NCBI GenBank assembly: GCA_963697895.1
Contig: OY969100.1
Span: 1,920,001-1,984,000 of the forward strand
DNA length: 64,000 nt
Origin: an uncultured Methanomicrobiales archaeon
Lineage (GTDB): Archaea; Halobacteriota; Methanomicrobia; Methanomicrobiales; Methanospirillaceae
Direction: 5' to 3'
Shown here one piece after another: positions 1-64,000 of the stretch. How positions within the stretch are numbered: the stretch's first letter is position 1; each line of letters opens with the position of its first letter. A program made the translations under genes and the position numbers. Below the pieces are notes generated by a model. The model searched no databases. It was not told where the DNA came from and saw only the letters and a program-made list of their open reading frames with translations.

Positions 1-431
1 ATGACCTGCATGCTCTGCTAAACAAAGGAATGAACCTTCAGAAACTCGGTCGCCTCGACGAGGCCCGGGCGGCCTATGAAGAAGTAGTGAAACTAGCTGA
101 TAAACAAGTGAGAAAAGATCCCAATACGGCAAACTACAACGCTGATCTCTGGGCGAACAGGGGAGATGCACTGTTCCGACTCGGTCAGTTTTCTGAAGCA
201 TTGGACTCGTATAATCGTTCTCTTGAGATAAATCCCAAAAATACCGAGGTGGAGCAATCCCGGGACCAGCTCATCGGAATGGAAAACATCCCTGTGGAGA
301 ACAAGACCCTGGTTGTTGCGGAAGAGGTTGTGTTACCGACCACGCCTCCCACATCGGCAGCGATTCCGGCCATAATCCCTCTGGCGAGTTTATTTGTCCT
401 GCTCATTTTTTACGGATGGATCCGTAAATGA
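1..431 (+). CDS. TPR-repeat protein with C-terminal Pro/Thr linker, TM helix and basic tail (5'-truncated by window edge)
   Basis: Frame is open from position 3 (DLHALLNKGMNLQKLG...). TPR motifs (LWANRGDALFRLGQFSEALDSYNRSLEINP). Ends PTTPPTSAAIPAIIP-hydrophobic-RK. Confidence 0.8.
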   Translation, partial: DLHALLNKGMNLQKLGRLDEARAAYEEVVKLADKQVRKDPNTANYNADLWANRGDALFRLGQFSEALDSYNRSLEINPKNTEVEQSRDQLIGMENIPVENKTLVVAEEVVLPTTPPTSAAIPAIIPLASLFVLLIFYGWIRK

Positions 432-471
432 GGATATAAACTATTTGTTTTATCCTGCGTCATAAAACAGG

Positions 472-1602
472 GTGTTTTTTTTGAATTACCACCTCATTCT
501 GACGGATAACTGCAACCTGTGCTGTTCATACTGCAGGGGGAAGAACTCCGGGTCGGGTGAGGATATAGCTCTGGAAGGTGACCTGGACCTCTCTCTTCCG
601 GTGGATCTCGATCTCGATCTGGATATTCTGTATCAGTTTCTGGAAAAAGATGCAGATCCGGCATTAATATTTTACGGCGGCGAACCGCTCCTTGCACCGC
701 ATCGGATCCGGGAGATCATGGATCATGCTCCGGTGAACCGATTCATTCTTCATACAAATGGCACGCTGCTCCATACTCTGGAACCCGGATTGATAAACCG
801 GTTTAATACGATTCTTGTCTCGATTGACGGGCCTGAATCGCTGAATGATCGAAACCGGGGAAAGGGGACATACCGGCAGATCATCCAAAATCTCCGGGAG
901 ATGAGATCGCAGGGCTACCGGGGCGAGACCATTGCACGCATGACCGTAACGGAGGAGACGGAAATAACAGAGGCGGTATGTTACCTTGCAGATAACGATG
1001 CGTTTCCCTTTGAATCCATCCACTGGCAGATCGATGCGAATTTCTGGCCAGACAGTGACGATCGCGGCGGGTTTGAGCAGTGGGTCGCTTCCAGCTACAA
1101 TCCGGGTATCCGATCATTGACGGATATCTGGGTATCCCGGATGGAAGAGAACGGGAACGTCTGCCGGTGGTACCCGTTTCTGGATACGATGGAGGATCTT
1201 CTTCGCGGAAAGAGTTCTCTCCTCCGTTGCGGCTGCGGCCATGCCAATTACAGCATTATGACGGACGGGTCCATTGCACCATGCCCTATTATGGTCGGGA
1301 TGCGGAGATACTACGTAGGACATGTTTCACAGACGGCGCCCTCTGAACTCATGAAAATTCCCATAAACGGCTCGTGTACCCGGTGCCGGTTATTCTCATT
1401 CTGCGGGGGACGGTGCCTGTATTCGAATATTATCCGCCCGTGGCCGGAACCGATGCGCAATATCGTGTGCGAAACGGTAAAAAACCTCCATGAAACCCTT
1501 ACAGCCGCACTCCCCCGGGTAAAAGATCTCATCAGAGACGGCAGGATCTCTCTCGAAGATTTTACGCATGAAAAGTTCAATAGTTGTGAAATCATCCCCT
1601 GA
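472..1602 (+). CDS. Radical SAM/SPASM protein, AF0577 (TIGR04084)-like family
   Basis: CNLCCSYC radical SAM motif, FYGGEPL, C-terminal Cys-rich SPASM region (CGCG...CP...CTRC...CGGRC...C), family-like EIIP C-terminus. Confidence 0.85.
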   Translation: MFFLNYHLILTDNCNLCCSYCRGKNSGSGEDIALEGDLDLSLPVDLDLDLDILYQFLEKDADPALIFYGGEPLLAPHRIREIMDHAPVNRFILHTNGTLLHTLEPGLINRFNTILVSIDGPESLNDRNRGKGTYRQIIQNLREMRSQGYRGETIARMTVTEETEITEAVCYLADNDAFPFESIHWQIDANFWPDSDDRGGFEQWVASSYNPGIRSLTDIWVSRMEENGNVCRWYPFLDTMEDLLRGKSSLLRCGCGHANYSIMTDGSIAPCPIMVGMRRYYVGHVSQTAPSELMKIPINGSCTRCRLFSFCGGRCLYSNIIRPWPEPMRNIVCETVKNLHETLTAALPRVKDLIRDGRISLEDFTHEKFNSCEIIP

Positions 1603-1738
1603 ACGTTGTTTGATTGGTCTTTGAACCCTGGTCTCCTGCTTCAGCGTCGAGCAAACCGTCAGGATGAGCTGCATTTTTCCCTTTTTGCCGGCATACTTTT
1701 ATCCCGAAACTTTGAAATAGGGATATTGTGGTGGGATA

Positions 1739-1999
1739 ATGGCCGGGTCATGGAAGGAAGCACAGGAAATCGCGCGCAAGGAAAAAAAGGAACAGGTATT
1801 TCATGATTTTGATACCGGAGTGTATGGATCATGTATGCGGACCGACCGACCCGGTCATTTCTCCTGTGGAAGGCACATCGAACACCGGTGTATCTGTATG
1901 CCTGCTGATTTAAGCACAGATGAGTTGGAGAGGAAAGAACGGAAATTTTTAGAAGAAAATCCGGATTGGCTGAAAAGCACGGAACAAACCGATTGGTGA
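1739..1999 (+). CDS. Small hypothetical protein with 4 Cys (86 aa)
   Basis: Protein-like composition, fills the gap between the radical SAM and Yip1 genes. Contains C-x10-C-x7-CxC. Confidence 0.65.
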   Translation: MAGSWKEAQEIARKEKKEQVFHDFDTGVYGSCMRTDRPGHFSCGRHIEHRCICMPADLSTDELERKERKFLEENPDWLKSTEQTDW

Positions 2000-2146
2000 G
2001 GGGGGTCTCCTGTTCCGAAACGGGTATGGTTCTATCCATAAAGGTTCAGCCAGGTGTCAGAAGCGAGCCATCATTCAGAAGCCAGGAAGATTCTCTAGGA
2101 CCGATGGTCGTTCATCTGTCTCGTGAAAACGGTAAAAATTAATTTT

Positions 2147-2764
2147 TTAATATGGTAGAGGAGATATCACCCTTGAAAATGCCAGAAAGAATGCAGCCGC
2201 AATGATAACTGCGATGATCACGGGAATGAGGATCGCGATGATGACCGCCCCGATCGCCCTTCCCGTAGAGATCTCATGGAGTTCCCGGATACCCAGGATC
2301 TCAAGGACAAACGCCCAGATCTCCCCGATAATGCTGACGAAGGGGATCCATCCGATCAAGAGGAGAGGTGTCGACCCGTACATCAGTGATTTGACCGTCT
2401 GGATGTATCCTTTTCTTCCCCCCAGGATGTATACCCAGAGATGGAGCCATGCCCCACCGATGAACACAAGGATAATACCCCAGATAATTGCCCCTATGAA
2501 GATGATCACGGGGAGCCATAATCCGAGACCCGGCATGAGTGTTCCATACAGGGGAGCAATCGCGGCGAGGATGGAGAATCCGATCAATGACCAGACGATC
2601 GCGGCCAGTATTGCGTAAATCACCAGCAGGATGATGAAATACTCAAATGCTCCACCAAGAGTCTCCGGCCGCGACTTCTGGAAGGTCTCGACCGGGCTGA
2701 ACAGGAACCCTTTGACTTTTTCGATAAAACTCATTGCCATATCTAACCGTGTCGGGGTACTCAT
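2147..2764 (-). CDS. Yip1-family integral membrane protein
   Basis: About 5 TM segments. GFLFSPVETF N-terminal motif and GIRELHEISTGRA motif typical of archaeal Yip1 proteins. Confidence 0.8.
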   Translation of the reverse strand: MSTPTRLDMAMSFIEKVKGFLFSPVETFQKSRPETLGGAFEYFIILLVIYAILAAIVWSLIGFSILAAIAPLYGTLMPGLGLWLPVIIFIGAIIWGIILVFIGGAWLHLWVYILGGRKGYIQTVKSLMYGSTPLLLIGWIPFVSIIGEIWAFVLEILGIRELHEISTGRAIGAVIIAILIPVIIAVIIAAAFFLAFSRVISPLPY

Positions 2765-3010
2765 ATTTATAGTCTTTGGTAAATGGCTCTCTGAAAAATG
2801 GGTTATCGCTCATGGATTTCGAGATGAACCGGTTATGGGAATTTCCGGATACCTATCTCCTCCGTTATCGTGAAGGATAACACCCACATACGTAACAGAT
2901 CATCAGAAATTATCGGCAAAGTCCAGATATGGAGGAACGTGGGAAAGGATGCTGAAAAAGAGGGAACGTTTCTTGAATGAACGGGGCTCAACGGATTTGA
3001 GATCTCTTTT

Positions 3011-3487
3011 CTATTTATGATAGGGTTCTCCCCGCATGATCCGGAATGCACGGTAGAGCTGCTCGACCAGGATGAGGCGGACCAGCTGGTGTGGGAACGT
3101 CATCCGGGAGAGAGAGAGGCATATATCAGCCCGGTCCAATATCAGATCCGAAAGTCCGGGCGGGCCCCCGATCAGGAAGACGAGATCATTTCTCCCGGAA
3201 AGCGCGAAGGATGTCATCCGCCGGGCAAGATCTTCACTCGTCCAGGTCTCACCTTCCGGATCGAGGGCAATTATAACGGTATCCGCGGAGAGTCCGTTCA
3301 GCAACCGGATCCCCTCCTGATCCCGGCCCCGTCTCTGAGTTAAAGGCATTACCTCCGGGAGGTTCTCAACCGGGAACTCGCGAATGCTGAAACGGGTATA
3401 GGGGCGAAGTCTTTTCTGGTACTCTGTAATACCTTCGGCAATATACGCCTCCCTGATATGCCCGATGGCGCGAATTTCGATCTTCAT
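3011..3487 (-). CDS. rlmH: 23S rRNA (pseudouridine-1915-N3)-methyltransferase RlmH (SPOUT family)
   Basis: Start placed at MKIEIRAIG. Motifs ALDPEG, FLIGGPPGL, SLSRMTFPHQLVRLILVEQLYRAF, C-terminal PYHK. Confidence 0.92.
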   Translation of the reverse strand: MKIEIRAIGHIREAYIAEGITEYQKRLRPYTRFSIREFPVENLPEVMPLTQRRGRDQEGIRLLNGLSADTVIIALDPEGETWTSEDLARRMTSFALSGRNDLVFLIGGPPGLSDLILDRADICLSLSRMTFPHQLVRLILVEQLYRAFRIMRGEPYHK

Positions 3488-3991
3488 GATGGTCGTACAG
3501 GTTGACTGCCGGAACCCGGTCCCGGCTTGAATCATCAGTTCGTGCGTTTCATTCTTAAGATATGTGGTAATCATTCATGAAATTCTGCCTTTCGCACGAA
3601 CAAGACGCCACGGTGGGAAAAAACGGGATTCGATCATCACTTTCACTCCACATGGCGGTTGTTCATAAGAGCTGGATGTCATCGATAGTGTAAGGAGGTA
3701 GAATGTGACGGTTCATTCAGAAATGCCGGTCATGAATGCCTCCGGAAGAGCCCTTAAACCTTCAAGACCTTGATCAGTGAAACCCGTATCTCCCCTACGG
3801 AGTTTCTCTCTTTTCCGTGTGTTGTAGTAAAGTGAAATCATATAACTAATGGTATCCCGTTTTCCGGCGCAGCCCCACCGTGTGATCAGGGGGATCTCGC
3901 GGGGTGGTTAAGCCGTTTCCTGCACGTTCAACCCTGATCGGTGCCCATTTCATATAAGAACGTATTTCACCCCCGGGGAAAAAGACACTAT

Positions 3992-4477
3992 ATGGCGCTT
4001 CGATCCATCAATCTTCCGGGAATAGGCACAAAGTACGAACTTGAAACAGAAAAGGGAGATACTGTCGCGGTGTTCTTCCTGAAGAGTGGAAATATCCAGA
4101 TCTATACCCTCCCGCATAATACCCCGACCCCCAGTGTTGCTGAACTGACTACGGGTGAAGCGAGGAGGCTGGGGACAATCCTGACCGGGGCCATCATGGA
4201 AGCAGACCGGGAAAGTGTGGAGATAGCCTTCTCAGCCCTCTCCGATCTCCGGATCAGCGTTCATACCTATATCATCCATCATTCGATGTCAGGAAAGAGC
4301 CTCGAGGATCTCCAGATCCGTGCGAAGACGGGAGTCACCATTATTGCGGTCTCCCGAGGAGATAAAAACGTCATCAATCCATCGCCAAATTTTGTTTTCC
4401 AGGAAGGCGATGCCGTGATCGCTATCGGAGAGAGCGATCAGCTGAAAATGTTCGAGGCAGAGATCATAGGTGTCTGA
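3992..4477 (+). CDS. K+/H+ antiporter regulatory subunit, KhtT-like (TrkA-C/RCK_C domain)
   Basis: LPGIGTKY N-terminus and RCK_C domain (IRAKTGVTIIAV...NPSPNFVFQEGD). TGATG overlap with the antiporter gene. Confidence 0.85.
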   Translation: MALRSINLPGIGTKYELETEKGDTVAVFFLKSGNIQIYTLPHNTPTPSVAELTTGEARRLGTILTGAIMEADRESVEIAFSALSDLRISVHTYIIHHSMSGKSLEDLQIRAKTGVTIIAVSRGDKNVINPSPNFVFQEGDAVIAIGESDQLKMFEAEIIGV

Positions 4478-5655
4478 TGGAAGGAGTCGTCATTGCCTTA
4501 GTCGTCTGCCTTATCCTCGCACTTATCACGAAAAGGTTGTCGCTCCCCACCATCCCGTTTTATATCATTGCCGGATTACTCATCGGTGAAAGCGGGCTCA
4601 ATCTGGTCGAATCGGATGCCGTTTCGCTCTTCCTCACCCAGCTGGGTCTGCTCTTCCTCCTGTTCTTCATGGGCCTGGAGATTAAGCCGGAGCGGATATG
4701 GAGTAATCAGTCGGCGATTCTCACCAGTGGCGTGATTGACCTTAATATCAACATGATCATCGGTTTTGTTGCCGCGTATGCCCTCGGCTTCTCATTCTTT
4801 GATTCGCTGATCGTCGCCGCGGCTTTTTTCATCAGCAGTACCGCGATGGCGGTCACCTCACTGGTAGAAAATCGGAAGCTCCTGATGCGGGAATCAGAGA
4901 CGATCGTCTGGCTGATGATCTTTGAGGATATTGTCCTTATCATCATTCTCGCATTTGTCGGATCAGCAACGGATAATCCGTTCCTTCTGGTTCTGAAACT
5001 GATCGCCGTCCTCGGTGCGTTATATGCCGTCATACGGCTTGGAAAGAGATATATCGGAGCATTGCTGAAAAGAGACGACGAACTCCCTGTTTTGCTGACC
5101 TTTTCGGCGGTACTGGGGATTGCCGCATTTTCGGAGGCGATCGGGATTCCCCAGTCATTTGTGGTGATCGCATTCGGCACAATGCTCGGGTCCATCGACA
5201 CCGCGGCATTCGAGACACACTCCCGCCCGTTCAAGGATGTGTTCCTGGTTATCTTTTTTGTATTCTTCGGGGTGACCACCAACCTCTTCGCCGGGGGGGT
5301 ATCTCTCCTCGCCATTGTTCTCGTTAGTATCCTCGCGATCGCAAGTAAATGGGCCTCGGGGATGGTGATCGGGCGGGTTATTCATCACAGTGCTGCGTCG
5401 GGTATCGAGATCTGGTCCAACACCATCGGGAGGGGGGAATTCTCAATCGCAATTGCTGCCTTGTATGGTTCGCCGGTTGTCTCCAGTATCATCGCAACCA
5501 TGGTCATCATCACGTCCATCGTCGGTGCCTTTGCTGCACGGTATAGTGCCTTCTTAAAGCGTCTGATGCTCCGCAAAAAAGGTGGAAGTCCTGAAGCGGG
5601 TCCTCCGGCCTACGACGAAACAGCCAGAATCAGGCAGGTGCCTGAGGGAGAATAA
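4477..5655 (+). CDS. Cation:proton antiporter (CPA2, KhtU/KefB-like)
   Basis: About 12 TM helices. Motifs LFFMGLE, SSTA, IFEDI, RGEFS. Confidence 0.9.
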   Translation: MEGVVIALVVCLILALITKRLSLPTIPFYIIAGLLIGESGLNLVESDAVSLFLTQLGLLFLLFFMGLEIKPERIWSNQSAILTSGVIDLNINMIIGFVAAYALGFSFFDSLIVAAAFFISSTAMAVTSLVENRKLLMRESETIVWLMIFEDIVLIIILAFVGSATDNPFLLVLKLIAVLGALYAVIRLGKRYIGALLKRDDELPVLLTFSAVLGIAAFSEAIGIPQSFVVIAFGTMLGSIDTAAFETHSRPFKDVFLVIFFVFFGVTTNLFAGGVSLLAIVLVSILAIASKWASGMVIGRVIHHSAASGIEIWSNTIGRGEFSIAIAALYGSPVVSSIIATMVIITSIVGAFAARYSAFLKRLMLRKKGGSPEAGPPAYDETARIRQVPEGE

Positions 5656-5825
5656 AAACAGTATCACTCGTAAAAGCGGGAGGTGTTATCTGGCACCCGT
5701 TACAAGGCCATATTTTGTAGGGTCGTTCATGGATTATTTTTATTACCCGGACAATAGATCCCTGAATTCTTCTTACCAGTACCCGGAGGACCGGTGTGAC
5801 CCTCCATCTCCAAAGAGCAATTCGA

Positions 5826-7428
5826 TTACTCGCCAGGGTTTTCCCCTTCGCAGATGACTGCAGTTACGGTCAGAAAAACCGGCCCCCGTACGTCTATCTT
5901 CTTTTTGGTGTCCGTGATGAACCGGACTGCAAATTCATCGATTCGCAGGTTGATATCGCTCGGAAGTTTGGCCATTTTGACCTGAACAGTTGTATCTCTC
6001 CCACATCGGGCAGCATCCTCGATACGGGCTGCGGCAAGGGATGCAACAGCATCAAGATAGCTGATCCCGGTATCGATCCCGTTCGTTCTGACTTCTGCCC
6101 ATTTCTCTGTGTCCGGGACTCCCAGAATCGCACCCTGGTACACATAAATCCGGTTAAAACAAGCGGGTCCACACAGTTTTGTATTGGATTCCGGCTCCTG
6201 AACGGTGACTTTTAGCGGTATTCCCAAGAGCTCCCCGCACCATGCATCGAACGAACAGGGGCCTGGTGCATCCGCGTGTTCCCTCGCCGTTTCCCTGATG
6301 GAGGCAGCGAGGTGCATACCCGTCCCGGTAACCGGCTCCTCACGGTACCTGATTGCCCGAGCGATCTCGAGATCGGTCATCACCTTCGGAAAGAATTGCG
6401 GATACGAGAGCTGACGTACGTCCTGCGAGCCGTATGCAATCATTGCAAGCCGTTCCACGCCAAGCCCGAGGTTCATGACCGGAATTTCGATATTGTACTC
6501 TGCAAGTGCAGATGGGGAATACATCCCGAATGTAGCAACCTCGACCCATTCGTGTACCGGGTGCCTGGCATAGACCTCGGTCTGCGTGTCCGGAATATAA
6601 TATTTGGAGCGCTTTTCGTCAGGCCTGAATCTGAAGTCTGTAAACCCGAATGCAGACAGGAGGGCCTCACTCACGGCTTTTCCCTCCTCATTCGTCACAT
6701 CCTCCCCGGCAACCACACATGAGGCGGAGTGGTAGCTCATCAGCCTCGTGGGACCCTCCTCCTGTTCGCGTCGGAAACAGCGGTCCACCGAGAAAAGGCG
6801 GAGGGGCAGTTGTCTTTTGTCCCAGATGGCACCCAATGTGATGAACCACCCGCTCGTCATATGACTCCTGAGCGTATTTCGGGAAGACTCGGGTGCAAGA
6901 GCCTGGAATTCGGGGAAGACGGAATCCAGAATGTGTACTACACGGGCATCATTCACCGCGAGGACCGTTGCAAGTTCATGAACCAGATCATCGCCATCGA
7001 TGGCCGACTTTTTATACGCATGGAGCGTTTCCCGGAGCCGTTCTTCGGTTTCAATGCTCATTTCCCTGCCGATCAAGGCGTTTATCTCGTCAAGGTTCTT
7101 TCTTGCGATACCCACATTGGGGCGGGGAAGCCCGCCGAGGTAAAACACCCGGTCGAGTACCGCACTTGCTTCCGGGCCGAATTGACGGTAGACCTCCTGC
7201 TCCTCCACGATAACCGGATTGCAGTATTCATCGAAACCCAGGGACAGGTAGGTGTCTCGGAGCCTGTTCACCATGGCAAATACCGGATGCTCGGCCGCCC
7301 TCCGGTATGCCAGTCTGAGGATACCGGTTCCCCCTGCGGGGCGGGGTCAAAACCGATTGTCCCTCATACCATGCCTTTTCGAAGTCCTCTTTCGCCAGTT
7401 TTTTGAATGTTTCTCCTTTGAACCTCAT
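5826..7428 (-). CDS. sepS: O-phosphoserine--tRNA(Cys) ligase (SepRS), one +1 frameshift at ~7314 (probable sequencing error)
   Basis: N-terminal ORF MRF...DFEKAW joins the main ORF ([25 protein letters not shown]) on deleting T7314, giving [13 protein letters not shown]. Confidence 0.93.
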
Positions 7429-8318
7429 GCATGCCGCTCCAGACAGATCACCCGGGAGAGCGGGTTCTCGTCCCTGATCCGGTAATCGGTGCAGGACGCG
7501 ATCTCCTCGGCGAATGACCGCACATGGTCATGCCCGGGCATATGATCCCGGGTCAGTCGTTTTCTACTGTACCCCAGAAACATATATCCCTTCACTTCAA
7601 CAAACGAGGCACCTGAATCCTGCACCAGCCGGCCGTACCCTCCAGGATCATGATCATTGAGCCCCCGGACCAGCGTAATACGGATCGCAGACCGGCGGCT
7701 TCCCAGGAGTCCCAGGCTTTCCCGGACAGCATCCCACGTATCAGTGACCGGCCTGCAGATCTGGTTATAGGTCATCCGGTCAGGAGCAGCGAGTGAAACA
7801 TACAGCTGGAAGGGTGCACACCGGCGAAGGACAGATGGGCGGGTTCCATTGCTGACGAGAAAGGTGGTGTAACCCTCTTTTGTCAGGAGATCGATCAGAC
7901 CGGGAAGATTTTCATAGAGCGTGGGTTCTCCCGAAAGGGATATCGCGACATGGCAGGGATCAAGTGCCTCCGAGAATCGTTCTTCAGTCACGTACGGGGA
8001 GACTTTATACCCTGAGAGTGCCTTTTTCTGCAGCGCTCTGATCCCTCCGACGATCTCCTCCGGAGAACAGGGGGTCTCTTCGGACATCTCGTGCTCGAAA
8101 GATCTCCAGCAGAACAGGCACCGCTGGTTGCAGCGAAGAGTCGGGGTCATCTGGATACACCGGTGGCTGATCACCCCGTAGAACTGATGCTTATAACACA
8201 TTTCCCCGCCGGTGAGTGCCCTCTTACACCAGAGACAGGGTTTTACGGCGGCGGTAGCACCGGCCTTTACGAATTGATACCCCTGTTTCTGCAGCGCTTT
8301 ACATGGTCCGGATGGCAT
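7425..8318 (-). CDS. taw1: 4-demethylwyosine synthase Taw1/TYW1 (radical SAM)
   Basis: CYKHQFYG, SHRCIQMTP, CNQRCLFCWR, AISLSGEPTLY, EVKGYM. Confidence 0.93.
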   Translation of the reverse strand: MPSGPCKALQKQGYQFVKAGATAAVKPCLWCKRALTGGEMCYKHQFYGVISHRCIQMTPTLRCNQRCLFCWRSFEHEMSEETPCSPEEIVGGIRALQKKALSGYKVSPYVTEERFSEALDPCHVAISLSGEPTLYENLPGLIDLLTKEGYTTFLVSNGTRPSVLRRCAPFQLYVSLAAPDRMTYNQICRPVTDTWDAVRESLGLLGSRRSAIRITLVRGLNDHDPGGYGRLVQDSGASFVEVKGYMFLGYSRKRLTRDHMPGHDHVRSFAEEIASCTDYRIRDENPLSRVICLERHA

Positions 8319-9966
8319 CGATGCCGAGCGTTTCCAGGGCTTCATGGAGGGTGTTCTGGGTTGCCTTAACGAGGGTAAGCCGGCTTCTCCGGATCATTCC
8401 CCCGGCTTTCAGTACCGGATCGAAATGATAGAACGTGTTGAACAGGTCTGCAAGTTCCCGTGCATAGGATGCAAGCAGATGCGGTTTTAATTCGCTCACA
8501 ACACGGTCGATGATCGCGGGGAACCGGGCGATATGCTTGGCGAGTTCGATCTCGTAGGGATCGGCAAATTCAAACCCCGGCTCAAATTCACCTGCCTTTT
8601 CGAGGATGCTACAGGCACGTGCATGCGCATACTGGATATAGGGGCCGCTTTGACGGTCGAAGTCGAGTGCTTCCTTCCAGTCGAATACGGTGCTCTTGTC
8701 CGGGGATATCTTTACGATATCATACCGGATGCCCGCGATGGCAACAGAGTGTGCGATTCGGTGACGGGTCCCTTCATCGAGATCGGGTCGCCGAATGGTC
8801 ACCTCTTCAAGGGCCCGGGCTGTGACTTCATCCATCAGCTCGTCTGCCGACACGAATTTACCGGCCCGGGTACTCATCGAACCTTCCGGGAGCGATACGA
8901 ATTCAAAATGCACTATTACTGGCGGTTTTTCACCGATCAACCCCAGGGTCGCAATCAATTGCGCACCGATCAACTTATGGTCTGCTCCGAGGACATCGAT
9001 AACCCGATCAAAGTTCCTCCCCTTCCAGATATGATAGGCCAGATCGCGTGCGGCATAGACCGATGTACCATCGCTCCTCCTCAGCACGTACTCTTTCTCG
9101 AACCCTTCTTCGCGAAGATCGAGCCATACTTTCCCATCCTCGTGATACTCCGGGAGTCGGCGTATCCTCCCGAATAGCCGCTCTGTATCCCCGTTCCTGA
9201 TAAAGTCGCTTTCCCAGACGAAACGGTCATGTCGCACATTCAGGCGGTTCATAGTTACCCGGAATCCGTCCAGGCAACGAATGACCGCCGTCCGAAATTT
9301 CCTTACCGTTTCTTTATCCCCTTTCTCTACCTGCCGCATCAGAAGGTCGATAGCCGGTACGACTTCCTGTTCACCCGCATCGATCTCCCGATTCGCGGCG
9401 ATGTAGACCCTGGCAACATAATGGTCGTCTTTTTCCCCGGGGTACGGGGATATACCCAGACAATCAAATCCCCAGACGACGATCGCGATCTGCCTTCCCA
9501 TGTCGTTTACGTAGTACTGCACTTCGGTGCAGAGGCCGGCCTTCCGGTAACACCTTGCGATCGTGTCCCCGATGATAGAGTTCCGGATATGACCCACGTG
9601 GAGCGGCCCGTTTGGGTTCGCGCTGGTATGTTCAAGTACAACCCGCAGAGATCCCGGGGTTGATGCCCCGTAACCGGGTTTCAGTGCCTCCTGAAGAGAT
9701 GAATGGATATAGGCAGGACCAAACCGGAAATTGATGTACGGTCCGTTCGCCTCAACGGTGATTCCTGCTATCTCCGGCCGGGACGAGATGGCAGTCGCGA
9801 TTTCTGACGCGATAAGAACCGGAGGCTTCCTGCGGGATTTTGCAAGGACAAATGCGACCGTGGATGCCAGATCCGCATGGCCTTCTCCATCGATGAGCAA
9901 AACATCATCAACGCCGGTATATTCCTGAAGCAGGGACTCGATTGCAGCAAATGTCTCGCGGTACAT
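8299..9966 (-). CDS. argS: Arginine--tRNA ligase
   Basis: EHTSANPNGPLHVGH (HIGH motif), MSTRAG, YIQYAHAR, C-terminal M. Confidence 0.97.
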   Translation of the reverse strand: MYRETFAAIESLLQEYTGVDDVLLIDGEGHADLASTVAFVLAKSRRKPPVLIASEIATAISSRPEIAGITVEANGPYINFRFGPAYIHSSLQEALKPGYGASTPGSLRVVLEHTSANPNGPLHVGHIRNSIIGDTIARCYRKAGLCTEVQYYVNDMGRQIAIVVWGFDCLGISPYPGEKDDHYVARVYIAANREIDAGEQEVVPAIDLLMRQVEKGDKETVRKFRTAVIRCLDGFRVTMNRLNVRHDRFVWESDFIRNGDTERLFGRIRRLPEYHEDGKVWLDLREEGFEKEYVLRRSDGTSVYAARDLAYHIWKGRNFDRVIDVLGADHKLIGAQLIATLGLIGEKPPVIVHFEFVSLPEGSMSTRAGKFVSADELMDEVTARALEEVTIRRPDLDEGTRHRIAHSVAIAGIRYDIVKISPDKSTVFDWKEALDFDRQSGPYIQYAHARACSILEKAGEFEPGFEFADPYEIELAKHIARFPAIIDRVVSELKPHLLASYARELADLFNTFYHFDPVLKAGGMIRRSRLTLVKATQNTLHEALETLGIDAIRTM

Positions 9967-11246
9967 CAGTATCCCGTCCTGTACCGCAGGATCGCTGCGA
10001 TACCCCCGAAGGCCGATGCAAGGATCGAACCCTCCTCAAAGTCATCAGAGATGATCTGCACCCGTGTGCTTGTCTGGTCTGCGAGATTTGTTAGTTCCTC
10101 GATGATATCCACTTCTTCCTCGACAACGAGCGGAGCCGTGCAGATGCGGCACGTATTGGCAAGAATGTCCTTCACGGTCTTTCCCGGTTCGAGATGGATC
10201 GTCCGTTCTTCTGAATGTCCGCAGCTCTGGCACTTTATCCTAAGCCGTGACTTTCGCAGGGACGAAGAAAGAAGGAGCACATCGACGGATCCGAGGTCCA
10301 GGTTTTTCCTGATACTCTCCTCCCCATAGGCGGCAAGACCATTTTCCTTGACGAGTTCCTTCAGGAATCGGTTCATGATCTCCTTCTCTTTCATCACCTC
10401 GACACCTTTCAGGGCATCCTGTGCGGCGTCCACGAGTTCGGGAAGGCCGCTCTCATTGGTATAGGAGACATCAAAGAGGCCGATGATGCGCTGCTGTAGT
10501 TCGTGATGAAGGTATTTTCCGTCTGCGAACTCCTCCTTGGTCGGGCTCGGACCTCCGATCAGGACTCCCTTGAACCGCTCAAAAAAGTCCTTTTCGGCCA
10601 GAAAAACGGCACTCGCCCGCTCGCCCACCTTGGTATAGAATTCGTTTATCGCGATCTCGCGCAACCGCTGGAACCGAACGGCAGATTGTCCCCCTTTGCG
10701 TTGTTTTCCTGGAACCGTGGAATTTGCCCCGGCGATCGGCTCGATCCGGTTGCCACGGAGGAAACCCCAGTACGCCTCCCGCCGGTCAAGGACGAGGAGG
10801 CCGTAGACGTTCTTCTCCTCCAGCATCTCACGGAGTGGTTCGAGCTCGAAGATTGAACTGCACCGGTACATGTAGAGGTTCAGCGGTTCCGGCGGTTCTA
10901 TGATAGTGCATTCGAGGTCCGTGCGGTCTCCACCGAGGAGAATGGTTCCGCAGAAGATTGCCAGACCGTTTTCCGGGGGTTTTTTATAATATCTCAACCG
11001 GGCGAGGATCGAAGAGATAGCACTCTGTACATTCGTCCGGGTCTGTTTGCTCTTGATATTGGCGCACTGACCGAATTCGTCCCTTAACTGCCCTGTCACA
11101 TCATGAATCTGTTTGTCCGGGGGAATATAGATCGTGATGAGCTCTGTACCGCTCCCCTGCTTGGCCTCAAGCTTCTCGAGCGTTTTTTTGAACTCATACC
11201 GGCGTCTCCCTTCATCCATCTCTGTCGCTTCGGTCATTCCCCGCAT
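9966..11246 (-). CDS. prf1: Peptide chain release factor aRF1
   Basis: NIKS, YRCSS and GGQS motifs, C-terminal GGIAAILRY. Confidence 0.97.
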   Translation of the reverse strand: MRGMTEATEMDEGRRRYEFKKTLEKLEAKQGSGTELITIYIPPDKQIHDVTGQLRDEFGQCANIKSKQTRTNVQSAISSILARLRYYKKPPENGLAIFCGTILLGGDRTDLECTIIEPPEPLNLYMYRCSSIFELEPLREMLEEKNVYGLLVLDRREAYWGFLRGNRIEPIAGANSTVPGKQRKGGQSAVRFQRLREIAINEFYTKVGERASAVFLAEKDFFERFKGVLIGGPSPTKEEFADGKYLHHELQQRIIGLFDVSYTNESGLPELVDAAQDALKGVEVMKEKEIMNRFLKELVKENGLAAYGEESIRKNLDLGSVDVLLLSSSLRKSRLRIKCQSCGHSEERTIHLEPGKTVKDILANTCRICTAPLVVEEEVDIIEELTNLADQTSTRVQIISDDFEEGSILASAFGGIAAILRYRTGY

Positions 11247-11276
11247 GCCCCGTAAAGAATTCAGTATATATTGATG

Positions 11277-12149
11277 CTATGTATCTTTAAAAGTGAGCAC
11301 TGTTTCCTGAATGATCCGGTCTGCACCCTCATTCATCCCATGAGTGCCATTGAACACAATGAACTGCTTCGGCTCTCCTGCCCGTCCGGCGAGCCGTTCT
11401 CCGTCTGCAAAGGGAATGATCGTGTCAGCAATCGCGTGGAGAACCCATACCGGTCGTGGAGAGATCCGGGATATCTCATATTCGGGATCGATGCTGTTCA
11501 GGAACCTGCTGGCATTTCCGGTATACTGCGATCCTGAAAGGTTAAAACCAGTGGTGGAGACTCCGATATAACCAGAAAATTCAGGATCCGCCGCAGCAGC
11601 AACCGCCGCGTACATCCCTCCCCGCGACTCGCCACAGGCAAAGACCGGGACCTGATAGCGATTCTGGATAAACCTCCTGCCTTCGCTCATATCAAGCGCC
11701 ACTGCATATGTCTGGGGCCATGCCCCTGCCAGAAACCGGTTGTAATCGGTCTGAATTGAATATGGATAACCCTCCGTTTTGCCGCCATTTCCTCTTACGT
11801 CCACAACAAGAAACGCAATGCCATGGGCGGCAAAATCGAGTGCACGAGCCTGGTGTCCTTCCGCCGGAACGCCCGCCCCTGGTGCGAATACAATTGCAGC
11901 CACCGGATCTTCAGGAGTGGCGAAGATCGCGTTCACCGGCGTGCCGAGATCATTCAATACGAGTTCTGAAAGGGTAATATTCCCCATTTCTGAATGTGAT
12001 TCTCCGGCAATGATCGGAGGAGACGCAACGATATGCAGATCCCCCGTTGAGCCGACCGTGTACGTGGGGGAATCTCCTGCCGTATGAAGACAGCCGGCAC
12101 CAGCTATTAAGCCGAGAACGAGTCCGGTCAGGAGGAGAAGACCCCTCAT
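11277..12149 (-). CDS. Exported/lipoprotein alpha/beta hydrolase
   Basis: Signal peptide with AGC lipobox-like motif. GESRGG nucleophile elbow, Asp (DTIIP) and His (GTHG). Confidence 0.8.
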   Translation of the reverse strand: MRGLLLLTGLVLGLIAGAGCLHTAGDSPTYTVGSTGDLHIVASPPIIAGESHSEMGNITLSELVLNDLGTPVNAIFATPEDPVAAIVFAPGAGVPAEGHQARALDFAAHGIAFLVVDVRGNGGKTEGYPYSIQTDYNRFLAGAWPQTYAVALDMSEGRRFIQNRYQVPVFACGESRGGMYAAVAAAADPEFSGYIGVSTTGFNLSGSQYTGNASRFLNSIDPEYEISRISPRPVWVLHAIADTIIPFADGERLAGRAGEPKQFIVFNGTHGMNEGADRIIQETVLTFKDT

Positions 12150-12652
12150 CGGATCCCCTGCCGGGAACGGTGTACCAGGCATATGGTCTTTGCATCGCTG
12201 ATCCGGCCATCAGCAATCATCTCTTCCAGTTCCTCCCCGGAAAAACGTACCACTTCGATGACCTCGTCCTCATCAGGATGGAACGAGGATGACGGGGAGA
12301 GGCCGTAAGCCTCATACAGATAGATCCGTTCGTCGGTAAATCCCGGGGTTGTATATATGAAACCCCGGGGTTCGAAACGTTCGGCAGAGATTCCCGTCTC
12401 CTCGATGAGCTCACGCCGGGCGGTATCGAGGGCGGTTTCTCCCGGATCAACCGTCCCGGCAGGGACCTCGTAGATATATTCGCCGATCGAGAACCGGAAC
12501 TGGCGGATTAGATAATACGAGCCGTCCTTCCGGACCGGGAGTATGGCCACTGCATCTCCCGGATGCACCACGAGCCGTTCGACTTCTTTCCCGTTCGGGA
12601 GGAAAAACGAATTTCGTTCGATCACCAGGCGTTCCCCGTGGTAGATCTCCAT
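12146..12652 (-). CDS. NUDIX hydrolase (ADP-ribose pyrophosphatase-like)
   Basis: Nudix box GTVDPGETALDTARRELIEETG, downstream TPG, DAKT motif. Start placed at MEIYHG. Confidence 0.9.
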   Translation of the reverse strand: MEIYHGERLVIERNSFFLPNGKEVERLVVHPGDAVAILPVRKDGSYYLIRQFRFSIGEYIYEVPAGTVDPGETALDTARRELIEETGISAERFEPRGFIYTTPGFTDERIYLYEAYGLSPSSSFHPDEDEVIEVVRFSGEELEEMIADGRISDAKTICLVHRSRQGIR

Positions 12653-12654
12653 CC

Positions 12655-13323
12655 TTACTCTTCTCCGTACGGGATTGGATCTTCTATCCCCAGCTCGTGA
12701 AATGCAGCCCTCCGGAAGTGACAGGCACCACAACGGCCGCATGCCCGTGTTTCATTCTGGTAACAGGACCAGGTATGCTCATACGGAACATGAAGTCCCA
12801 TCCCCACCCGGAGAATATCGCTCTTTGTCATATGAATGAAAGGGGTGTTCAGCCGGATATGAGTGCCATCCCGTGTCCCGAGATCGATAACCTGCTGGAA
12901 TGCTTCGATGAAACGAGGTCGACAGTCCGGATATCCGCTGTAGTCCAGAGACTGGACCCCGATGAAGATCGCCTCTGCATCGCGGGCTTCGGCACAGCTG
13001 GTCGCTATGGAGAGCAGGTTTGCATTCCGGAACGGCACATAGGTGTTCGGAATGCAGACCCGTTCTTCGTCGAATTCCTCCACCCTCATGGAGTGGTCTG
13101 TCAGACTGCTTCCCCCGAAACGGGCCAGGTATGCCAGATCGACCTCAATGAACTCCTCGACTTCGAGGAGGGAGGCGATCTTCCGGGCGCATTCACGCTC
13201 CCGTTCTTCCGTCCGCTGCCCGTAGTTGAAATGGAGAGCCAACAGGGTATATCCTTCTTCCCGGGCAAGGTATGCAAGGGTGGCAGAGTCCATTCCTCCG
13301 GAGAGGAGGCACACCGCTTTCAT
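12655..13323 (-). CDS. queC: 7-cyano-7-deazaguanine synthase QueC
   Basis: SGGMDS, YGQR, YVPFRN, YPDCR, TWSCY...CGRCGAC. Confidence 0.96.
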
Positions 13324-13931
13324 CAGCACACCCCTATCAGCCGGTGGAGCTGCAACTGCAGGCGAACGGGGAGGTCATTATCGATGACAATCTTGGCAAT
13401 TCTGTGATAATCGGATCCAAACACCGGGGAAATAAAGACCTCGCCCTGTATATGATTACCGGAGAGGATCTCCATTGCATACCGGCAGTCATGCTCATCT
13501 GCAACGACAAATTTTACCGAGTCTTTTTGCCTTATCTCGGAGAGAAGTGAAAGATCGCTCTGTTCGTGGGATGAAGGACACTTTACGTCCATACAGATAG
13601 AGGCAAATCGCTGAAAGGGACGAAAATCGAGAGAACCGTTCGTCTCGATATCGATCTCGTATCCGTACGTCATAAGTTGCTGGAGGAGAAGAAGGAGATC
13701 ATCGGCCTGGATCAGGGGTTCCCCTCCGGTTATACAGATATACCTCCCGCCGAGAGAACCTGTCCGTTCCAGCACTTCCTGAATGCTCCGGGATTCTCCA
13801 CCGGAAAGCGCAGCGGGGGTGTCACACCACGCACACCGGAGGTTGCAGCCGGAGAACCGGATAAAGGTACAGGGCCGACCCTGGTTTCTGCCTTCTCCCT
13901 GGATGCTCCGGAAAATTTCAGCGATCCGCAT
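13323..13931 (-). CDS. queE: 7-carboxy-7-deazaguanine synthase QueE
   Basis: [30 protein letters not shown]. Confidence 0.95.
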
Positions 13932-14331
13932 AAGAACACTCTGCGTAACAGGTCGGGGATTCCCAGACGCGGACGAGGGTCACCTGAACATCCCTCCCGG
14001 TTCGTCTGCATTCCGTTTCGAGAAGATCCCGGATGATAGCTGCAAGCAGTTCGCTGGTCGGGTCCCCCGGGGTGGTACAGACACGGTGAAACTGTTCAAT
14101 ACAGGGTACCATCGGATCTGCCGCATTGAGGATGACCTGGTGGTCATACCGCTCTATGATAGACCGGATCATATTGTAATCGATCAATATCCCCGATTCC
14201 TCTCCTGTTTCACCCTCGATGCAGACCTCCACCTTCCAGCGATGGCCATGCAGGTGGGCGCATTTTCCTTGATAATGGAGCAGACGGTGACTTGCGTCGA
14301 ATGTGACCTCTTTGTAAATCCGGGACCTCAT
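13918..14331 (-). CDS. queD: 6-carboxytetrahydropterin synthase QueD
   Basis: FDASHRL, CAHLHGH, PTSE, VWES. Confidence 0.93.
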   Translation of the reverse strand: MRSRIYKEVTFDASHRLLHYQGKCAHLHGHRWKVEVCIEGETGEESGILIDYNMIRSIIERYDHQVILNAADPMVPCIEQFHRVCTTPGDPTSELLAAIIRDLLETECRRTGRDVQVTLVRVWESPTCYAECSYADR

Positions 14332-14411
14332 TATAAAGCGTATGCCTGCGAATGATATAATATTATTATCAATGTGGTGTTATAGATACAGGCAGGCGTG
14401 AGTAATGGCAC

Positions 14412-14421
14412 AATATATAAA
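14412..14421 (+). promoter_or_regulatory. Candidate TATA box for rps12-rps7-fusA
   Basis: AATATATAAA in the AT-rich divergent queD/rps12 intergenic region. Confidence 0.45.
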
Positions 14422-14496
14422 TTCCTTCCGCGCTTTTGTATATATCTCAGTGAGTCATATCTGCACGGGTAAAATCAACGTTTATGAGGGTATTCA

Positions 14497-14925
14497 ATGG
14501 GACAGGGTAAATTTGCAGCCAGAAAGCTGAAGCGCAACGCAAAAAAATTCCGCTGGAGTGATCCGACCTATGCACGCCGGCAGGACGGTCTGGACCTGAA
14601 ATCAGACCCGCTCGAAGGAGCACCGCAGGCACGGGGCATCGTCCTTGAAAAGATCGGGGTCGAAGCCAAACAGCCGAATTCGGCGATCCGGAAGTGTGTC
14701 CGTGTTCAGCTGATTAAAAACGGGCGACAGGTGACCGCTTTCGCCGTGGGTGACGGAGCGATCAATTTCATCGATGAGCATGACGAGGTCGAGATCGAGG
14801 GAATCGGCGGACGATTGGGGAGATCCATGGGGGATATCCCCGGTGTCCGGTATGTCGTGACCAAAGTGAACAACGTATGCCTCCATGAGATGGTCATCGG
14901 GCGGAAGGAGAAACCACGCAGGTGA
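14497..14925 (+). CDS. rps12: 30S ribosomal protein uS12
   Basis: [22 protein letters not shown]. Confidence 0.98.
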
Positions 14926-15533
14926 TCGGAATGACCGAAACTGTAGCAAAGGAATCCGGGGAAAAGACCCCGAAAGGACTTCTCTTCAACCAGTGGGATA
15001 TGAGCGAAGTCCAGATCAATGACCCGAGTCTCGTGCGGTACATTAATCTCCATTCCATGATAGTTCCGCACTCCTGTGGAAAATTTACCCGTCAGGAATT
15101 CAATAAAGCCAATATGCTCATCGTGGAACGCCTGATCAACCGGTTGATGAAATCGGAGATGAATACGGGAAATAAGCAGCTGGCAATCAGGATCGTGAAG
15201 GACGCGTTCGATATCATCTACAAGAAGACCAAAAAGAATCCGGTGCAGGTGCTCGTCGACGCAATCGCCCAGACAGGTCCCCGGGAGGAGACCGTCCGGT
15301 TGAAGTACGGGGGTATCAACGTCCCGAAATCGGTCGATACCGCTCCCCTCCGCCGGGTGAATACCGCTTTGTTCTTTATATCCGAGGCGGTGCAGAAAGC
15401 CTCTCACAAGACGAAGAAACCGGTCAGTGCATGCCTCGCGGATGAACTGATCGCTGCGTCCAAGGGTGATGTGAAGACCTACTCCGTGAATAAGAAGGAA
15501 GAACGAGAGCGTATTGCAAAATCCGCTCGATAA
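14922..15533 (+). CDS. rps7: 30S ribosomal protein uS7 (start may be 14931)
   Basis: [28 protein letters not shown]. Confidence 0.97.
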
Positions 15534-15566
15534 ATCTGGAAATCTATCTTTTTTATGGTGTTTTAA

Positions 15567-17759
15567 ATGGCTCGTGGCAAAAAAATGGTTGAGCGTGTAA
15601 CAGAGCTCATGAATGAACCGGTACATATCCGGAATATCGGAATTGTAGCGCATATCGACCATGGAAAGACAACCCTCTCCGACAACCTCCTGGCAGGCGC
15701 CGGTATCATCAGCGAGGAACTTGCCGGCAGGCAGCTCTTCATGGATTCGGACGAGGAAGAGCAGGCGCGGGGAATCACCATCGATGCCAGCAACGTCTCG
15801 ATGGTCCACGAATATGAAGCACAGGAGTATCTGGTCAACATGATCGACACTCCGGGGCACGTGGACTTCGGGGGAGACGTCACCCGTGCGATGCGAGCGG
15901 TCGATGGAGCACTCGTGTTGGTCGACGCGGTCGAAGGAACCATGCCACAGACCGAGACGGTGCTGAGGCAGGCATTAAAGGAGCAGGTCCGCCCGATCCT
16001 CTTCATAAACAAGGTTGACCGGTTGATCAACGAGCTCAAAGTGGACGAGATGGAGATGCAGATCCGGCTCGGTAAGGTGATCGACAAGGTGAACAAGCTG
16101 ATCAAGGGGATGAACGAGGAGCGCTACAACAATGGCTGGAAGCTGGATGCAACACAGGGAACGGTTGCGTTCGGGTCCGCCCTCTATAACTGGGCGGTCT
16201 CTGTCCCCTATATGAAGAAGAGCGGAGTCTCGTTCAAGGAAGTCTATGACCGGTGCCGGGAAGGGGATATGAAGACACTCGCAAAAAAGAGCCCGCTCTG
16301 CGACGTCGTGCTTGATATGGTAGTCAGACACCTGCCAAACCCGGTCGAAGCGCAGAAACGCCGAATCGGGGCGATCTGGCATGGCGATGTGGAAAGTCCG
16401 GAAGGGAAAGCGATGATCCACTGTGATCCGAACGGTCCGGTCACCCTGATGGTCACGGATATATCGTTCGATCCGCATGCCGGAGAAGTGGCAACGGGGC
16501 GACTATTCTCCGGAAAATTGAAACGGGGTCAGGAACTCTTTGTCATGGGGACGGCAAAGAAAGGAAACCGGCTCCAGCAGGTCGGTATCTTTATGGGGCC
16601 GACCCGGGTGGAAGTCGAGGAGCTCTTTGCAGGAAATATCGCGGCGGTTACCGGCCTCAGAGACGCAGCAGTAGGGTCAACCGTTACATCGCTTCAGGAC
16701 ATGACTCCCTTCGAGTCTCTGAAACACTACAGCGAGCCGGTGATGACCGTCGCCGTCGAGGCAAAGAACATGAAGGACCTGCCGAAACTGGTGGAAGTGC
16801 TCAGGCAGGTAGCGAAGGAAGACCCGACTCTTGTGGTGACCATCAACGAGGAGACAGGCGAGCACCTCATAAGCGGCATGGGTGAGCTGCATCTTGAGAT
16901 CATCACCGGCCGTATCAAGCGGGACAAGGGTGTCGAGATCGTCACCTCTGAACCGATCGTGGTGTACCGGGAAACGGCGGTACAGAAGGCAGGACCGGTG
17001 GAAGGGAAGTCACCAAACCGCCATAACCGCTTTTATGTCGAGCTTGAACCGATGCCGGATGCGGTTGTTGAACTGATCAAGAACGGAGGGGTCTCCATGA
17101 ACATGACCGCGCTCGAGAGGAGGGATACACTCACGGGAGCCGGAATGGATAAGGAAGAGGCGAAGGCGGTCAAGGACATCTATGGGACGAACATGTTCCT
17201 CGATATGACGAAAGGTATCCAGTACCTGAATGAGACGATGGAACTGATACTGGAGGGTGTTCATGAAGCACTGGCAGGCGGACCTCTCGCCGACGAACCG
17301 GTCCAGAACCTGAAGATCCGGCTCGTGGATGTAAAGCTGCATGAGGATGCGATCCACCGCGGTCCGGCTCAGGTGATCCCGGCGGTCAGAAGTGCGGTAA
17401 AGGCCGGACTGCTCATCGCAGGCGATTCCCTTCTCGAACCGATCCAGAAGATCCAGATCACGGTCCCGACCGAGCAGATGGGGAGTGCCACTTCACAGAT
17501 CCAAGGCCGTCGCGGGCAGGTCTTTGATATGCAGAGCGAAGGTGACACGATCACGGTTATCGGAAAGGCACCGGTGGCAGAGCTCTTCGGGTTTGCCGGG
17601 GATATCCGTTCTGCAACAGAAGGACGTGCAATGTGGAGCACGGAGTTCGCAGGATTCGAGCTGGTGCCGAACAATCTGGTAAAGGAAGTGGTGATGGCAA
17701 TCCGCAAACGAAAGGGTCTGAAGGAGCAGATACCCCAGCCGTCGGATTACCTCGCGTAA
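15567..17759 (+). CDS. fusA: Elongation factor aEF-2
   Basis: [22 protein letters not shown], diphthamide loop [11 protein letters not shown]. Confidence 0.98.
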
Positions 17760-17873
17760 TTTGATTCCCAGACGAATAAACGGAAGACGCCATCGGAAAT
17801 CAACTTATCGCCCCGTATTTTTTTGAATTTTCAAAAAACAAAAAATGAAATAATCCCTCGCAAATTTTTCCGA

Positions 17874-18353
17874 TCAGGCTATCGTGGCATGGAGGATCTG
17901 TACCGGTTCCCGCGGGCGATCGGCGGCATCTGTTCTGACTTTTGCGATGAGGTCGACGATCTCCATTCCCTCAACCACCTTTCCGAAGACCGGGTGCATC
18001 CTGTCCAGATGGCTGTTGTTCACGAGATTTATGAAGAACTGGCTGCCACCGGTATTCGGGCCGGCATTTGCCATGGCAATCGTTCCTCTCGCGTTGTGGT
18101 TTTTCCCGGAAAACTCATCGGGAATCATATATCCAGGACCTCCGCGGCCGGTCCCGGTCGGATCCCCGCCCTGGATCATGAATCCGGGGATAACCCGGTG
18201 GAAGATCACCCCATTATAAAAACCCTTTCTTACGAGCTTTTCAAAATTACCCGCTGTGACCGGCATATCTGGAAAGAGCTCGATGACGATCGTGCCAAGG
18301 TTGGTATCGAACCGCACCCGTTTGGCCCCTGGAAGTTCTTTATCCGCAGGCAT
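17874..18353 (-). CDS. Cyclophilin-type peptidyl-prolyl isomerase
   Basis: FHRVIPGFMIQGGDP, AMANAGPNTGGSQFFI, HPVFGKV. Confidence 0.95.
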   Translation of the reverse strand: MPADKELPGAKRVRFDTNLGTIVIELFPDMPVTAGNFEKLVRKGFYNGVIFHRVIPGFMIQGGDPTGTGRGGPGYMIPDEFSGKNHNARGTIAMANAGPNTGGSQFFINLVNNSHLDRMHPVFGKVVEGMEIVDLIAKVRTDAADRPREPVQILHATIA

Positions 18354-18531
18354 ACTATTCTATTCCTTTCGGGGGGAATTAATACATTGGAAATATGAAA
18401 TCCGGATGTCGGTTATGGAGAAACAAATGGTCCAAAAACAGAAAAGAGGAGATCGATGGGATTGAGTAAAAATATATTTTCCTCTGCCGTTTTCCCGGCT
18501 GCGGGGAACAGGAGAAGTATGGCAGAATACC

Positions 18532-19712
18532 ATGGATGACAGGATCGTTTCTCTGGTGCGGTGCACGGAATATCAGGCTGAAGAAGTTCGCCGGTCGGTG
18601 CGGGATGCAATCGACCTGATCGGCGGGATAAAACGTTTTATCTCCCCGGGAGATCGTGTCCTCCTCAAACCCAATCTCCTCCAGGGCCTCTCACCGGACC
18701 ACTGTGTCACCACGCACCCTCTTGTGGTCTCCGCGGTCGCAGCGCTGCTCAGGGACTACGACTGTGAGGTGGTGATCGGAGACAGTCCCGGGGGGGAATC
18801 CTCTACAATCCGGCAAGTCTCGAACGGACGTACCGGCAGGCAGGATACGATATAATTGCGAAAGAACCCGGAATCCGGCTGAATATGGATACGTCCTGGA
18901 CTGCCACCGCCAATCCGGCGGGGGTTCTGGTAAAACGATTTCCGATTATTAATCCCGTGCTTGTAGCGGACCGGGTCATCGTTATTTCAAAGGCAAAGAC
19001 CCACCTGTGGACCCTCATGAGCGGAGCCGGAAAGAACCTCTTCGGGGTTATCCCCGGCCTGGAGAAACCGGCTTTCCATTCCCGTTTCCGGGATGACGCA
19101 ACCTTTTCACAAATGCTCCTTGACCTGAACGGGCTGATACGTCCATCGCTCCAAGTTATGGATGCGATCGTGGGAATGGAAGGAAACGGCCCTCTCTCCG
19201 GCATACCAAGGAAGATCGGTGCGATCTGTGCAAGCCCCTCGTATCTGGCGATGGACTTTGTTCTCGCACGGCTGATAGGGATTGAACCGTCTGAAGTCCC
19301 TTTTATCCGGGTTGCGATGGAAAATGGACTCTATCCCGGGAATACCCGTTGCATCAAGACGATAGGAGAAGAGCTGGAGGATCTGATCGTCCCCGATTAC
19401 CGGAAGCCTTCGACATATCTTGGTACCGGAAAGGGTATTCGGAAAAATGCCGCGCTTGCGCTCGTCCAACGGGCAGGAAAAGTCTATTCCCTCCGTCCAT
19501 CCGTGATATCCGCCCGATGTTCCCGATGTGGCAAATGTACCATGATCTGTCCTGTGCAGGCGATCGCCCTTGGGGGGAAGGGAGCCATTATCGACCCGGG
19601 CCGATGCATTCGTTGCTATTGCTGCCACGAGATGTGCACGGAGGGGGCAATCGAACTGAAACGCGGTGTTGCCGGTAAGATCATTGCCCGCTGTTTCGGG
19701 ATGGATGAATAA
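18532..19712 (+). CDS. DUF362 protein with C-terminal 2x[4Fe-4S] ferredoxin domain, -1 frameshift in G7 run 18790-18796
   Basis: VLLKPN, TTHP, GDSPG, KTH, MDAIVGMEGNGP, two CxxCxxCxxxC motifs. Adding one G joins ORFs 18532 and 18885. Confidence 0.88.
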
Positions 19713-19989
19713 GGGACAATGCAAATATCCTCACGGATACTTGCCCATATGAGTGATTTGAATTCGGGTAGGAAGTCCCCGGGTTCACGGTAACGAGAGA
19801 AAGAAGGGGATAAGGAAGGGTTACGGATCCCTTTCCGTGTACGAGACCCTCTGGCACTGATGAAACTAAAGGTGGACCCGATTATGGCATCCTCATTTGC
19901 CACTCGCATGGAAATGGAAACCACAATCTGCCATTGAACTTTCTGTTCCATTTCGAAAGACTCAACTGAAGCGGGGTCGAAGATGGTTC

Positions 19990-20499
19990 ATGCCAGGAGG
20001 CAGACTGAAGATCGTGGTCTTCGGATCATTCAATGCAGGAAAGTCTACGTTCATTCAGACACTGGACCCGGAATCTCATCACGTCGAGGCGGACATTGTT
20101 GGTGGCACAACAACGATCGCGATCGATTTCGGCCGGGTCCGAATAGGGGAGCGCCTTATATACCTTTTTGGAACACCCGGCCAGGACCGCTTCGAGTTTG
20201 TCCGCGAGATCGTTTCACGGGGTATGGACGGTGCAATCGTCATGATCGATGCAACCGCTGCACCCGACTCTTTCACCGGGCAGATCTGCCAGACACTCCG
20301 GGAAGAAAAAATACCCCGCATCATTCTCCTGAACAAATGCGACTGTGATGAGGCGAGACCTGAGCAGATCCGGATTTCAGTTGGCCCTGAGGATATCCTG
20401 TGCATATCCGCGCTTTCCCATGAAGAGGCCTCTCTTGCCCTGGAGCACCTGGTCGCATCGATTCCATTCCGGCATGGAATATGCGAATCCCCAACATGA
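19990..20499 (+). CDS. Small GTPase, MglA/ATP_bind_1-like
   Basis: G1 GSFNAGKST, G2 TTT, G3 LFGTPGQ, G4 NKCD, G5 SA. Confidence 0.88.
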   Translation: MPGGRLKIVVFGSFNAGKSTFIQTLDPESHHVEADIVGGTTTIAIDFGRVRIGERLIYLFGTPGQDRFEFVREIVSRGMDGAIVMIDATAAPDSFTGQICQTLREEKIPRIILLNKCDCDEARPEQIRISVGPEDILCISALSHEEASLALEHLVASIPFRHGICESPT

Positions 20500-20694
20500 C
20501 TTCATGGTCTGTGTTTTCGGGAACAAAAGGGCAATCCCCGATTTTAAAGGTTTTTTTTACAGTTGGATTCCAAAAAAAATTAAAATTCCCTGCTTTCCCT
20601 TTCTCGAAAGAACGGAGGTATCTCGCATCGATTCAGATGTGATAGATATTTCATGTCAGATCCGTATACCGGGAATAATTCTATCAGTTTGCTT

Positions 20695-21204
20695 TCAGTT
20701 TACCGGACCGATCTTCTTCGTGAGCGCGGCGGCCCACTCTCTTATCTCCTCCCAGTCCCGGTAATCCCCCGGTTTCACCCCTCCGAGGGTGATGATCGAA
20801 CGGTCGGCCATCGTCATCACATCCGGCACCACCCGGCCCGCAAAGAGTGCCGTATCGATCAATTCCACAAATAGTCTTATACTGTCTATTGCCCGGTCTG
20901 CATTGCGCAGATGTTCTTCCAGCCTGTCTTTTAGTGAGTAACCCACCGCAAACGCGGCCACCTGCCGATGTGAAAGGGCAATTTGATGATCCTTTACGAA
21001 CTGTATCGCCTCAGGCAGCCATTTTCCCATGTAGATCGGACTCCCGATGATGACACTGGTATATTGCTTCAGGGAACTTACTTCCGACACCGGAACTACA
21101 TCCAGCTGCAGACCCGCAGCCCGTAACGTCTCACCGATGACCTGCCCGATCTCCGCGGTCGATCCGTATCGGGATGCATAGCAGACCAGCACTCGACCCT
21201 TCAC
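20695..21204 (-). CDS. Flavodoxin-domain protein (HemG-like, Flavodoxin_5)
   Basis: YASRYGSTAEI, GSPIYMG, GDYRDWEEIREWA. Confidence 0.88.
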   Translation of the reverse strand: MKGRVLVCYASRYGSTAEIGQVIGETLRAAGLQLDVVPVSEVSSLKQYTSVIIGSPIYMGKWLPEAIQFVKDHQIALSHRQVAAFAVGYSLKDRLEEHLRNADRAIDSIRLFVELIDTALFAGRVVPDVMTMADRSIITLGGVKPGDYRDWEEIREWAAALTKKIGPVN

Positions 21205-21390
21205 ATTCTTTCCTCATCACTATTCTTCATTCACGGTTTAAAATTCCGACTGTAATACTGAATTCCGGATTAAAGAATATGAACGATGAATAGATCTAAA
21301 GATTGAAATAAACCGGTTAACAATCGGTTATTCAGTGTATGTTGAAGGTTCGGACATACGTCCGATTCTTCACGGAGAGATGAAAGAACC

Positions 21391-21870
21391 ATGATCGAAA
21401 AACAGACATTTCAGGGAGTCCCCGGGATACTTCGCCCATTTAAAGCGTATATTGAGCGATCGAAGATTGATGCAGGGAGCCAGATCGTGTATTACGGAGT
21501 GCCGGGAACATGTACCCCTTTTATTGAACTTCTTGGCTTCGCAATCCGGGATCTTCATCTTGCGCAGGTATTCGTCCCCTTCGTGGACGAGAGTCGGGCA
21601 AAAAAGATCATTCCGGTCGTTGATACGGGAATGCAGATTGGCGACCCTGTTCAGATCGACGACCCGAAGGTTGTCGTCGTCATGGGAGGCCTCTCGATGC
21701 CGAACGTCCCGGTAACTCCTCACCAGATGAAGGAGATACTCGATCATCATGATTCGAAAAAACTAGGAGTATGTTTCATGCGGATGTTTGAGAAGGCAGG
21801 GTGGCTCGAAGTTATTTCCTTTGATCTCCTGATCGATGCGAATATTGATCCGGTTGATGTATGGCAGTAA
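21391..21870 (+). CDS. DUF2124-family protein (methanogen conserved)
   Basis: GVPGTCTPFIEL, MGGLSMP, GVCFMRMFEKAGW, FDLLIDA. Confidence 0.8.
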   Translation: MIEKQTFQGVPGILRPFKAYIERSKIDAGSQIVYYGVPGTCTPFIELLGFAIRDLHLAQVFVPFVDESRAKKIIPVVDTGMQIGDPVQIDDPKVVVVMGGLSMPNVPVTPHQMKEILDHHDSKKLGVCFMRMFEKAGWLEVISFDLLIDANIDPVDVWQ

Positions 21871-22036
21871 TGCCATGAAAATTACCTTCAGTTCCGTCAT
21901 CGGATGCCTCTCTCTGGATCCCGATTTCAGGATAGCATTATATCAGATTCCCGAAGGATTTCACATCTCCAGAAATGTACAAAGAAGATCCGGATGTTCA
22001 GTAATTCCGGGGATTCCCCGTTAATATAAAAAAAAG

Positions 22037-22901
22037 TTAGATATAGGGGTTCCGGAGCCCCTTCCCGACACCAAAGGACGCTCGTTCCTCGAGGGTCTTC
22101 TTATTCTTGGTGATCTTCTCGGTCGCAAGCTTGGTCACAAGCTCGAGACCCGGTTTCACCTGTTCGATCGGTTTTGTCTCGAAACAGCCTGCAGCGACGG
22201 CCTTTGCCCAGACACTGTCTCCCTTCTTAGACCGGACAAAGACAGTGCTCCATCCGTCGGGGCTACCGACCGATCCGGTTGAGACATCGGCCCATTCTGC
22301 CACATAATCGAGGCAGACATGGTCTCCCGGCTGGTTGTACTTGTGGGTGACCTTGAGCGGAAGCCCGACAACGTTGCCACGGTCGGTTATAACCGTGAAC
22401 TTGCCCTTTCCGATCTCCATCTTCTTGACGGATTCCATCTTTACACCGGCATGATCTTCCACGAGCTGGACGATGCTCTGGTAGGGGAAGTTCTCCATGC
22501 AGAAAATACCGAGCACTAAGGCGATCTTATCGGGGACATCCCGCATCCCGATCGGATAAATCTGAGCCTTTCCGGACCGCCTGGACCTGGCAGGGGACGC
22601 CGACGATACCGACCTTGTCGAGGCCGAAGCTCCGTGTCGCTTCCTTCAGGAAGGAGACGCTCGGGCATATATTGTACCGTGTTCCCCGGGATTTCATCAG
22701 GTCCTCTTTGGTCATTGCAACCATCGGCCGCGGTCTCCAGGGCTCGTCGCTTGGTCCTGCGACGATTGCACCATCAATGATGCCCTCTTCGAGAGCATAT
22801 GCAAAGAGCGTCGTGACGATTCCGCCATCCTGAGCGCCCTTCAGAATATCCTTATCGGTGCTTCGTGCTGATACACACATCTTGTATTTACCGAGTACCA
22901 T
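22037..22901 (-). CDS. frhB: Coenzyme F420 hydrogenase beta subunit, +1 frameshift at ~22567
   Basis: [17 protein letters not shown]...RKAQIYPIG (after repair), [20 protein letters not shown]. Confidence 0.93.
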
Positions 22902-22910
22902 TTCCATCAC

Positions 22911-23792
22911 CTACTGCATCACCGTAGCAATGAGTTCTTGGATGCTCTCATACTCCGCGAGGAGATCCATGTTCAGGAAGCTCCGCGGGCATTGGGAATA
23001 ACATGCACCGCACTTCACGCAGAGATCACGGGTGCCCTGGGGCTTCCCGTATTCATGGGTGATCGCCCTGACCGGGCATGCCGCTGCGCAGGTCCCGCAT
23101 CCGATGCAGAGGCCCTGGTTAATGACATCGGTCATCAGATCACAGAAGCACGCGGTCGTGCCGCGCTTTGCTAGGTTCATCAACGGAGTCAGGTATTTGG
23201 TTGCGAGATCCTTCTGCTCTTTGGTTCCCTTCAGAAGCAGATATGCCATGATTGCGACATTCCGGATCATCTGGGGGGTCGGAGCACAGCCGGGGATATA
23301 GACATCCACGTTGATCAGGTCATTTACCGGCAGGAATGCCTCGTGTTTGGGCTGGTTCTGCTGGCCACCCCGGGCGAACCGGGTGATATTTCCATAACAG
23401 GCACAACCTCCGACCGCGACGACGACCGCCGCTTTCTCTCTGGTCTGCTTGATCTCCTCAACCGCTAGTTTGTCATTGATACAGACGGAACCCTCGACCA
23501 GTGCCACATCCATCTTTGGGATATGCCGGACATCCGCGAGCGTCAACCCGTAGACGAGGTCTGCATACTTGTCCAGCAGGGTTAAGAGTCCTCCATAATT
23601 GTCTGCTAATGACACAAGACAGCCAGTGCACCCACTCATGTGCACATGGCCGATTGTAATCTTGTCTGCCACAGGCTTTTCCTCCTTTTTGGTTGTTTCC
23701 ACCTTTTTTTCCATGTCAGCCTTCGGGGGAGCAGCTTTTGCCTTCGTCTCCTGGCCGACATCCTTCTTGAAGATGCTTGATAGTAGTCCCAT
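22911..23792 (-). CDS. frhG: Coenzyme F420 hydrogenase gamma subunit (alternative GTG start at 23672)
   Basis: SGCTGC, EGSV, GGCACYG, IPGCAP, two ferredoxin motifs (CIGCGTC...CP; CVKCGAC...CP). Confidence 0.95.
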   Translation of the reverse strand: MGLLSSIFKKDVGQETKAKAAPPKADMEKKVETTKKEEKPVADKITIGHVHMSGCTGCLVSLADNYGGLLTLLDKYADLVYGLTLADVRHIPKMDVALVEGSVCINDKLAVEEIKQTREKAAVVVAVGGCACYGNITRFARGGQQNQPKHEAFLPVNDLINVDVYIPGCAPTPQMIRNVAIMAYLLLKGTKEQKDLATKYLTPLMNLAKRGTTACFCDLMTDVINQGLCIGCGTCAAACPVRAITHEYGKPQGTRDLCVKCGACYSQCPRSFLNMDLLAEYESIQELIATVMQ

Positions 23793-24252
23793 AATCCACC
23801 CCAATCAGTTCGAGTACGATCCGTACCGTCCTGGGAATAGCATTGAGAACCTCCTCAGTGAGCCCTATTTCAAATTCAGGCGCTGTAACACGTTTCGGCT
23901 GGCATCCGATCACCGTGATATCGATCCGGTCTTTCAGGCGTTCGAGCGGCTCGGTCAGGTCCCACGAATGGGCATCCCGGTAGCTTCCGGCTGGCAGGTC
24001 TTCGACCCTGAACTGTCCGATCGTCCCGGGTTCCGCACCGAAATCGGCGATGTCGATGATCACCAGTTTTCTGGTCACGGCAGGATCCAGGAGGGTAAAA
24101 ACAAAATGCGGGCCGCCGAGGCCCACGTCGATTACCTTGACCCGTTCAGGAAGCGATAATTTCGCCAGCTCTTCAACTACTGCCGGCCCGAAGCCGTCAT
24201 CCCCAAAGAGCGGGTTTCCACACCCTACTACCACGATTTCCGGATACAGCAT
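23716..24252 (-). CDS. frhD: F420 hydrogenase maturation protease FrhD
   Basis: GCGNPLFGDDGFG, DAH, GCQP. Located between frhA and frhG. Confidence 0.93.
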   Translation of the reverse strand: MLYPEIVVVGCGNPLFGDDGFGPAVVEELAKLSLPERVKVIDVGLGGPHFVFTLLDPAVTRKLVIIDIADFGAEPGTIGQFRVEDLPAGSYRDAHSWDLTEPLERLKDRIDITVIGCQPKRVTAPEFEIGLTEEVLNAIPRTVRIVLELIGVDYGTTIKHLQEGCRPGDEGKSCSPEG

Positions 24253-24261
24253 GAGTTACAC

Positions 24262-25630
24262 TCACTGCAGGAGTTTCTGAGCCACTATCTTCCTGTCCTC
24301 ATCGATGACAATCATATGGGTTGCACATGATACACAGGGGTCGTACGCCCGCACTACCATCTCTGCGAGTCTGCCACGGGGCACCCACCAGGGCGCGGCT
24401 GCAGGTTGCAAAGTTCCAGGTCGTCGGAACCAGCAGGGTATAATGCTGCACTTTGCCGTCCTTGACCTGGGCGATATGGACGTCCGTTCCTCTCGGGGCT
24501 TCATTTGCCGCCCACCCGATGGAACCGTCACCCTGGGGGATGTGGTCAGCGAGTACCTTCCCGTGGGGGTCCAGCGCATCGAGCGCGTTGATCATGGTAT
24601 AGAGACAATCCGTGTACTCCATCTGCCGGGCAACATGCTGGCCGATGGTTCCCTTCTCATCGAATCCCTTGAATTTCACCAGGCGGGCGCGGGGACCGAC
24701 TTCTACCGGTGCACCATCGTACATCGGCACACCAGTGCAGGCCTCCATCTGGGGGTTTGCGACGGTGCCTACCGGAGACGTGCCTCCGACAGGGTAGTTC
24801 GGGTCTGCAAGATCGACAGTGACTTCGCCCATATACCAGTCCCATGGCCGGGTTTCCTTAAACCGCTCCAGTGCCCAGGTCGGATTCTCCGAGTGGCTGG
24901 TGGTTCCATAGACGGGGTCCGTCGCCATATATCCCTGGTCGTGGTATCCGAGGTTCTTCGGGATCATGATCTTCTTCCCGCCGACATCTGTCCAGTCGCG
25001 CTTCTGGAAGTTGCGCAGCACGGCGATCATGAACTCCATCTGTTCATGCGCGAGGACGACTCCTTCCTTGGCGAGATCGTACATCTTCTTCTTGGCGAGC
25101 GGGGAGACGTTCCGGTACATACCACCGACACGGGGGTTGCTCGGGTGTACCGCTTCTCCGCCTGCAATCTGGGAGACCGTCTGAGCGATCTCACGGAGCC
25201 TCTGGATACGTTTTGCGACCGACCGCACCGGCTCTGCCGGTGTGAACGGGTTGATCTTCGTCTCCGTTCCCGGGACGTAAAAGTCGGGGAGGATCAGGAT
25301 ATTATGCAGTGCAATGCTGTGCAGCCTGTTAGCACACTGGAGGATCACCCTCAGGTGCCGTGCATCCTTCGGATACCAGCACTTGATGGATGCCTCCATT
25401 GCTTCGATACCAGCAAGGGTGTGTGCCACGGGGCAGATACCACAGACGCGGGACGCAATCTTTGGCGCCTGCTCCATGGTCTTCCCAATGGCAAGCTTCT
25501 CGACTCCTCTCACGGGAGTGATGGAGAGCCAGTTACCAACCTCAACGATACCCTCGTCGTTGACCTTCAAAACAAGTTTTGAATGTCCCTCATGTCTCGT
25601 GGTTGGGGAAATCTCTACAACTTTCGACAA
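24262..25630 (-). CDS. frhA: Coenzyme F420 hydrogenase alpha ([NiFe] large) subunit, +1 frameshift at ~24370
   Basis: TRHEGH, RVCGICP, APRG, VPT. The C-terminal [12 protein letters not shown] lies in a second frame and is joined by deleting T24370. Confidence 0.96.
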
Positions 25631-26002
25631 TATTATCGCCTCATAGTATTGAGTTGTTCAGATCGCGATACCGGTGTAATCCACACATATCTCGTGTTTT
25701 CGAGATGTTGACCGTACTCAGTACGTTCAGGAATAGGTTTGCCATCTAATATTATATATCTCCTTTGGCAATAATCCGGTTCCAGATAGGGTTACAATAA
25801 GTTAACAAAAAGCATATAAGCCGTTATTTATCCACTATATAAACATGATGATTCGTCAATGCGGTTCCCGGGATAATACCGCCCGGCAATGGTGTCACCG
25901 AAAAATTCAGGGGCAAAATCCGTTATCCTCTCAAAAATGAATTGATTCCAAATGCAGATCCGGAATCAGGGGGACGATCACAAAAAAAAAATTAACCAAA
26001 GT

Positions 26003-26998
26003 TTAGCCCTGCATTTCCCCATTGAGTTCAACGAACAACTCGGCCATCGTTGCCTGCCGTTCTGCGTATGCATCGTGCTGGTGAATGCTCTCCTCGTTCG
26101 TCTGTTTAATGGTCACCAGTGAGTCCCCCGGGAGATGAGAGAAGGTAGCGAGTACTTTCTGTGCCATCTCACGCACACAGTCCTCGACGAACCGGGGATT
26201 CTTATGTGCAGAATGAACGACATAACTCTCATCTCCCCGTTTTAATAATTCAAATATGGGAGCACTCATCGAATCTTTGAGTATCTGTATGATCTTTTCG
26301 AGTTCCACGTGCTGGTCATCGTCGGTCTCGATACAGAGAAATCCCCGCCCCCGTTGATTATGGGTGGCCATGGGGACTTCCTCGAGGAAGAGATCGATCT
26401 TGTTATCCTCAATGCCCAGATTCTGGAGGACATACATTGCCCGTTCTTTCATGATATTCTGAGCGCAGGGACATGCCGTCATCCCGGTCACCTCGGCTCC
26501 GATGCTCTTCCGTACGATCGGTGCCCGGAAGGTGCGCCGGGCAATAGCACGGGCGAGGACCTTGACAACCTCGTGGCAACTCGTATGAGAAACCGGCGTC
26601 TCCCGTTTGATCATGAACTGGCTCTTCATCAGCACTTCGGTCCGGTCGGCATATTCATGGCGGTCAAGCAGTTTTCGCGCGACGACGCTGCACAATTCCT
26701 CGATCTCTTTCACCTCTCCGTCGATCGCCTGCTGGAGGACTTCATCTATCACCTCGAAGTTCCGTGAGAGATTGGCACCCTTGAGACTGCCTGGCAGATC
26801 GACAAAGACATCAAAATTGGAGATAAAAATCATGGGCCGCTTGTCGCGTCGGGATACCTCGACCAGCTTTTTCACGTTTTTCACCCCGACGCGGGTGAGG
26901 TTGATCCGGACATCCGGGGTGGTTGACTGCACATCGGGCAGTTCCTGCGAAAATCTCTGTGTAATAGAATTATTAATGGCGCATCTCTCCAGAAACAA
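26003..26998 (-). CDS. mptA: GTP cyclohydrolase MptA (GCYH-IB/IV, methanopterin pathway); start uncertain
   Basis: LPDVQ, LTRVGV, KGANLSR, MTACPCA, ATHNQRG, NPRFVEDCVR, ESIHQHDAYA. Start could be TTG 26998 or ATG 27025. Confidence 0.92.
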   Translation of the reverse strand: MFLERCAINNSITQRFSQELPDVQSTTPDVRINLTRVGVKNVKKLVEVSRRDKRPMIFISNFDVFVDLPGSLKGANLSRNFEVIDEVLQQAIDGEVKEIEELCSVVARKLLDRHEYADRTEVLMKSQFMIKRETPVSHTSCHEVVKVLARAIARRTFRAPIVRKSIGAEVTGMTACPCAQNIMKERAMYVLQNLGIEDNKIDLFLEEVPMATHNQRGRGFLCIETDDDQHVELEKIIQILKDSMSAPIFELLKRGDESYVVHSAHKNPRFVEDCVREMAQKVLATFSHLPGDSLVTIKQTNEESIHQHDAYAERQATMAELFVELNGEMQG

Positions 26999-27079
26999 AT
27001 AGCGTTTTCGTTGCGGAACTAACATCAATTTATAAAATATTTAAGTGCTCTGTTGCTGATATAAATCAGGGTATGAACT

Positions 27080-28069
27080 ATGGTAAAAAAATTCTACGAC
27101 GAAGATGCCGATCAACAGATATTTGACGGTAAAAAAGTGGCGGTGATCGGATATGGCTCCCAGGGCCGGGGGCAGGCGTTAAACCTCCGAGACAGTGGTT
27201 TTGATGTGATCATCGGACTCCGGCCGGGAAAAAGCTGGAATAACGCATCTGCAGACGGGTTCAAGGTATATCCCGTAACAGATGCGGTAAAAATGGCGCA
27301 GGTGGTCCAGATCCTGCTGCCGGACGAACACCAGGCCGCCGTGTACCGGACAGAGATCCGTCCGCACATGACCGAAAACAAATGCCTGATGTTCTCCCAC
27401 GGGTTTAATATCCACTTTGGTCAGATCGTCCCCCCGCCAAACATCGATGTGATCATGGTCGCCCCGAAAGGGCCCGGCTTCATGGTCAGGAGAACATACG
27501 AGGAGGGGAACGGCGTACCGGCACTCATTGCAGTCTACCAGGACTACACCGGTAATGCCCACAAGCTTGCGCTTGCATACGCCAAAGGAATCGGCGCCAC
27601 CAGAGCCGTGGTACTGGAGACGACCTTCCGGGAGGAGACAGAGACCGACCTCTTCGGAGAACAGGCGGTCCTCTGCGGAGGTATCACCTCCCTGATCAAG
27701 GCCGGGTTCGAGACGCTGGTCGATGCGGGATACGACCCGGAGATGGCTTACCTCGAGGTTCTCCACGAGACAAAGCTCATCGTAGATCTGATCTATGAGG
27801 GAGGATTTACAAAGATGCGGCAGTACATCAGCAACACCGCCCAGTACGGCGACCTGACCCGCGGTCCACGGGTGATCGGTCCCGAAGCGTATGAGGCGAT
27901 GCAGGAGATTCTCAGCGAGATCCAGAGCGGGGAATTTGCCAGGGAGTGGATGCTTGAGAACCTCGTTAACCGTCCCGTTTTTAATGCTCTCACGCGGGCC
28001 GATGAAGAACACCTCATCGAGGAGGTCGGGAAGGAAATACGGACGTTCATGCCACAGTTCAAAAAATAG
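27080..28069 (+). CDS. ilvC: Ketol-acid reductoisomerase
   Basis: [41 protein letters not shown]. Confidence 0.97.
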
Positions 28070-28206
28070 ACGACATCTTTTTTTCTATCCCACAATGGCA
28101 TATAGTGATATCCGGAAAAACAGGAACGGGAATGGTGAATTAAGTCCCTGAATGCCTCTCATGGCGACGCCCGATATGAGTTGAGGGACGGTTTATCGGT
28201 TAATCC

Positions 28207-30285
28207 CTATGGCGAGAACGACATAAGAGTGGTCAACGAAGCAAGCGCAGCCTGCAGTTCTTCAGGAAGAACCTCCATCCGTGACCCTCTGCAACTGATA
28301 TCCAGGCAATTACCCCCGGTCTCCCCGATTATCCGGTAATCCAGCCCACATAACGAGGAATCCTCCTCGAACGCAACCAGGAACCTCCCGTACGTCTCGG
28401 AGAAGAGCTCCTCGAGGGCATCTCCATCCAGTTGAACCATTGAACGGGGACAGAGATGGGCCAGTGCGGCGAGGAGCCCCCCTTGTGACAGGTCGGTCAC
28501 CGCAAGGAGGTCGCATTCCTCAACTTTTTCACGTATCACGCTTAGTATTCCGCAATCCGCTACCGGTGGGGCTTCACCGCCGCAGCCGGTAAGGGCATCC
28601 AGAATGGATCCCCCAAAATGGGGGCCGGTCTTCCCCGCAATGGCAAGTTTGGCACCCTCCGGAATCTCCGCGGACGTTCTGACCGGGCATTTTCCCACCA
28701 TGCCGATCGAGAGGGTCGGCTTGATCTGGCTGTCAAACTCATCACTCTCGTTATACAGGGAAACGTTTCCCCCTACGATCGGCGTGTCCAGCATCCGTGC
28801 CATCTCCCCCATGCCGAGAACCGCTTCTTCCATCTGCCAGGCGATCTCAGGGTGGACCGGGCTTGCAAAGTTGAGACAATTCACGATGCAGAGGGGTTTC
28901 CCTCCAACGCAGGCAAGATTGGCCGCATTTTCGAAGACCGCATTTGCTGCACCTGCCCGGGGACGGATATACATCTGTCGGGGGTTACACCCGCAGGATA
29001 ATGCGAGTCCGGCATCTTCGAGCCTGAGCACTGCAGCATCCCGATGAAGGGATACGGTATGTAACTGAACATCATGATCGTACTGTTCGAAAACCCAGGA
29101 TTTATCCGCCACTTCCGGGTGGGAAAGGACCTGAACTGCGAGCTGCTTCAGGTCTCCCGACGGTGGGACGAACGGTGTTTCCGCGGTGTACGCCCTCTTC
29201 TCCCACCTGCAGACGGGTGCGCCGCCCACAAGAAGCGGGATTGGGAGGTCGCAGACGACAGTCCCCCGGAACTTGACGATATACCGGGGTTCCCGGATGA
29301 CCTCACCGATATCGCTCCATTTCAGGTCGTACTTATCCGCAATACGCCCGATAAGCGGAACATCCCCCGGGGCAACCTCCACAAGCATGCGTTCCTGTGA
29401 TTCGGCAAGCATGATCTCCACCGGCCGCATCCCGCTCTCACGCTGGTGGACCCGGTCCGCATGGAAAACTCCGCCAAACGTGCTGCACATCTCGCTCGAC
29501 GCCCCGGCAAGGCCTGCAGCCCCGAGGTCACGACACGAGAGCACCTTACCGGTCTCCGCCATCTCAAGGATCGCCTCGATCAGGAGCTTTTCGGTGAAGG
29601 GGTCGCCGATCTGAACACTGGGCCGGTCGGCCGCCTCGGCATCCTCTGAGAGATCGCGGGATGCAAAAGACGCACCACCGAGCCCGTCACGACCGGTGGA
29701 TGCCCCCACCAGGACAAGGTGGTTCCCTGGCCTCTTCACCCGTGCCGTGATATAACGGTCCGGGTCGACGACACCCACACAGACGACATTGACAAGCGGG
29801 TTGCCATTGTACCCGTCATCGAAGAATAGATCGCCACGGATAACCGGGACCCCGATGCAGTTGCCGTATCCGCCGATACCTGCCACCACATGCTCCATCA
29901 GGTACCGGTTTTTTTCCCGGTCCAAAGGGCCGAAATAGAGCGGATCCATCAGAGCGACGGGTCGCGAACCCATGGAGAGCACATCCCGCACAATCCCCCC
30001 GACTCCCGTGGCAGCACCATCGTGGGGATCCACATAACTCGGATGGTTATGGCTCTCCATACTGATGGTGATCGCGCACGTTTCGGTAAACCGCACAACC
30101 GCTGCATCGTCGCCCGGCCCGAGTAGGACGTCCGGCCCGGTCGTCGGGAGAGTCTTTAAAAGATACCTGGTAGACCGGTAACTGCAATGTTCGCTCCAGA
30201 GGTTCTCGAAACAGGCAATCTCCAGTTCGGTTGGGTCGCGATGCAGGTGACCCCGGATCTCCCGGAGGTCTTCGGCGGATAACAT
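28207..30285 (-). CDS. purL: Phosphoribosylformylglycinamidine synthase subunit PurL
   Basis: [44 protein letters not shown]. Confidence 0.97.
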
Positions 30286-30376
30286 ATCTTCTCATTTTTT
30301 TCTGCTGACGTTAATATCCATCGGGCGAATCTGCAGGATGGGATATCTTTTACCCCGTCTCCGCCCATTATATACT

Positions 30377-30994
30377 ATGGTTGAAAGTTACGAGGCGCTC
30401 CTGAAAAAAGCATATACCGGTGTGACTGAGCCGGTCGAGTCGACCGAGCGGTTCAGTGTTCCGGAGGTCAAGGCATATATCGAGGGGAAAACAACGGTAT
30501 TTGAAAACTTCGCCGAGATCGCCGGTATTATCCGGCGGGATCAGGATCACTTCATGAAATTCCTCCTCGGGGAGCTGGGTACTGCAGGAAAGATCGACGG
30601 AAACCGTGCCATTTTCAATGGTAAATTTGAACCTTCGCTCCTCGCATCGCTCGTGAAAAGTTACGTCGACGACTATGTGATCTGTTCGGAGTGCGGAAAA
30701 CCGGATACGCGTCTCGTCAAGGATGATCGCATCCTTCTGCTCCGGTGCGATGCATGCGGTGGCCACCGACCTGTGAGGAAACGGAAAGCACGAAGTGAAC
30801 CGATTACGAACGAGTTGCAGGAAGGGGCCGTTCTGGATGTAGAGATCCAGTCAGTGAGCAAGCGGGGTGACGGTGTTGTGAAGATGGGCCGCTACATCAT
30901 GTATGTCGCAAATGCAAAACCAGGACAGACAGTAAAAGTTAAAATCTCCCGAATATCAGGATCCATTGTTTTCACGGAACGAGCGACCGAGTGA
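30377..30994 (+). CDS. eif2b: Translation initiation factor aIF-2 beta with C-terminal TRAM domain
   Basis: ELGTAG, zinc ribbon CSECGKPDT...CDACG, TRAM tail (SKRGDGV). Confidence 0.94.
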
Positions 30995-31059
30995 GGAAAC
31001 ACCCGGCGACAAACTCCCCCGCTCCGTTCCTCTAAATAGTGAGAAGCCTGAAATATTCC

Positions 31060-31326
31060 TTATTTTTTTATCTTTTCCAGCAGTTCGTCGCAATAACCTG
31101 ACAACCGCTGACACGCCTCCTTTATTGCCGTGAGGGGGTCTTTCTTTCCATTTGTGGTTACAAGGAGTTCCGGATCGGAAAATTGGAACTCGATGGTGTA
31201 TTTTGCGATATCCACATCGGGATCCCGCAGGATCTCCTCGGTGAGGGCATTCATAAAAGTATGACCCTCGCCCTGGAGGACGATCCGTGCTTTGTCACGC
31301 TCGAGCTCGAGTATTTTTATATTCAT
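31060..31326 (-). CDS. rpoL: RNA polymerase subunit Rpo11 (L)
   Basis: GEGHTFMNAL...DPDVDIAKY. Start placed at MNIKIL. Confidence 0.92.
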   Translation of the reverse strand: MNIKILELERDKARIVLQGEGHTFMNALTEEILRDPDVDIAKYTIEFQFSDPELLVTTNGKKDPLTAIKEACQRLSGYCDELLEKIKK

Positions 31327-31426
31327 CCACCTATATCTGGGGAGTTTGGGAAAATATAAGTATTGGTGGCGTCTGCCATGCACTTCCCACTCCCCGGAAA
31401 AACTCCGTTTCTGCTTTTCCGGGATC

Positions 31427-32161
31427 TTACATGACCGGGTCGGGGAAATAAAAACACTCCCCGTCCTGGCCAAGGTGCGGGAGTCTCCAGGGCATAGTAT
31501 GACTCAGGTGAACACAGCGGAAATCCTTAACCCGCAGTTCTTCCGCGAGAGTGCAGGCCTCACGATAATTCATGTGCTTGGCGATATGGTATCCATCCGG
31601 CACCAGCGCATCGACGAGGAGGAGATCCGACCCGTGAAGGAGTCTACGGCTTTCCGGTGAGATGTCTGCACGCGTATCGGATGTATAACCGATATACGCA
31701 TCGTCAGATCGTATGATCAGACCACAGGTATACGCGGGGGGGTGGTTTACCTCGATGAAGGTGAATTCAAGCCCGTAAAGATGGAACGGGTGAAAGGCAT
31801 CACATAGATTTCGCTTGAACGCGAGGAACTTGAATATCCCCCCGCAATACTCCATAACCGGCGGGGGTGCATACACCGGGGGCATTTCCTGGACACGATA
31901 AAACTCCCCGAACCCCATGAAATGGTCATAATGACCGTGTGTCCAGAGTACCGCATCGATATGAGGAGATCCATAGGTAATCAACTGCTGTCGGAGATCC
32001 GGGGAAGAATCGATCAAGACGTGGTGCCCGGATGTTTCAATAAGGAGTGATGTTCGGAGACGCTCAGCACCGGTCCGCTGTGCTTCCATGCACTGTTTAC
32101 AAGAACAGCCGATTTTGGGAGTCCCTATGGCATCCCCGGTCCCGAGCAGTGTAACCTTCAT
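31427..32161 (-). CDS. MBL-fold metallo-hydrolase (PhnP/YycJ-like)
   Basis: LLGTG, CSCKQC, DSSPDLRQQL, THGHYDH, SDT, HLSH. Confidence 0.9.
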   Translation of the reverse strand: MKVTLLGTGDAIGTPKIGCSCKQCMEAQRTGAERLRTSLLIETSGHHVLIDSSPDLRQQLITYGSPHIDAVLWTHGHYDHFMGFGEFYRVQEMPPVYAPPPVMEYCGGIFKFLAFKRNLCDAFHPFHLYGLEFTFIEVNHPPAYTCGLIIRSDDAYIGYTSDTRADISPESRRLLHGSDLLLVDALVPDGYHIAKHMNYREACTLAEELRVKDFRCVHLSHTMPWRLPHLGQDGECFYFPDPVM

Positions 32162-32162
32162 C

Positions 32163-33437
32163 CTATAACCAGTTCAGACGTCTGATTGTGTTCCGGTTCT
32201 CGACCGCCAGGATTCCTCGCTCGATATCGTCCGGTCCGATCTCCTGGCTGTCCTTCATCATGGCCGACAATATGGCCTCTTTGATCATCATCCGCAGATC
32301 AGCGCCGGAAAATCCTTCGGTCCGTGCAGCAAGGGCGCGGTGATCGCACGTGCAGGAGAGATGTTCTGTGATCTTTATGATGATCTCCTTGCGCATCTCC
32401 TCGTTTGGAATACCGAATTCGACGACTTCATCGAACCGACGCCAGGCTGCCTCATCGAGCAGCTGCGGGTGGTTGGTTGCCCCGATGAGGAGCACGCGAT
32501 TTTTGATCAGATTGATCTGGTCGATATTTTTCAGAAGAGCGTTTACCGCCCGTTTCATCGCCCCATGGTCGTCCGTCATCCGGCTCTTCCCGACATAATC
32601 GAATTCGTCGATAAAAAGGATGCAGGGGGCTAATTTTTTGGCTAAATCAAAAATACGGTCGATATTCTTGGAAGTCTCTCCCAGGTACTGCGATGTGATC
32701 ATGGAGAGGCGGACCTCCAGTAAGGGAAGGTGGAGTTCCCGTGATAATGCAAGGGCAAGTGAGGTCTTTCCCGTCCCCGGTGGGCCGACGAAGAGTAGTT
32801 TTCCGACCTCGTGGATACGATGCCTGAGGAGGATCTCACGGTTCCTGCTTGCAACTTTTATCTTCGCGATCACATCCAGCTGTTCCCGGGTGAGAACAAT
32901 ATCCCGGATCTCCTGCTCAACCTCTTCCGGTGCACTGATGATAATCAGGTCGAGGGCACCGCGGAGTTTTTCGTCTTCGCCGACAAGATGAGAGATCTTC
33001 GCATCCATGAAAACCCGGGAATCTTCAAATTGTGGATTCGCTTCCCGGACGGCGACATATGCAATATCCAGTGAATCAAATTTTTCAAAGAAAAATGCGA
33101 GCGTGGGGTTCTTTCCGATCAGCTGGACTCCTCCTTTTTTCAGAAACCACCTTGCTGCCGGTTCGAGGGTAGTAACATGGATACGCTGACCGAATTCCTC
33201 ACATTTCACCACAGGGTTATCTTTGATCTTCTGGCAGGCATCCGCGATCCCCAGCGTACGCCTGACAGACCCTTCACTCACCGTCAGCGGCCGTTTAATC
33301 TCTGGCGAGGTACCTGCACCGAAAAGCTCCCTGCAGGATGGCGTGAGGTCATTGATGTCAAGATTCGGATGCTGATTGAATATCTCTGCGGTGAGGAGCA
33401 CTTCCATCAGTTTCAGGCTCTCATCTTCTCCGGACAT
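32163..33437 (-). CDS. AAA+ ATPase with uncharacterised N-terminal domain
   Basis: Walker A GPPGTGKT, Walker B FIDEFD, SRH ATNHPQLLDEAAWRRFD. Confidence 0.92.
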   Translation of the reverse strand: MSGEDESLKLMEVLLTAEIFNQHPNLDINDLTPSCRELFGAGTSPEIKRPLTVSEGSVRRTLGIADACQKIKDNPVVKCEEFGQRIHVTTLEPAARWFLKKGGVQLIGKNPTLAFFFEKFDSLDIAYVAVREANPQFEDSRVFMDAKISHLVGEDEKLRGALDLIIISAPEEVEQEIRDIVLTREQLDVIAKIKVASRNREILLRHRIHEVGKLLFVGPPGTGKTSLALALSRELHLPLLEVRLSMITSQYLGETSKNIDRIFDLAKKLAPCILFIDEFDYVGKSRMTDDHGAMKRAVNALLKNIDQINLIKNRVLLIGATNHPQLLDEAAWRRFDEVVEFGIPNEEMRKEIIIKITEHLSCTCDHRALAARTEGFSGADLRMMIKEAILSAMMKDSQEIGPDDIERGILAVENRNTIRRLNWL

Positions 33438-33482
33438 GACTGTAACCTAAGCTATAGCCTCTCGGATTGCATAAGGGTATCC

Positions 33483-34358
33483 CTACCGGGTGGTAACGGT
33501 ACATCCGTCACCGGTTACGATGATCGTGTGCTCGTGCTGAGAAACAAGTGAACCGGGCAGATCTGCCAGAACGGGATATGCGTGGAGTACCTGTGAGCGG
33601 ACCAGTAAGGAGATTGCAACATCCATTTTATCTTCCGGCAGCCATCTTCTGGCAAAGGGCATGCCATGCCGGTCCCGTATCGATTCGAGGACTTTTCGCG
33701 CGGATGCAAGCCGGACGGGCTTGATCGCGATCTGCTGAAATATTTCAACCCGTTTTCGTTCACTGACCCGACCGCTCCCGGTGCTAGCGAAGGGCTCTAT
33801 TGCAAAAACCATCCCTTCTTGAAGAACGGCGCCTCCGGTAATCCCGACATTCGGGATATTCGGAGGGCAATGGATTACATACTGGTCCAGCCCGTGACCC
33901 GTAAGGTTTGCGACCGGATGATATCCCCTCTGTTCGATCTGCAGCTGTATGACAGCTCCCAGCTGACCCACGGTCACTCCGGGCCGGACAAGATCGATCG
34001 CGCACGCGAGGGCCTGTTCCGATGCTTCAAGCAGAAGGTGGTTGCTGCCGAGGTCGATGGTAGTCGCCGTGTCTGCGATATAACCATCGAGATGCACGCC
34101 AAGGTCGAGCTTGACTACATCTCCTTTCTGGAATTCGCGTATATCTCCTACCGAGGCTGTATCATGTGCGGCGTTCTCATTAAGGGAGAGGTTGAGAGGA
34201 AATGCAAGTCCGGCCCCTTCCCCGGCGACCAGATCCTCAACAAAATCCACCACTTCCCGGTAAGAAGCCCCGATTCGAACTTCCCTTGATCCTTTACTAA
34301 GAATATTTCCGGCGATCCTACCGGCTTCAAAGTATTTATCGACAATTTCGTCATTCAT
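33483..34358 (-). CDS. map: Type II methionine aminopeptidase
   Basis: AFP, AAHDT, KLDLGVHLDGYIADTA, GHGL, AIEPF, QHEHT. Confidence 0.95.
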   Translation of the reverse strand: MNDEIVDKYFEAGRIAGNILSKGSREVRIGASYREVVDFVEDLVAGEGAGLAFPLNLSLNENAAHDTASVGDIREFQKGDVVKLDLGVHLDGYIADTATTIDLGSNHLLLEASEQALACAIDLVRPGVTVGQLGAVIQLQIEQRGYHPVANLTGHGLDQYVIHCPPNIPNVGITGGAVLQEGMVFAIEPFASTGSGRVSERKRVEIFQQIAIKPVRLASARKVLESIRDRHGMPFARRWLPEDKMDVAISLLVRSQVLHAYPVLADLPGSLVSQHEHTIIVTGDGCTVTTR

Positions 34359-35482
34359 AGGACAAACTCTCGGGGAAAACGAGTAATCAGGTCAAAACCG
34401 TTATTGATAACCGCACCGATGTTCTCAAGGCGGACACCCCCGATCTCTTCATAGTAAAGCCCCGGTTCCACGGTCACGACATTTCCGGCAGTGAGCGCGC
34501 TTCCACCGGGACCGACCGATGGCTGTTCATGTACTTCAAGCCCGACCCCATGTCCGAGGCTGTGAATAAAGCCCACTTTACCGCTCTCAAACCCATGTTC
34601 ATGGAAGAACTCCACAACCGCCTGGTGCACATCCTGACCGGTAGTCCCGCCTCTGATAAGCGACTGTCCAAGGTCCTGAGCTTCAAGCACTGCATGGTAC
34701 ATTTCCACAAGCTTCTCATCGGGTTCTCCTTTCGCGACCGTTCTGGTCATATCCGAATAGTATCCGGTCATATCGGCCTGCGGAAAGATATCGAGAACAA
34801 TCGGCTCATCGACGCGGAGCGGGCCAGTCCCGAGCACGTGCGGGATCGCAGTCTCTTTTCCGCAGGAAACGATCGTGTCAACCGCATGGCACCCCGCATT
34901 CATCAGTGCTTTATGCATCTCCGCCCGGACCATTTCTGAGGTGAGGGGGGCATTTTTATGGAAAAGAATCTCACCATGTGGGGTTGCATTCCGGATGAAT
35001 TTGATAGCAACCTTAATTGCAGATTCTGCAGCACCTTGGACGACCCGGATCTGGTCGATCTCGGCGCTTGTCTTCACTGCGCGGATTGTTCTTACCGTGT
35101 CTGGATCAATGGCAACCCGCCCCAGTGATTCAAGATCATGCCCAAGCCGGTAGGGAAACGACGGAGGAACCAGAACGTCCCCGCCGACGAGTCGCGAGAT
35201 CGTCAGTGCAAGTGCCATTCCGGGATCGGGCTGTTCTTTCAGAATATCGAGAAGACCGGATTCTGCCCGGGTTATCACCGTTGCAATGGATTCTTTTTCC
35301 GCACGTGCTCGCTCCATTTGCCCGACGATGATCCGGCCCGTTTCACCGGCCAGTTTAATGTATACAACCGGGTCTTCCGTCCTGAAATGGGTGAGATATC
35401 GCACATCCGGATTAGAAGAGGAACCAACCGCCACGTATCCTTTCGTTCCCGTGGCCTCCATGATATGATCCAGCTCGATCAT
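34355..35482 (-). CDS. Xaa-Pro peptidase (M24B)
   Basis: SDMTRT, HSLGHGVGLEVHE, TVEPGLY, GVRLE. Confidence 0.92.
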   Translation of the reverse strand: MIELDHIMEATGTKGYVAVGSSSNPDVRYLTHFRTEDPVVYIKLAGETGRIIVGQMERARAEKESIATVITRAESGLLDILKEQPDPGMALALTISRLVGGDVLVPPSFPYRLGHDLESLGRVAIDPDTVRTIRAVKTSAEIDQIRVVQGAAESAIKVAIKFIRNATPHGEILFHKNAPLTSEMVRAEMHKALMNAGCHAVDTIVSCGKETAIPHVLGTGPLRVDEPIVLDIFPQADMTGYYSDMTRTVAKGEPDEKLVEMYHAVLEAQDLGQSLIRGGTTGQDVHQAVVEFFHEHGFESGKVGFIHSLGHGVGLEVHEQPSVGPGGSALTAGNVVTVEPGLYYEEIGGVRLENIGAVINNGFDLITRFPREFVL

Positions 35483-35543
35483 GTGTATTCATGGGCGTGT
35501 GACCACAAGTACTTTTTTTATCTGGAAGCCGACTAGTGTGTGA

Positions 35544-35786
35544 ATGGATGAGGCAGTAAAGGAACGGTTTAAATGGAAATTTTTCGGGCTGGTCGCCCTT
35601 CTCAACCTCATTGTACTCCTGCTCGCAGGAGCGGTAATCGCGTACCTTCTCGTGCCGCCCCTATTCGGGGCCTGGATTGCAATCCTGCTCATAGTAATAT
35701 CTGTCCTGCTCATTATTCCCTTTATACGAATGTACCGGAGGACACAAGTCTGGCTGGATGAACATGGAGGAGAAAAAAATACATGA
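35544..35786 (+). CDS. Small 2-TM hypothetical membrane protein
   Basis: Two hydrophobic helices, charged termini. Confidence 0.65.
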   Translation: MDEAVKERFKWKFFGLVALLNLIVLLLAGAVIAYLLVPPLFGAWIAILLIVISVLLIIPFIRMYRRTQVWLDEHGGEKNT

Positions 35787-35817
35787 GCCGGATCGCCCCC
35801 GGGGTCGGGATCAGGCG

Positions 35818-36108
35818 ATGCTTGAACAAGTAAACCACGAGATATATCTGCTGTCCAGGCATCTTCTGGTGGTGAAGGCAGTTGTCAGGGACCAGCCCAT
35901 CGGAATCATGAAGCTTTCAGAACTCCTCGATCTTCCCTTCCATCGGATCCGCTATTCACTCCGGGTCCTGGAGCAGCTGGGATATATCCAGGCGTCTCCT
36001 GCAGGGGCGGTAGCGACACGCCGGGCAAAAGAACTGCTCCTGAATCTCAATGAAGACCTCGATCAGCTCATCGATCATCTGGAATCGATGAAGGAAGAAG
36101 CTTCATGA
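35818..36108 (+). CDS. Winged-helix hypothetical protein (euryarchaeal conserved type)
   Basis: QPIGIMKLS...HRIRYSLRVLEQLGYIQAS wHTH pattern. Confidence 0.75.
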   Translation: MLEQVNHEIYLLSRHLLVVKAVVRDQPIGIMKLSELLDLPFHRIRYSLRVLEQLGYIQASPAGAVATRRAKELLLNLNEDLDQLIDHLESMKEEAS

Positions 36109-36169
36109 ATGAACCCATCGGAGCAAATTGTCACTTGAGAAGGAGAATGCAGGGAATCCGAACGCTATC

Positions 36170-36176
36170 TTTAAAA
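36170..36176 (+). promoter_or_regulatory. Candidate TATA box of the tRNA-Asn/tRNA-Ile2 pair
   Basis: TTTAAAA about 37 nt upstream of tRNA-Asn. Confidence 0.45.
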
Positions 36177-36212
36177 GGACTTACAAAGAATACAATAAGG
36201 CACAATGGGTGT

Positions 36213-36285
36213 GCCGCCATAACTCAGTTGGTAGAGTGGCTGGCTGTTAACCAGCATGTCACAGGTTCGAGTCCTGTTGGCGGCG
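36213..36285 (+). tRNA. tRNA-Asn(GTT)
   Basis: GCCGCCA/TGGCGGC acceptor stem, anticodon loop CT-GTT-AA, T-loop GGTTCGAGTCC. No intron, CCA not encoded. Confidence 0.96.
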
Positions 36286-36298
36286 CTAGTGAACTTTT

Positions 36299-36373
36299 GG
36301 GCCCGTAGCTTAGTCTGGTTAGAGCGCCCGGCTCATAACCGGGCGGTCATGCGTTCGAATCGCATCGGGCCCA
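36299..36373 (+). tRNA. tRNA-Ile2(CAT) (agmatidine type; could be called Met-CAT)
   Basis: GGGCCCG/CGGGCCC acceptor stem, loop CT-CAT-AA. The GGGCCC acceptor and linkage to tRNA-Asn fit archaeal Ile2. Confidence 0.9.
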
Positions 36374-36431
36374 TTCTCTCTGCCTATGCATTTCTCGAAA
36401 GATTAGTAAGGGGAGCATACAAGATTCACGT

Positions 36432-37460
36432 ATGAGATGCCCGGTATGTGGCGGAGATTGCGTCACAGAGGCGCGTGAGATTCTCGAACTGGTTCCCGGT
36501 ATCTTCTCTCCCTGCCCTGGTTGCCGAGGGAGAATTCTCGACAAGCGTCTTCCCCTTGCCGACTTGTCCTTCGAAACGCCGTGCACTTGTGGCAAGCGGT
36601 ATATCGATGAGGTTTTTGCTCAGATCTACGTGATTATGATCGAGAGTGGGAATCTTGCCGGAACCGATCCGCTCAAAGCAGTCGGCATGCCGCTTGTACA
36701 CCCGGGGTTCGTCATGCAGGATCCGCCATATCTTCCCAAACAATCGTTGGTGCTCCTCTCCCCGCGGGTGACGCCGGAAACTGCGGGGCGGATTGTTCGG
36801 GAGGTGCCGGAAGTCAGAGGGGTGGTAAGGAGCGGAGATTTCGTGCCGGGGGTTCTCAATACAGATCTCACCCGGCCACCGGCGGTATATGAACTTCTTT
36901 CGGGGTGCGATGTTAGGGCGGATATATTTCGTTCTACGCAGGGATCACTGGTTCTGTATAAGCAGCAGTCGCTGATTCACATAGAGTTCCCACGGAGTTC
37001 GAACCCGAAGATTGTCGGGGTCGAAGAAGCGGTTCATCGTTCCCTGCCGTCCTGGTTTGTCGATGCATGTTCCGGGATAGGGACCCTCGGTCTCACCGCG
37101 GCCATGATGGGGGTTCCTCATGTGGTCCTGAATGATGCATGGTATGCTGCATCATTCTGGGCGGGATATAATCTCTGGGTGAACAGGGAATTCTTCCAGG
37201 TGGATTCGGTGGAAATGCTGCAGAATTATGAAGCAATGAAACAGCATCCGGTCGGGCAGGAGCCGGCCCGGGTCGCGGTTGCATCCGGTGAGCAGGAGAT
37301 CGACGTCTATCAGGGTGATTTCAATGAACTGTACCGCGTGTTGCCGAAGAAACCGGTTCTTGCCGTGATCGACCTCTTTGAAAAGGAAAACCGTGTGGCA
37401 GCGGATCGTATAATGAGAAAATGGAAGGAACATGTGTCCGGCGAGGTATTTATCCCCTAG
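36432..37460 (+). CDS. Hypothetical protein with Cys-rich N-terminus and class-I SAM-methyltransferase-like motif
   Basis: CPVCGGDC, CPGC, CTCG, then FVDACSGIGTLG (motif I-like) followed by VVLNDA. Confidence 0.75.
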   Translation: MRCPVCGGDCVTEAREILELVPGIFSPCPGCRGRILDKRLPLADLSFETPCTCGKRYIDEVFAQIYVIMIESGNLAGTDPLKAVGMPLVHPGFVMQDPPYLPKQSLVLLSPRVTPETAGRIVREVPEVRGVVRSGDFVPGVLNTDLTRPPAVYELLSGCDVRADIFRSTQGSLVLYKQQSLIHIEFPRSSNPKIVGVEEAVHRSLPSWFVDACSGIGTLGLTAAMMGVPHVVLNDAWYAASFWAGYNLWVNREFFQVDSVEMLQNYEAMKQHPVGQEPARVAVASGEQEIDVYQGDFNELYRVLPKKPVLAVIDLFEKENRVAADRIMRKWKEHVSGEVFIP

Positions 37461-37476
37461 TATACCCATATCCTAT

Positions 37477-37784
37477 GGGGACTAGCCCGGGTGGTTCGGC
37501 GTCACCTGTTACCCGAAACCGTCGGTATGCGGGAGGCGAAGTTTGAAGAAGGCCGTTACGAGCTGTCGGATACGGTTGTGTCCTGACGAAGAAACCTCGT
37601 CCCATGAGGCCGGTGGACAGGCATCAAAATCCCGGAGGGGATGGCGACCTGCTGTTGCGGGTACCGGTTGAGGCCCGGAAGGGAGCAGACTTACCGCAGA
37701 CATTCGGCGCCCATGGGGTTGCGGGGCGGAGGAGGGGTGCCTCTGTGATGACAGTCACGTGCGGTCGACCGATAACGCGTCCCC
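37477..37784 (+). ncRNA. ffs: Signal recognition particle (7S) RNA
   Basis: About 308 nt, 5' GGGGAC pairs with 3' GTCCCC (helix 1). Helix 8 motif AGGCCCGGAAGGGAGCA, helix 6 GGAG loop. Confidence 0.93.
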
Positions 37785-37797
37785 AATGGTTATTCTC

Positions 37798-38742
37798 ATG
37801 TCAAAGGTCAGTGTAATCGGGGCAACCGGGAATGTTGGCACATTTGCGGCCCATGCCATATCGGAGATCCCCTATGTAAGCGAAATCCTCCTCTGTGGCA
37901 GACCGGGAAGAGAAGAGCTGCTGGACGGGATTGCGCATGACCTGATCGATTCCTTTGCCGCTTGCGGCAATTATACTCAGCTCACCTGGACTACCGATAT
38001 TCAGGATATGCGTAAATCCGATATTGTCGTCTGCACCGCAGGGATTCCCCGGCAGCCTGGACAGGATCGTCTCGATCTCGCGCTCCAAAATGCCCGGATT
38101 GTTGCCGGATTTGCAAAAGATATCGGAACCATCACACCGGAGGCAAAAATTCTGATGGTGACAAATCCGGTCGATGTTATGACATCCGTTGCCCTTAAGT
38201 ATTCGGGAATGGCTCCGGAGCATGTCTTCGGACTGGGCACACATCTCGATTCGATGCGGCTCAAATCCCTCATTGCGACCTATTTCAATGTGCATGTCAG
38301 TGAGGTCCACACCCGGATCATCGGAGAGCATGGAGAAAGCATGGTGCCCCTCTGGTCGGCAACGACCATCGGCGGGATCCAGATCAGTAACCTGCCCGCA
38401 TTCTCGCAGCTTCCCATGCAGGAGATGATCGATTCCGTGAAGAGCAGCGGGGAGCATATCATAATAAAGAAAGGATCGACGGTTTTTGGACCAGGAGAAG
38501 CGATCGCTACTCTTGTGCGGACCGTTCTTGGCAATGAAAACCGTATTCTTACCGTATCGGCCTACATTAAAAGTGAAGTCCACGATATCGGGAATGTCTG
38601 TATCAGTGTCCCCGCGCGGATCAACAGAAAGGGTGCGTTTCCGGTCACCATCAAAATAGACGAGTCAGAAGTTCTTCAGTTCAGGGAGTCTGTGGACAAA
38701 ATCCGAACTATTACCAGTCAGGTCATGAAGAACATCCAATAA
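37798..38742 (+). CDS. mdh: Malate/lactate dehydrogenase family (archaeal Mdh)
   Basis: GATGNVG, AGIPRQPGQDRLDL, VTNPVD, HLDSMR, GEHG. Confidence 0.92.
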   Translation: MSKVSVIGATGNVGTFAAHAISEIPYVSEILLCGRPGREELLDGIAHDLIDSFAACGNYTQLTWTTDIQDMRKSDIVVCTAGIPRQPGQDRLDLALQNARIVAGFAKDIGTITPEAKILMVTNPVDVMTSVALKYSGMAPEHVFGLGTHLDSMRLKSLIATYFNVHVSEVHTRIIGEHGESMVPLWSATTIGGIQISNLPAFSQLPMQEMIDSVKSSGEHIIIKKGSTVFGPGEAIATLVRTVLGNENRILTVSAYIKSEVHDIGNVCISVPARINRKGAFPVTIKIDESEVLQFRESVDKIRTITSQVMKNIQ

Positions 38743-38792
38743 TGAAAAAGCCAGGAAACTGGGAGATCGAGTCACGTAAAAAAAAGAATTTT

Positions 38793-39050
38793 CTATGTGA
38801 GTGTTAGCTCTACGATTTCCGCCCTTTCAACGCCCTTTATTGCACCGATCTTATTCTCAATCTGATCGCTTTCACCACCCTTGTCGCTGACCAGTACCGC
38901 GAGTTTCAGAGCCCGCAAACCAAACCCTATCGGCTCCTCCTGAATATCCCTGACCTCAGGCACCTCCTTTCTGATCGCAGCCTTCAATGCTTCCAGGTCT
39001 ACATCGGGCGATTCCGGCATTATTCGTAAAATGAGCGCAACATTACCCAT
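38793..39050 (-). CDS. ef1b: Elongation factor aEF-1 beta
   Basis: MPESPDVDL, EEPIGFGL. Confidence 0.95.
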   Translation of the reverse strand: MGNVALILRIMPESPDVDLEALKAAIRKEVPEVRDIQEEPIGFGLRALKLAVLVSDKGGESDQIENKIGAIKGVERAEIVELTLT

Positions 39051-39053
39051 AAT

Positions 39054-39215
39054 TTACGGGCCTCCGAATCCACATTTCGGACAGGTGTATGCGATGCTCT
39101 GTTCTCTGCACCGGTAACACCGGCGAATCTCCGAATGACATACCGGACAACCGAACTCACAGGCTCCTTCCTCGGCGAGTGGGGCATTGCAGGATGTACA
39201 CGATTTACTTGACAT
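39054..39215 (-). CDS. Zn-ribbon protein, DUF1610/HVO_2753 family (53 aa, absent from ORF track)
   Basis: Manual translation MSSKSCTSCNAPLAEEGACEFGCPVCHSEIRRCYRCREQSIAYTCPKCGFGGP. Four CxxC, usual position upstream of ef1b. Confidence 0.92.
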   Translation of the reverse strand: MSSKSCTSCNAPLAEEGACEFGCPVCHSEIRRCYRCREQSIAYTCPKCGFGGP

Positions 39216-39262
39216 GAATATACTCCATTGAACGATTCCTTATAATCTCTTCCCGGGAACAC

Positions 39263-39852
39263 TTAAAAGCTGGCACTGACCACAGTTCCCGGCGTTTGTT
39301 CCCCGCGAAGTACCGCGTTCACTCTTTCAATAAACCGGCCGTTTACAATCGTTGTGAACACGTTATTCCGGAGGACAAAGGGGATGAGACAGGGGTCTAC
39401 TTCGCTGCAGCAGAGAGGGTCACTAACATGCCGCAGGAGAGTTCCTCCTGATCTGATCCCATCTACGGATTTGAGAAGAATAAGCGGCTTTCCGAGTCGA
39501 TGAGCCACCCATGCGGCGATCGTATCGGATGTCACGTCCCACCGGTGAGGTAAGGGATCATCCCTGCGTAAGGCGGCATAGGGAAGGAACACCTTCACAT
39601 CATCCGGTTCACTCAGTTCAGTGGTGGTATTCATCCCATGAGCCGATATATACCAGCCATATTGCTCCATGGCTGCAATGGCCATCCAGTGTGCAGGGTC
39701 ATCACCGATGCTACAATGCCGGACCTCTTCTGCGAACCTCCCTCCGCCGGGGATAATGAGAAGAGGGCGTGCCTGTCTCATGAGAACCGGAATCAATGTC
39801 GGGATCATCCCCATCAAGCTCCCCCCAATTTTACAACGTACGGCTCCATCAT
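39263..39852 (-). CDS. mfnE: Amino-acid-kinase family protein, MfnE-like (methanofuran biosynthesis), -1 frameshift in run 39821-39826
   Basis: Repair gives MMEPYVVKLGGSL. IIPGGGRFA, HWMAIAAMEQYG, WDVTSD, KSVDG. Confidence 0.8.
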
Positions 39853-39901
39853 CACCGGATCTTTTTCATCAGGTTAATGTCCTAGCGACTAAATCTTTTC
39901 T

Positions 39902-41570
39902 ATGCGTCTGATCACCCTCATTTTTTGCCTTTTTCTCCTTATTCCCGCTGCATCGGCGTTAGCCCTGGTGGAGTGCTGTCCCGATCCCTATCTCCCGGAA
40001 GACCCCGATGAATACGTAGTACTGGAGGGAAACGGAACACTGGAAGGAGTGACGGTCTCTGATGGGGAAGGTGGGTTCCGGTTCCCGCCCGGGACAGAAA
40101 TCCAGGGCCGTCTCACTATCGCCAGGAATGGGGATGCATACCGGTTAAGTCATGGCGAGTATCCCGATTATGAATGGTACGATACCTTACCTGAAGTTCC
40201 GGATGTGATACGTGGAGGGACGCTCCGGCTGGGAAATACGAATGACAACCTCCAGCTCTTTGTAGACGGTCACCTTCAACAGGAGGTTGCCTGGCCACAG
40301 GATGTAAAACCCCGAGAAGGGCAGGTACATTTTTTCGAGGATAATACCTGGGATCCGAGAGTTTTTCTTATCGGGCAATCGGCATTCGATACGCAGACCT
40401 ATGAGAATGTTTCGGGTATCGCATTCGTCTCTCCAGACTGCTCCTCCGATGTGTACGAAGAGGTGATCGATGAATCGAGTGAGCGGCTCCTGGTGAATGT
40501 TTACGAATTCACACACCCTGGAATGGCAGATGCGTTCATCCGCGCCCATGACCGGGGGGTTTCGGTCACCGTCCTCCTCGAAGGGGGGCCCGTCGGGGGG
40601 ATCAGCCCTGAAGAGAAAGCAATATGCTGGAAGATGAACCAGAGCGGAATTCCCGTATTCCAGATGACTACCCTCGGTGGAGTTCACGCACCGTACCGTT
40701 ACAATCACGCTAAATACATCGTAGCTGATACCCGGAGCCTATTAATCACCAGTGAAAACTTTAAAGAAAGCGGATTCCCGGAACCCGGAGAGGGTGGGAA
40801 CCGCGGATGGGGAGTTTACCTCGAGAGCGTACCGGTTGCGGAGTATTTTACCCGTGTATTCGAATATGATACCGGGGGTGGCTGGATTGCTCCCCTTCCC
40901 GGCATATCGGGAACGGCTGAAGATAGTTATCATGAGAACCGCCAGGTGGAGTTCCGTCCGGAGAGGTTTTCCGGGGCAGAGGTGACCCCGGTCCTGTCTC
41001 CCGATACCAGCGGATTGGTGCTCCGGCTGGTTGAATCCGCAGAGAAGACCATCGACATAGAGGAAGCCTATATCAGCAATACATCCAGCCAGGAGTTAAA
41101 CCCGTATCTCGGGGCTGCGATCAACGCTTCGAGACGCGGGGTCAATGTCCGGGTACTTCTCGACTCGTACTGGTTCAATGTGGAAGATGAGAATGACAAT
41201 GACGAGATGGTTAGCTATATCAACCACATTGCACGGGTAGAAAAGTTGCCGCTTGAAGCCCGGTGTGCCGGACTTGATGCGGCAGGTCTTGAGAAGATCC
41301 ACAATAAAGGCGTGATCGTTGACGGTGAACAGGTTCTCATCAGCAGCATCAACTGGAATACGAACTCGCCAACCTTCAACCGGGAAGCCGGAGTCATCAT
41401 CGCTCATCCGGGGGTGGCCCGGTATTTCGGCCGGGTATTTGAAGACTGACTGGAAAGCATCATCAGGATCGGGATCGGCGGATAATCCGATTGATTATTT
41501 GAAGATAGGTCTTACAATTGGGGCAGTACTTCTCCTGATCCTGTTCTTTGTCTACCGGAGGACCCGGTGA
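39902..41570 (+). CDS. Phospholipase D superfamily protein (archaeal cardiolipin-synthase-like), +1 frameshift at ~41445
   Basis: Signal/TM N-terminus, two HKD motifs (HAKYIVAD, HNKGVIVD), NRE. Repair gives FEADW...TM-RRTR C-terminal anchor. Confidence 0.85.
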
Positions 41571-41677
41571 GGACGGGTGAGAAGCCCTCTCTTTGGGTCC
41601 CGGGACTTACCGCTACATGGATAATACCCATCCGTATGATATGATACGGTAATCACCCGGATGGAGGAAATGAAAAA

Positions 41678-41986
41678 TCAGGATTTCTTCATCGTGCATC
41701 TGCAGATGTCGCAGAGCGTGATGTTAGAGTCCTGGCCAAGTACTGCAAATGCCCAGCGATCAATAAGTGCATTCAGATCGTCGGAGATCACAATTCCTGA
41801 ATCCCCGCGTTTCTTACTCATGTACTGTGAGATGGCTGCTCTACTGATGCCTAACCTCTTCGCTGCGTCGCTCTGGCTGATCCCCTGGTTTTGGACCAGC
41901 CGGTATACCATCTCGGCACGCATACTAGGGAGGTATTTGCGGACCATGGAATCACATACCATGATATCGCACGGCACCTCCCTCAT
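41678..41986 (-). CDS. HTH transcriptional regulator (COG2522-like) with C-terminal CxxC
   Basis: SQSDAAKRLGISRAAISQYMSKKRG, CDIC. Confidence 0.85.
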   Translation of the reverse strand: MREVPCDIMVCDSMVRKYLPSMRAEMVYRLVQNQGISQSDAAKRLGISRAAISQYMSKKRGDSGIVISDDLNALIDRWAFAVLGQDSNITLCDICRCTMKKS

Positions 41987-42213
41987 GCAGCCACCGAATG
42001 AGGTGCTCTGTTCTGGTAAATGATCTGGCGTGCATCCCTGAAGTTGAATTTCTCAATGATGAGATGATTCTCCTTCAGTTTCTTTAATGCATACCGCACG
42101 GTTCGAGGTGCGAGGTTGCTCTTTTTGACGATCTCTTTATGCGTCATTGCACCTCCCTCGTCCAGCAGGTGCAGGACGGTCTTGGATGATGGCGGAAGGC
42201 TCACTTCTTGCAT
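41983..42213 (-). CDS. Small winged-helix DNA-binding protein
   Basis: LPPSSK, LAPRTVRYALKKL, DARQ. ATGA overlap with the next regulator gene. Confidence 0.88.
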   Translation of the reverse strand: MQEVSLPPSSKTVLHLLDEGGAMTHKEIVKKSNLAPRTVRYALKKLKENHLIIEKFNFRDARQIIYQNRAPHSVAA

Positions 42214-42280
42214 ACTCTATTGTTAACGCTGTTAACACTTAAAGGTGTCGCTTTATAGGAGGATCGCTTATGGTACAGAC

Positions 42281-42658
42281 ATGCTCCTCCGTCAGGAGAA
42301 AATAGCCCTGTTGTTGCTTCTTACGGTGACAATATCGGCTGTGTGCGGATATATCGTGCTCGATGCATTTGGCAAGGGATCTTTTGCAGCGCCGTACTCT
42401 GATGCCGCAGCGGATGGGACACCGGTCAGACTGGACGGACAGGTGAATAGTGTAACCGTCTCCAGAACGGGAGGTCACCTGATCATGGAAGTGAGTGGTG
42501 TTCCGGTATTTGTTCCCGGTCAGGTAGCCGGAGGGATATCGATAAGGAAGGATGATCGGGTAACGATCACTGGTACGGTCCAGACATATCAAGGGAAGAA
42601 AGAGATCCTCGTGAACGATCCCAGGGACATCATCCTCTCCCGTTCAGAGCAGGAATAA
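42281..42658 (+). CDS. Membrane-anchored OB-fold protein
   Basis: N-terminal TM, then an OB-fold pattern (GHLIM...VFVP...DRVTITGTVQTYQGKKEI). Confidence 0.75.
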   Translation: MLLRQEKIALLLLLTVTISAVCGYIVLDAFGKGSFAAPYSDAAADGTPVRLDGQVNSVTVSRTGGHLIMEVSGVPVFVPGQVAGGISIRKDDRVTITGTVQTYQGKKEILVNDPRDIILSRSEQE

Positions 42659-43160
42659 TATCAGGAATAATAATTTTTACGCTAATTACCACCGAACTCA
42701 GATCTTTCGGTTCCTGGTGGATGCTGAAGCATGACGGTTTTTCTTCTCGACATACTCCTATATCACCCGCTCCCGCGGAGTCAGATAGCGGTTTACCTGG
42801 TTTAACCTCCAGAAGGAGGTCATGACGAGCATCCCCCTTCTGAAAACCTATCCGAACATAATTAAATCCAGCGGGGTTCCCAGAAACGCGCACCTGTTGA
42901 TTGTAGAAAGTAGAAAGAGGGGATGACATGGTCAATCACTTTTCCCGCGATCAGGCTCTGCTCTTCCGATAGCGTCCTTCCAGATCTCTTGCTCTTCCTT
43001 GAGAATCCATTCCTCGATGAGCAGAAATATTCCGCGTCCATTGAGTCTGTTTATTTTCTGCTGTAATAACAGAACAGAATGAGGAATGCCAAAATTACGA
43101 TTAGAAGGATATGTTCATCCCCGTATATAGGATGAAAATATCACCATTCGCTCTTTCGGG

Positions 43161-43694
43161 TCAAGCAGATACAGTTCCCGTGTTCGCGACCTTTTTAAGA
43201 TGTTCCAGGGCGAGACCGACTTGGGTTCGGACCGCGGGATCGGCATCATTCCGGAGATCTTCCAATGGTTTGATCGCCCGGGGGTCCCCGATCTGGGCAA
43301 GAGCCCAGACCGCATTCTTTCGGACCGCAGGCTTCTTATCCTTGAGTGCATCGATGAGCGGGATCACGGCTTTCGGGTCACCTATCTTGCCTAACCCGAT
43401 TGCTGCTCCTATCCGGAGCCAGGTTTCCTCTGACTTGAGCGCATGGATCAGAGGTTCAATGGCCCTCCGGTCGCCGATTGCACCGAGAGATTTTGCAGCA
43501 AGCCAGGCGACATCGACATATTCGTCACTGAGCGCCTGAATCAGAGGTTCAACGGCGGTTTCATCCCCCACCTCTCCGAGGGCCTCCGCAGCTTTCCATC
43601 GGTACACCAGGTATGGGCTCTTGAGAAGTCCCACCAACGCCTCAATCTCCCGCTTTTTTGCAAGAATTTCGGGATCAACCGGATTTAAATCCAA
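43161..43694 (-). CDS. HEAT-repeat (PBS lyase-like) protein
   Basis: Tandem repeats xRxxAAxALGxIGDxxAxxPLIxAL. Confidence 0.9.
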   Translation of the reverse strand: MDLNPVDPEILAKKREIEALVGLLKSPYLVYRWKAAEALGEVGDETAVEPLIQALSDEYVDVAWLAAKSLGAIGDRRAIEPLIHALKSEETWLRIGAAIGLGKIGDPKAVIPLIDALKDKKPAVRKNAVWALAQIGDPRAIKPLEDLRNDADPAVRTQVGLALEHLKKVANTGTVSA

Positions 43695-43800
43695 CGATAC
43701 CCCCTTCTCATGCGATCCCAGACCCGGGGATTTCCCAGGAAGGATAGAAATTCGTTTCTCTTATAGTAGTCATTTGGTAAAACCTATCCCGTTCTTCATC

Positions 43801-44625
43801 TCACCCGATTATCTCCAGACCGACATCAAGATTTTTCACCGAGTGGGTCAGGACGCCGAGACTGATGGCATCGGCTCCGAGTCCGGCATACCGGCTGATG
43901 TTCTCTTCACCGATTCCACCAGAGAGTTCGATCAGCACCCCTTCCCTGACTCCGCGCTTTTCTAGTTCCCGGATGGTCTGTTCAATCTGTTCAACCGGCA
44001 TGTTATCCAGCATGATGATGTCTGCCCCTGATGAAACTGCCCGCATCGCCGCATCCATGCTCTCAACTTCAACCTCGATCTTCCGGTAAAGCGAAGCATT
44101 CTTTGCCCGGCGGATCGCCTCCTCTACAGGTACTAACGCAAGGTGATTATCTTTAATGAGGATTCCGTCCGAAAGCGAGAGACGGTGCGGGTCCCCACCA
44201 CCCAGTCCCACTGCTTTTTTATCAAGCATCCTGAGTCCCGGAGCCGTTTTCCGTGTACAGGCGACACGACAGGAAGTATCGACCCGTTGTACCTGATTGA
44301 CACATGCCCGGGTAGCCGATGCAATTCCGCTCATTCTCCCGATGATATTCAGTGCAGTTCGTTCAACGAGAAGAATATCCCGGGCCTTGCCGTTAAGTCG
44401 CATGAGAATATCCCCATTGCGGATGGAATCTCCATCTCTGAACTTTTTTTGGGCAACCACTCCAAAATGAGAGAAAAGCATACCCGCTTCCTCCAGCCCT
44501 GCGACAATCCCGCTCTGATGACTTGTGATAACGCCATTGCACTCATCCTCACCGATAACCGTATCGGATGTGATATCACCGAACGGGGCGTCTTCCTCGA
44601 TAAAGGTGAGGAGATAATTAATCAT
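43801..44625 (-). CDS. nadC: Quinolinate phosphoribosyltransferase
   Basis: EDAPFGDIT, ERTALN, TRKTAPG, HRLSLSD, KDNH, EVEV, LDN, SGG. Confidence 0.96.
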   Translation of the reverse strand: MINYLLTFIEEDAPFGDITSDTVIGEDECNGVITSHQSGIVAGLEEAGMLFSHFGVVAQKKFRDGDSIRNGDILMRLNGKARDILLVERTALNIIGRMSGIASATRACVNQVQRVDTSCRVACTRKTAPGLRMLDKKAVGLGGGDPHRLSLSDGILIKDNHLALVPVEEAIRRAKNASLYRKIEVEVESMDAAMRAVSSGADIIMLDNMPVEQIEQTIRELEKRGVREGVLIELSGGIGEENISRYAGLGADAISLGVLTHSVKNLDVGLEIIG

Positions 44626-44858
44626 CGTCAACTACAATCACCCCCATTGAATCGGGTGGAAAGTCCGCATGGGCGCATTTCTCATATCGATGTGGCAAAT
44701 CAGGGAAATCCGAAGGTTTTCCGGCACGAGTCTTCTCCCATATGCTCCTATTCCCTCTCGTATCCTCATCCCCTGGATAAATCATTCATTCGTGATGGCT
44801 GACCTTGTTCACCCAATCTTACACAACTTATCCGCTTTATATTTCTATCCGAATCTCC

Positions 44859-45617
44859 TCATGTTCCCACAACGAGGGGATCATCCAGTTCACGGAGCAA
44901 CGTGAGGATCGACAGGGCTGCGAGGTAACTGGTGGCAGGGTTATCGGGACTGGGAGTATTCCTGACCCGGATGTATGCATCACCAAATTCACCTTCGGCA
45001 ATAATCTCATGTACATTTCTATCTACATTAGGGTCGGCCCAGAGCTCTACATCGATCTCTCTTCCAACAGCAAGACTGAGAGCGACGGATACATTTACAT
45101 TTTTCGGGAATTCCTTTATACATTCGTTTGCTTTTCCCTTGAAAATTAATCTGCGTTTATCTGCGGTAATCCCCAGACTTGCAGGGTTTTTTGTTGTTTT
45201 CAGGACAACCGAGTTCATTTTTGAAATACGGCCCACCTTCAGGTTGTCAAGCCCCATTACTGCTCCACTCGGAATATAGATCTTCCGCCCTTCCCTCCGG
45301 GCCGTATCGATGATCTCCTCTCTGAATGCCTCGTCAGAAAGTGCTCCCACACTCATGATCACCATATGTTTTTGCCGTCCGAGAACAGTACCGGCATATT
45401 TCCTGACCGCACTGACAGAGGCAGCCTCCACCACCAGATCGAAATCCTGTTCGATAAATGTCTCGAATGATTTATAAGAATCTCCCCGGGCCAGGAGGGC
45501 CAGCTCTTCCGCCCGTTCGTATATTTTGTCATATAATGCGACAATCTCTATATTTTCCCGATATTTTGCAATGATATGACCGATATTTCCGCATCCGAGG
45601 AGACCGATGGTAACCAT
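44859..45617 (-). CDS. nadX: L-aspartate dehydrogenase
   Basis: GCGNIG, VEAAS, SVGAL, PSGA, FPKNVNV, NPATSYLAALS. Confidence 0.95.
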   Translation of the reverse strand: MVTIGLLGCGNIGHIIAKYRENIEIVALYDKIYERAEELALLARGDSYKSFETFIEQDFDLVVEAASVSAVRKYAGTVLGRQKHMVIMSVGALSDEAFREEIIDTARREGRKIYIPSGAVMGLDNLKVGRISKMNSVVLKTTKNPASLGITADKRRLIFKGKANECIKEFPKNVNVSVALSLAVGREIDVELWADPNVDRNVHEIIAEGEFGDAYIRVRNTPSPDNPATSYLAALSILTLLRELDDPLVVGT

Positions 45618-45783
45618 TGTACAGAGATAGCAGTATCATTGGTTAAGCATTTCTCTCCAATACCGGATTGACCGGAGAATAGTCACATCGTACGGGAAGG
45701 GATGAAAAAAATAAGGAATACTTCCGCTAAAACCGTACAATTATGATACTCCCCGTAAAAGGATACTTTATTTTCAGGTTTTG

Positions 45784-47038
45784 ATGACCGCTATCGAGAA
45801 CATACTTGAAGCCGTGCGAGGGAAAAAGGTATATCTGAGGACATACGGCTGCACGTATAACGCGGGCGATAGTGTCAAATTATCCGAAATTTTGCGGTCG
45901 CAGGGCTGTACATTCACAGACTCTTCTGAAAAGGCAGATGCTATTATTGTCAATACCTGCACCGTAATTGGTCCTACCGAACGAAAAGTGCTCAAATATC
46001 TGAAGCAGAACCGGGACCGGCAGACTCTTTGTGACCGGATGTATGCCGATCGTCCAAATGGAAGAGATCGAAGGGGTGTGTACCCCGCAGATAATTACCC
46101 CGGATGAGATACAAGATCTCTATTGTAATATCCGGACGGTTCCCCGGGCTCCGATCGGGATCGTTCAGGTTGCCACGGGATGCAGAGGCACCTGTTCCTA
46201 TTGTATAACCAGGCGGGCACGGGGGAAACTAAAAAGTTTTCCCCGCCATGATATACTCGACCAGATACGCCGTTATATTCGCGAGGGGGCTGTCGAGATC
46301 CGTCTGACGGCGCAGGATGCAGGTTGTTGGGGTGCCGATCTCGGGACTGGCGGCCTCCCCTCACTTCTGCACAGTATCACGCGGATTCCCGGGGACTTCC
46401 GGGTGAGATTGGGCATGATGAATCCATGCGGGATAGCTGACCAGATCGATCCCCTCATCCGGGAGTTGGAACACGAGAAGATGTTTAAGTTCATTCACTG
46501 TCCCCTTCAGTCCGGATCTGACAGGATACTTGAAGATATGAAGAGAGGCTACACATCAGGAGAATTCATCAGGATCGTTGAAGCTTTCCGCGCAGCATTT
46601 CCTGAGATGACTCTTGCAACGGACGTGATCATCGGGTATCCAGGTGAGACTCCGAAGGACCTGTCGGCAACCGTCAGAACGATCGAGACAGTCCGTCCTG
46701 AAAAAATACATATCACCCGGTATTCCCACCGGCCGGGTATTCCCCCGCATCCGGCCGGAGATCTCACCGATTATACCAAAAAAATCCGTTCACGATACCT
46801 GAATTCAGTTGCGAACCGGGTATATCATGAGAACAATGCCCTGTGGGTCGGAAGGAGGGTACCGGTGCTGGTTACCGAACGGGTCAGGCCGGATTCGGTT
46901 ATTTCACGAACGCCCTGCTATCGTAACGTTGTCCTACAGGGGGATCTATCACCGGGATACACGGGATGTGCATTCATCCAATCGGAGCACTTACATTATT
47001 TCAGAGGTGAGCTCGTCCCCGATGCAAGATGCGAATAG
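45784..47038 (+). CDS. tRNA methylthiotransferase (archaeal MtaB/MiaB-like), +1 frameshift at ~46024
   Basis: TYGCTYN, NTCTV, VTGCM, CRGTCSYC, QSGSD, C-terminal TRAM-like region. Confidence 0.9.
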
Positions 47039-47279
47039 GGCTAGTCTTGCCGTTCACCGACAACAACGCAGGGTGTTCGGGCGTTTTATAATGGCTTTTT
47101 ATAGAGCATCATATAGTTTATATCATAAATAGATACAAAACCAAATGTTCCGCATATAGATTGAAAAACCGTGTAAAAAGGGTTCTTATCATCGGAGGAT
47201 GAGATGAGGCTGAAACCAGGTGAGGCGGTGAACAGAATCTCTATACCACGGGAAAGGTTGGGTCACAGAAGGTAGCAAA

Positions 47280-47855
47280 ATGGATGAGATTGAACAGGGA
47301 TTTTCGAAACTGATCGAAAAGATACAGGAAAAGGAAGCGAAAACCGGTGAGCTTGCAGCGGAGATCCGGAACCATGATGCCGAACTGCTCAGGCGCATGG
47401 CAGAATCAGCTATCCCGGTGATAAGAAAAGTTGGTCTGAATCTGCTTGAGAAGGGAAAACAGGATCCAAAAGGGGAGCTTTATGAAACCACCTTCTATTC
47501 TGACAAGGTAATCGTGCTCGGGAAGACAGACCCGCTCCCGTACCGGCCCGATGATCCCGGCAAGAAAGTAATGGATCAGTTCTGCATTCTGACCGAAGAG
47601 GGGGTCTTTCAGGAAATGATGTATAGCTCCGATGGGTATGTCCTCGATTCATATCGTCAACCGTTATCTGCGGAGGCAGCGCTCAACATCTATGGGTACG
47701 ATGTCATGTTCATGGTATACCGTGCAATGAAAGATTATCTCGATGCCGAAGAAGCACTTATCGAGGCCCTTGGGAGGGTTATTGAATATATATTCGGAAA
47801 AAAAGAGAACGGCGGTCAGGAACAGAGATCAGCCGGATTGGCGAAAAAGGAGTAA
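47280..47855 (+). CDS. Hypothetical protein with N-terminal coiled coil
   Basis: Long clean ORF with protein-like composition (YRPDDPGKKV..QFC). No recognised family. Confidence 0.75.
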   Translation: MDEIEQGFSKLIEKIQEKEAKTGELAAEIRNHDAELLRRMAESAIPVIRKVGLNLLEKGKQDPKGELYETTFYSDKVIVLGKTDPLPYRPDDPGKKVMDQFCILTEEGVFQEMMYSSDGYVLDSYRQPLSAEAALNIYGYDVMFMVYRAMKDYLDAEEALIEALGRVIEYIFGKKENGGQEQRSAGLAKKE

Positions 47856-47871
47856 AAAAATGATTTATCAG

Positions 47872-48327
47872 TCATTTCCATTTAAATAGGGGAAACATCG
47901 GTTTCAGGAGATCTTCCTCACCCGGATGTAAAGAGGACAATAGAGAGGTTGTTGAATACCGGCCGCCCCTTTCATTCTCGAATATTATTACCGCTTTCAC
48001 ATCTGGAACCATCGTACCGATTCGATAGGGGAACTCCTCCTCCTCTCGCAGTTCGGGAATGTCAAATTCGATATTCAGAGGCACAAGAGAGACATGTATC
48101 TTTTTTGCCGTTGCATTGCCCTGGTTTTTTATCCGAATTTCCTTTGAGTCATCCGTGAGATGGGCCACGAGATCAGGGTGGAACCGCGAGTCCTGCATGA
48201 TGAGGAAGGACATGACAAGAGCGATAACGATTACCAGTACGATCAGACCGAGATAGATATTGATGATCAGCAGAATGAGACTTACAAGAACTCCCGCACC
48301 TATCAGCATCTTTTCTCTGGTTTCCAT
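47872..48327 (-). CDS. Hypothetical membrane protein (2 TM + beta-rich domain)
   Basis: Start METREK, two TMs, IKNQGNA motif, C-terminal KPMFPLFKWK. Confidence 0.75.
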   Translation of the reverse strand: METREKMLIGAGVLVSLILLIINIYLGLIVLVIVIALVMSFLIMQDSRFHPDLVAHLTDDSKEIRIKNQGNATAKKIHVSLVPLNIEFDIPELREEEEFPYRIGTMVPDVKAVIIFENERGGRYSTTSLLSSLHPGEEDLLKPMFPLFKWK

Positions 48328-48562
48328 ACCGATCGTTGATCTCCGCGTATTAAGTGGATAATAACAATGGGCCCGATGTGATTCGAACACATGACCTCCC
48401 GGTTATCAGCCGGGCGCACCACCTGGCTATGCTACGGGCCCTTCAAGAGTTTCCTTATAGGGTAACCCTGCTGGGTTTTTATAAGTTGTGAAATGAAGGC
48501 CCGAAACAGTAGATTAAAAGCACATGATTGTTGTACCTTTCGGAAAGGAATGGGTATGGAAT

Positions 48563-50332
48563 ATGGATCGACGATATCTCCTTGGAAATGATGCGATTGC
48601 ACATGCATGCCTTGAATCGACGGTCGATTTCGTGAGCGGGTATCCCGGTACTCCTTCATCTGAGGTGATCGATACTCTGCGAGGAATGGCTGAACGGCAT
48701 TTTTACGTTGAATGGTCCGTGAATGAGAAGGTTGCCCTTGAAAATGCGCTTGGTGCTGCATGGTGTGGTATCCGTGCTCTCTGCACGATGAAGCATGTCG
48801 GCCTCAATGTTGCTGCGGATCCGCTGATGACCAGCGCATATACCGGAGTGACGGGCGGGCTGGTGATCATGAGTGCTGATGACCCGTTTGCCCATAGTTC
48901 ACAGAATGAACAGGATAGCCGGATATATGCACACTTTTCGGGAATACCCTGCCTGGACCCGTCCAGTGTCCAGGAGGCTCATGACATGATGCGGGATGCG
49001 TTTCCGCTCTCCGAAGAGCTCCGGCTTCCGGTACTCTTCCGCCCGACGACTCGCATCTGTCATTCGAAGAGTGATACGATCCTTGGAGATCCCGGCCGGA
49101 ACGTGAGAAAGGGGGTGTTCCATAAAGATCCACGACAGTACGTCGTTATCCCGGCGCATACCCGGGTCCTTCACAAGCAACTGAATGAAAAACAACCGCA
49201 TATTAAAAAAAGACTCGTCGAACTGGGATTCAACCGGTATCTGTTGAAGGGGACCCGGGCGATCATTGCCAGTGGCATCGCGGCATCCTATGTCCAGGAG
49301 GTCCTGCCCGATGAGATGTCATTTGCGCAGATTGGCGCCTATCCCATCGATCAGGACTGGCTCCGATCATTCATACGTTCACATGATGCCGTCCTCGTGA
49401 TTGAAGAGGGGGCTCCGGTCGTAGAGGAAATAGTACGGCAGGTCGCCGGCGTTATTCCTGTCTATGGTAAGATGACAGGGCACGCACCCGGTGAGGGGGA
49501 GTTATCTCCGCAGGCATTTTCCCGGATTATGGCATCCTGCGGGTTTTTACCGAAACACCAGTATCCGGAGACGAGACCCGTTCAGGATCTTCCGCTCCGC
49601 CCCCCCATACTCTGTGCAGGGTGTATGCACCGGTCGGTGTTCTACGCCATGAAGAAGATCTTCCGGGATGCTGTTTATCCCAGTGACATCGGATGCTATA
49701 CCCTGGGATTGCAGCTTGGGGCGGTGGATACTACCATCTGTATGGGGGCATCTATCACGGTGGCGAGCGGTATGTGCCATTCCGGCGAAGAACGGGATGT
49801 TGTGTGCACGATAGGGGACTCCACATTCCTTCATTCGGGAATGACCGGACTTCTGAATGCGGTGTATAACGGAGCAAACATGACAGTAATCATCCTTGAT
49901 AACCGGATTACTGCGATGACAGGTCATCAGCCAAATCCCACAACAGGATGCACGGCATGTGGCACGCCTGCAGCACCGGTCTCCCTTGAGGCAATCTGCC
50001 GGGCCTGCGGTGTTTCACTGGTCGAAACGATTGACCCCTATGATATTACATCGCTGACCACAGCATTACAGGATGTAAAAGTGCGTCGGGGGGTGAAGGT
50101 GATTATTGCACGACAACCCTGCGTGATAACCGCGAGGCGTGCAGGAATAAAAAGGGGCAGATATGAAGTCGATCCTGAAAGGTGTGCAGAATGTGGGATC
50201 TGCATCAAATTCGGGTGCCCCGCTATCGAGAGGCACGAAAACAAAGCGTACATCACCGATCTATGCAGTGGATGCGCAGTCTGCGCGCAGATCTGTCCGT
50301 CGGGTGCCATAGCACGGGAGGGTCTCCGATGA
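48563..50332 (+). CDS. iorA: Indolepyruvate:ferredoxin oxidoreductase alpha subunit
   Basis: GYPGTPSSE, NEKVA, MKHVGLN, LCAGC, SDIGCY, GDSTF, C-terminal ferredoxin motifs. Confidence 0.95.
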   Translation: MDRRYLLGNDAIAHACLESTVDFVSGYPGTPSSEVIDTLRGMAERHFYVEWSVNEKVALENALGAAWCGIRALCTMKHVGLNVAADPLMTSAYTGVTGGLVIMSADDPFAHSSQNEQDSRIYAHFSGIPCLDPSSVQEAHDMMRDAFPLSEELRLPVLFRPTTRICHSKSDTILGDPGRNVRKGVFHKDPRQYVVIPAHTRVLHKQLNEKQPHIKKRLVELGFNRYLLKGTRAIIASGIAASYVQEVLPDEMSFAQIGAYPIDQDWLRSFIRSHDAVLVIEEGAPVVEEIVRQVAGVIPVYGKMTGHAPGEGELSPQAFSRIMASCGFLPKHQYPETRPVQDLPLRPPILCAGCMHRSVFYAMKKIFRDAVYPSDIGCYTLGLQLGAVDTTICMGASITVASGMCHSGEERDVVCTIGDSTFLHSGMTGLLNAVYNGANMTVIILDNRITAMTGHQPNPTTGCTACGTPAAPVSLEAICRACGVSLVETIDPYDITSLTTALQDVKVRRGVKVIIARQPCVITARRAGIKRGRYEVDPERCAECGICIKFGCPAIERHENKAYITDLCSGCAVCAQICPSGAIAREGLR

Positions 50333-50913
50333 ATGGAAGTTTTGATGTCCTGATCGTGGGCATAGGCGGGCAGGGAACCATCCTAGCCTCCAATATTCTG
50401 GGAGAGGCATGTATCATTGAGGGCAGGCCGGTCCGTGGAGCCGAAACCCACGGTATGGCCCAGCGGGGAGGATCCGTGGAGAGCCATATCCGCATCGGTG
50501 GTAATCTCGGCCCGCTGATCGCGCCGGGGACGGCAGACCTCATCATTGCCTTTGACCTCCTTGAAGCGGTCAGGTATTCGCATTATCTTAGCAGTGGTGG
50601 AAAAATGATCGTAAACAGGCATCTTGTCGTCCCGACTTCGGTCTTCATTCAGGGAGTGGCGGCTCCAACCGTTGAAGAACTAGAACAGAGCCTGGCGGGC
50701 CACTCTCCCTGTCTCATCGATGCCGATGGGATCGCGAGCGATGCAGGGAGCCCACTCGTCCAGAATGTCGTCATGATCGGGGCTGCTTCCCGGTACATTC
50801 CTCTCGCTCCACGCTCGCTGGAGGAATCGATACGCCGGCTGGTCCCGCAAAAAACCATCGAGATCAACATCCGGGCATTTGAGATGGGAGTTAATGCGGA
50901 GGATGTGTGCTGA
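50329..50913 (+). CDS. iorB: Indolepyruvate:ferredoxin oxidoreductase beta subunit
   Basis: GIGGQG, ETHGMAQRGGSV, NVVMIGA, NIRAF. Confidence 0.95.
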   Translation: MNGSFDVLIVGIGGQGTILASNILGEACIIEGRPVRGAETHGMAQRGGSVESHIRIGGNLGPLIAPGTADLIIAFDLLEAVRYSHYLSSGGKMIVNRHLVVPTSVFIQGVAAPTVEELEQSLAGHSPCLIDADGIASDAGSPLVQNVVMIGAASRYIPLAPRSLEESIRRLVPQKTIEINIRAFEMGVNAEDVC

Positions 50914-50930
50914 TCACGTACGAGGGAGAG

Positions 50931-51653
50931 ATGGATGCAATACAGCTCGGGCGATTTGCACTTGATACGATCTATCAAGGAGACGCCCTCCATCTCCTTG
51001 AGGAGCTTCCCGGGGGGTGCATCGACCTCATCATCACCGATCCCCCGTTTGCGATCGATTTTCGCTCACAGCGACTGAATTATAACCGTACCGGCGCTCA
51101 TGTCATTGATGGGTATCGCGAGATCCCCTGGCAGGAATATGGGCAATTTACCCACCGATGGTTGAAACAGGCTGCCCGAGTGCTTGCACCGGATGGGAGC
51201 CTTTACGTATTCTCCGGGTGGAACCGGCTGATCGATGTCCTGTCGGGCCTTGAGGGGGCCGGGCTGACGACGATCAACCATCTTATATGGAAATATCAGT
51301 TCGGGGTGTTCACCCAACGGAAATACGTCACCAGCCATTATCACATCCTTTATGCGGTGAAGGATCCCCGGCACTACCGCTTCAATAAAATTGAACATTA
51401 TCCTGAGGACGTCTGGGTGATCAACCGCGAGTATTGGAAAGGGAAAGCAAAGACACCGACGAAGTTACCATCCGCATTAATCAGGAAGATCCTTGGCTTT
51501 TCGAGTTGCCCGGGAGATATTGTCCTCGATCCCTTCGTCGGCTCTGGAACCGTTGCGGTGGTATGTAAAGAGATGGATCGGCATTTTCTGGGATTCGAGA
51601 TGGTGGAAGATTATTGCGCATTTGCAAAGGCACGGCTTGCAGAGATGGGCTAA
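50931..51653 (+). CDS. Orphan DNA amino-methyltransferase (N4-C/N6-A, beta class)
   Basis: Catalytic TDPPF precedes the SAM-binding DPFVGSGT (beta order). No adjacent endonuclease gene. Confidence 0.92.
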   Translation: MDAIQLGRFALDTIYQGDALHLLEELPGGCIDLIITDPPFAIDFRSQRLNYNRTGAHVIDGYREIPWQEYGQFTHRWLKQAARVLAPDGSLYVFSGWNRLIDVLSGLEGAGLTTINHLIWKYQFGVFTQRKYVTSHYHILYAVKDPRHYRFNKIEHYPEDVWVINREYWKGKAKTPTKLPSALIRKILGFSSCPGDIVLDPFVGSGTVAVVCKEMDRHFLGFEMVEDYCAFAKARLAEMG

Positions 51654-51748
51654 CGGGGATAACCGGTATTGGGCAACAGTAACCCGCCAGGCCGCCCTGG
51701 ATCGTACATTGTGAGCCTTGGCCCAGCCGGAGGTACTCGAAAAACAAG

Positions 51749-51834
51749 CGCTAAGGGGGAGATTTGAACTCCCGAGGGGCAAACGCCCCACAGGCTTTCC
51801 AGGCCTGCGCCCTACCGGACTAGACTACCTCAGC
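51749..51834 (-). tRNA. tRNA-Ser(GGA)
   Basis: GCTGAGG acceptor, loop CT-GGA-AA, long variable arm GGGGC/GCCCC, T-loop GTTCAAATC. Confidence 0.95.
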
Positions 51835-51980
51835 AGAGAATGGTACCCACAATCATTGCACGGGGATTTTTTTAACACTATCCATCAGATGCCCGGTGAG
51901 AACACATCCTTGCACCAACGAGCGAGGGACAGGGTCCGGATCAATCCCTTGGGGTATAGGATTGAACGGACAATTGTTGT

Positions 51981-52946
51981 TCAATCAGGGCTAAATAGCC
52001 TGTTTTTCGTGCCGCTCTTCCAGTGCCTCGGATAAGTCTCCGGCTTCATAAATACAGAACGCGGGGCGATTACAAGACCGTGTTCCCCGGGCCGGAACGA
52101 TGAAGATGGGACGAGCGCCTCACCGATGCAGACGAGTTCGCCCCTTTTCGAGAAAACCGACACCATATCCTTCTTCTGGAATGGTGCCATTTCGATCACA
52201 CCGACACCGGCGAGAGTCGCCCCATGGCAGAGTGCATCGATTGACGCATCGGTGACCACCACGCGGGGGAGCTCAGATACCCCTTCCTCGACCGGGAGGA
52301 TGAACTGCCGGAGGGGTTCCGGGAACCCCTCTTCATACCCGCACACCCATGCATCCCGGAGCTCATGGAGGGAATGGGATATGTGTTCATCGAAGCGACC
52401 GGAGCGGGTCCGCCTGAGTTCCTGCATATGGGCACCAGTCCCGAGTGCGAGCCCGATATGATGACAGAGGGAGCGGATATAGGTACCTGCGTCGCACCGC
52501 ACCCGGAGCAGGACGAGCTGCCCCTCCATGTCGAGCAAGTCGATACGGGAAATGGTCCGGATACGTAACCGCCTGGCGACGGCACTCCTTCGGGGAGGAC
52601 GTTGGTATATTCTACCGGTAAATTCCCGGAGTACCTCCTCGAGCCGCTCCCGGGAGACGCTATGGTGCAATCGCATCAGGCAGACATACTCTTTTTCCTG
52701 ATTGAGCAGGATCGGGGCAAGCCGGACCGCATTCCCTATCATAATCACAAGTACCCCCGAGACCCCCGGATCGAGCGTGCCGGAGTGGCCGGCCGGAACA
52801 TCCAGGAGATCTCTTACCCAGGACGTTACCTGATGGCTCGACGGCCCCCGGGGCTTGTCGATTACGATGATGCCGGAACCGGGCCGTACAGGCCTGGCTG
52901 GACTTTCAGTTCGTGCCCGGGGATTATTATTGGGTGCGGTTTTCAT
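51981..52946 (-). CDS. cbf5: H/ACA pseudouridine synthase Cbf5 (TruB family)
   Basis: DKPRGPSSH, GHSGTLDP, KEY, QRPP, GTYIR, ELRRTRSG, PUA domain. Confidence 0.95.
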   Translation of the reverse strand: MKTAPNNNPRARTESPARPVRPGSGIIVIDKPRGPSSHQVTSWVRDLLDVPAGHSGTLDPGVSGVLVIMIGNAVRLAPILLNQEKEYVCLMRLHHSVSRERLEEVLREFTGRIYQRPPRRSAVARRLRIRTISRIDLLDMEGQLVLLRVRCDAGTYIRSLCHHIGLALGTGAHMQELRRTRSGRFDEHISHSLHELRDAWVCGYEEGFPEPLRQFILPVEEGVSELPRVVVTDASIDALCHGATLAGVGVIEMAPFQKKDMVSVFSKRGELVCIGEALVPSSSFRPGEHGLVIAPRSVFMKPETYPRHWKSGTKNRLFSPD

Positions 52947-53644
52947 ATAATTCCGGATCCCTCCTGTTCTTCCAATACGTACCGGTTCAGAACCTTCAGT
53001 GTTCCTTCCAGTGAACCGTCACCAACCAAATCAGGCGCAATTCCTGCGTCCCGCATCACTCTGGCGGTGACATCCCCGATGGCCATCACGAGAAGGTCAG
53101 GGTTCCGCTTCCATATCGCCCTCCGGAAGGATTCCGCACTGGTGAAGAGGATTCCCTCCGCATCATGCAGTTCGAGTTCCTCGTCTGTCGGAATAAGTGC
53201 ATAACACCGGATTTCAACGGGAATACCCCCGGCTTGTGTGATAGATTCAATCAAAGCACTATTAGGCAGATCGGCCCGGGGTATACCTATCCGCTTTCCG
53301 TGTATCCATATTCCGAGATATGGTACAAGATCGCGCGAGTAAAAACTCGGCAGGATTTCACACGGGATACCGGCTCTCTCCAGGGCATGTGCCGTCTGGG
53401 GTCCGATCGCGATCACCCGGGGCCATTGGGGGAGCAACGGAGCGATGATCGCGGCAGGAAGGGCACTCGCAAAGAAAATACAATCAAATGCACCTTCAGC
53501 CACCATATCGACAAATACACGCACCCTGTCCTGATGAATGATAGCTTTGAGCGGAGACACACTAAAACACGAATGGCCGTATTTCGCGCAACGAACTGCA
53601 TCTTGAGCATCTTTCCCCTTTAAGCGGGTAACTGCAATCATCAT
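52943..53644 (-). CDS. hemD: Uroporphyrinogen-III synthase
   Basis: IAVTR, AIGPQTA, PRA, FTSA, AIGDVTA. Confidence 0.88.
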   Translation of the reverse strand: MMIAVTRLKGKDAQDAVRCAKYGHSCFSVSPLKAIIHQDRVRVFVDMVAEGAFDCIFFASALPAAIIAPLLPQWPRVIAIGPQTAHALERAGIPCEILPSFYSRDLVPYLGIWIHGKRIGIPRADLPNSALIESITQAGGIPVEIRCYALIPTDEELELHDAEGILFTSAESFRRAIWKRNPDLLVMAIGDVTARVMRDAGIAPDLVGDGSLEGTLKVLNRYVLEEQEGSGII

Positions 53645-53721
53645 GGGTTTCCAGATCCTTATCCGTGCACATTATTTATTTCGAATGATTTATCTTCATC
53701 CCTCCCGATTTTCCCGCTGAT

Positions 53722-54933
53722 ATGATAGGGGTCTTCATCGGAACACTCATTGGCGTCGTGATCGGCACGGTGAGCGGTCTTGTACCGGGAATACACGCCA
53801 ATTCAATGGCAGGGGTGCTCCTGGGACTGCAGGGCTTGTTTCTGGCATTCATAGGTCCGGATGCTGTTGCTGCAGCCCTCTTTTCTGCTCTGGTCACCCA
53901 TACATTTCTTGATATTATTCCCAGCACTTTTCTCGGTGTGCCGAACCCGGATACTGCGCTCTCGGTCCTTCCGGCCCATGCTCTGTGCCTGGAAGGAAAG
54001 GGGGAGGAAGCCGTTCGTATCGCGGCACTGGGAAGCGCGTGTGCAGCGATCATCGCGATTCCCCTGTCCGTCGTCCTTCTGGGTATAATACCTGTTTTAC
54101 AACCTTTTTTCGACTGGTGGATAGGTATTTTGATCATATGCGTCGTCGGGTATCTGATTGTCACCTGTGAGTCGGCCGGATGGGCATTGGCCGTCTTCAT
54201 CGTATCCGGTATTCTCGGTGTATTTACGATCCATTTCGGGTATGTCGGCTGGCATACCCTGGGGGCGTCGGGAATCCTGATGCCCCTCCTCTCCGGTATG
54301 TTCGGGATCTCGGTGATGATCTTTGCATCATCAGATCCCGTGCCGGATCAGCGGTTTTCCGGGATCCATATGGATAATCGCGCGATCAGGAAGGGAACTC
54401 TCCTTGGGACACTTGCCGGCACTGTCGTGGGTTGGCTGCCCGGGCTTTCGAATGCAACAGCGAATGCGGTCCTTGCATCTGTAGCAGGCTACGAACGGGA
54501 CAGACGTGGGTATCTCCTTGCTACGAGTGCGGCAAACACCGCGAATGCGTTCATCGGGATTGCGGTACTTTATGCCATAGCCCGGATGCGGAACGGTGTC
54601 ATGGTTGCACTGGCCGCAATTGACCCGCCACCCATGCAGGAGATGCTTATTGTCGGCAGTATCGCCGCTTGTGTGGCATATCTGCTCACCATCAGATTTT
54701 CAAGATCTGCACGTTTTCTGAACGGCCTGAACAGCCGGAACCTGAATTTTGCGGTGATCGGATTCGTAACCCTCCTGGGATTCATCATTGCCGGGCCGTT
54801 CGGTCTGTTAATATTGCTCCTTTCTACCCTTGTCGGGATCGTCCCGCGAATGGTCAATATTCCCCGGGTTTTTTGCATGGGTGCGATTATGCTTCCGGTC
54901 CTGCTCTATTCCTTCGGATTTGCAGCGATCTGA
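53722..54933 (+). CDS. Tripartite tricarboxylate transporter TctA-family permease (archaeal stand-alone type)
   Basis: Repeated motif GLVPGIH / GWLPGLS, IPSTFLGVP, multiple TMs. Confidence 0.85.
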   Translation: MIGVFIGTLIGVVIGTVSGLVPGIHANSMAGVLLGLQGLFLAFIGPDAVAAALFSALVTHTFLDIIPSTFLGVPNPDTALSVLPAHALCLEGKGEEAVRIAALGSACAAIIAIPLSVVLLGIIPVLQPFFDWWIGILIICVVGYLIVTCESAGWALAVFIVSGILGVFTIHFGYVGWHTLGASGILMPLLSGMFGISVMIFASSDPVPDQRFSGIHMDNRAIRKGTLLGTLAGTVVGWLPGLSNATANAVLASVAGYERDRRGYLLATSAANTANAFIGIAVLYAIARMRNGVMVALAAIDPPPMQEMLIVGSIAACVAYLLTIRFSRSARFLNGLNSRNLNFAVIGFVTLLGFIIAGPFGLLILLLSTLVGIVPRMVNIPRVFCMGAIMLPVLLYSFGFAAI

Positions 54934-55046
54934 TCCGCTGGCAACCATAACCCCGAAGGGGATTGGTGAACAGGTGGCGGAAAAGACTGATTCTATGAAT
55001 CCAACTCGGGTTCATTATATAATAATCCACATGCAACGATCGAGTA

Positions 55047-55914
55047 ATGCCAACCTACTGGTTTGGAGATGCAGGTGAACAGGGCTGTGTGCCTGTTGCC
55101 CGGGAGCTGGAAGCACGTGCGAGGCACATGAAATCACGTATAGTCTTGAGTAAATCCTTCACGCCCCTCGAATGGCATCAGGCGGTATCATGCGGGGTAG
55201 TGAAAGATCGTGCCGATTATCTGGACCAGCTGCGACAGCTTTGTTTCCATCTGGCAGAGCAACGAATTATCGCATACTGTCGGGGTCGCGATATTGAACT
55301 GCTCCAGGTGGTGCGTACCCTTGATCAGCTGGATGAGGCGATAAACCTCCTCACCGGAAGAGCTGTTGAATGGTACCGGACCAGAAATCCCTCATTCAGC
55401 CGAAAGTACCGGTGGCTCCCCGGAAGGAAAATGGTCGAAACTATGAAGCGGGATACATTCAGGGACGCTCAGACAGTTTAGCGAAGAGATCGACCGCCTC
55501 TCGGATCTCCGCCGTACCCTGATGTATGAGGTATCGGGAAGGGCAGAACAGGTACTCCCCAATTGCAGCGCTCTCATCGGTGGCCTGGTGGCTGCCCGTC
55601 TGATGGAACGGGCAGGAGGTCTCGAGCCACTTTCCCGAATGCCTGCGAGCGCCATACAGGTCCTCGGGGCCCGTTCAGCACTTTTCTCTCATATGAGATC
55701 CGGCACGCCGCCACCAAAGCATGGGATAATCTTCCAGCACCGTCGTGTCCATTCGGCAGGAAGGGATGTCCGAGGAAGGGTTGCACGCATATTGGCGGCA
55801 AAACTCGCCATCGCAGCCCGGGTTGATTACTACCGTGGGGAACTGGCACCCGGGTTTGTAGCGAAAGCACAGGCGGCCATTGATCGTGCAGGGGTGAAAA
55901 ATGCACTGGATTGA
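55047..55914 (+). CDS. nop5: C/D sRNP protein Nop5 (Nop56/58), +1 frameshift at ~55466
   Basis: RAVEWY, PNCSALIG, MPASAIQVLGA, PPKHGIIF, RGRVAR..AAKLAIAARVD. Confidence 0.92.
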
Positions 55915-56510
55915 GGGGGTGCTCGTGTCTCCGGGTGAACCGGGCGTCTATGGGGAAAGAACATTACAGGGTTACCGTGTATGGGATCCATACCGGAGCA
56001 AACTTGCGGCTGTTTATCATCTCGGTCACGGAGTTGAACTCGATGTGACCATGAGAGTTCTCTATCTTGGGGCCGCTCACGGTACCGACCGTTTCCCATG
56101 TCGCAGATTATTCAGAATGCGTATATGCCATTGAATTTGCTCCAAATCCCATGCAGGATCTCCTGATGGTCGCGCAAAGGAGGAGGAATATCATCCCGGT
56201 CATGGCGGATGCGGCCCATCCCGAAGAGTATGCCGCCCTCGTAGAACGGGTTGATCTCGTGTACCAGGACGTGGCGCAGACGGACCAGGCCGAAATAGCA
56301 ATTAAAAACGCCATCTTTCTCCGCGACGGGGGGAAATTTATTCTGATACTGAAAACGCGAAGCGTGGATGTGCGAAAAGATCCAGAAGAAGTACGGAGTG
56401 AGGCAAGCCAAAAACTGATAAATGCTGGTTTTTCCCTCGAATCCGAATTCTGGCTTTCACCGTACCATCAGGATCACGCGGTCCTGATTTCCTCCGTAAA
56501 CCGGGAGTGA
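55901..56510 (+). CDS. flpA: Fibrillarin-like rRNA/tRNA 2'-O-methyltransferase, +1 frameshift at ~56086
   Basis: YGE, WDPYRSKLAA, LYLGAAHGTTVSHV (after repair), NIIP, YQDVAQ, PYHQDH. Confidence 0.93.
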
Positions 56511-56663
56511 ACGCTTTTGAGGAGTTGTCCCATTCACGTATCGAAAAATGTCATAAAATCGAGTTATGCCTGCATCTGGTAGACAACCCCTCTTTTCGGG
56601 AAATACCGAGATTCGATGTTTTATTGAACGGGCAGGATGATCCCGGACCAGAAATAGCGTGAA

Positions 56664-56736
<73 letters not shown>

Positions 56737-56787
56737 GCACCTCTCATTTTTTGCTCGTATGTCCTCATTAAAGTGACTGTTGGAAGG

Positions 56788-57513
56788 TTATACGTCCCGG
56801 GATCGCGAACACCCTCCGCACTTATTGCACACTTCCTGAATCGGTTGGATATATTCTCCCTTACCGCAGAACGGTTCTATGTCGTTGATGTCACGCAGGT
56901 AATAGATGTGCGGAACCAGGGAGATGTGCGTATACGTTCCACAGGGAATACCAAGCTGCCCGGCGATGTGGTTCTGTAAAGATACAAGGGCGTACATATT
57001 GGCGCCGGCCGCCGTAAGCATGTCGTTACTCCGGAAAACGGCCTTCATCCGAAGAGTCCCATTACGTACCAGACATTGTATCAGCTGAAGACACGGGCAT
57101 TCGTCCAGCAGCTCATCGATAACCGGGTTCCAGGTGATGGCAATCGCCCTCCGGCTGACCGGAGATGCAGAGAGTTTTTTCACGATGTATGCAATCTGGT
57201 CGATCCGGACCTCCTTCCCACCTGTGGAAAGCCGTTCTCCCCAGGCAAACAGTCTTCCATGGTAGTCGTATTCGAATACAGCATTTGAGCCGTGAATGAG
57301 ATCCTCTGCATAACGCTCCATAAATTTCTGGCCAAAACGGGAATGAGGACTAACCATGGGCTTCCCGAGCGGAGTATCTATCTGCATGGCAACGGAATCT
57401 AACTCTACCGTTGCCTCACCATCTTCTGTCTCAAGAACCTCTCCCTTTTCGAGAAGCATTTTTACCACCAGCTCATGTGCCCTTGCAATGTTTGGTGCCC
57501 GGATAACCCTCAT
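56788..57513 (-). CDS. thyA: Archaeal thymidylate synthase family protein
   Basis: YDYHGRL, SRRAI, PCLQ, FRSND, HIY. Confidence 0.9.
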   Translation of the reverse strand: MRVIRAPNIARAHELVVKMLLEKGEVLETEDGEATVELDSVAMQIDTPLGKPMVSPHSRFGQKFMERYAEDLIHGSNAVFEYDYHGRLFAWGERLSTGGKEVRIDQIAYIVKKLSASPVSRRAIAITWNPVIDELLDECPCLQLIQCLVRNGTLRMKAVFRSNDMLTAAGANMYALVSLQNHIAGQLGIPCGTYTHISLVPHIYYLRDINDIEPFCGKGEYIQPIQEVCNKCGGCSRSRDV

Positions 57514-57808
57514 GATTCAAAGGGTTTGAGAGTACGGATTAAAATAGATGAGCAAGTACTGACCGACCAGGTGCATCCGGTGATCCGGGATTGCAGTAGA
57601 ACAAACGGAAGATATTTGCGGACAATGCGTGAAATACGGATCATCCGGGAATACCCCTGATATCCCTGTGCGCGTGGGAAGATTCCCCCGGCGAACATGC
57701 ACGAACAGGTTGGCAGGGAGGGGGGGTGAGGGGTTTCTCAAAAACGCGATAAACAGCGCTGATCACGCTGACTCCGCAATTTTTTCCTCCTTCAGGGGGT
57801 CTTCATGA

Positions 57809-57957
57809 CCAAAAAGGATATATCAGGTGTTTCACTAATATTGATTCATATTCCGTTATTCGGAGTATGGAGCACTATGAACCGGGAATCGACAGGTGTC
57901 GAACCGGTTGATATGCATTTGGATTGAACGTTCCACATTTGGACATGAGTAAGGAGG
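57809..57957 (+). promoter_or_regulatory. S-layer gene promoter (BRE/TATA-like), structured 5' leader and SD
   Basis: CCAAAAAGGATATATC at 57809-57824, hairpins at 57847-57869 and 57880-57909, AAGGAGG at 57951-57957. Confidence 0.55.
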
Positions 57958-57966
57958 ACAAATACG

Positions 57967-60546
57967 ATGACTAAGCGATTAAGCCTTGTCGTGATCGCAT
58001 GCCTCGCACTACTGGCGCTGCTCATTCTGCCGGCGTCAGCAGCTTCGGCGGTGGCGACGGTCCCGGCAGGCGGAGATGTATTTATCGGCGAACAGGGCCT
58101 CGATGTTACGGCCTGCGTCGGAACTGCAACAAGTCTTGCATGGTTTGCCGCAGGGAGTGCCCCGGCAACCGATGTACCCAACTATGTATTGACGATCGGC
58201 GACCCGGCCAATTTCTATGTGGCCCCCTCGACCTTCGTCGGTAGAACCGGCAACTGGTATCAGTGGTCAGGTTCATCCCCGGCGGGAGCTGCGGCATTTA
58301 ATGCACTGGACCCGTCCATGGACCTCAAAGTCTGGGATCAGGGTACAAACAAGGATGTGTCTGGCAAATCGGTTGCACCGGGAGAATTCCTGAACTTCCG
58401 GGTCGAGACCAACCTGTATACGGTCGCACAACAGCGGAGCCCCGCAGTGGGGATCTTCACGATCAAGGTGAAGACCGCGGATGGTGCGGTCTATAATGCA
58501 CTGTACCAGTCAACGGACACTACCATCACGCTGCTGGGAGTCAACATCAGCGCTCAGCCCGGCTACTGGGTAACCCCGCCGCCACCCCTGAATGCAAACG
58601 GATGGAACACCGGGGTTGTTGATAACGCGGGAACCAAGATCTACAAGGCAGGGACCTACAGCTGCACCGTTGAGTCAAACGTCAACGGGATGAAAGACAA
58701 CTACAAGGCACCTGACGGATCCGACTACACCGGCAAGACCATTTCGGGAGTCCGAACGGTCAACATCGCTACCGACACGGTAGCCATCGAGGCCAGCAAG
58801 GACTCGGTTGTGAAAGGTAACCCGTTCTCGGTCACCATCACTGGCAGGCCCAGCACCCCCTACATCCTGTGGGTCAAGGGTACCGGCCAGATGACCGGTG
58901 CCCCACAGAACCAGCCGCCGTTCATCCTGTCGAACCAGGAAGGACTTCTCCAGGATCCCGTCAATGGACCCTATAACATCGGTGGCTACCAGTTCCAGGG
59001 CGGCGCAGGCCGGACGGTCAAGCAGGACGTTCCCGCTGTGCCAAGCAACGGTACTATCTACTATGGACTGGTGACCCTGAAGGACACAGGCGTCCGCACG
59101 ATCGGCTGGCAGTCCACCCAGGATACCAAGGACCAGAAGTACACCATCCGTGTCGAACGCGGACCGCCGGGGTCGAATGGCCTGCCTGCGATCTTTGCAA
59201 ACGTCACGGAGTACAAGTCCGATGAAGTGGATGTCACAATAGAGAAGGGAACGGTCACGGTCGTAGCGGCCGGAGACCAGAGTTACTACCTCGGTGCGGA
59301 AGTCCAGTTGTCCGGTACGAACTCGGAGACCGACACGGTCTACCTGTTCATCACGGGACCGAACCTCCCGGTTGCCGGGGGCCAGCTGACCAACCCGAGA
59401 GCACCGGTCGTAGATGGGGATCCCACAACATTCACCACCACGTCCGTGCTCGATGACAACACCTGGAGTTACAAGTGGCAGACGGCAAACCTCAACGTCG
59501 ATGCAGGTACATACACGATCTGGGCGGTATCAACCCCGAATAACCGGGACAACCTCGGAAACACCCAGTACTCGACTGTATCGGTCATCATCAAGAAGCC
59601 GTTCGTGTCTGCAACCACCTCCGCATCGACCGTCGCCGCCGGTGACAAGTTGTATGTCCGCGGTGTTGCAGCCGGTCAGCCCTCTCCGGGAGTCGCCATC
59701 TGGGTTCTCGGAAAGAACTATGCAAGCTACAAGACAACGACCGTGAACTCTGACGGCACCTTCTCGCAGGAGTACACCTCGGGAGAGACGTCACAGCTGG
59801 CAAGCGGCCAGTATTTCGTCGTCGTCCAGCACCCGATGTACAATGACGTATTCGATGTGTACCCGTCCGGGCAAATATTCCCAGGCGGACCGTCGGTATT
59901 TGTCCAGAGCACGTACCCGACCCCCGGAAGCAACGTCTTCCAGTTGACCGGTCCGGGCAGTCTCCAGGGATCTGACGCGGCAGAGGCACTCGTTACCGCA
60001 CTGAACAACCCCAGTGTTGACGATACCTATACCAAGCTCCAGTTCCTGATCGACACCCCGACGATCAACATCTTACCGATCCCGCAGCAGACGGTAGGCG
60101 ACCAGTTTACCATCAAGGGAACAACGAACCTCGCGGTTGATGACGAGATCAGCGTTCAGGTAACCTCCTCGTCCTTCCAGCCCACCCAGAAGACCCAGAG
60201 CGGGGAATTCAGCGGTGCCAGTGGCACGGTAAAGGTCGTGCAGGGAACGGGCGGATTGAACACCTGGTCATTCCCGGTCGATTCCAAGAACTTCCAGCCC
60301 GATGAGTACATCGTGGATGTCGAAGGCATCACCGTGACCGCATCCGCAACCGCACTGTTTAATGTCGTTGCATATGTGCCGACCACGGTTCCGACCACGG
60401 TTGTTACGACCGTCCCGGTTACCAACGTAACCACCATTCCGACCACCATACCCACCACGGTACCAACCACTACACCCGGATTTGGTGCATTGATTGCCCT
60501 GGTCGGTCTTGGAGCAGTTGCATTCCTCGTCGTGAGGAAGCACTAA
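57967..60546 (+). CDS. Major S-layer glycoprotein (Methanomicrobiales type; DUF3821-like N-terminus, PGF-CTERM)
   Basis: Signal peptide, VFIGEQGLDVT, VVQHPMYN, LQGSDAAEAL...DDTY, Thr-rich linker, PGF + TM + RKH, several NxS/T sequons. Confidence 0.92.
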   Translation: MTKRLSLVVIACLALLALLILPASAASAVATVPAGGDVFIGEQGLDVTACVGTATSLAWFAAGSAPATDVPNYVLTIGDPANFYVAPSTFVGRTGNWYQWSGSSPAGAAAFNALDPSMDLKVWDQGTNKDVSGKSVAPGEFLNFRVETNLYTVAQQRSPAVGIFTIKVKTADGAVYNALYQSTDTTITLLGVNISAQPGYWVTPPPPLNANGWNTGVVDNAGTKIYKAGTYSCTVESNVNGMKDNYKAPDGSDYTGKTISGVRTVNIATDTVAIEASKDSVVKGNPFSVTITGRPSTPYILWVKGTGQMTGAPQNQPPFILSNQEGLLQDPVNGPYNIGGYQFQGGAGRTVKQDVPAVPSNGTIYYGLVTLKDTGVRTIGWQSTQDTKDQKYTIRVERGPPGSNGLPAIFANVTEYKSDEVDVTIEKGTVTVVAAGDQSYYLGAEVQLSGTNSETDTVYLFITGPNLPVAGGQLTNPRAPVVDGDPTTFTTTSVLDDNTWSYKWQTANLNVDAGTYTIWAVSTPNNRDNLGNTQYSTVSVIIKKPFVSATTSASTVAAGDKLYVRGVAAGQPSPGVAIWVLGKNYASYKTTTVNSDGTFSQEYTSGETSQLASGQYFVVVQHPMYNDVFDVYPSGQIFPGGPSVFVQSTYPTPGSNVFQLTGPGSLQGSDAAEALVTALNNPSVDDTYTKLQFLIDTPTINILPIPQQTVGDQFTIKGTTNLAVDDEISVQVTSSSFQPTQKTQSGEFSGASGTVKVVQGTGGLNTWSFPVDSKNFQPDEYIVDVEGITVTASATALFNVVAYVPTTVPTTVVTTVPVTNVTTIPTTIPTTVPTTTPGFGALIALVGLGAVAFLVVRKH
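60376..60474 (+). repeat. Degenerate coding tandem repeat ([VI]PTT)n of the S-layer linker
   Basis: CCGACCACGGTT repeated; peptide VPTTVPTTVVTTVPVTNVTTIPTTIPTTVPTTT. Confidence 0.8.
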
Positions 60547-60552
60547 ATCTAC

Positions 60553-60571
60553 ATTTTTTTCACGTTTTCTT
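60553..60571 (+). terminator. Oligo-T terminator after the S-layer gene
   Basis: T7 tract followed by TTTTCTT just downstream of the stop codon. Confidence 0.55.
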
Positions 60572-60825
60572 ACCGCAGATCTCTCCGGTGACTTAACCGA
60601 TAATTCTCGAATTAAGGTCTCGGCCGTTTCAATACGAAAAGGGGCCGCGATCCGCTCTTTGGCCTTTGCCTTTTTTGATTATCTCCAGACGTGGAGCATT
60701 ATTAAGGGAGACTGCATATATTCTGGTCTAAGAACTTCCATCGAATCTGAGAGATCGGGGATCGTAACGGCACGGTGAATGATGCAACTCATTCGGTGCG
60801 TTTGCTCGAGATCACGGGAGAACAC

Positions 60826-62355
60826 ATGAAGCTGAATGCAAAACTGATGGATATTGCGACGCGGGAAGTCCTGCTCAATCGAAGCGATGCGGCGGAAATT
60901 GGTGTGTTAATGGGGGATCGGGCACAGATCCTGAATCAGGCGAACGGGGTCTCTGTAGCCGCCTTTGTGGATACCACCACATCCCTGATTCCCAAAGGGA
61001 CCATCGGCATCTATCTGGAAACAAATGGCCGGCTTTCAGTTGTGGATGGCGCCACCGTCGAGGTACGAAAGGCGGAAAGTCCGGTATCGCTTGCGTACAT
61101 CCGGAAGAAAATGGACGGCGGCCGGCTCTCCAAGGAAGAGACGGATGCAATTATAAACGATGTGGTCAGGGATAACCTGTCTCCAGCCGAGCTCACCGCG
61201 TATATCACCGCCAGTTATATCAATGCATTGAATATGGATGAAGTGGAGCACCTGACCCGGGCGATGGTGGACACGGGCGACCGGCTCACGTTCCACGCTC
61301 ACCCAATCGTCGATAAGCATTCGATCGGGGGTGTCCCGGGGAACAAGATATCGCTTCTTGTAGTCCCAATCATAGCAGCTGCCGGTCTGAAGATCCCAAA
61401 AACCAGTTCCCGGGCGATCACCGGGGCGGCTGGAACAGCAGACCTGATGGAGGTGCTCGCCCCGGTTGAATTTTCAGCGACAGAGGTCGAGAAGATGACA
61501 CTCCGGGTCGGAGGTGCGATCGTATGGGGAGGTGCAACCAACATCGCTCCTGCCGATGATCGAATCATCATTCAGGAATATCCCTTCAAGATCGACGCCC
61601 GGGGACAGATGCTGGCAAGCGTGATGGCGAAGAAGTCAGCAATCGGGGCGGATCTGGTCGTGATCGATATCCCCATCGGATCTCACGCGAAGGTTTCGGA
61701 TATCCAGGAGGGGAGAAAGCTTGCCCGTGAATTCATCGAGCTTGGCGATCGCCTCAAGATCCAGGTCGAATGTGCTCTTACGTATGGCGATTCCCCGGTC
61801 GGGAGAACAATCGGTCCTCATCTGGAGGTTATCGAGGCATTGAAGGTTCTTGAGGGGGCGAATGAACCGAACTCCCTGATCCAGAAGAGCGTAGCCATCG
61901 CCGGAATGGCACTCGAGATGTCGGGCAAGGCCGCAAAAGGAGCAGGATCAGAGGCCGCACACGAAATCCTCAGAAGTGGAAAAGCACTTGAAAAGCTCCG
62001 CCAGATTATTGAGATACAAGGTGGCAACTCAAAAATTACCTCAAATGACATCACCCCGGGACAGTTCACCTTTGTCGTGAATGCTCCCGCAACAGGGTAT
62101 GTGATCGAGTTGAACAACTCATCTCTCGTCAGCATCGCCCGCGCAGCAGGTGCACCACATGATCCGGGAGCGGGGATACTCCTCCATGCCAAGAAAGGAA
62201 ACAGGGTGAAGGCGGGTGAACCGATATTCACCATTCACGCGGACCGGAACTGGCGCCTCCAGAGAGCGGTTGAAGAAGGCAGGAGCCTTATGCCGGTGCT
62301 GGTGGAGGGAATGCTCCTTGACCGGATACCCCATGAGATGCGGTGGGAAGAATAG
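60826..62355 (+). CDS. AMP phosphorylase (archaeal thymidine-phosphorylase family)
   Basis: [43 protein letters not shown]. Start placed at MKLNAK. Confidence 0.94.
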
Positions 62356-62539
62356 GGCTGTACTCGCTTTTATGAACACTTGGATCAAGAGAATCCCAAT
62401 CTGATCGTCGTAAAACCCTGCGGTCCTCTATGAGCCCGGATCGCAGATGTAACCGCAAATAGGGTATTTAGGTTCTGATGGAGAACAGACGCTATCGCGG
62501 GGATTGAGGGGGCGAATTGGATAACCCCCGATAGCACAA

Positions 62540-62611
62540 CGGACCCAGCGGGAATCGAACCCGCGTCCTTGGGTCCGAAGCCCAAGAGGATGTCCTCTAC
62601 CCCATGGATCC
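62540..62611 (-). tRNA. tRNA-Arg(TCG)
   Basis: GGATCCA/TGGGTCC acceptor stem, loop CT-TCG-GA, GGTTCGATTCC. Confidence 0.93.
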
Positions 62612-62667
62612 GTCATTTCGTTTATCATCCAAGATATTAAGCATTTTCAACCGCATTGATCTGTCAT

Positions 62668-63105
62668 ATGATCCTGTCATCTCAGGAGATCTGCAGACGC
62701 CTTCAAAATAATGGGGAGAAAGATAGCCTCATTATCAGGCCTTACAGCGAAGAATGTCAGCAACCGGCATCGTATGATCTTAGAATTGCTGACAAAACCC
62801 TTCTTTCACGGGGCGTATGTACTCTCGTTTCCAGTCTGGAGTGGATACAGCTCCCTGTTGATCTGGCGGCAACAATCCGCTGCCGATCTTCCCTCGGGAG
62901 AAGAGGCATTTTAATCACCGGAGGGTTTGTCGATCCCGGGTTTCGCGGTCAGCTGACCCTCTGTCTGACAAATCTGGGAGTGACCGAGGTCGTCCTCAAC
63001 CAGAATGATCGCGTGGTGCAACTGATCCTGCAGGAGGTATCGTCGGGTGTTCGCGGGTATGAAGGACGGTATCAGGATAGCACAGGCGTGGTGAGGGCAA
63101 GATGA
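62668..63105 (+). CDS. dcd: dCTP deaminase/dUTPase family protein
   Basis: QPASYDL, RSSLGRRG, GFVDPGFRGQLTL, YEGRYQ. Confidence 0.9.
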   Translation: MILSSQEICRRLQNNGEKDSLIIRPYSEECQQPASYDLRIADKTLLSRGVCTLVSSLEWIQLPVDLAATIRCRSSLGRRGILITGGFVDPGFRGQLTLCLTNLGVTEVVLNQNDRVVQLILQEVSSGVRGYEGRYQDSTGVVRAR

Positions 63106-64000
63106 CAGTTCTTCGCACGGAACGAAAATATATCGAAATACTCCGGATTCTAAAGGATCATAACGAGCCTCTCGGCGCGAAGCGTCTCTCGGAGTTAATG
63201 GCAGAACATGGATATGTTCTTTCAGATCGGGCAGTCCAGTACTATCTTTCTTATCTCGATGCGATGGGTTTCACCGAAAAAGTGGGAAATCAAGGGCGGA
63301 TTCTGACATCCGAAGGAATGGCGGAGTCAGAAAATGCCCTGGTGGAAGATCGGATCGGATTTATTATTTCAAAACTGGAACGGCTTGCATTTAGAAGCAC
63401 TTTTGATCCTGTAACGCAGACGGGGGATGTCGCATACAACCTGTCGATTGTGCCGGAAAACCAGCTTGAAGGGGTCTGCGGAGCGTTCGATGAGGTTATA
63501 TCGGCAGGTTTGGGATTCTTCTCATCATATCATGTCATCGAGCAGGATCCCCGGATACCCGATGGCTCTGTCGGGATCATGACTATCTGCAGTATTACGA
63601 TGGATGGCGTTCTCCAGCGGCGCGGAATACCGGTGAGAATGGCGTATGGCGGGCGCCTTAGTATTGATGAGGGGGAACCACAGCGGTTCCTGGACCTCAT
63701 CGGGTACCGGGGGACCACTATTGACCCCCTCCAGTTGTTCATCTCCGCCGGCCTGACCTCTATATCCTCCCTTGTCACGCAAAAAAAAGGCGTAGCCCTT
63801 GCAAATGTCAGGGAGGTGCCGGTGGGGTCCGGCACGCAGGTCGGGGAGTATATCGAAATGATGAGGAAATGCGGATTTGTGTATCCGATCCGGATGGGAA
63901 CATCAATCTTCAATCTCCGGCCGGATCCATACCGGCTCTCGATTGTTGCATTTAGCGGCCTGAATTTTATTGGAAATGCGGTGGAACACGGGTTCAGAAT
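63102..64000 (+). CDS. nrpR: Nitrogen regulator NrpR family (wHTH + NRD/DUF128), 3'-truncated, absent from ORF track
   Basis: Manual translation MTVLRTERKYIEILRILKDHNEPLGAKRLS...DRAVQYYL...GRILT...STFDP..TGDVAYN...TICSITMDG...GYRGTTIDPL. ATGA overlap with dcd. Confidence 0.9.
   Translation, partial: MTVLRTERKYIEILRILKDHNEPLGAKRLSELMAEHGYVLSDRAVQYYLSYLDAMGFTEKVGNQGRILTSEGMAESENALVEDRIGFIISKLERLAFRSTFDPVTQTGDVAYNLSIVPENQLEGVCGAFDEVISAGLGFFSSYHVIEQDPRIPDGSVGIMTICSITMDGVLQRRGIPVRMAYGGRLSIDEGEPQRFLDLIGYRGTTIDPLQLFISAGLTSISSLVTQKKGVALANVREVPVGSGTQVGEYIEMMRKCGFVYPIRMGTSIFNLRPDPYRLSIVAFSGLNFIGNAVEHGFR

Follow-up and report, generated by a model that had tools for sequence, protein, structure and literature searches.

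One-base frameshifts at AGCT and GTAC in the assembly of an uncultured Methanoregulaceae archaeon as probable long-read consensus errors

Within 64 kb of the genome of an uncultured archaeon, nine genes appear to be interrupted by one single-base frameshift each. This raises the question of whether these genes are broken in the organism or only in its assembly, and why so many of the breaks lie at the short palindromes AGCT and GTAC. The window, which is the whole stretch of 64,000 nucleotides that was analysed, belongs to a single-contig genome of a member of the Methanoregulaceae, the family of its nearest named relatives (FrhA 80-85% identical). We consider it probable, at roughly 0.78, that the frameshifts are long-read consensus errors and not mutations, with putative N4-methylcytosine (m4C) at AGCT and GTAC as their likely cause.

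All eight of the sequence strings quoted in the initial annotation occur in the window where it placed them, and what it observed holds for eight of the nine genes; for nop5, the proposed site A(C)GCT was wrong (Table 1). Five of its six AGCT assignments thus stood, two of them proven by contigs from other samples and three consistent, and the sites at GTAC in the fibrillarin gene and in the C-run beside AGCT in the mfnE-like gene were both proven by the same contigs. Pfam searches identified the products as SepRS, FrhB (with the FrhB_FdhB_C domain), the NiFe hydrogenase large subunit (FrhA), PLD-like, radical SAM and fibrillarin proteins, and the gene called mfnE as an amino-acid-kinase-fold protein, for which the name is plausible. 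The N-terminal piece of nop5 had no match in the Pfam search.

Table 1. Frameshift sites in the window and two methyltransferase genes of the same genome
Feature	Position	Strand	Sequence and remarks
SepRS (sepS) frameshift	7312..7316	-	Assembly AGTCT, AGACT on the coding strand; removal of the middle base gives AGCT
DUF362/4Fe-4S gene	18790..18796	+	G7 run between both gene pieces; homopolymer-type; AGCT/GTAC not adjoining
FrhB (frhB) frameshift	22565..22569	-	AGCCT, AGGCT on the coding strand
FrhA (frhA) frameshift	24368..24372	-	AGTCT, AGACT on the coding strand
mfnE-like gene	39817..39826	-	AGCT followed by C6; assembly short of one C, breaking the gene
PLD-like gene frameshift	41443..41447	+	AG[A]CT
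Radical SAM (mtaB-like) gene frameshift	46022..46026	+	AG[A]CT
N6_N4-type DNA methyltransferase	50907..51653	+	248 aa; DPPF motif; one of five PF01555 genes
nop5 frameshift	55450..55461	+	Not at 55465-55469, as first annotated
Fibrillarin frameshift	56082..56086	+	GTAC[C]
350-aa methyltransferase	genome 1884820-1885872		PF01555, 134 bits; SPPY in translation

Protein-level repair scoring locates these sites with differing precision. The best repairs in frhA (near set 24369-24373) and in the radical SAM gene (near-best 46017-46025) are in both cases the two bases G and A of CA[GA]CT, and those in the fibrillarin gene are positions 56085-56087. The near-best positions extend over 7313-7318 in sepS, five of them tied as best, and over 22565-22573 in frhB, with seven tied. 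In sepS, frhB, frhA and the radical SAM gene, the best or near-best set contains the base chosen in the initial annotation; as these sets span five to nine positions, the exact base is not proven for the first three. For nop5, the near-best set of 55450-55461, with its best positions at 55454 and 55456-55459, leaves the A(C)GCT of the initial annotation outside. Removal of 55453, which belongs to the near-best set only, would create GTAC. The DUF362 gene is divided between ORF 18532-18855 (Pfam profile positions 1-48) and ORF 18885-19712 (positions 81-199), a geometry that requires an added base at a candidate position within 18768-18855. Three further candidates in the window, at 13986, 37570 and 39052, which did not pass the coding filter, are probably artefacts of antisense ORFs.

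As a proxy for accurate reads, contigs of four public metagenome runs (X1-X4), from strains about 98% identical, were aligned to window positions 37000-56900. These strains differ from the window sequence by about 2%, hence they derive from other samples, and their contigs show an Illumina-type adapter trace. At four of the five comparable sites, the indels were absent exactly where predicted, in two to four runs each. The extra base at 41445 in the PLD-like gene was absent from all four runs at full depth, and that at 46024 in the radical SAM gene was likewise absent from all four, each leaving AGCT. The extra C at 56085 in the fibrillarin gene was absent from X1, X2 and X4 (X3 had no cover), and in the mfnE-like gene an additional C behind 39820, turning C6 into C7, was present in X1 (12.5/12.5 depth) and X4 (35.3/35.3), X2 and X3 being without cover. 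Runs of three different studies support three of these sites, and runs of two studies support the mfnE C-run. At nop5, among the indels listed, a deletion at 55458 and not at 55466 was found in X4 only, in three contigs, and none at 55458 was found in X1 and X2. The search for same-species metagenome contigs covering sepS, frhB and frhA gave a best match of only 85% protein identity, so these three sites are not fixed to the base in this comparison either.

Could the indels be real, whether as pseudogenes, as products of an AGCT mutation hotspot or as programmed frameshifts? The insertions are indeed not random, and they favour the coding strand (see below). However, related strains lack them in two to four runs per site and in up to three studies, the sites share no slippery context, and real indels would break at least 81 genes, including those for SepRS, F420 hydrogenase, fibrillarin and Nop5. 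Nor are the frameshifts conserved, as the contigs are free of the indels and the orthologs in a relative are uninterrupted ORFs. Real indels are therefore extremely improbable.

Across the genome, frameshifts were found by homology, comparing the proteins of a relative's genome with the assembly; the relatives were rejected as a nucleotide-level reference, the nearest genomes being only about 75% identical. Of 171 clustered candidates, 33 were dropped because a flanking match scored below 40 bits or the ORF window was inconsistent, leaving 138 (94 with an extra base and 44 with a missing base). A further 14 were dropped because none of their repair positions was valid or because more than 40 were near-optimal, and a coding-potential filter then removed 43 of the remaining 124. 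Repair positions were chosen without regard to motif, from protein alignment scores only, and all 136 strand-collapsed 4-mers were scored for whether a near-optimal one-base deletion created them, with shifted positions as controls. AGCT ranked first of the 136 (z 14-20), and none of the 500-1000 shifted controls reached its count. Before filtering, AGCT was created in 27 of 88 localisable extra-base candidates (control 3.0, z 14.5, 0 of 500), and the inclusion of abutting sites raised this count to 37 (control 5.1). After filtering, it was created in 26 of 63 insertion-type frameshifts (control 1.8, 0 of 1000) and created or abutted in 36 (control 3.15, 0 of 1000). GTAC, which the initial annotation had put forward more cautiously, was also enriched, at 10 of the 63 (control 3.0, 0 of 1000; z 3-4). 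In the same filtered extra-base set, GATC was not significant (9 against 5.5 in the control), and CCGG, GGCC and CGCG showed no enrichment in the genome-wide tabulation; the remaining top-ranked 4-mers overlap AGCT. CTNAG was rejected as a third footprint, its signal being weak and confounded by overlap with AGCT flanks (12 of 88 against 4.2, of which six were free of AGCT and GTAC).

Missing bases follow a different pattern. CCCC or GGGG accounts for 14 of 36 such candidates, and AGCT for six (control 1.4, 0 of 300), while homopolymers explain two of the 88 extra-base cases. This missing-base class, mostly in G/C runs of four to seven, resembles the homopolymer indels described for long reads in the available text of PMC9262707 and PMC11649196. 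Unlike in those accounts, homopolymers are a minority here, and several of the runs abut AGCT.

The link to AGCT might instead have arisen from the freedom of the initial annotation in choosing which base to delete. Ten of the 1024 5-mers yield AGCT by an internal deletion, a chance of about one in four per 30-base window, and the nop5 assignment was indeed wrong. Additionally, a reference-free scan of same-strand overlapping open frames (3779 windows, 583 after the coding-potential filter) gave no enrichment overall, with 120 AGCT-derived 5-mers against 115.7 expected, and AGACT and AGTCT at 15 each against 8.7. The 5-mers enriched in that scan resemble ribosome-binding sites (GGAGG), so most of its windows are ordinary gene junctions, and it was replaced by the homology search. 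The motif-blind positions with their z of 14-20 against shifted controls, together with the two sites that contigs fix to the exact base, have already refuted an artefact of choice. The claim that the genes are intact was borne out: the indels are absent from contigs of other samples, and the errors are concentrated at AGCT and GTAC.

At the 27 AGCT-creating sites, the assembly reads AGACT in 14, AGTCT in four, AGGCT in four, AGCCT in three and AGCTT in two, with the extra base between G and C in 25 and between A and G in none. AGCT is not depleted in the genome (4084 sites, observed/expected 0.97), so the errors affect only about 1% of its sites.

That both enriched palindromes are methylated in this clade has been published in REBASE surveys, in agreement with the initial annotation. 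In the survey as available to us, orphan m4C methyltransferase groups for AGCT, GTAC and CTNAG occur in six of six Methanoregulaceae and Methanospirillaceae genomes (PMC10609329), and M.MhuIV (AGCT) and M.MhuII (GTAC) of M. hungatei JF-1 are both described as m4C enzymes in the accessible part of PMC11033074. The same two sources report m6A at GATC beside the m4C motifs (PMC10609329; PMC11033074), and AGCT methylation in M. hungatei shifts the nanopore signal, according to the portion of PMC10689673 consulted. The consensus errors here would then arise as follows. N4-methylcytosine at AGCT and GTAC, from orphan methyltransferases typical of the clade, may disturb the single-molecule signal, and the basecaller or polisher would add a base at about 1% of sites. 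Most insertion-type errors are in the middle of AGCT (AG^CT, where the added base is usually A or T) or directly after GTAC (GTAC[C]), and most deletion-type errors are in G/C runs, several of which abut AGCT.

Alternatively, basecallers or polishers may be weak in the context of AGCT and GTAC even on unmethylated DNA, with no role for methylation. The small share of AGCT sites hit would suit this explanation, as would an influence of the 5' flank, since C precedes 19 of 27 error sites, compared with 37% of all AGCT on coding strands. However, the only two palindromes with strong enrichment among the 136 4-mers are both m4C motifs reported for the clade in the accessible text of PMC10609329, and GATC, the reported m6A motif, is not enriched. 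Furthermore, the available sections of three works on nanopore errors make no mention of a universal AGCT error (PMC11610603; PMC9262707; PMC11649196). An unmethylated context effect is thus unlikely, if the most serious competitor to methylation-induced consensus errors. We infer methylation as the cause, a nanopore-like platform, and which gene makes which mark.

Methylation-induced nanopore errors offer a close parallel: in the available text of PMC11610573 and PMC11610603, they recur at a short motif modified by the organism, so that the error pattern reveals the motif, and they survive long-read-only polishing but vanish in short-read data. The published cases are mainly C-to-T and G-to-A substitutions at bacterial 5mC and 6mA motifs, unlike the one-base insertions seen here, which lie in the middle of an archaeal palindrome with putative m4C and were detected through broken genes only. 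The literature found contained no description of centre-of-motif insertions at m4C, and the portion of PMC11610603 consulted likewise treats mainly substitutions.

Five PF01555 genes of the genome exceed the curated cut-off, and a single C5 methyltransferase is encoded as well; a genome search for the Dam-type methyltransferase PF02086 gave no match. Three of the PF01555 enzymes carry the motifs SPPY, SPPY and SPPF, which are usual for N4-cytosine enzymes. A further methyltransferase, of 428 aa, is encoded at genome 1658818-1660104. The 350-aa enzyme has the N6_N4_Mtase domain and SPPY motif expected of the AGCT group HG16. Of 27 genomes of its own family, 26 carry an ortholog (65-72% identity), as do eight of eight of a second family; five of five named genomes carry one too, and orthologs occur in three named Methanoculleus genomes. 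This presence in both families and in named Methanoculleus genomes would fit the distribution published for the AGCT group. Against it, the enzyme was found in only eight of 25 sampled Methanoculleus species (E<=1e-60), where the survey gives the AGCT group as 6/6. The specificities of these methyltransferases, AGCT for the 350-aa enzyme included, are predicted from phyletic pattern only. As with the orphan m4C groups HG16 and HG18 (PMC10609329) and M.MhuIV and M.MhuII (PMC11033074), in so far as those sources describe them, the clade and both motifs are shared, and PF01555-type SPPY/SPPF genes, here of predicted specificity, are conserved across the family. By contrast, CTNAG, the third motif of the clade, left no clear footprint. 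The 248-aa enzyme has orthologs of 68-73% identity in one Methanoregula and one Methanolinea genome and of 45-54% in Methanoculleus; as a guess, it is the GATC m6A enzyme.

The error class is already published, as is the methylation of the clade, and the present results add no new biology. Of the 138 candidates in this single-contig genome, at least 81 are well-supported genes that are falsely broken, the four named above among them, and annotation, pseudogene counts and completeness estimates (93.85% here) are distorted. Inspection of AGNCT and GTACC sites alone would suffice to find and check about 70% of the extra-base errors. Moreover, as error positions alone recover two m4C motifs of the literature, deposited long-read assemblies may reveal, even without raw signal, which motifs uncultured archaea methylate. 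Another Methanoregulaceae MAG with a long contig (383,004 bp) was tried as a replicate and set aside, being error-rich (30 + 13 filtered frameshifts) but heterogeneous; in this small sample, AGCT was only modestly enriched (6 of 30 against 1.8; 3 of 500) and GTAC was not enriched.

Orientation provides a minor observation. In the 27-site listing with the PLD site added, AGACT outnumbers AGTCT on the coding strand by 15 to 4 (p 0.02), and C precedes AGCT at 19 sites against G following at seven, while orientation is even on the plus strand of the genome. Such a skew would not be expected from a sequencing artefact alone, and the 5' C flank was ruled out as its source (773 against 760 sites). 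Were the skew not due to chance, genic AGCT might be modified or read asymmetrically between transcribed and non-transcribed strands, for example if hemimethylation were linked to transcription or if a second mark were specific to one strand. This is very unlikely, but if true, such strand asymmetries could be sought in the assembly errors of public long-read MAGs.

The contig that holds the window (its bases 1920001-1984000) is a single piece of 2,091,725 bases, and every sequence string quoted in the initial annotation was found at its position in the window. Pfam searches confirmed the identities of SepRS, FrhB, the NiFe-hydrogenase large subunit, the PLD-like protein, the radical SAM protein and fibrillarin. 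The gene named mfnE encodes an amino-acid-kinase-fold protein, DUF362 is divided into two ORFs matching profile positions 1-48 and 81-199, and the N-terminal piece of nop5 gave no Pfam match. The nine frameshifts of the window are consensus errors and the genes are intact, as had been proposed. Seven of them coincide with or adjoin an AGCT or GTAC site, one falls in nop5, and the DUF362 frameshift, in a G run, keeps its original assignment as unrelated to either palindrome.

The genomes of relatives, with a best DNA identity of about 75%, are too distant for nucleotide comparison. A search of public data found part of the stretch in 20 metagenome runs, four of which (X1 and X2 belonging to a single study, X3 and X4 each to a further one) were aligned on window 37000-56900. 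All four exist in contig form, with a transposase-library adapter trace in one, and so are short-read assemblies. Over the long pieces, divergence from the window is about 1.5-2%, mostly transitions, so they represent related strains rather than the source. Against these contigs, the extra bases in the PLD, radical SAM and fibrillarin genes fall exactly where they had been predicted, and the C run beside AGCT in mfnE lacks a base, likewise as predicted (Table). For nop5 the proposed site was not borne out; the frameshift lies at a different position, and an X2 contig across the gene has a second gap besides the deletions listed. At 38758 and 51690 the window also differs by one base from X1, X2 and X4, away from the annotated frameshifted genes and from any AGCT or GTAC; these differences could be strain variation or errors in non-coding DNA.

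Table. Frameshift sites and methyltransferase genes, with the outcome of alignment to contigs of runs X1-X4
Feature	Coordinates	Site or type	Comparison with X1-X4
SepRS	window 7312-7316	AG[T]CT	
FrhB	window 22565-22569	AG[C]CT	
FrhA	window 24368-24372	AG[T]CT	
mfnE	window 39817-39826	C run beside AGCT	C missing after 39820 relative to X1 and X4 (X2 and X3 without cover)
PLD	window 41443-41447	AG[A]CT	base 41445 extra relative to all four runs
Radical SAM	window 46022-46026	AG[A]CT	base 46024 extra relative to all four runs
nop5	window 55465-55469 (proposed)	A[C]GCT	only listed deletion at 55458, in three contigs of X4; absent from X1 and X2
Fibrillarin	window 56082-56086	GTAC[C]	base 56085 extra relative to X1, X2 and X4 (X3 without cover)
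PF01555 gene	window 50907-51653	DPPF, inside window	
C5 methyltransferase locus	G000:C1:1077576-1081020	C5 cytosine	
PF01555 gene, 289 aa	G000:C1:965298-966167	SPPY	

A reference-free frameshift scan of the whole genome failed, being swamped by true gene junctions. Proteins of a same-family relative (G012, one contig of 2,174,862 bases) therefore served as reference, and the full set of 7059 stop-to-stop ORFs in it with at least 100 residues was compared with the genome by tblastn. Candidates were neighbouring matches of a single query between which the frame changes, giving 265 pairs clustered into 171 places, and 138 were kept in which both matches reached at least 40 bits and the open-frame window was consistent (94 needing a base removed, 44 a base added). 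Every single-base repair within the interval open in both frames was tried and the repaired protein scored against the G012 protein, a localisation that is blind to motifs. In 124 places, 88 of them extra-base and 36 missing-base, the near-optimal positions numbered no more than 40. All 136 strand-collapsed 4-mers were then scored by the number of extra-base places in which a near-optimal deletion creates them, with the same position sets moved by 60-400 bases as control. Because some candidates are antisense-ORF artefacts, a coding filter was applied, by which the candidate frames must have the best coding potential of the six on both flanks, leaving 63 extra-base and 18 missing-base places.

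The tabulation proposed in the initial annotation placed AGCT first among the 136 4-mers, with GTAC also enriched, and the genome-wide concentration of errors at these palindromes is real and very strong. Before filtering, AGCT was created in 27 of 88 places (control mean 3.0, z 14.5, 0/500 controls), created or abutted intact by the deletion in 37 (control 5.1), and GTAC was created in 13 (control 4.4, 1/500). The other top 4-mers (AACT, CAGC, GAGC) all overlap AGCT, and among the 88 places GATC (18 against 15.3), CCGG, GGCC and CGCG were not enriched. After filtering, the corresponding values were 26 of 63 for AGCT created (control 1.8, z 18, 0/1000), 36 for created or abutted (3.15, z 20) and 10 for GTAC created (3.0, 0/1000). 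The 63 places divide into 36 at AGCT, a further 8 at GTAC, 4 at CTNAG and 15 others, so that about 70% of credible extra-base errors occur at AGCT or GTAC.

On the coding strand, the 27 AGCT-creating sites read AGACT (14), AGTCT (4), AGGCT (4), AGCCT (3) and AGCTT (2). In no case does the extra base separate A from G, which places the insertion at the dyad of the palindrome, beside the cytosine on either strand. Where the GTAC assignment is clear, the sequence is GTACC. The 36 missing-base places are associated with G/C runs (14, control 5.3) and with AGCT within two bases (6, control 1.4, 0/300), and in several, AGCT comes immediately after a G/C run that is five or six bases long, like the mfnE site. 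Read on the coding strand, the inserted base is an A 15 times and a T four times, the PLD site included (binomial p 0.02, uncorrected), the SepRS, FrhA, PLD and radical SAM sites being examples within the window. Flanking-base frequencies do not account for this skew, and by our own count the orientation on the plus strand of the genome is balanced. In three extra-base frameshifts (contig positions near 527482, 752249 and 1453399) the shared context is CA[TC]AGCT, with the best repair two to three bases upstream of an intact AGCT, which may reflect a second way in which errors arise at this motif.

m4C at AGCT and GTAC is the best explanation of these errors, with a probability of about 0.78. 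The nearest named genomes to an FrhA fragment are Methanoregulaceae, Methanoregula and Methanolinea MAGs (80-85% identity), and the premise that m4C occurs at both palindromes in this clade, stated in the initial annotation, is in print. In a REBASE-based survey, persistent orphan m4C groups for AGCT, GTAC and CTNAG are listed in 6/6 genomes of Methanoregulaceae and Methanospirillaceae taken together, the AGCT group also in 6/6 Methanoculleus, and GATC m6A in 15/19 Methanomicrobiales (PMC10609329). A review table assigns M.MhuIV (AGCT), M.MhuII (GTAC) and M.MhuI (CTNAG), all m4C, to Methanospirillum hungatei JF-1 (PMC11033074). A nanopore motif-finder study recovered AGCT from native against amplified M. 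hungatei DNA, so the mark does shift the pore signal (PMC10689673). The missing GATC footprint would fit basecallers trained on Dam-methylated DNA. The main rival, a context error independent of methylation, is considerably less probable. Of the 27 AGCT-creating sites, 19 have a C directly before the motif, compared with 37% of AGCT on the coding strand overall (our count), so there is an additional context effect. AGCT itself is not depleted (4084 sites, observed/expected 0.97), so whatever occurs there touches only a small fraction of sites. Over the whole genome, CTAG falls far below expectation (361 sites, 0.41), and GATC (1.10) and CCGG (1.18) lie slightly above it. Errors of this class and the clade methylome have both been published already; this is a well-documented instance with practical value rather than a discovery.

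The genome encodes one C5 cytosine methyltransferase (337 aa), flanked by proteins of 244 and 321 aa without an NCBIfam match, and this locus may be a restriction-modification cassette. Five PF01555 genes exceed the curated cut-off, with catalytic motifs DPPY, SPPY, SPPY, DPPF and SPPF in their translations, and the Dam-type PF02086 profile has no match in the genome. Orthologs of the 350-aa SPPY protein (65-71% identity) occur in all five named genomes compared (three Methanoculleus, one Methanoregula, one Methanolinea). At E<=1e-60 the gene is found in 26/27 genomes of its own family, 8/8 of a second family and 8/25 Methanoculleus species, and in 0/22 and 0/26 of two other families. Because it reaches into Methanoculleus, it would be the best candidate for AGCT, although 8/25 is a poor fit to the 6/6 listed in the survey (PMC10609329). 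For GTAC or CTNAG, a candidate is the 428-aa SPPF gene (own family 26/27, a third 10/10, a fourth 10/22, Methanoculleus almost never). The 289-aa SPPY-type N4/N6 methyltransferase, with an ortholog in 0/5 named genomes and a best partial identity of 44%, looks strain-specific.

As a partial replicate, the same pipeline was applied to a 383,004-base contig of another Methanoregulaceae MAG (G026:C10). Filtering left 30 + 13 frameshifts, about 43 credible ones in 383 kb, a density several times that of the first genome. AGCT was created or abutted in 6/30 (control 1.8, 3/500) and GTAC was not enriched in these frameshifts, so the strength of the footprint is unequal among long-contig assemblies of the family. 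Differences in chemistry, basecaller and polishing would be expected to produce such inequality, but the replicate adds little support. Two of its frameshifts read GA[A]TC, where removal of the base would create GATC. One extra-base frameshift, GTA[CC]TGG, occurs in the same local context near 60242 of G026:C10 and near 1860826 of the contig holding the window (G000:C1), in what look like orthologous genes from two independent assemblies.
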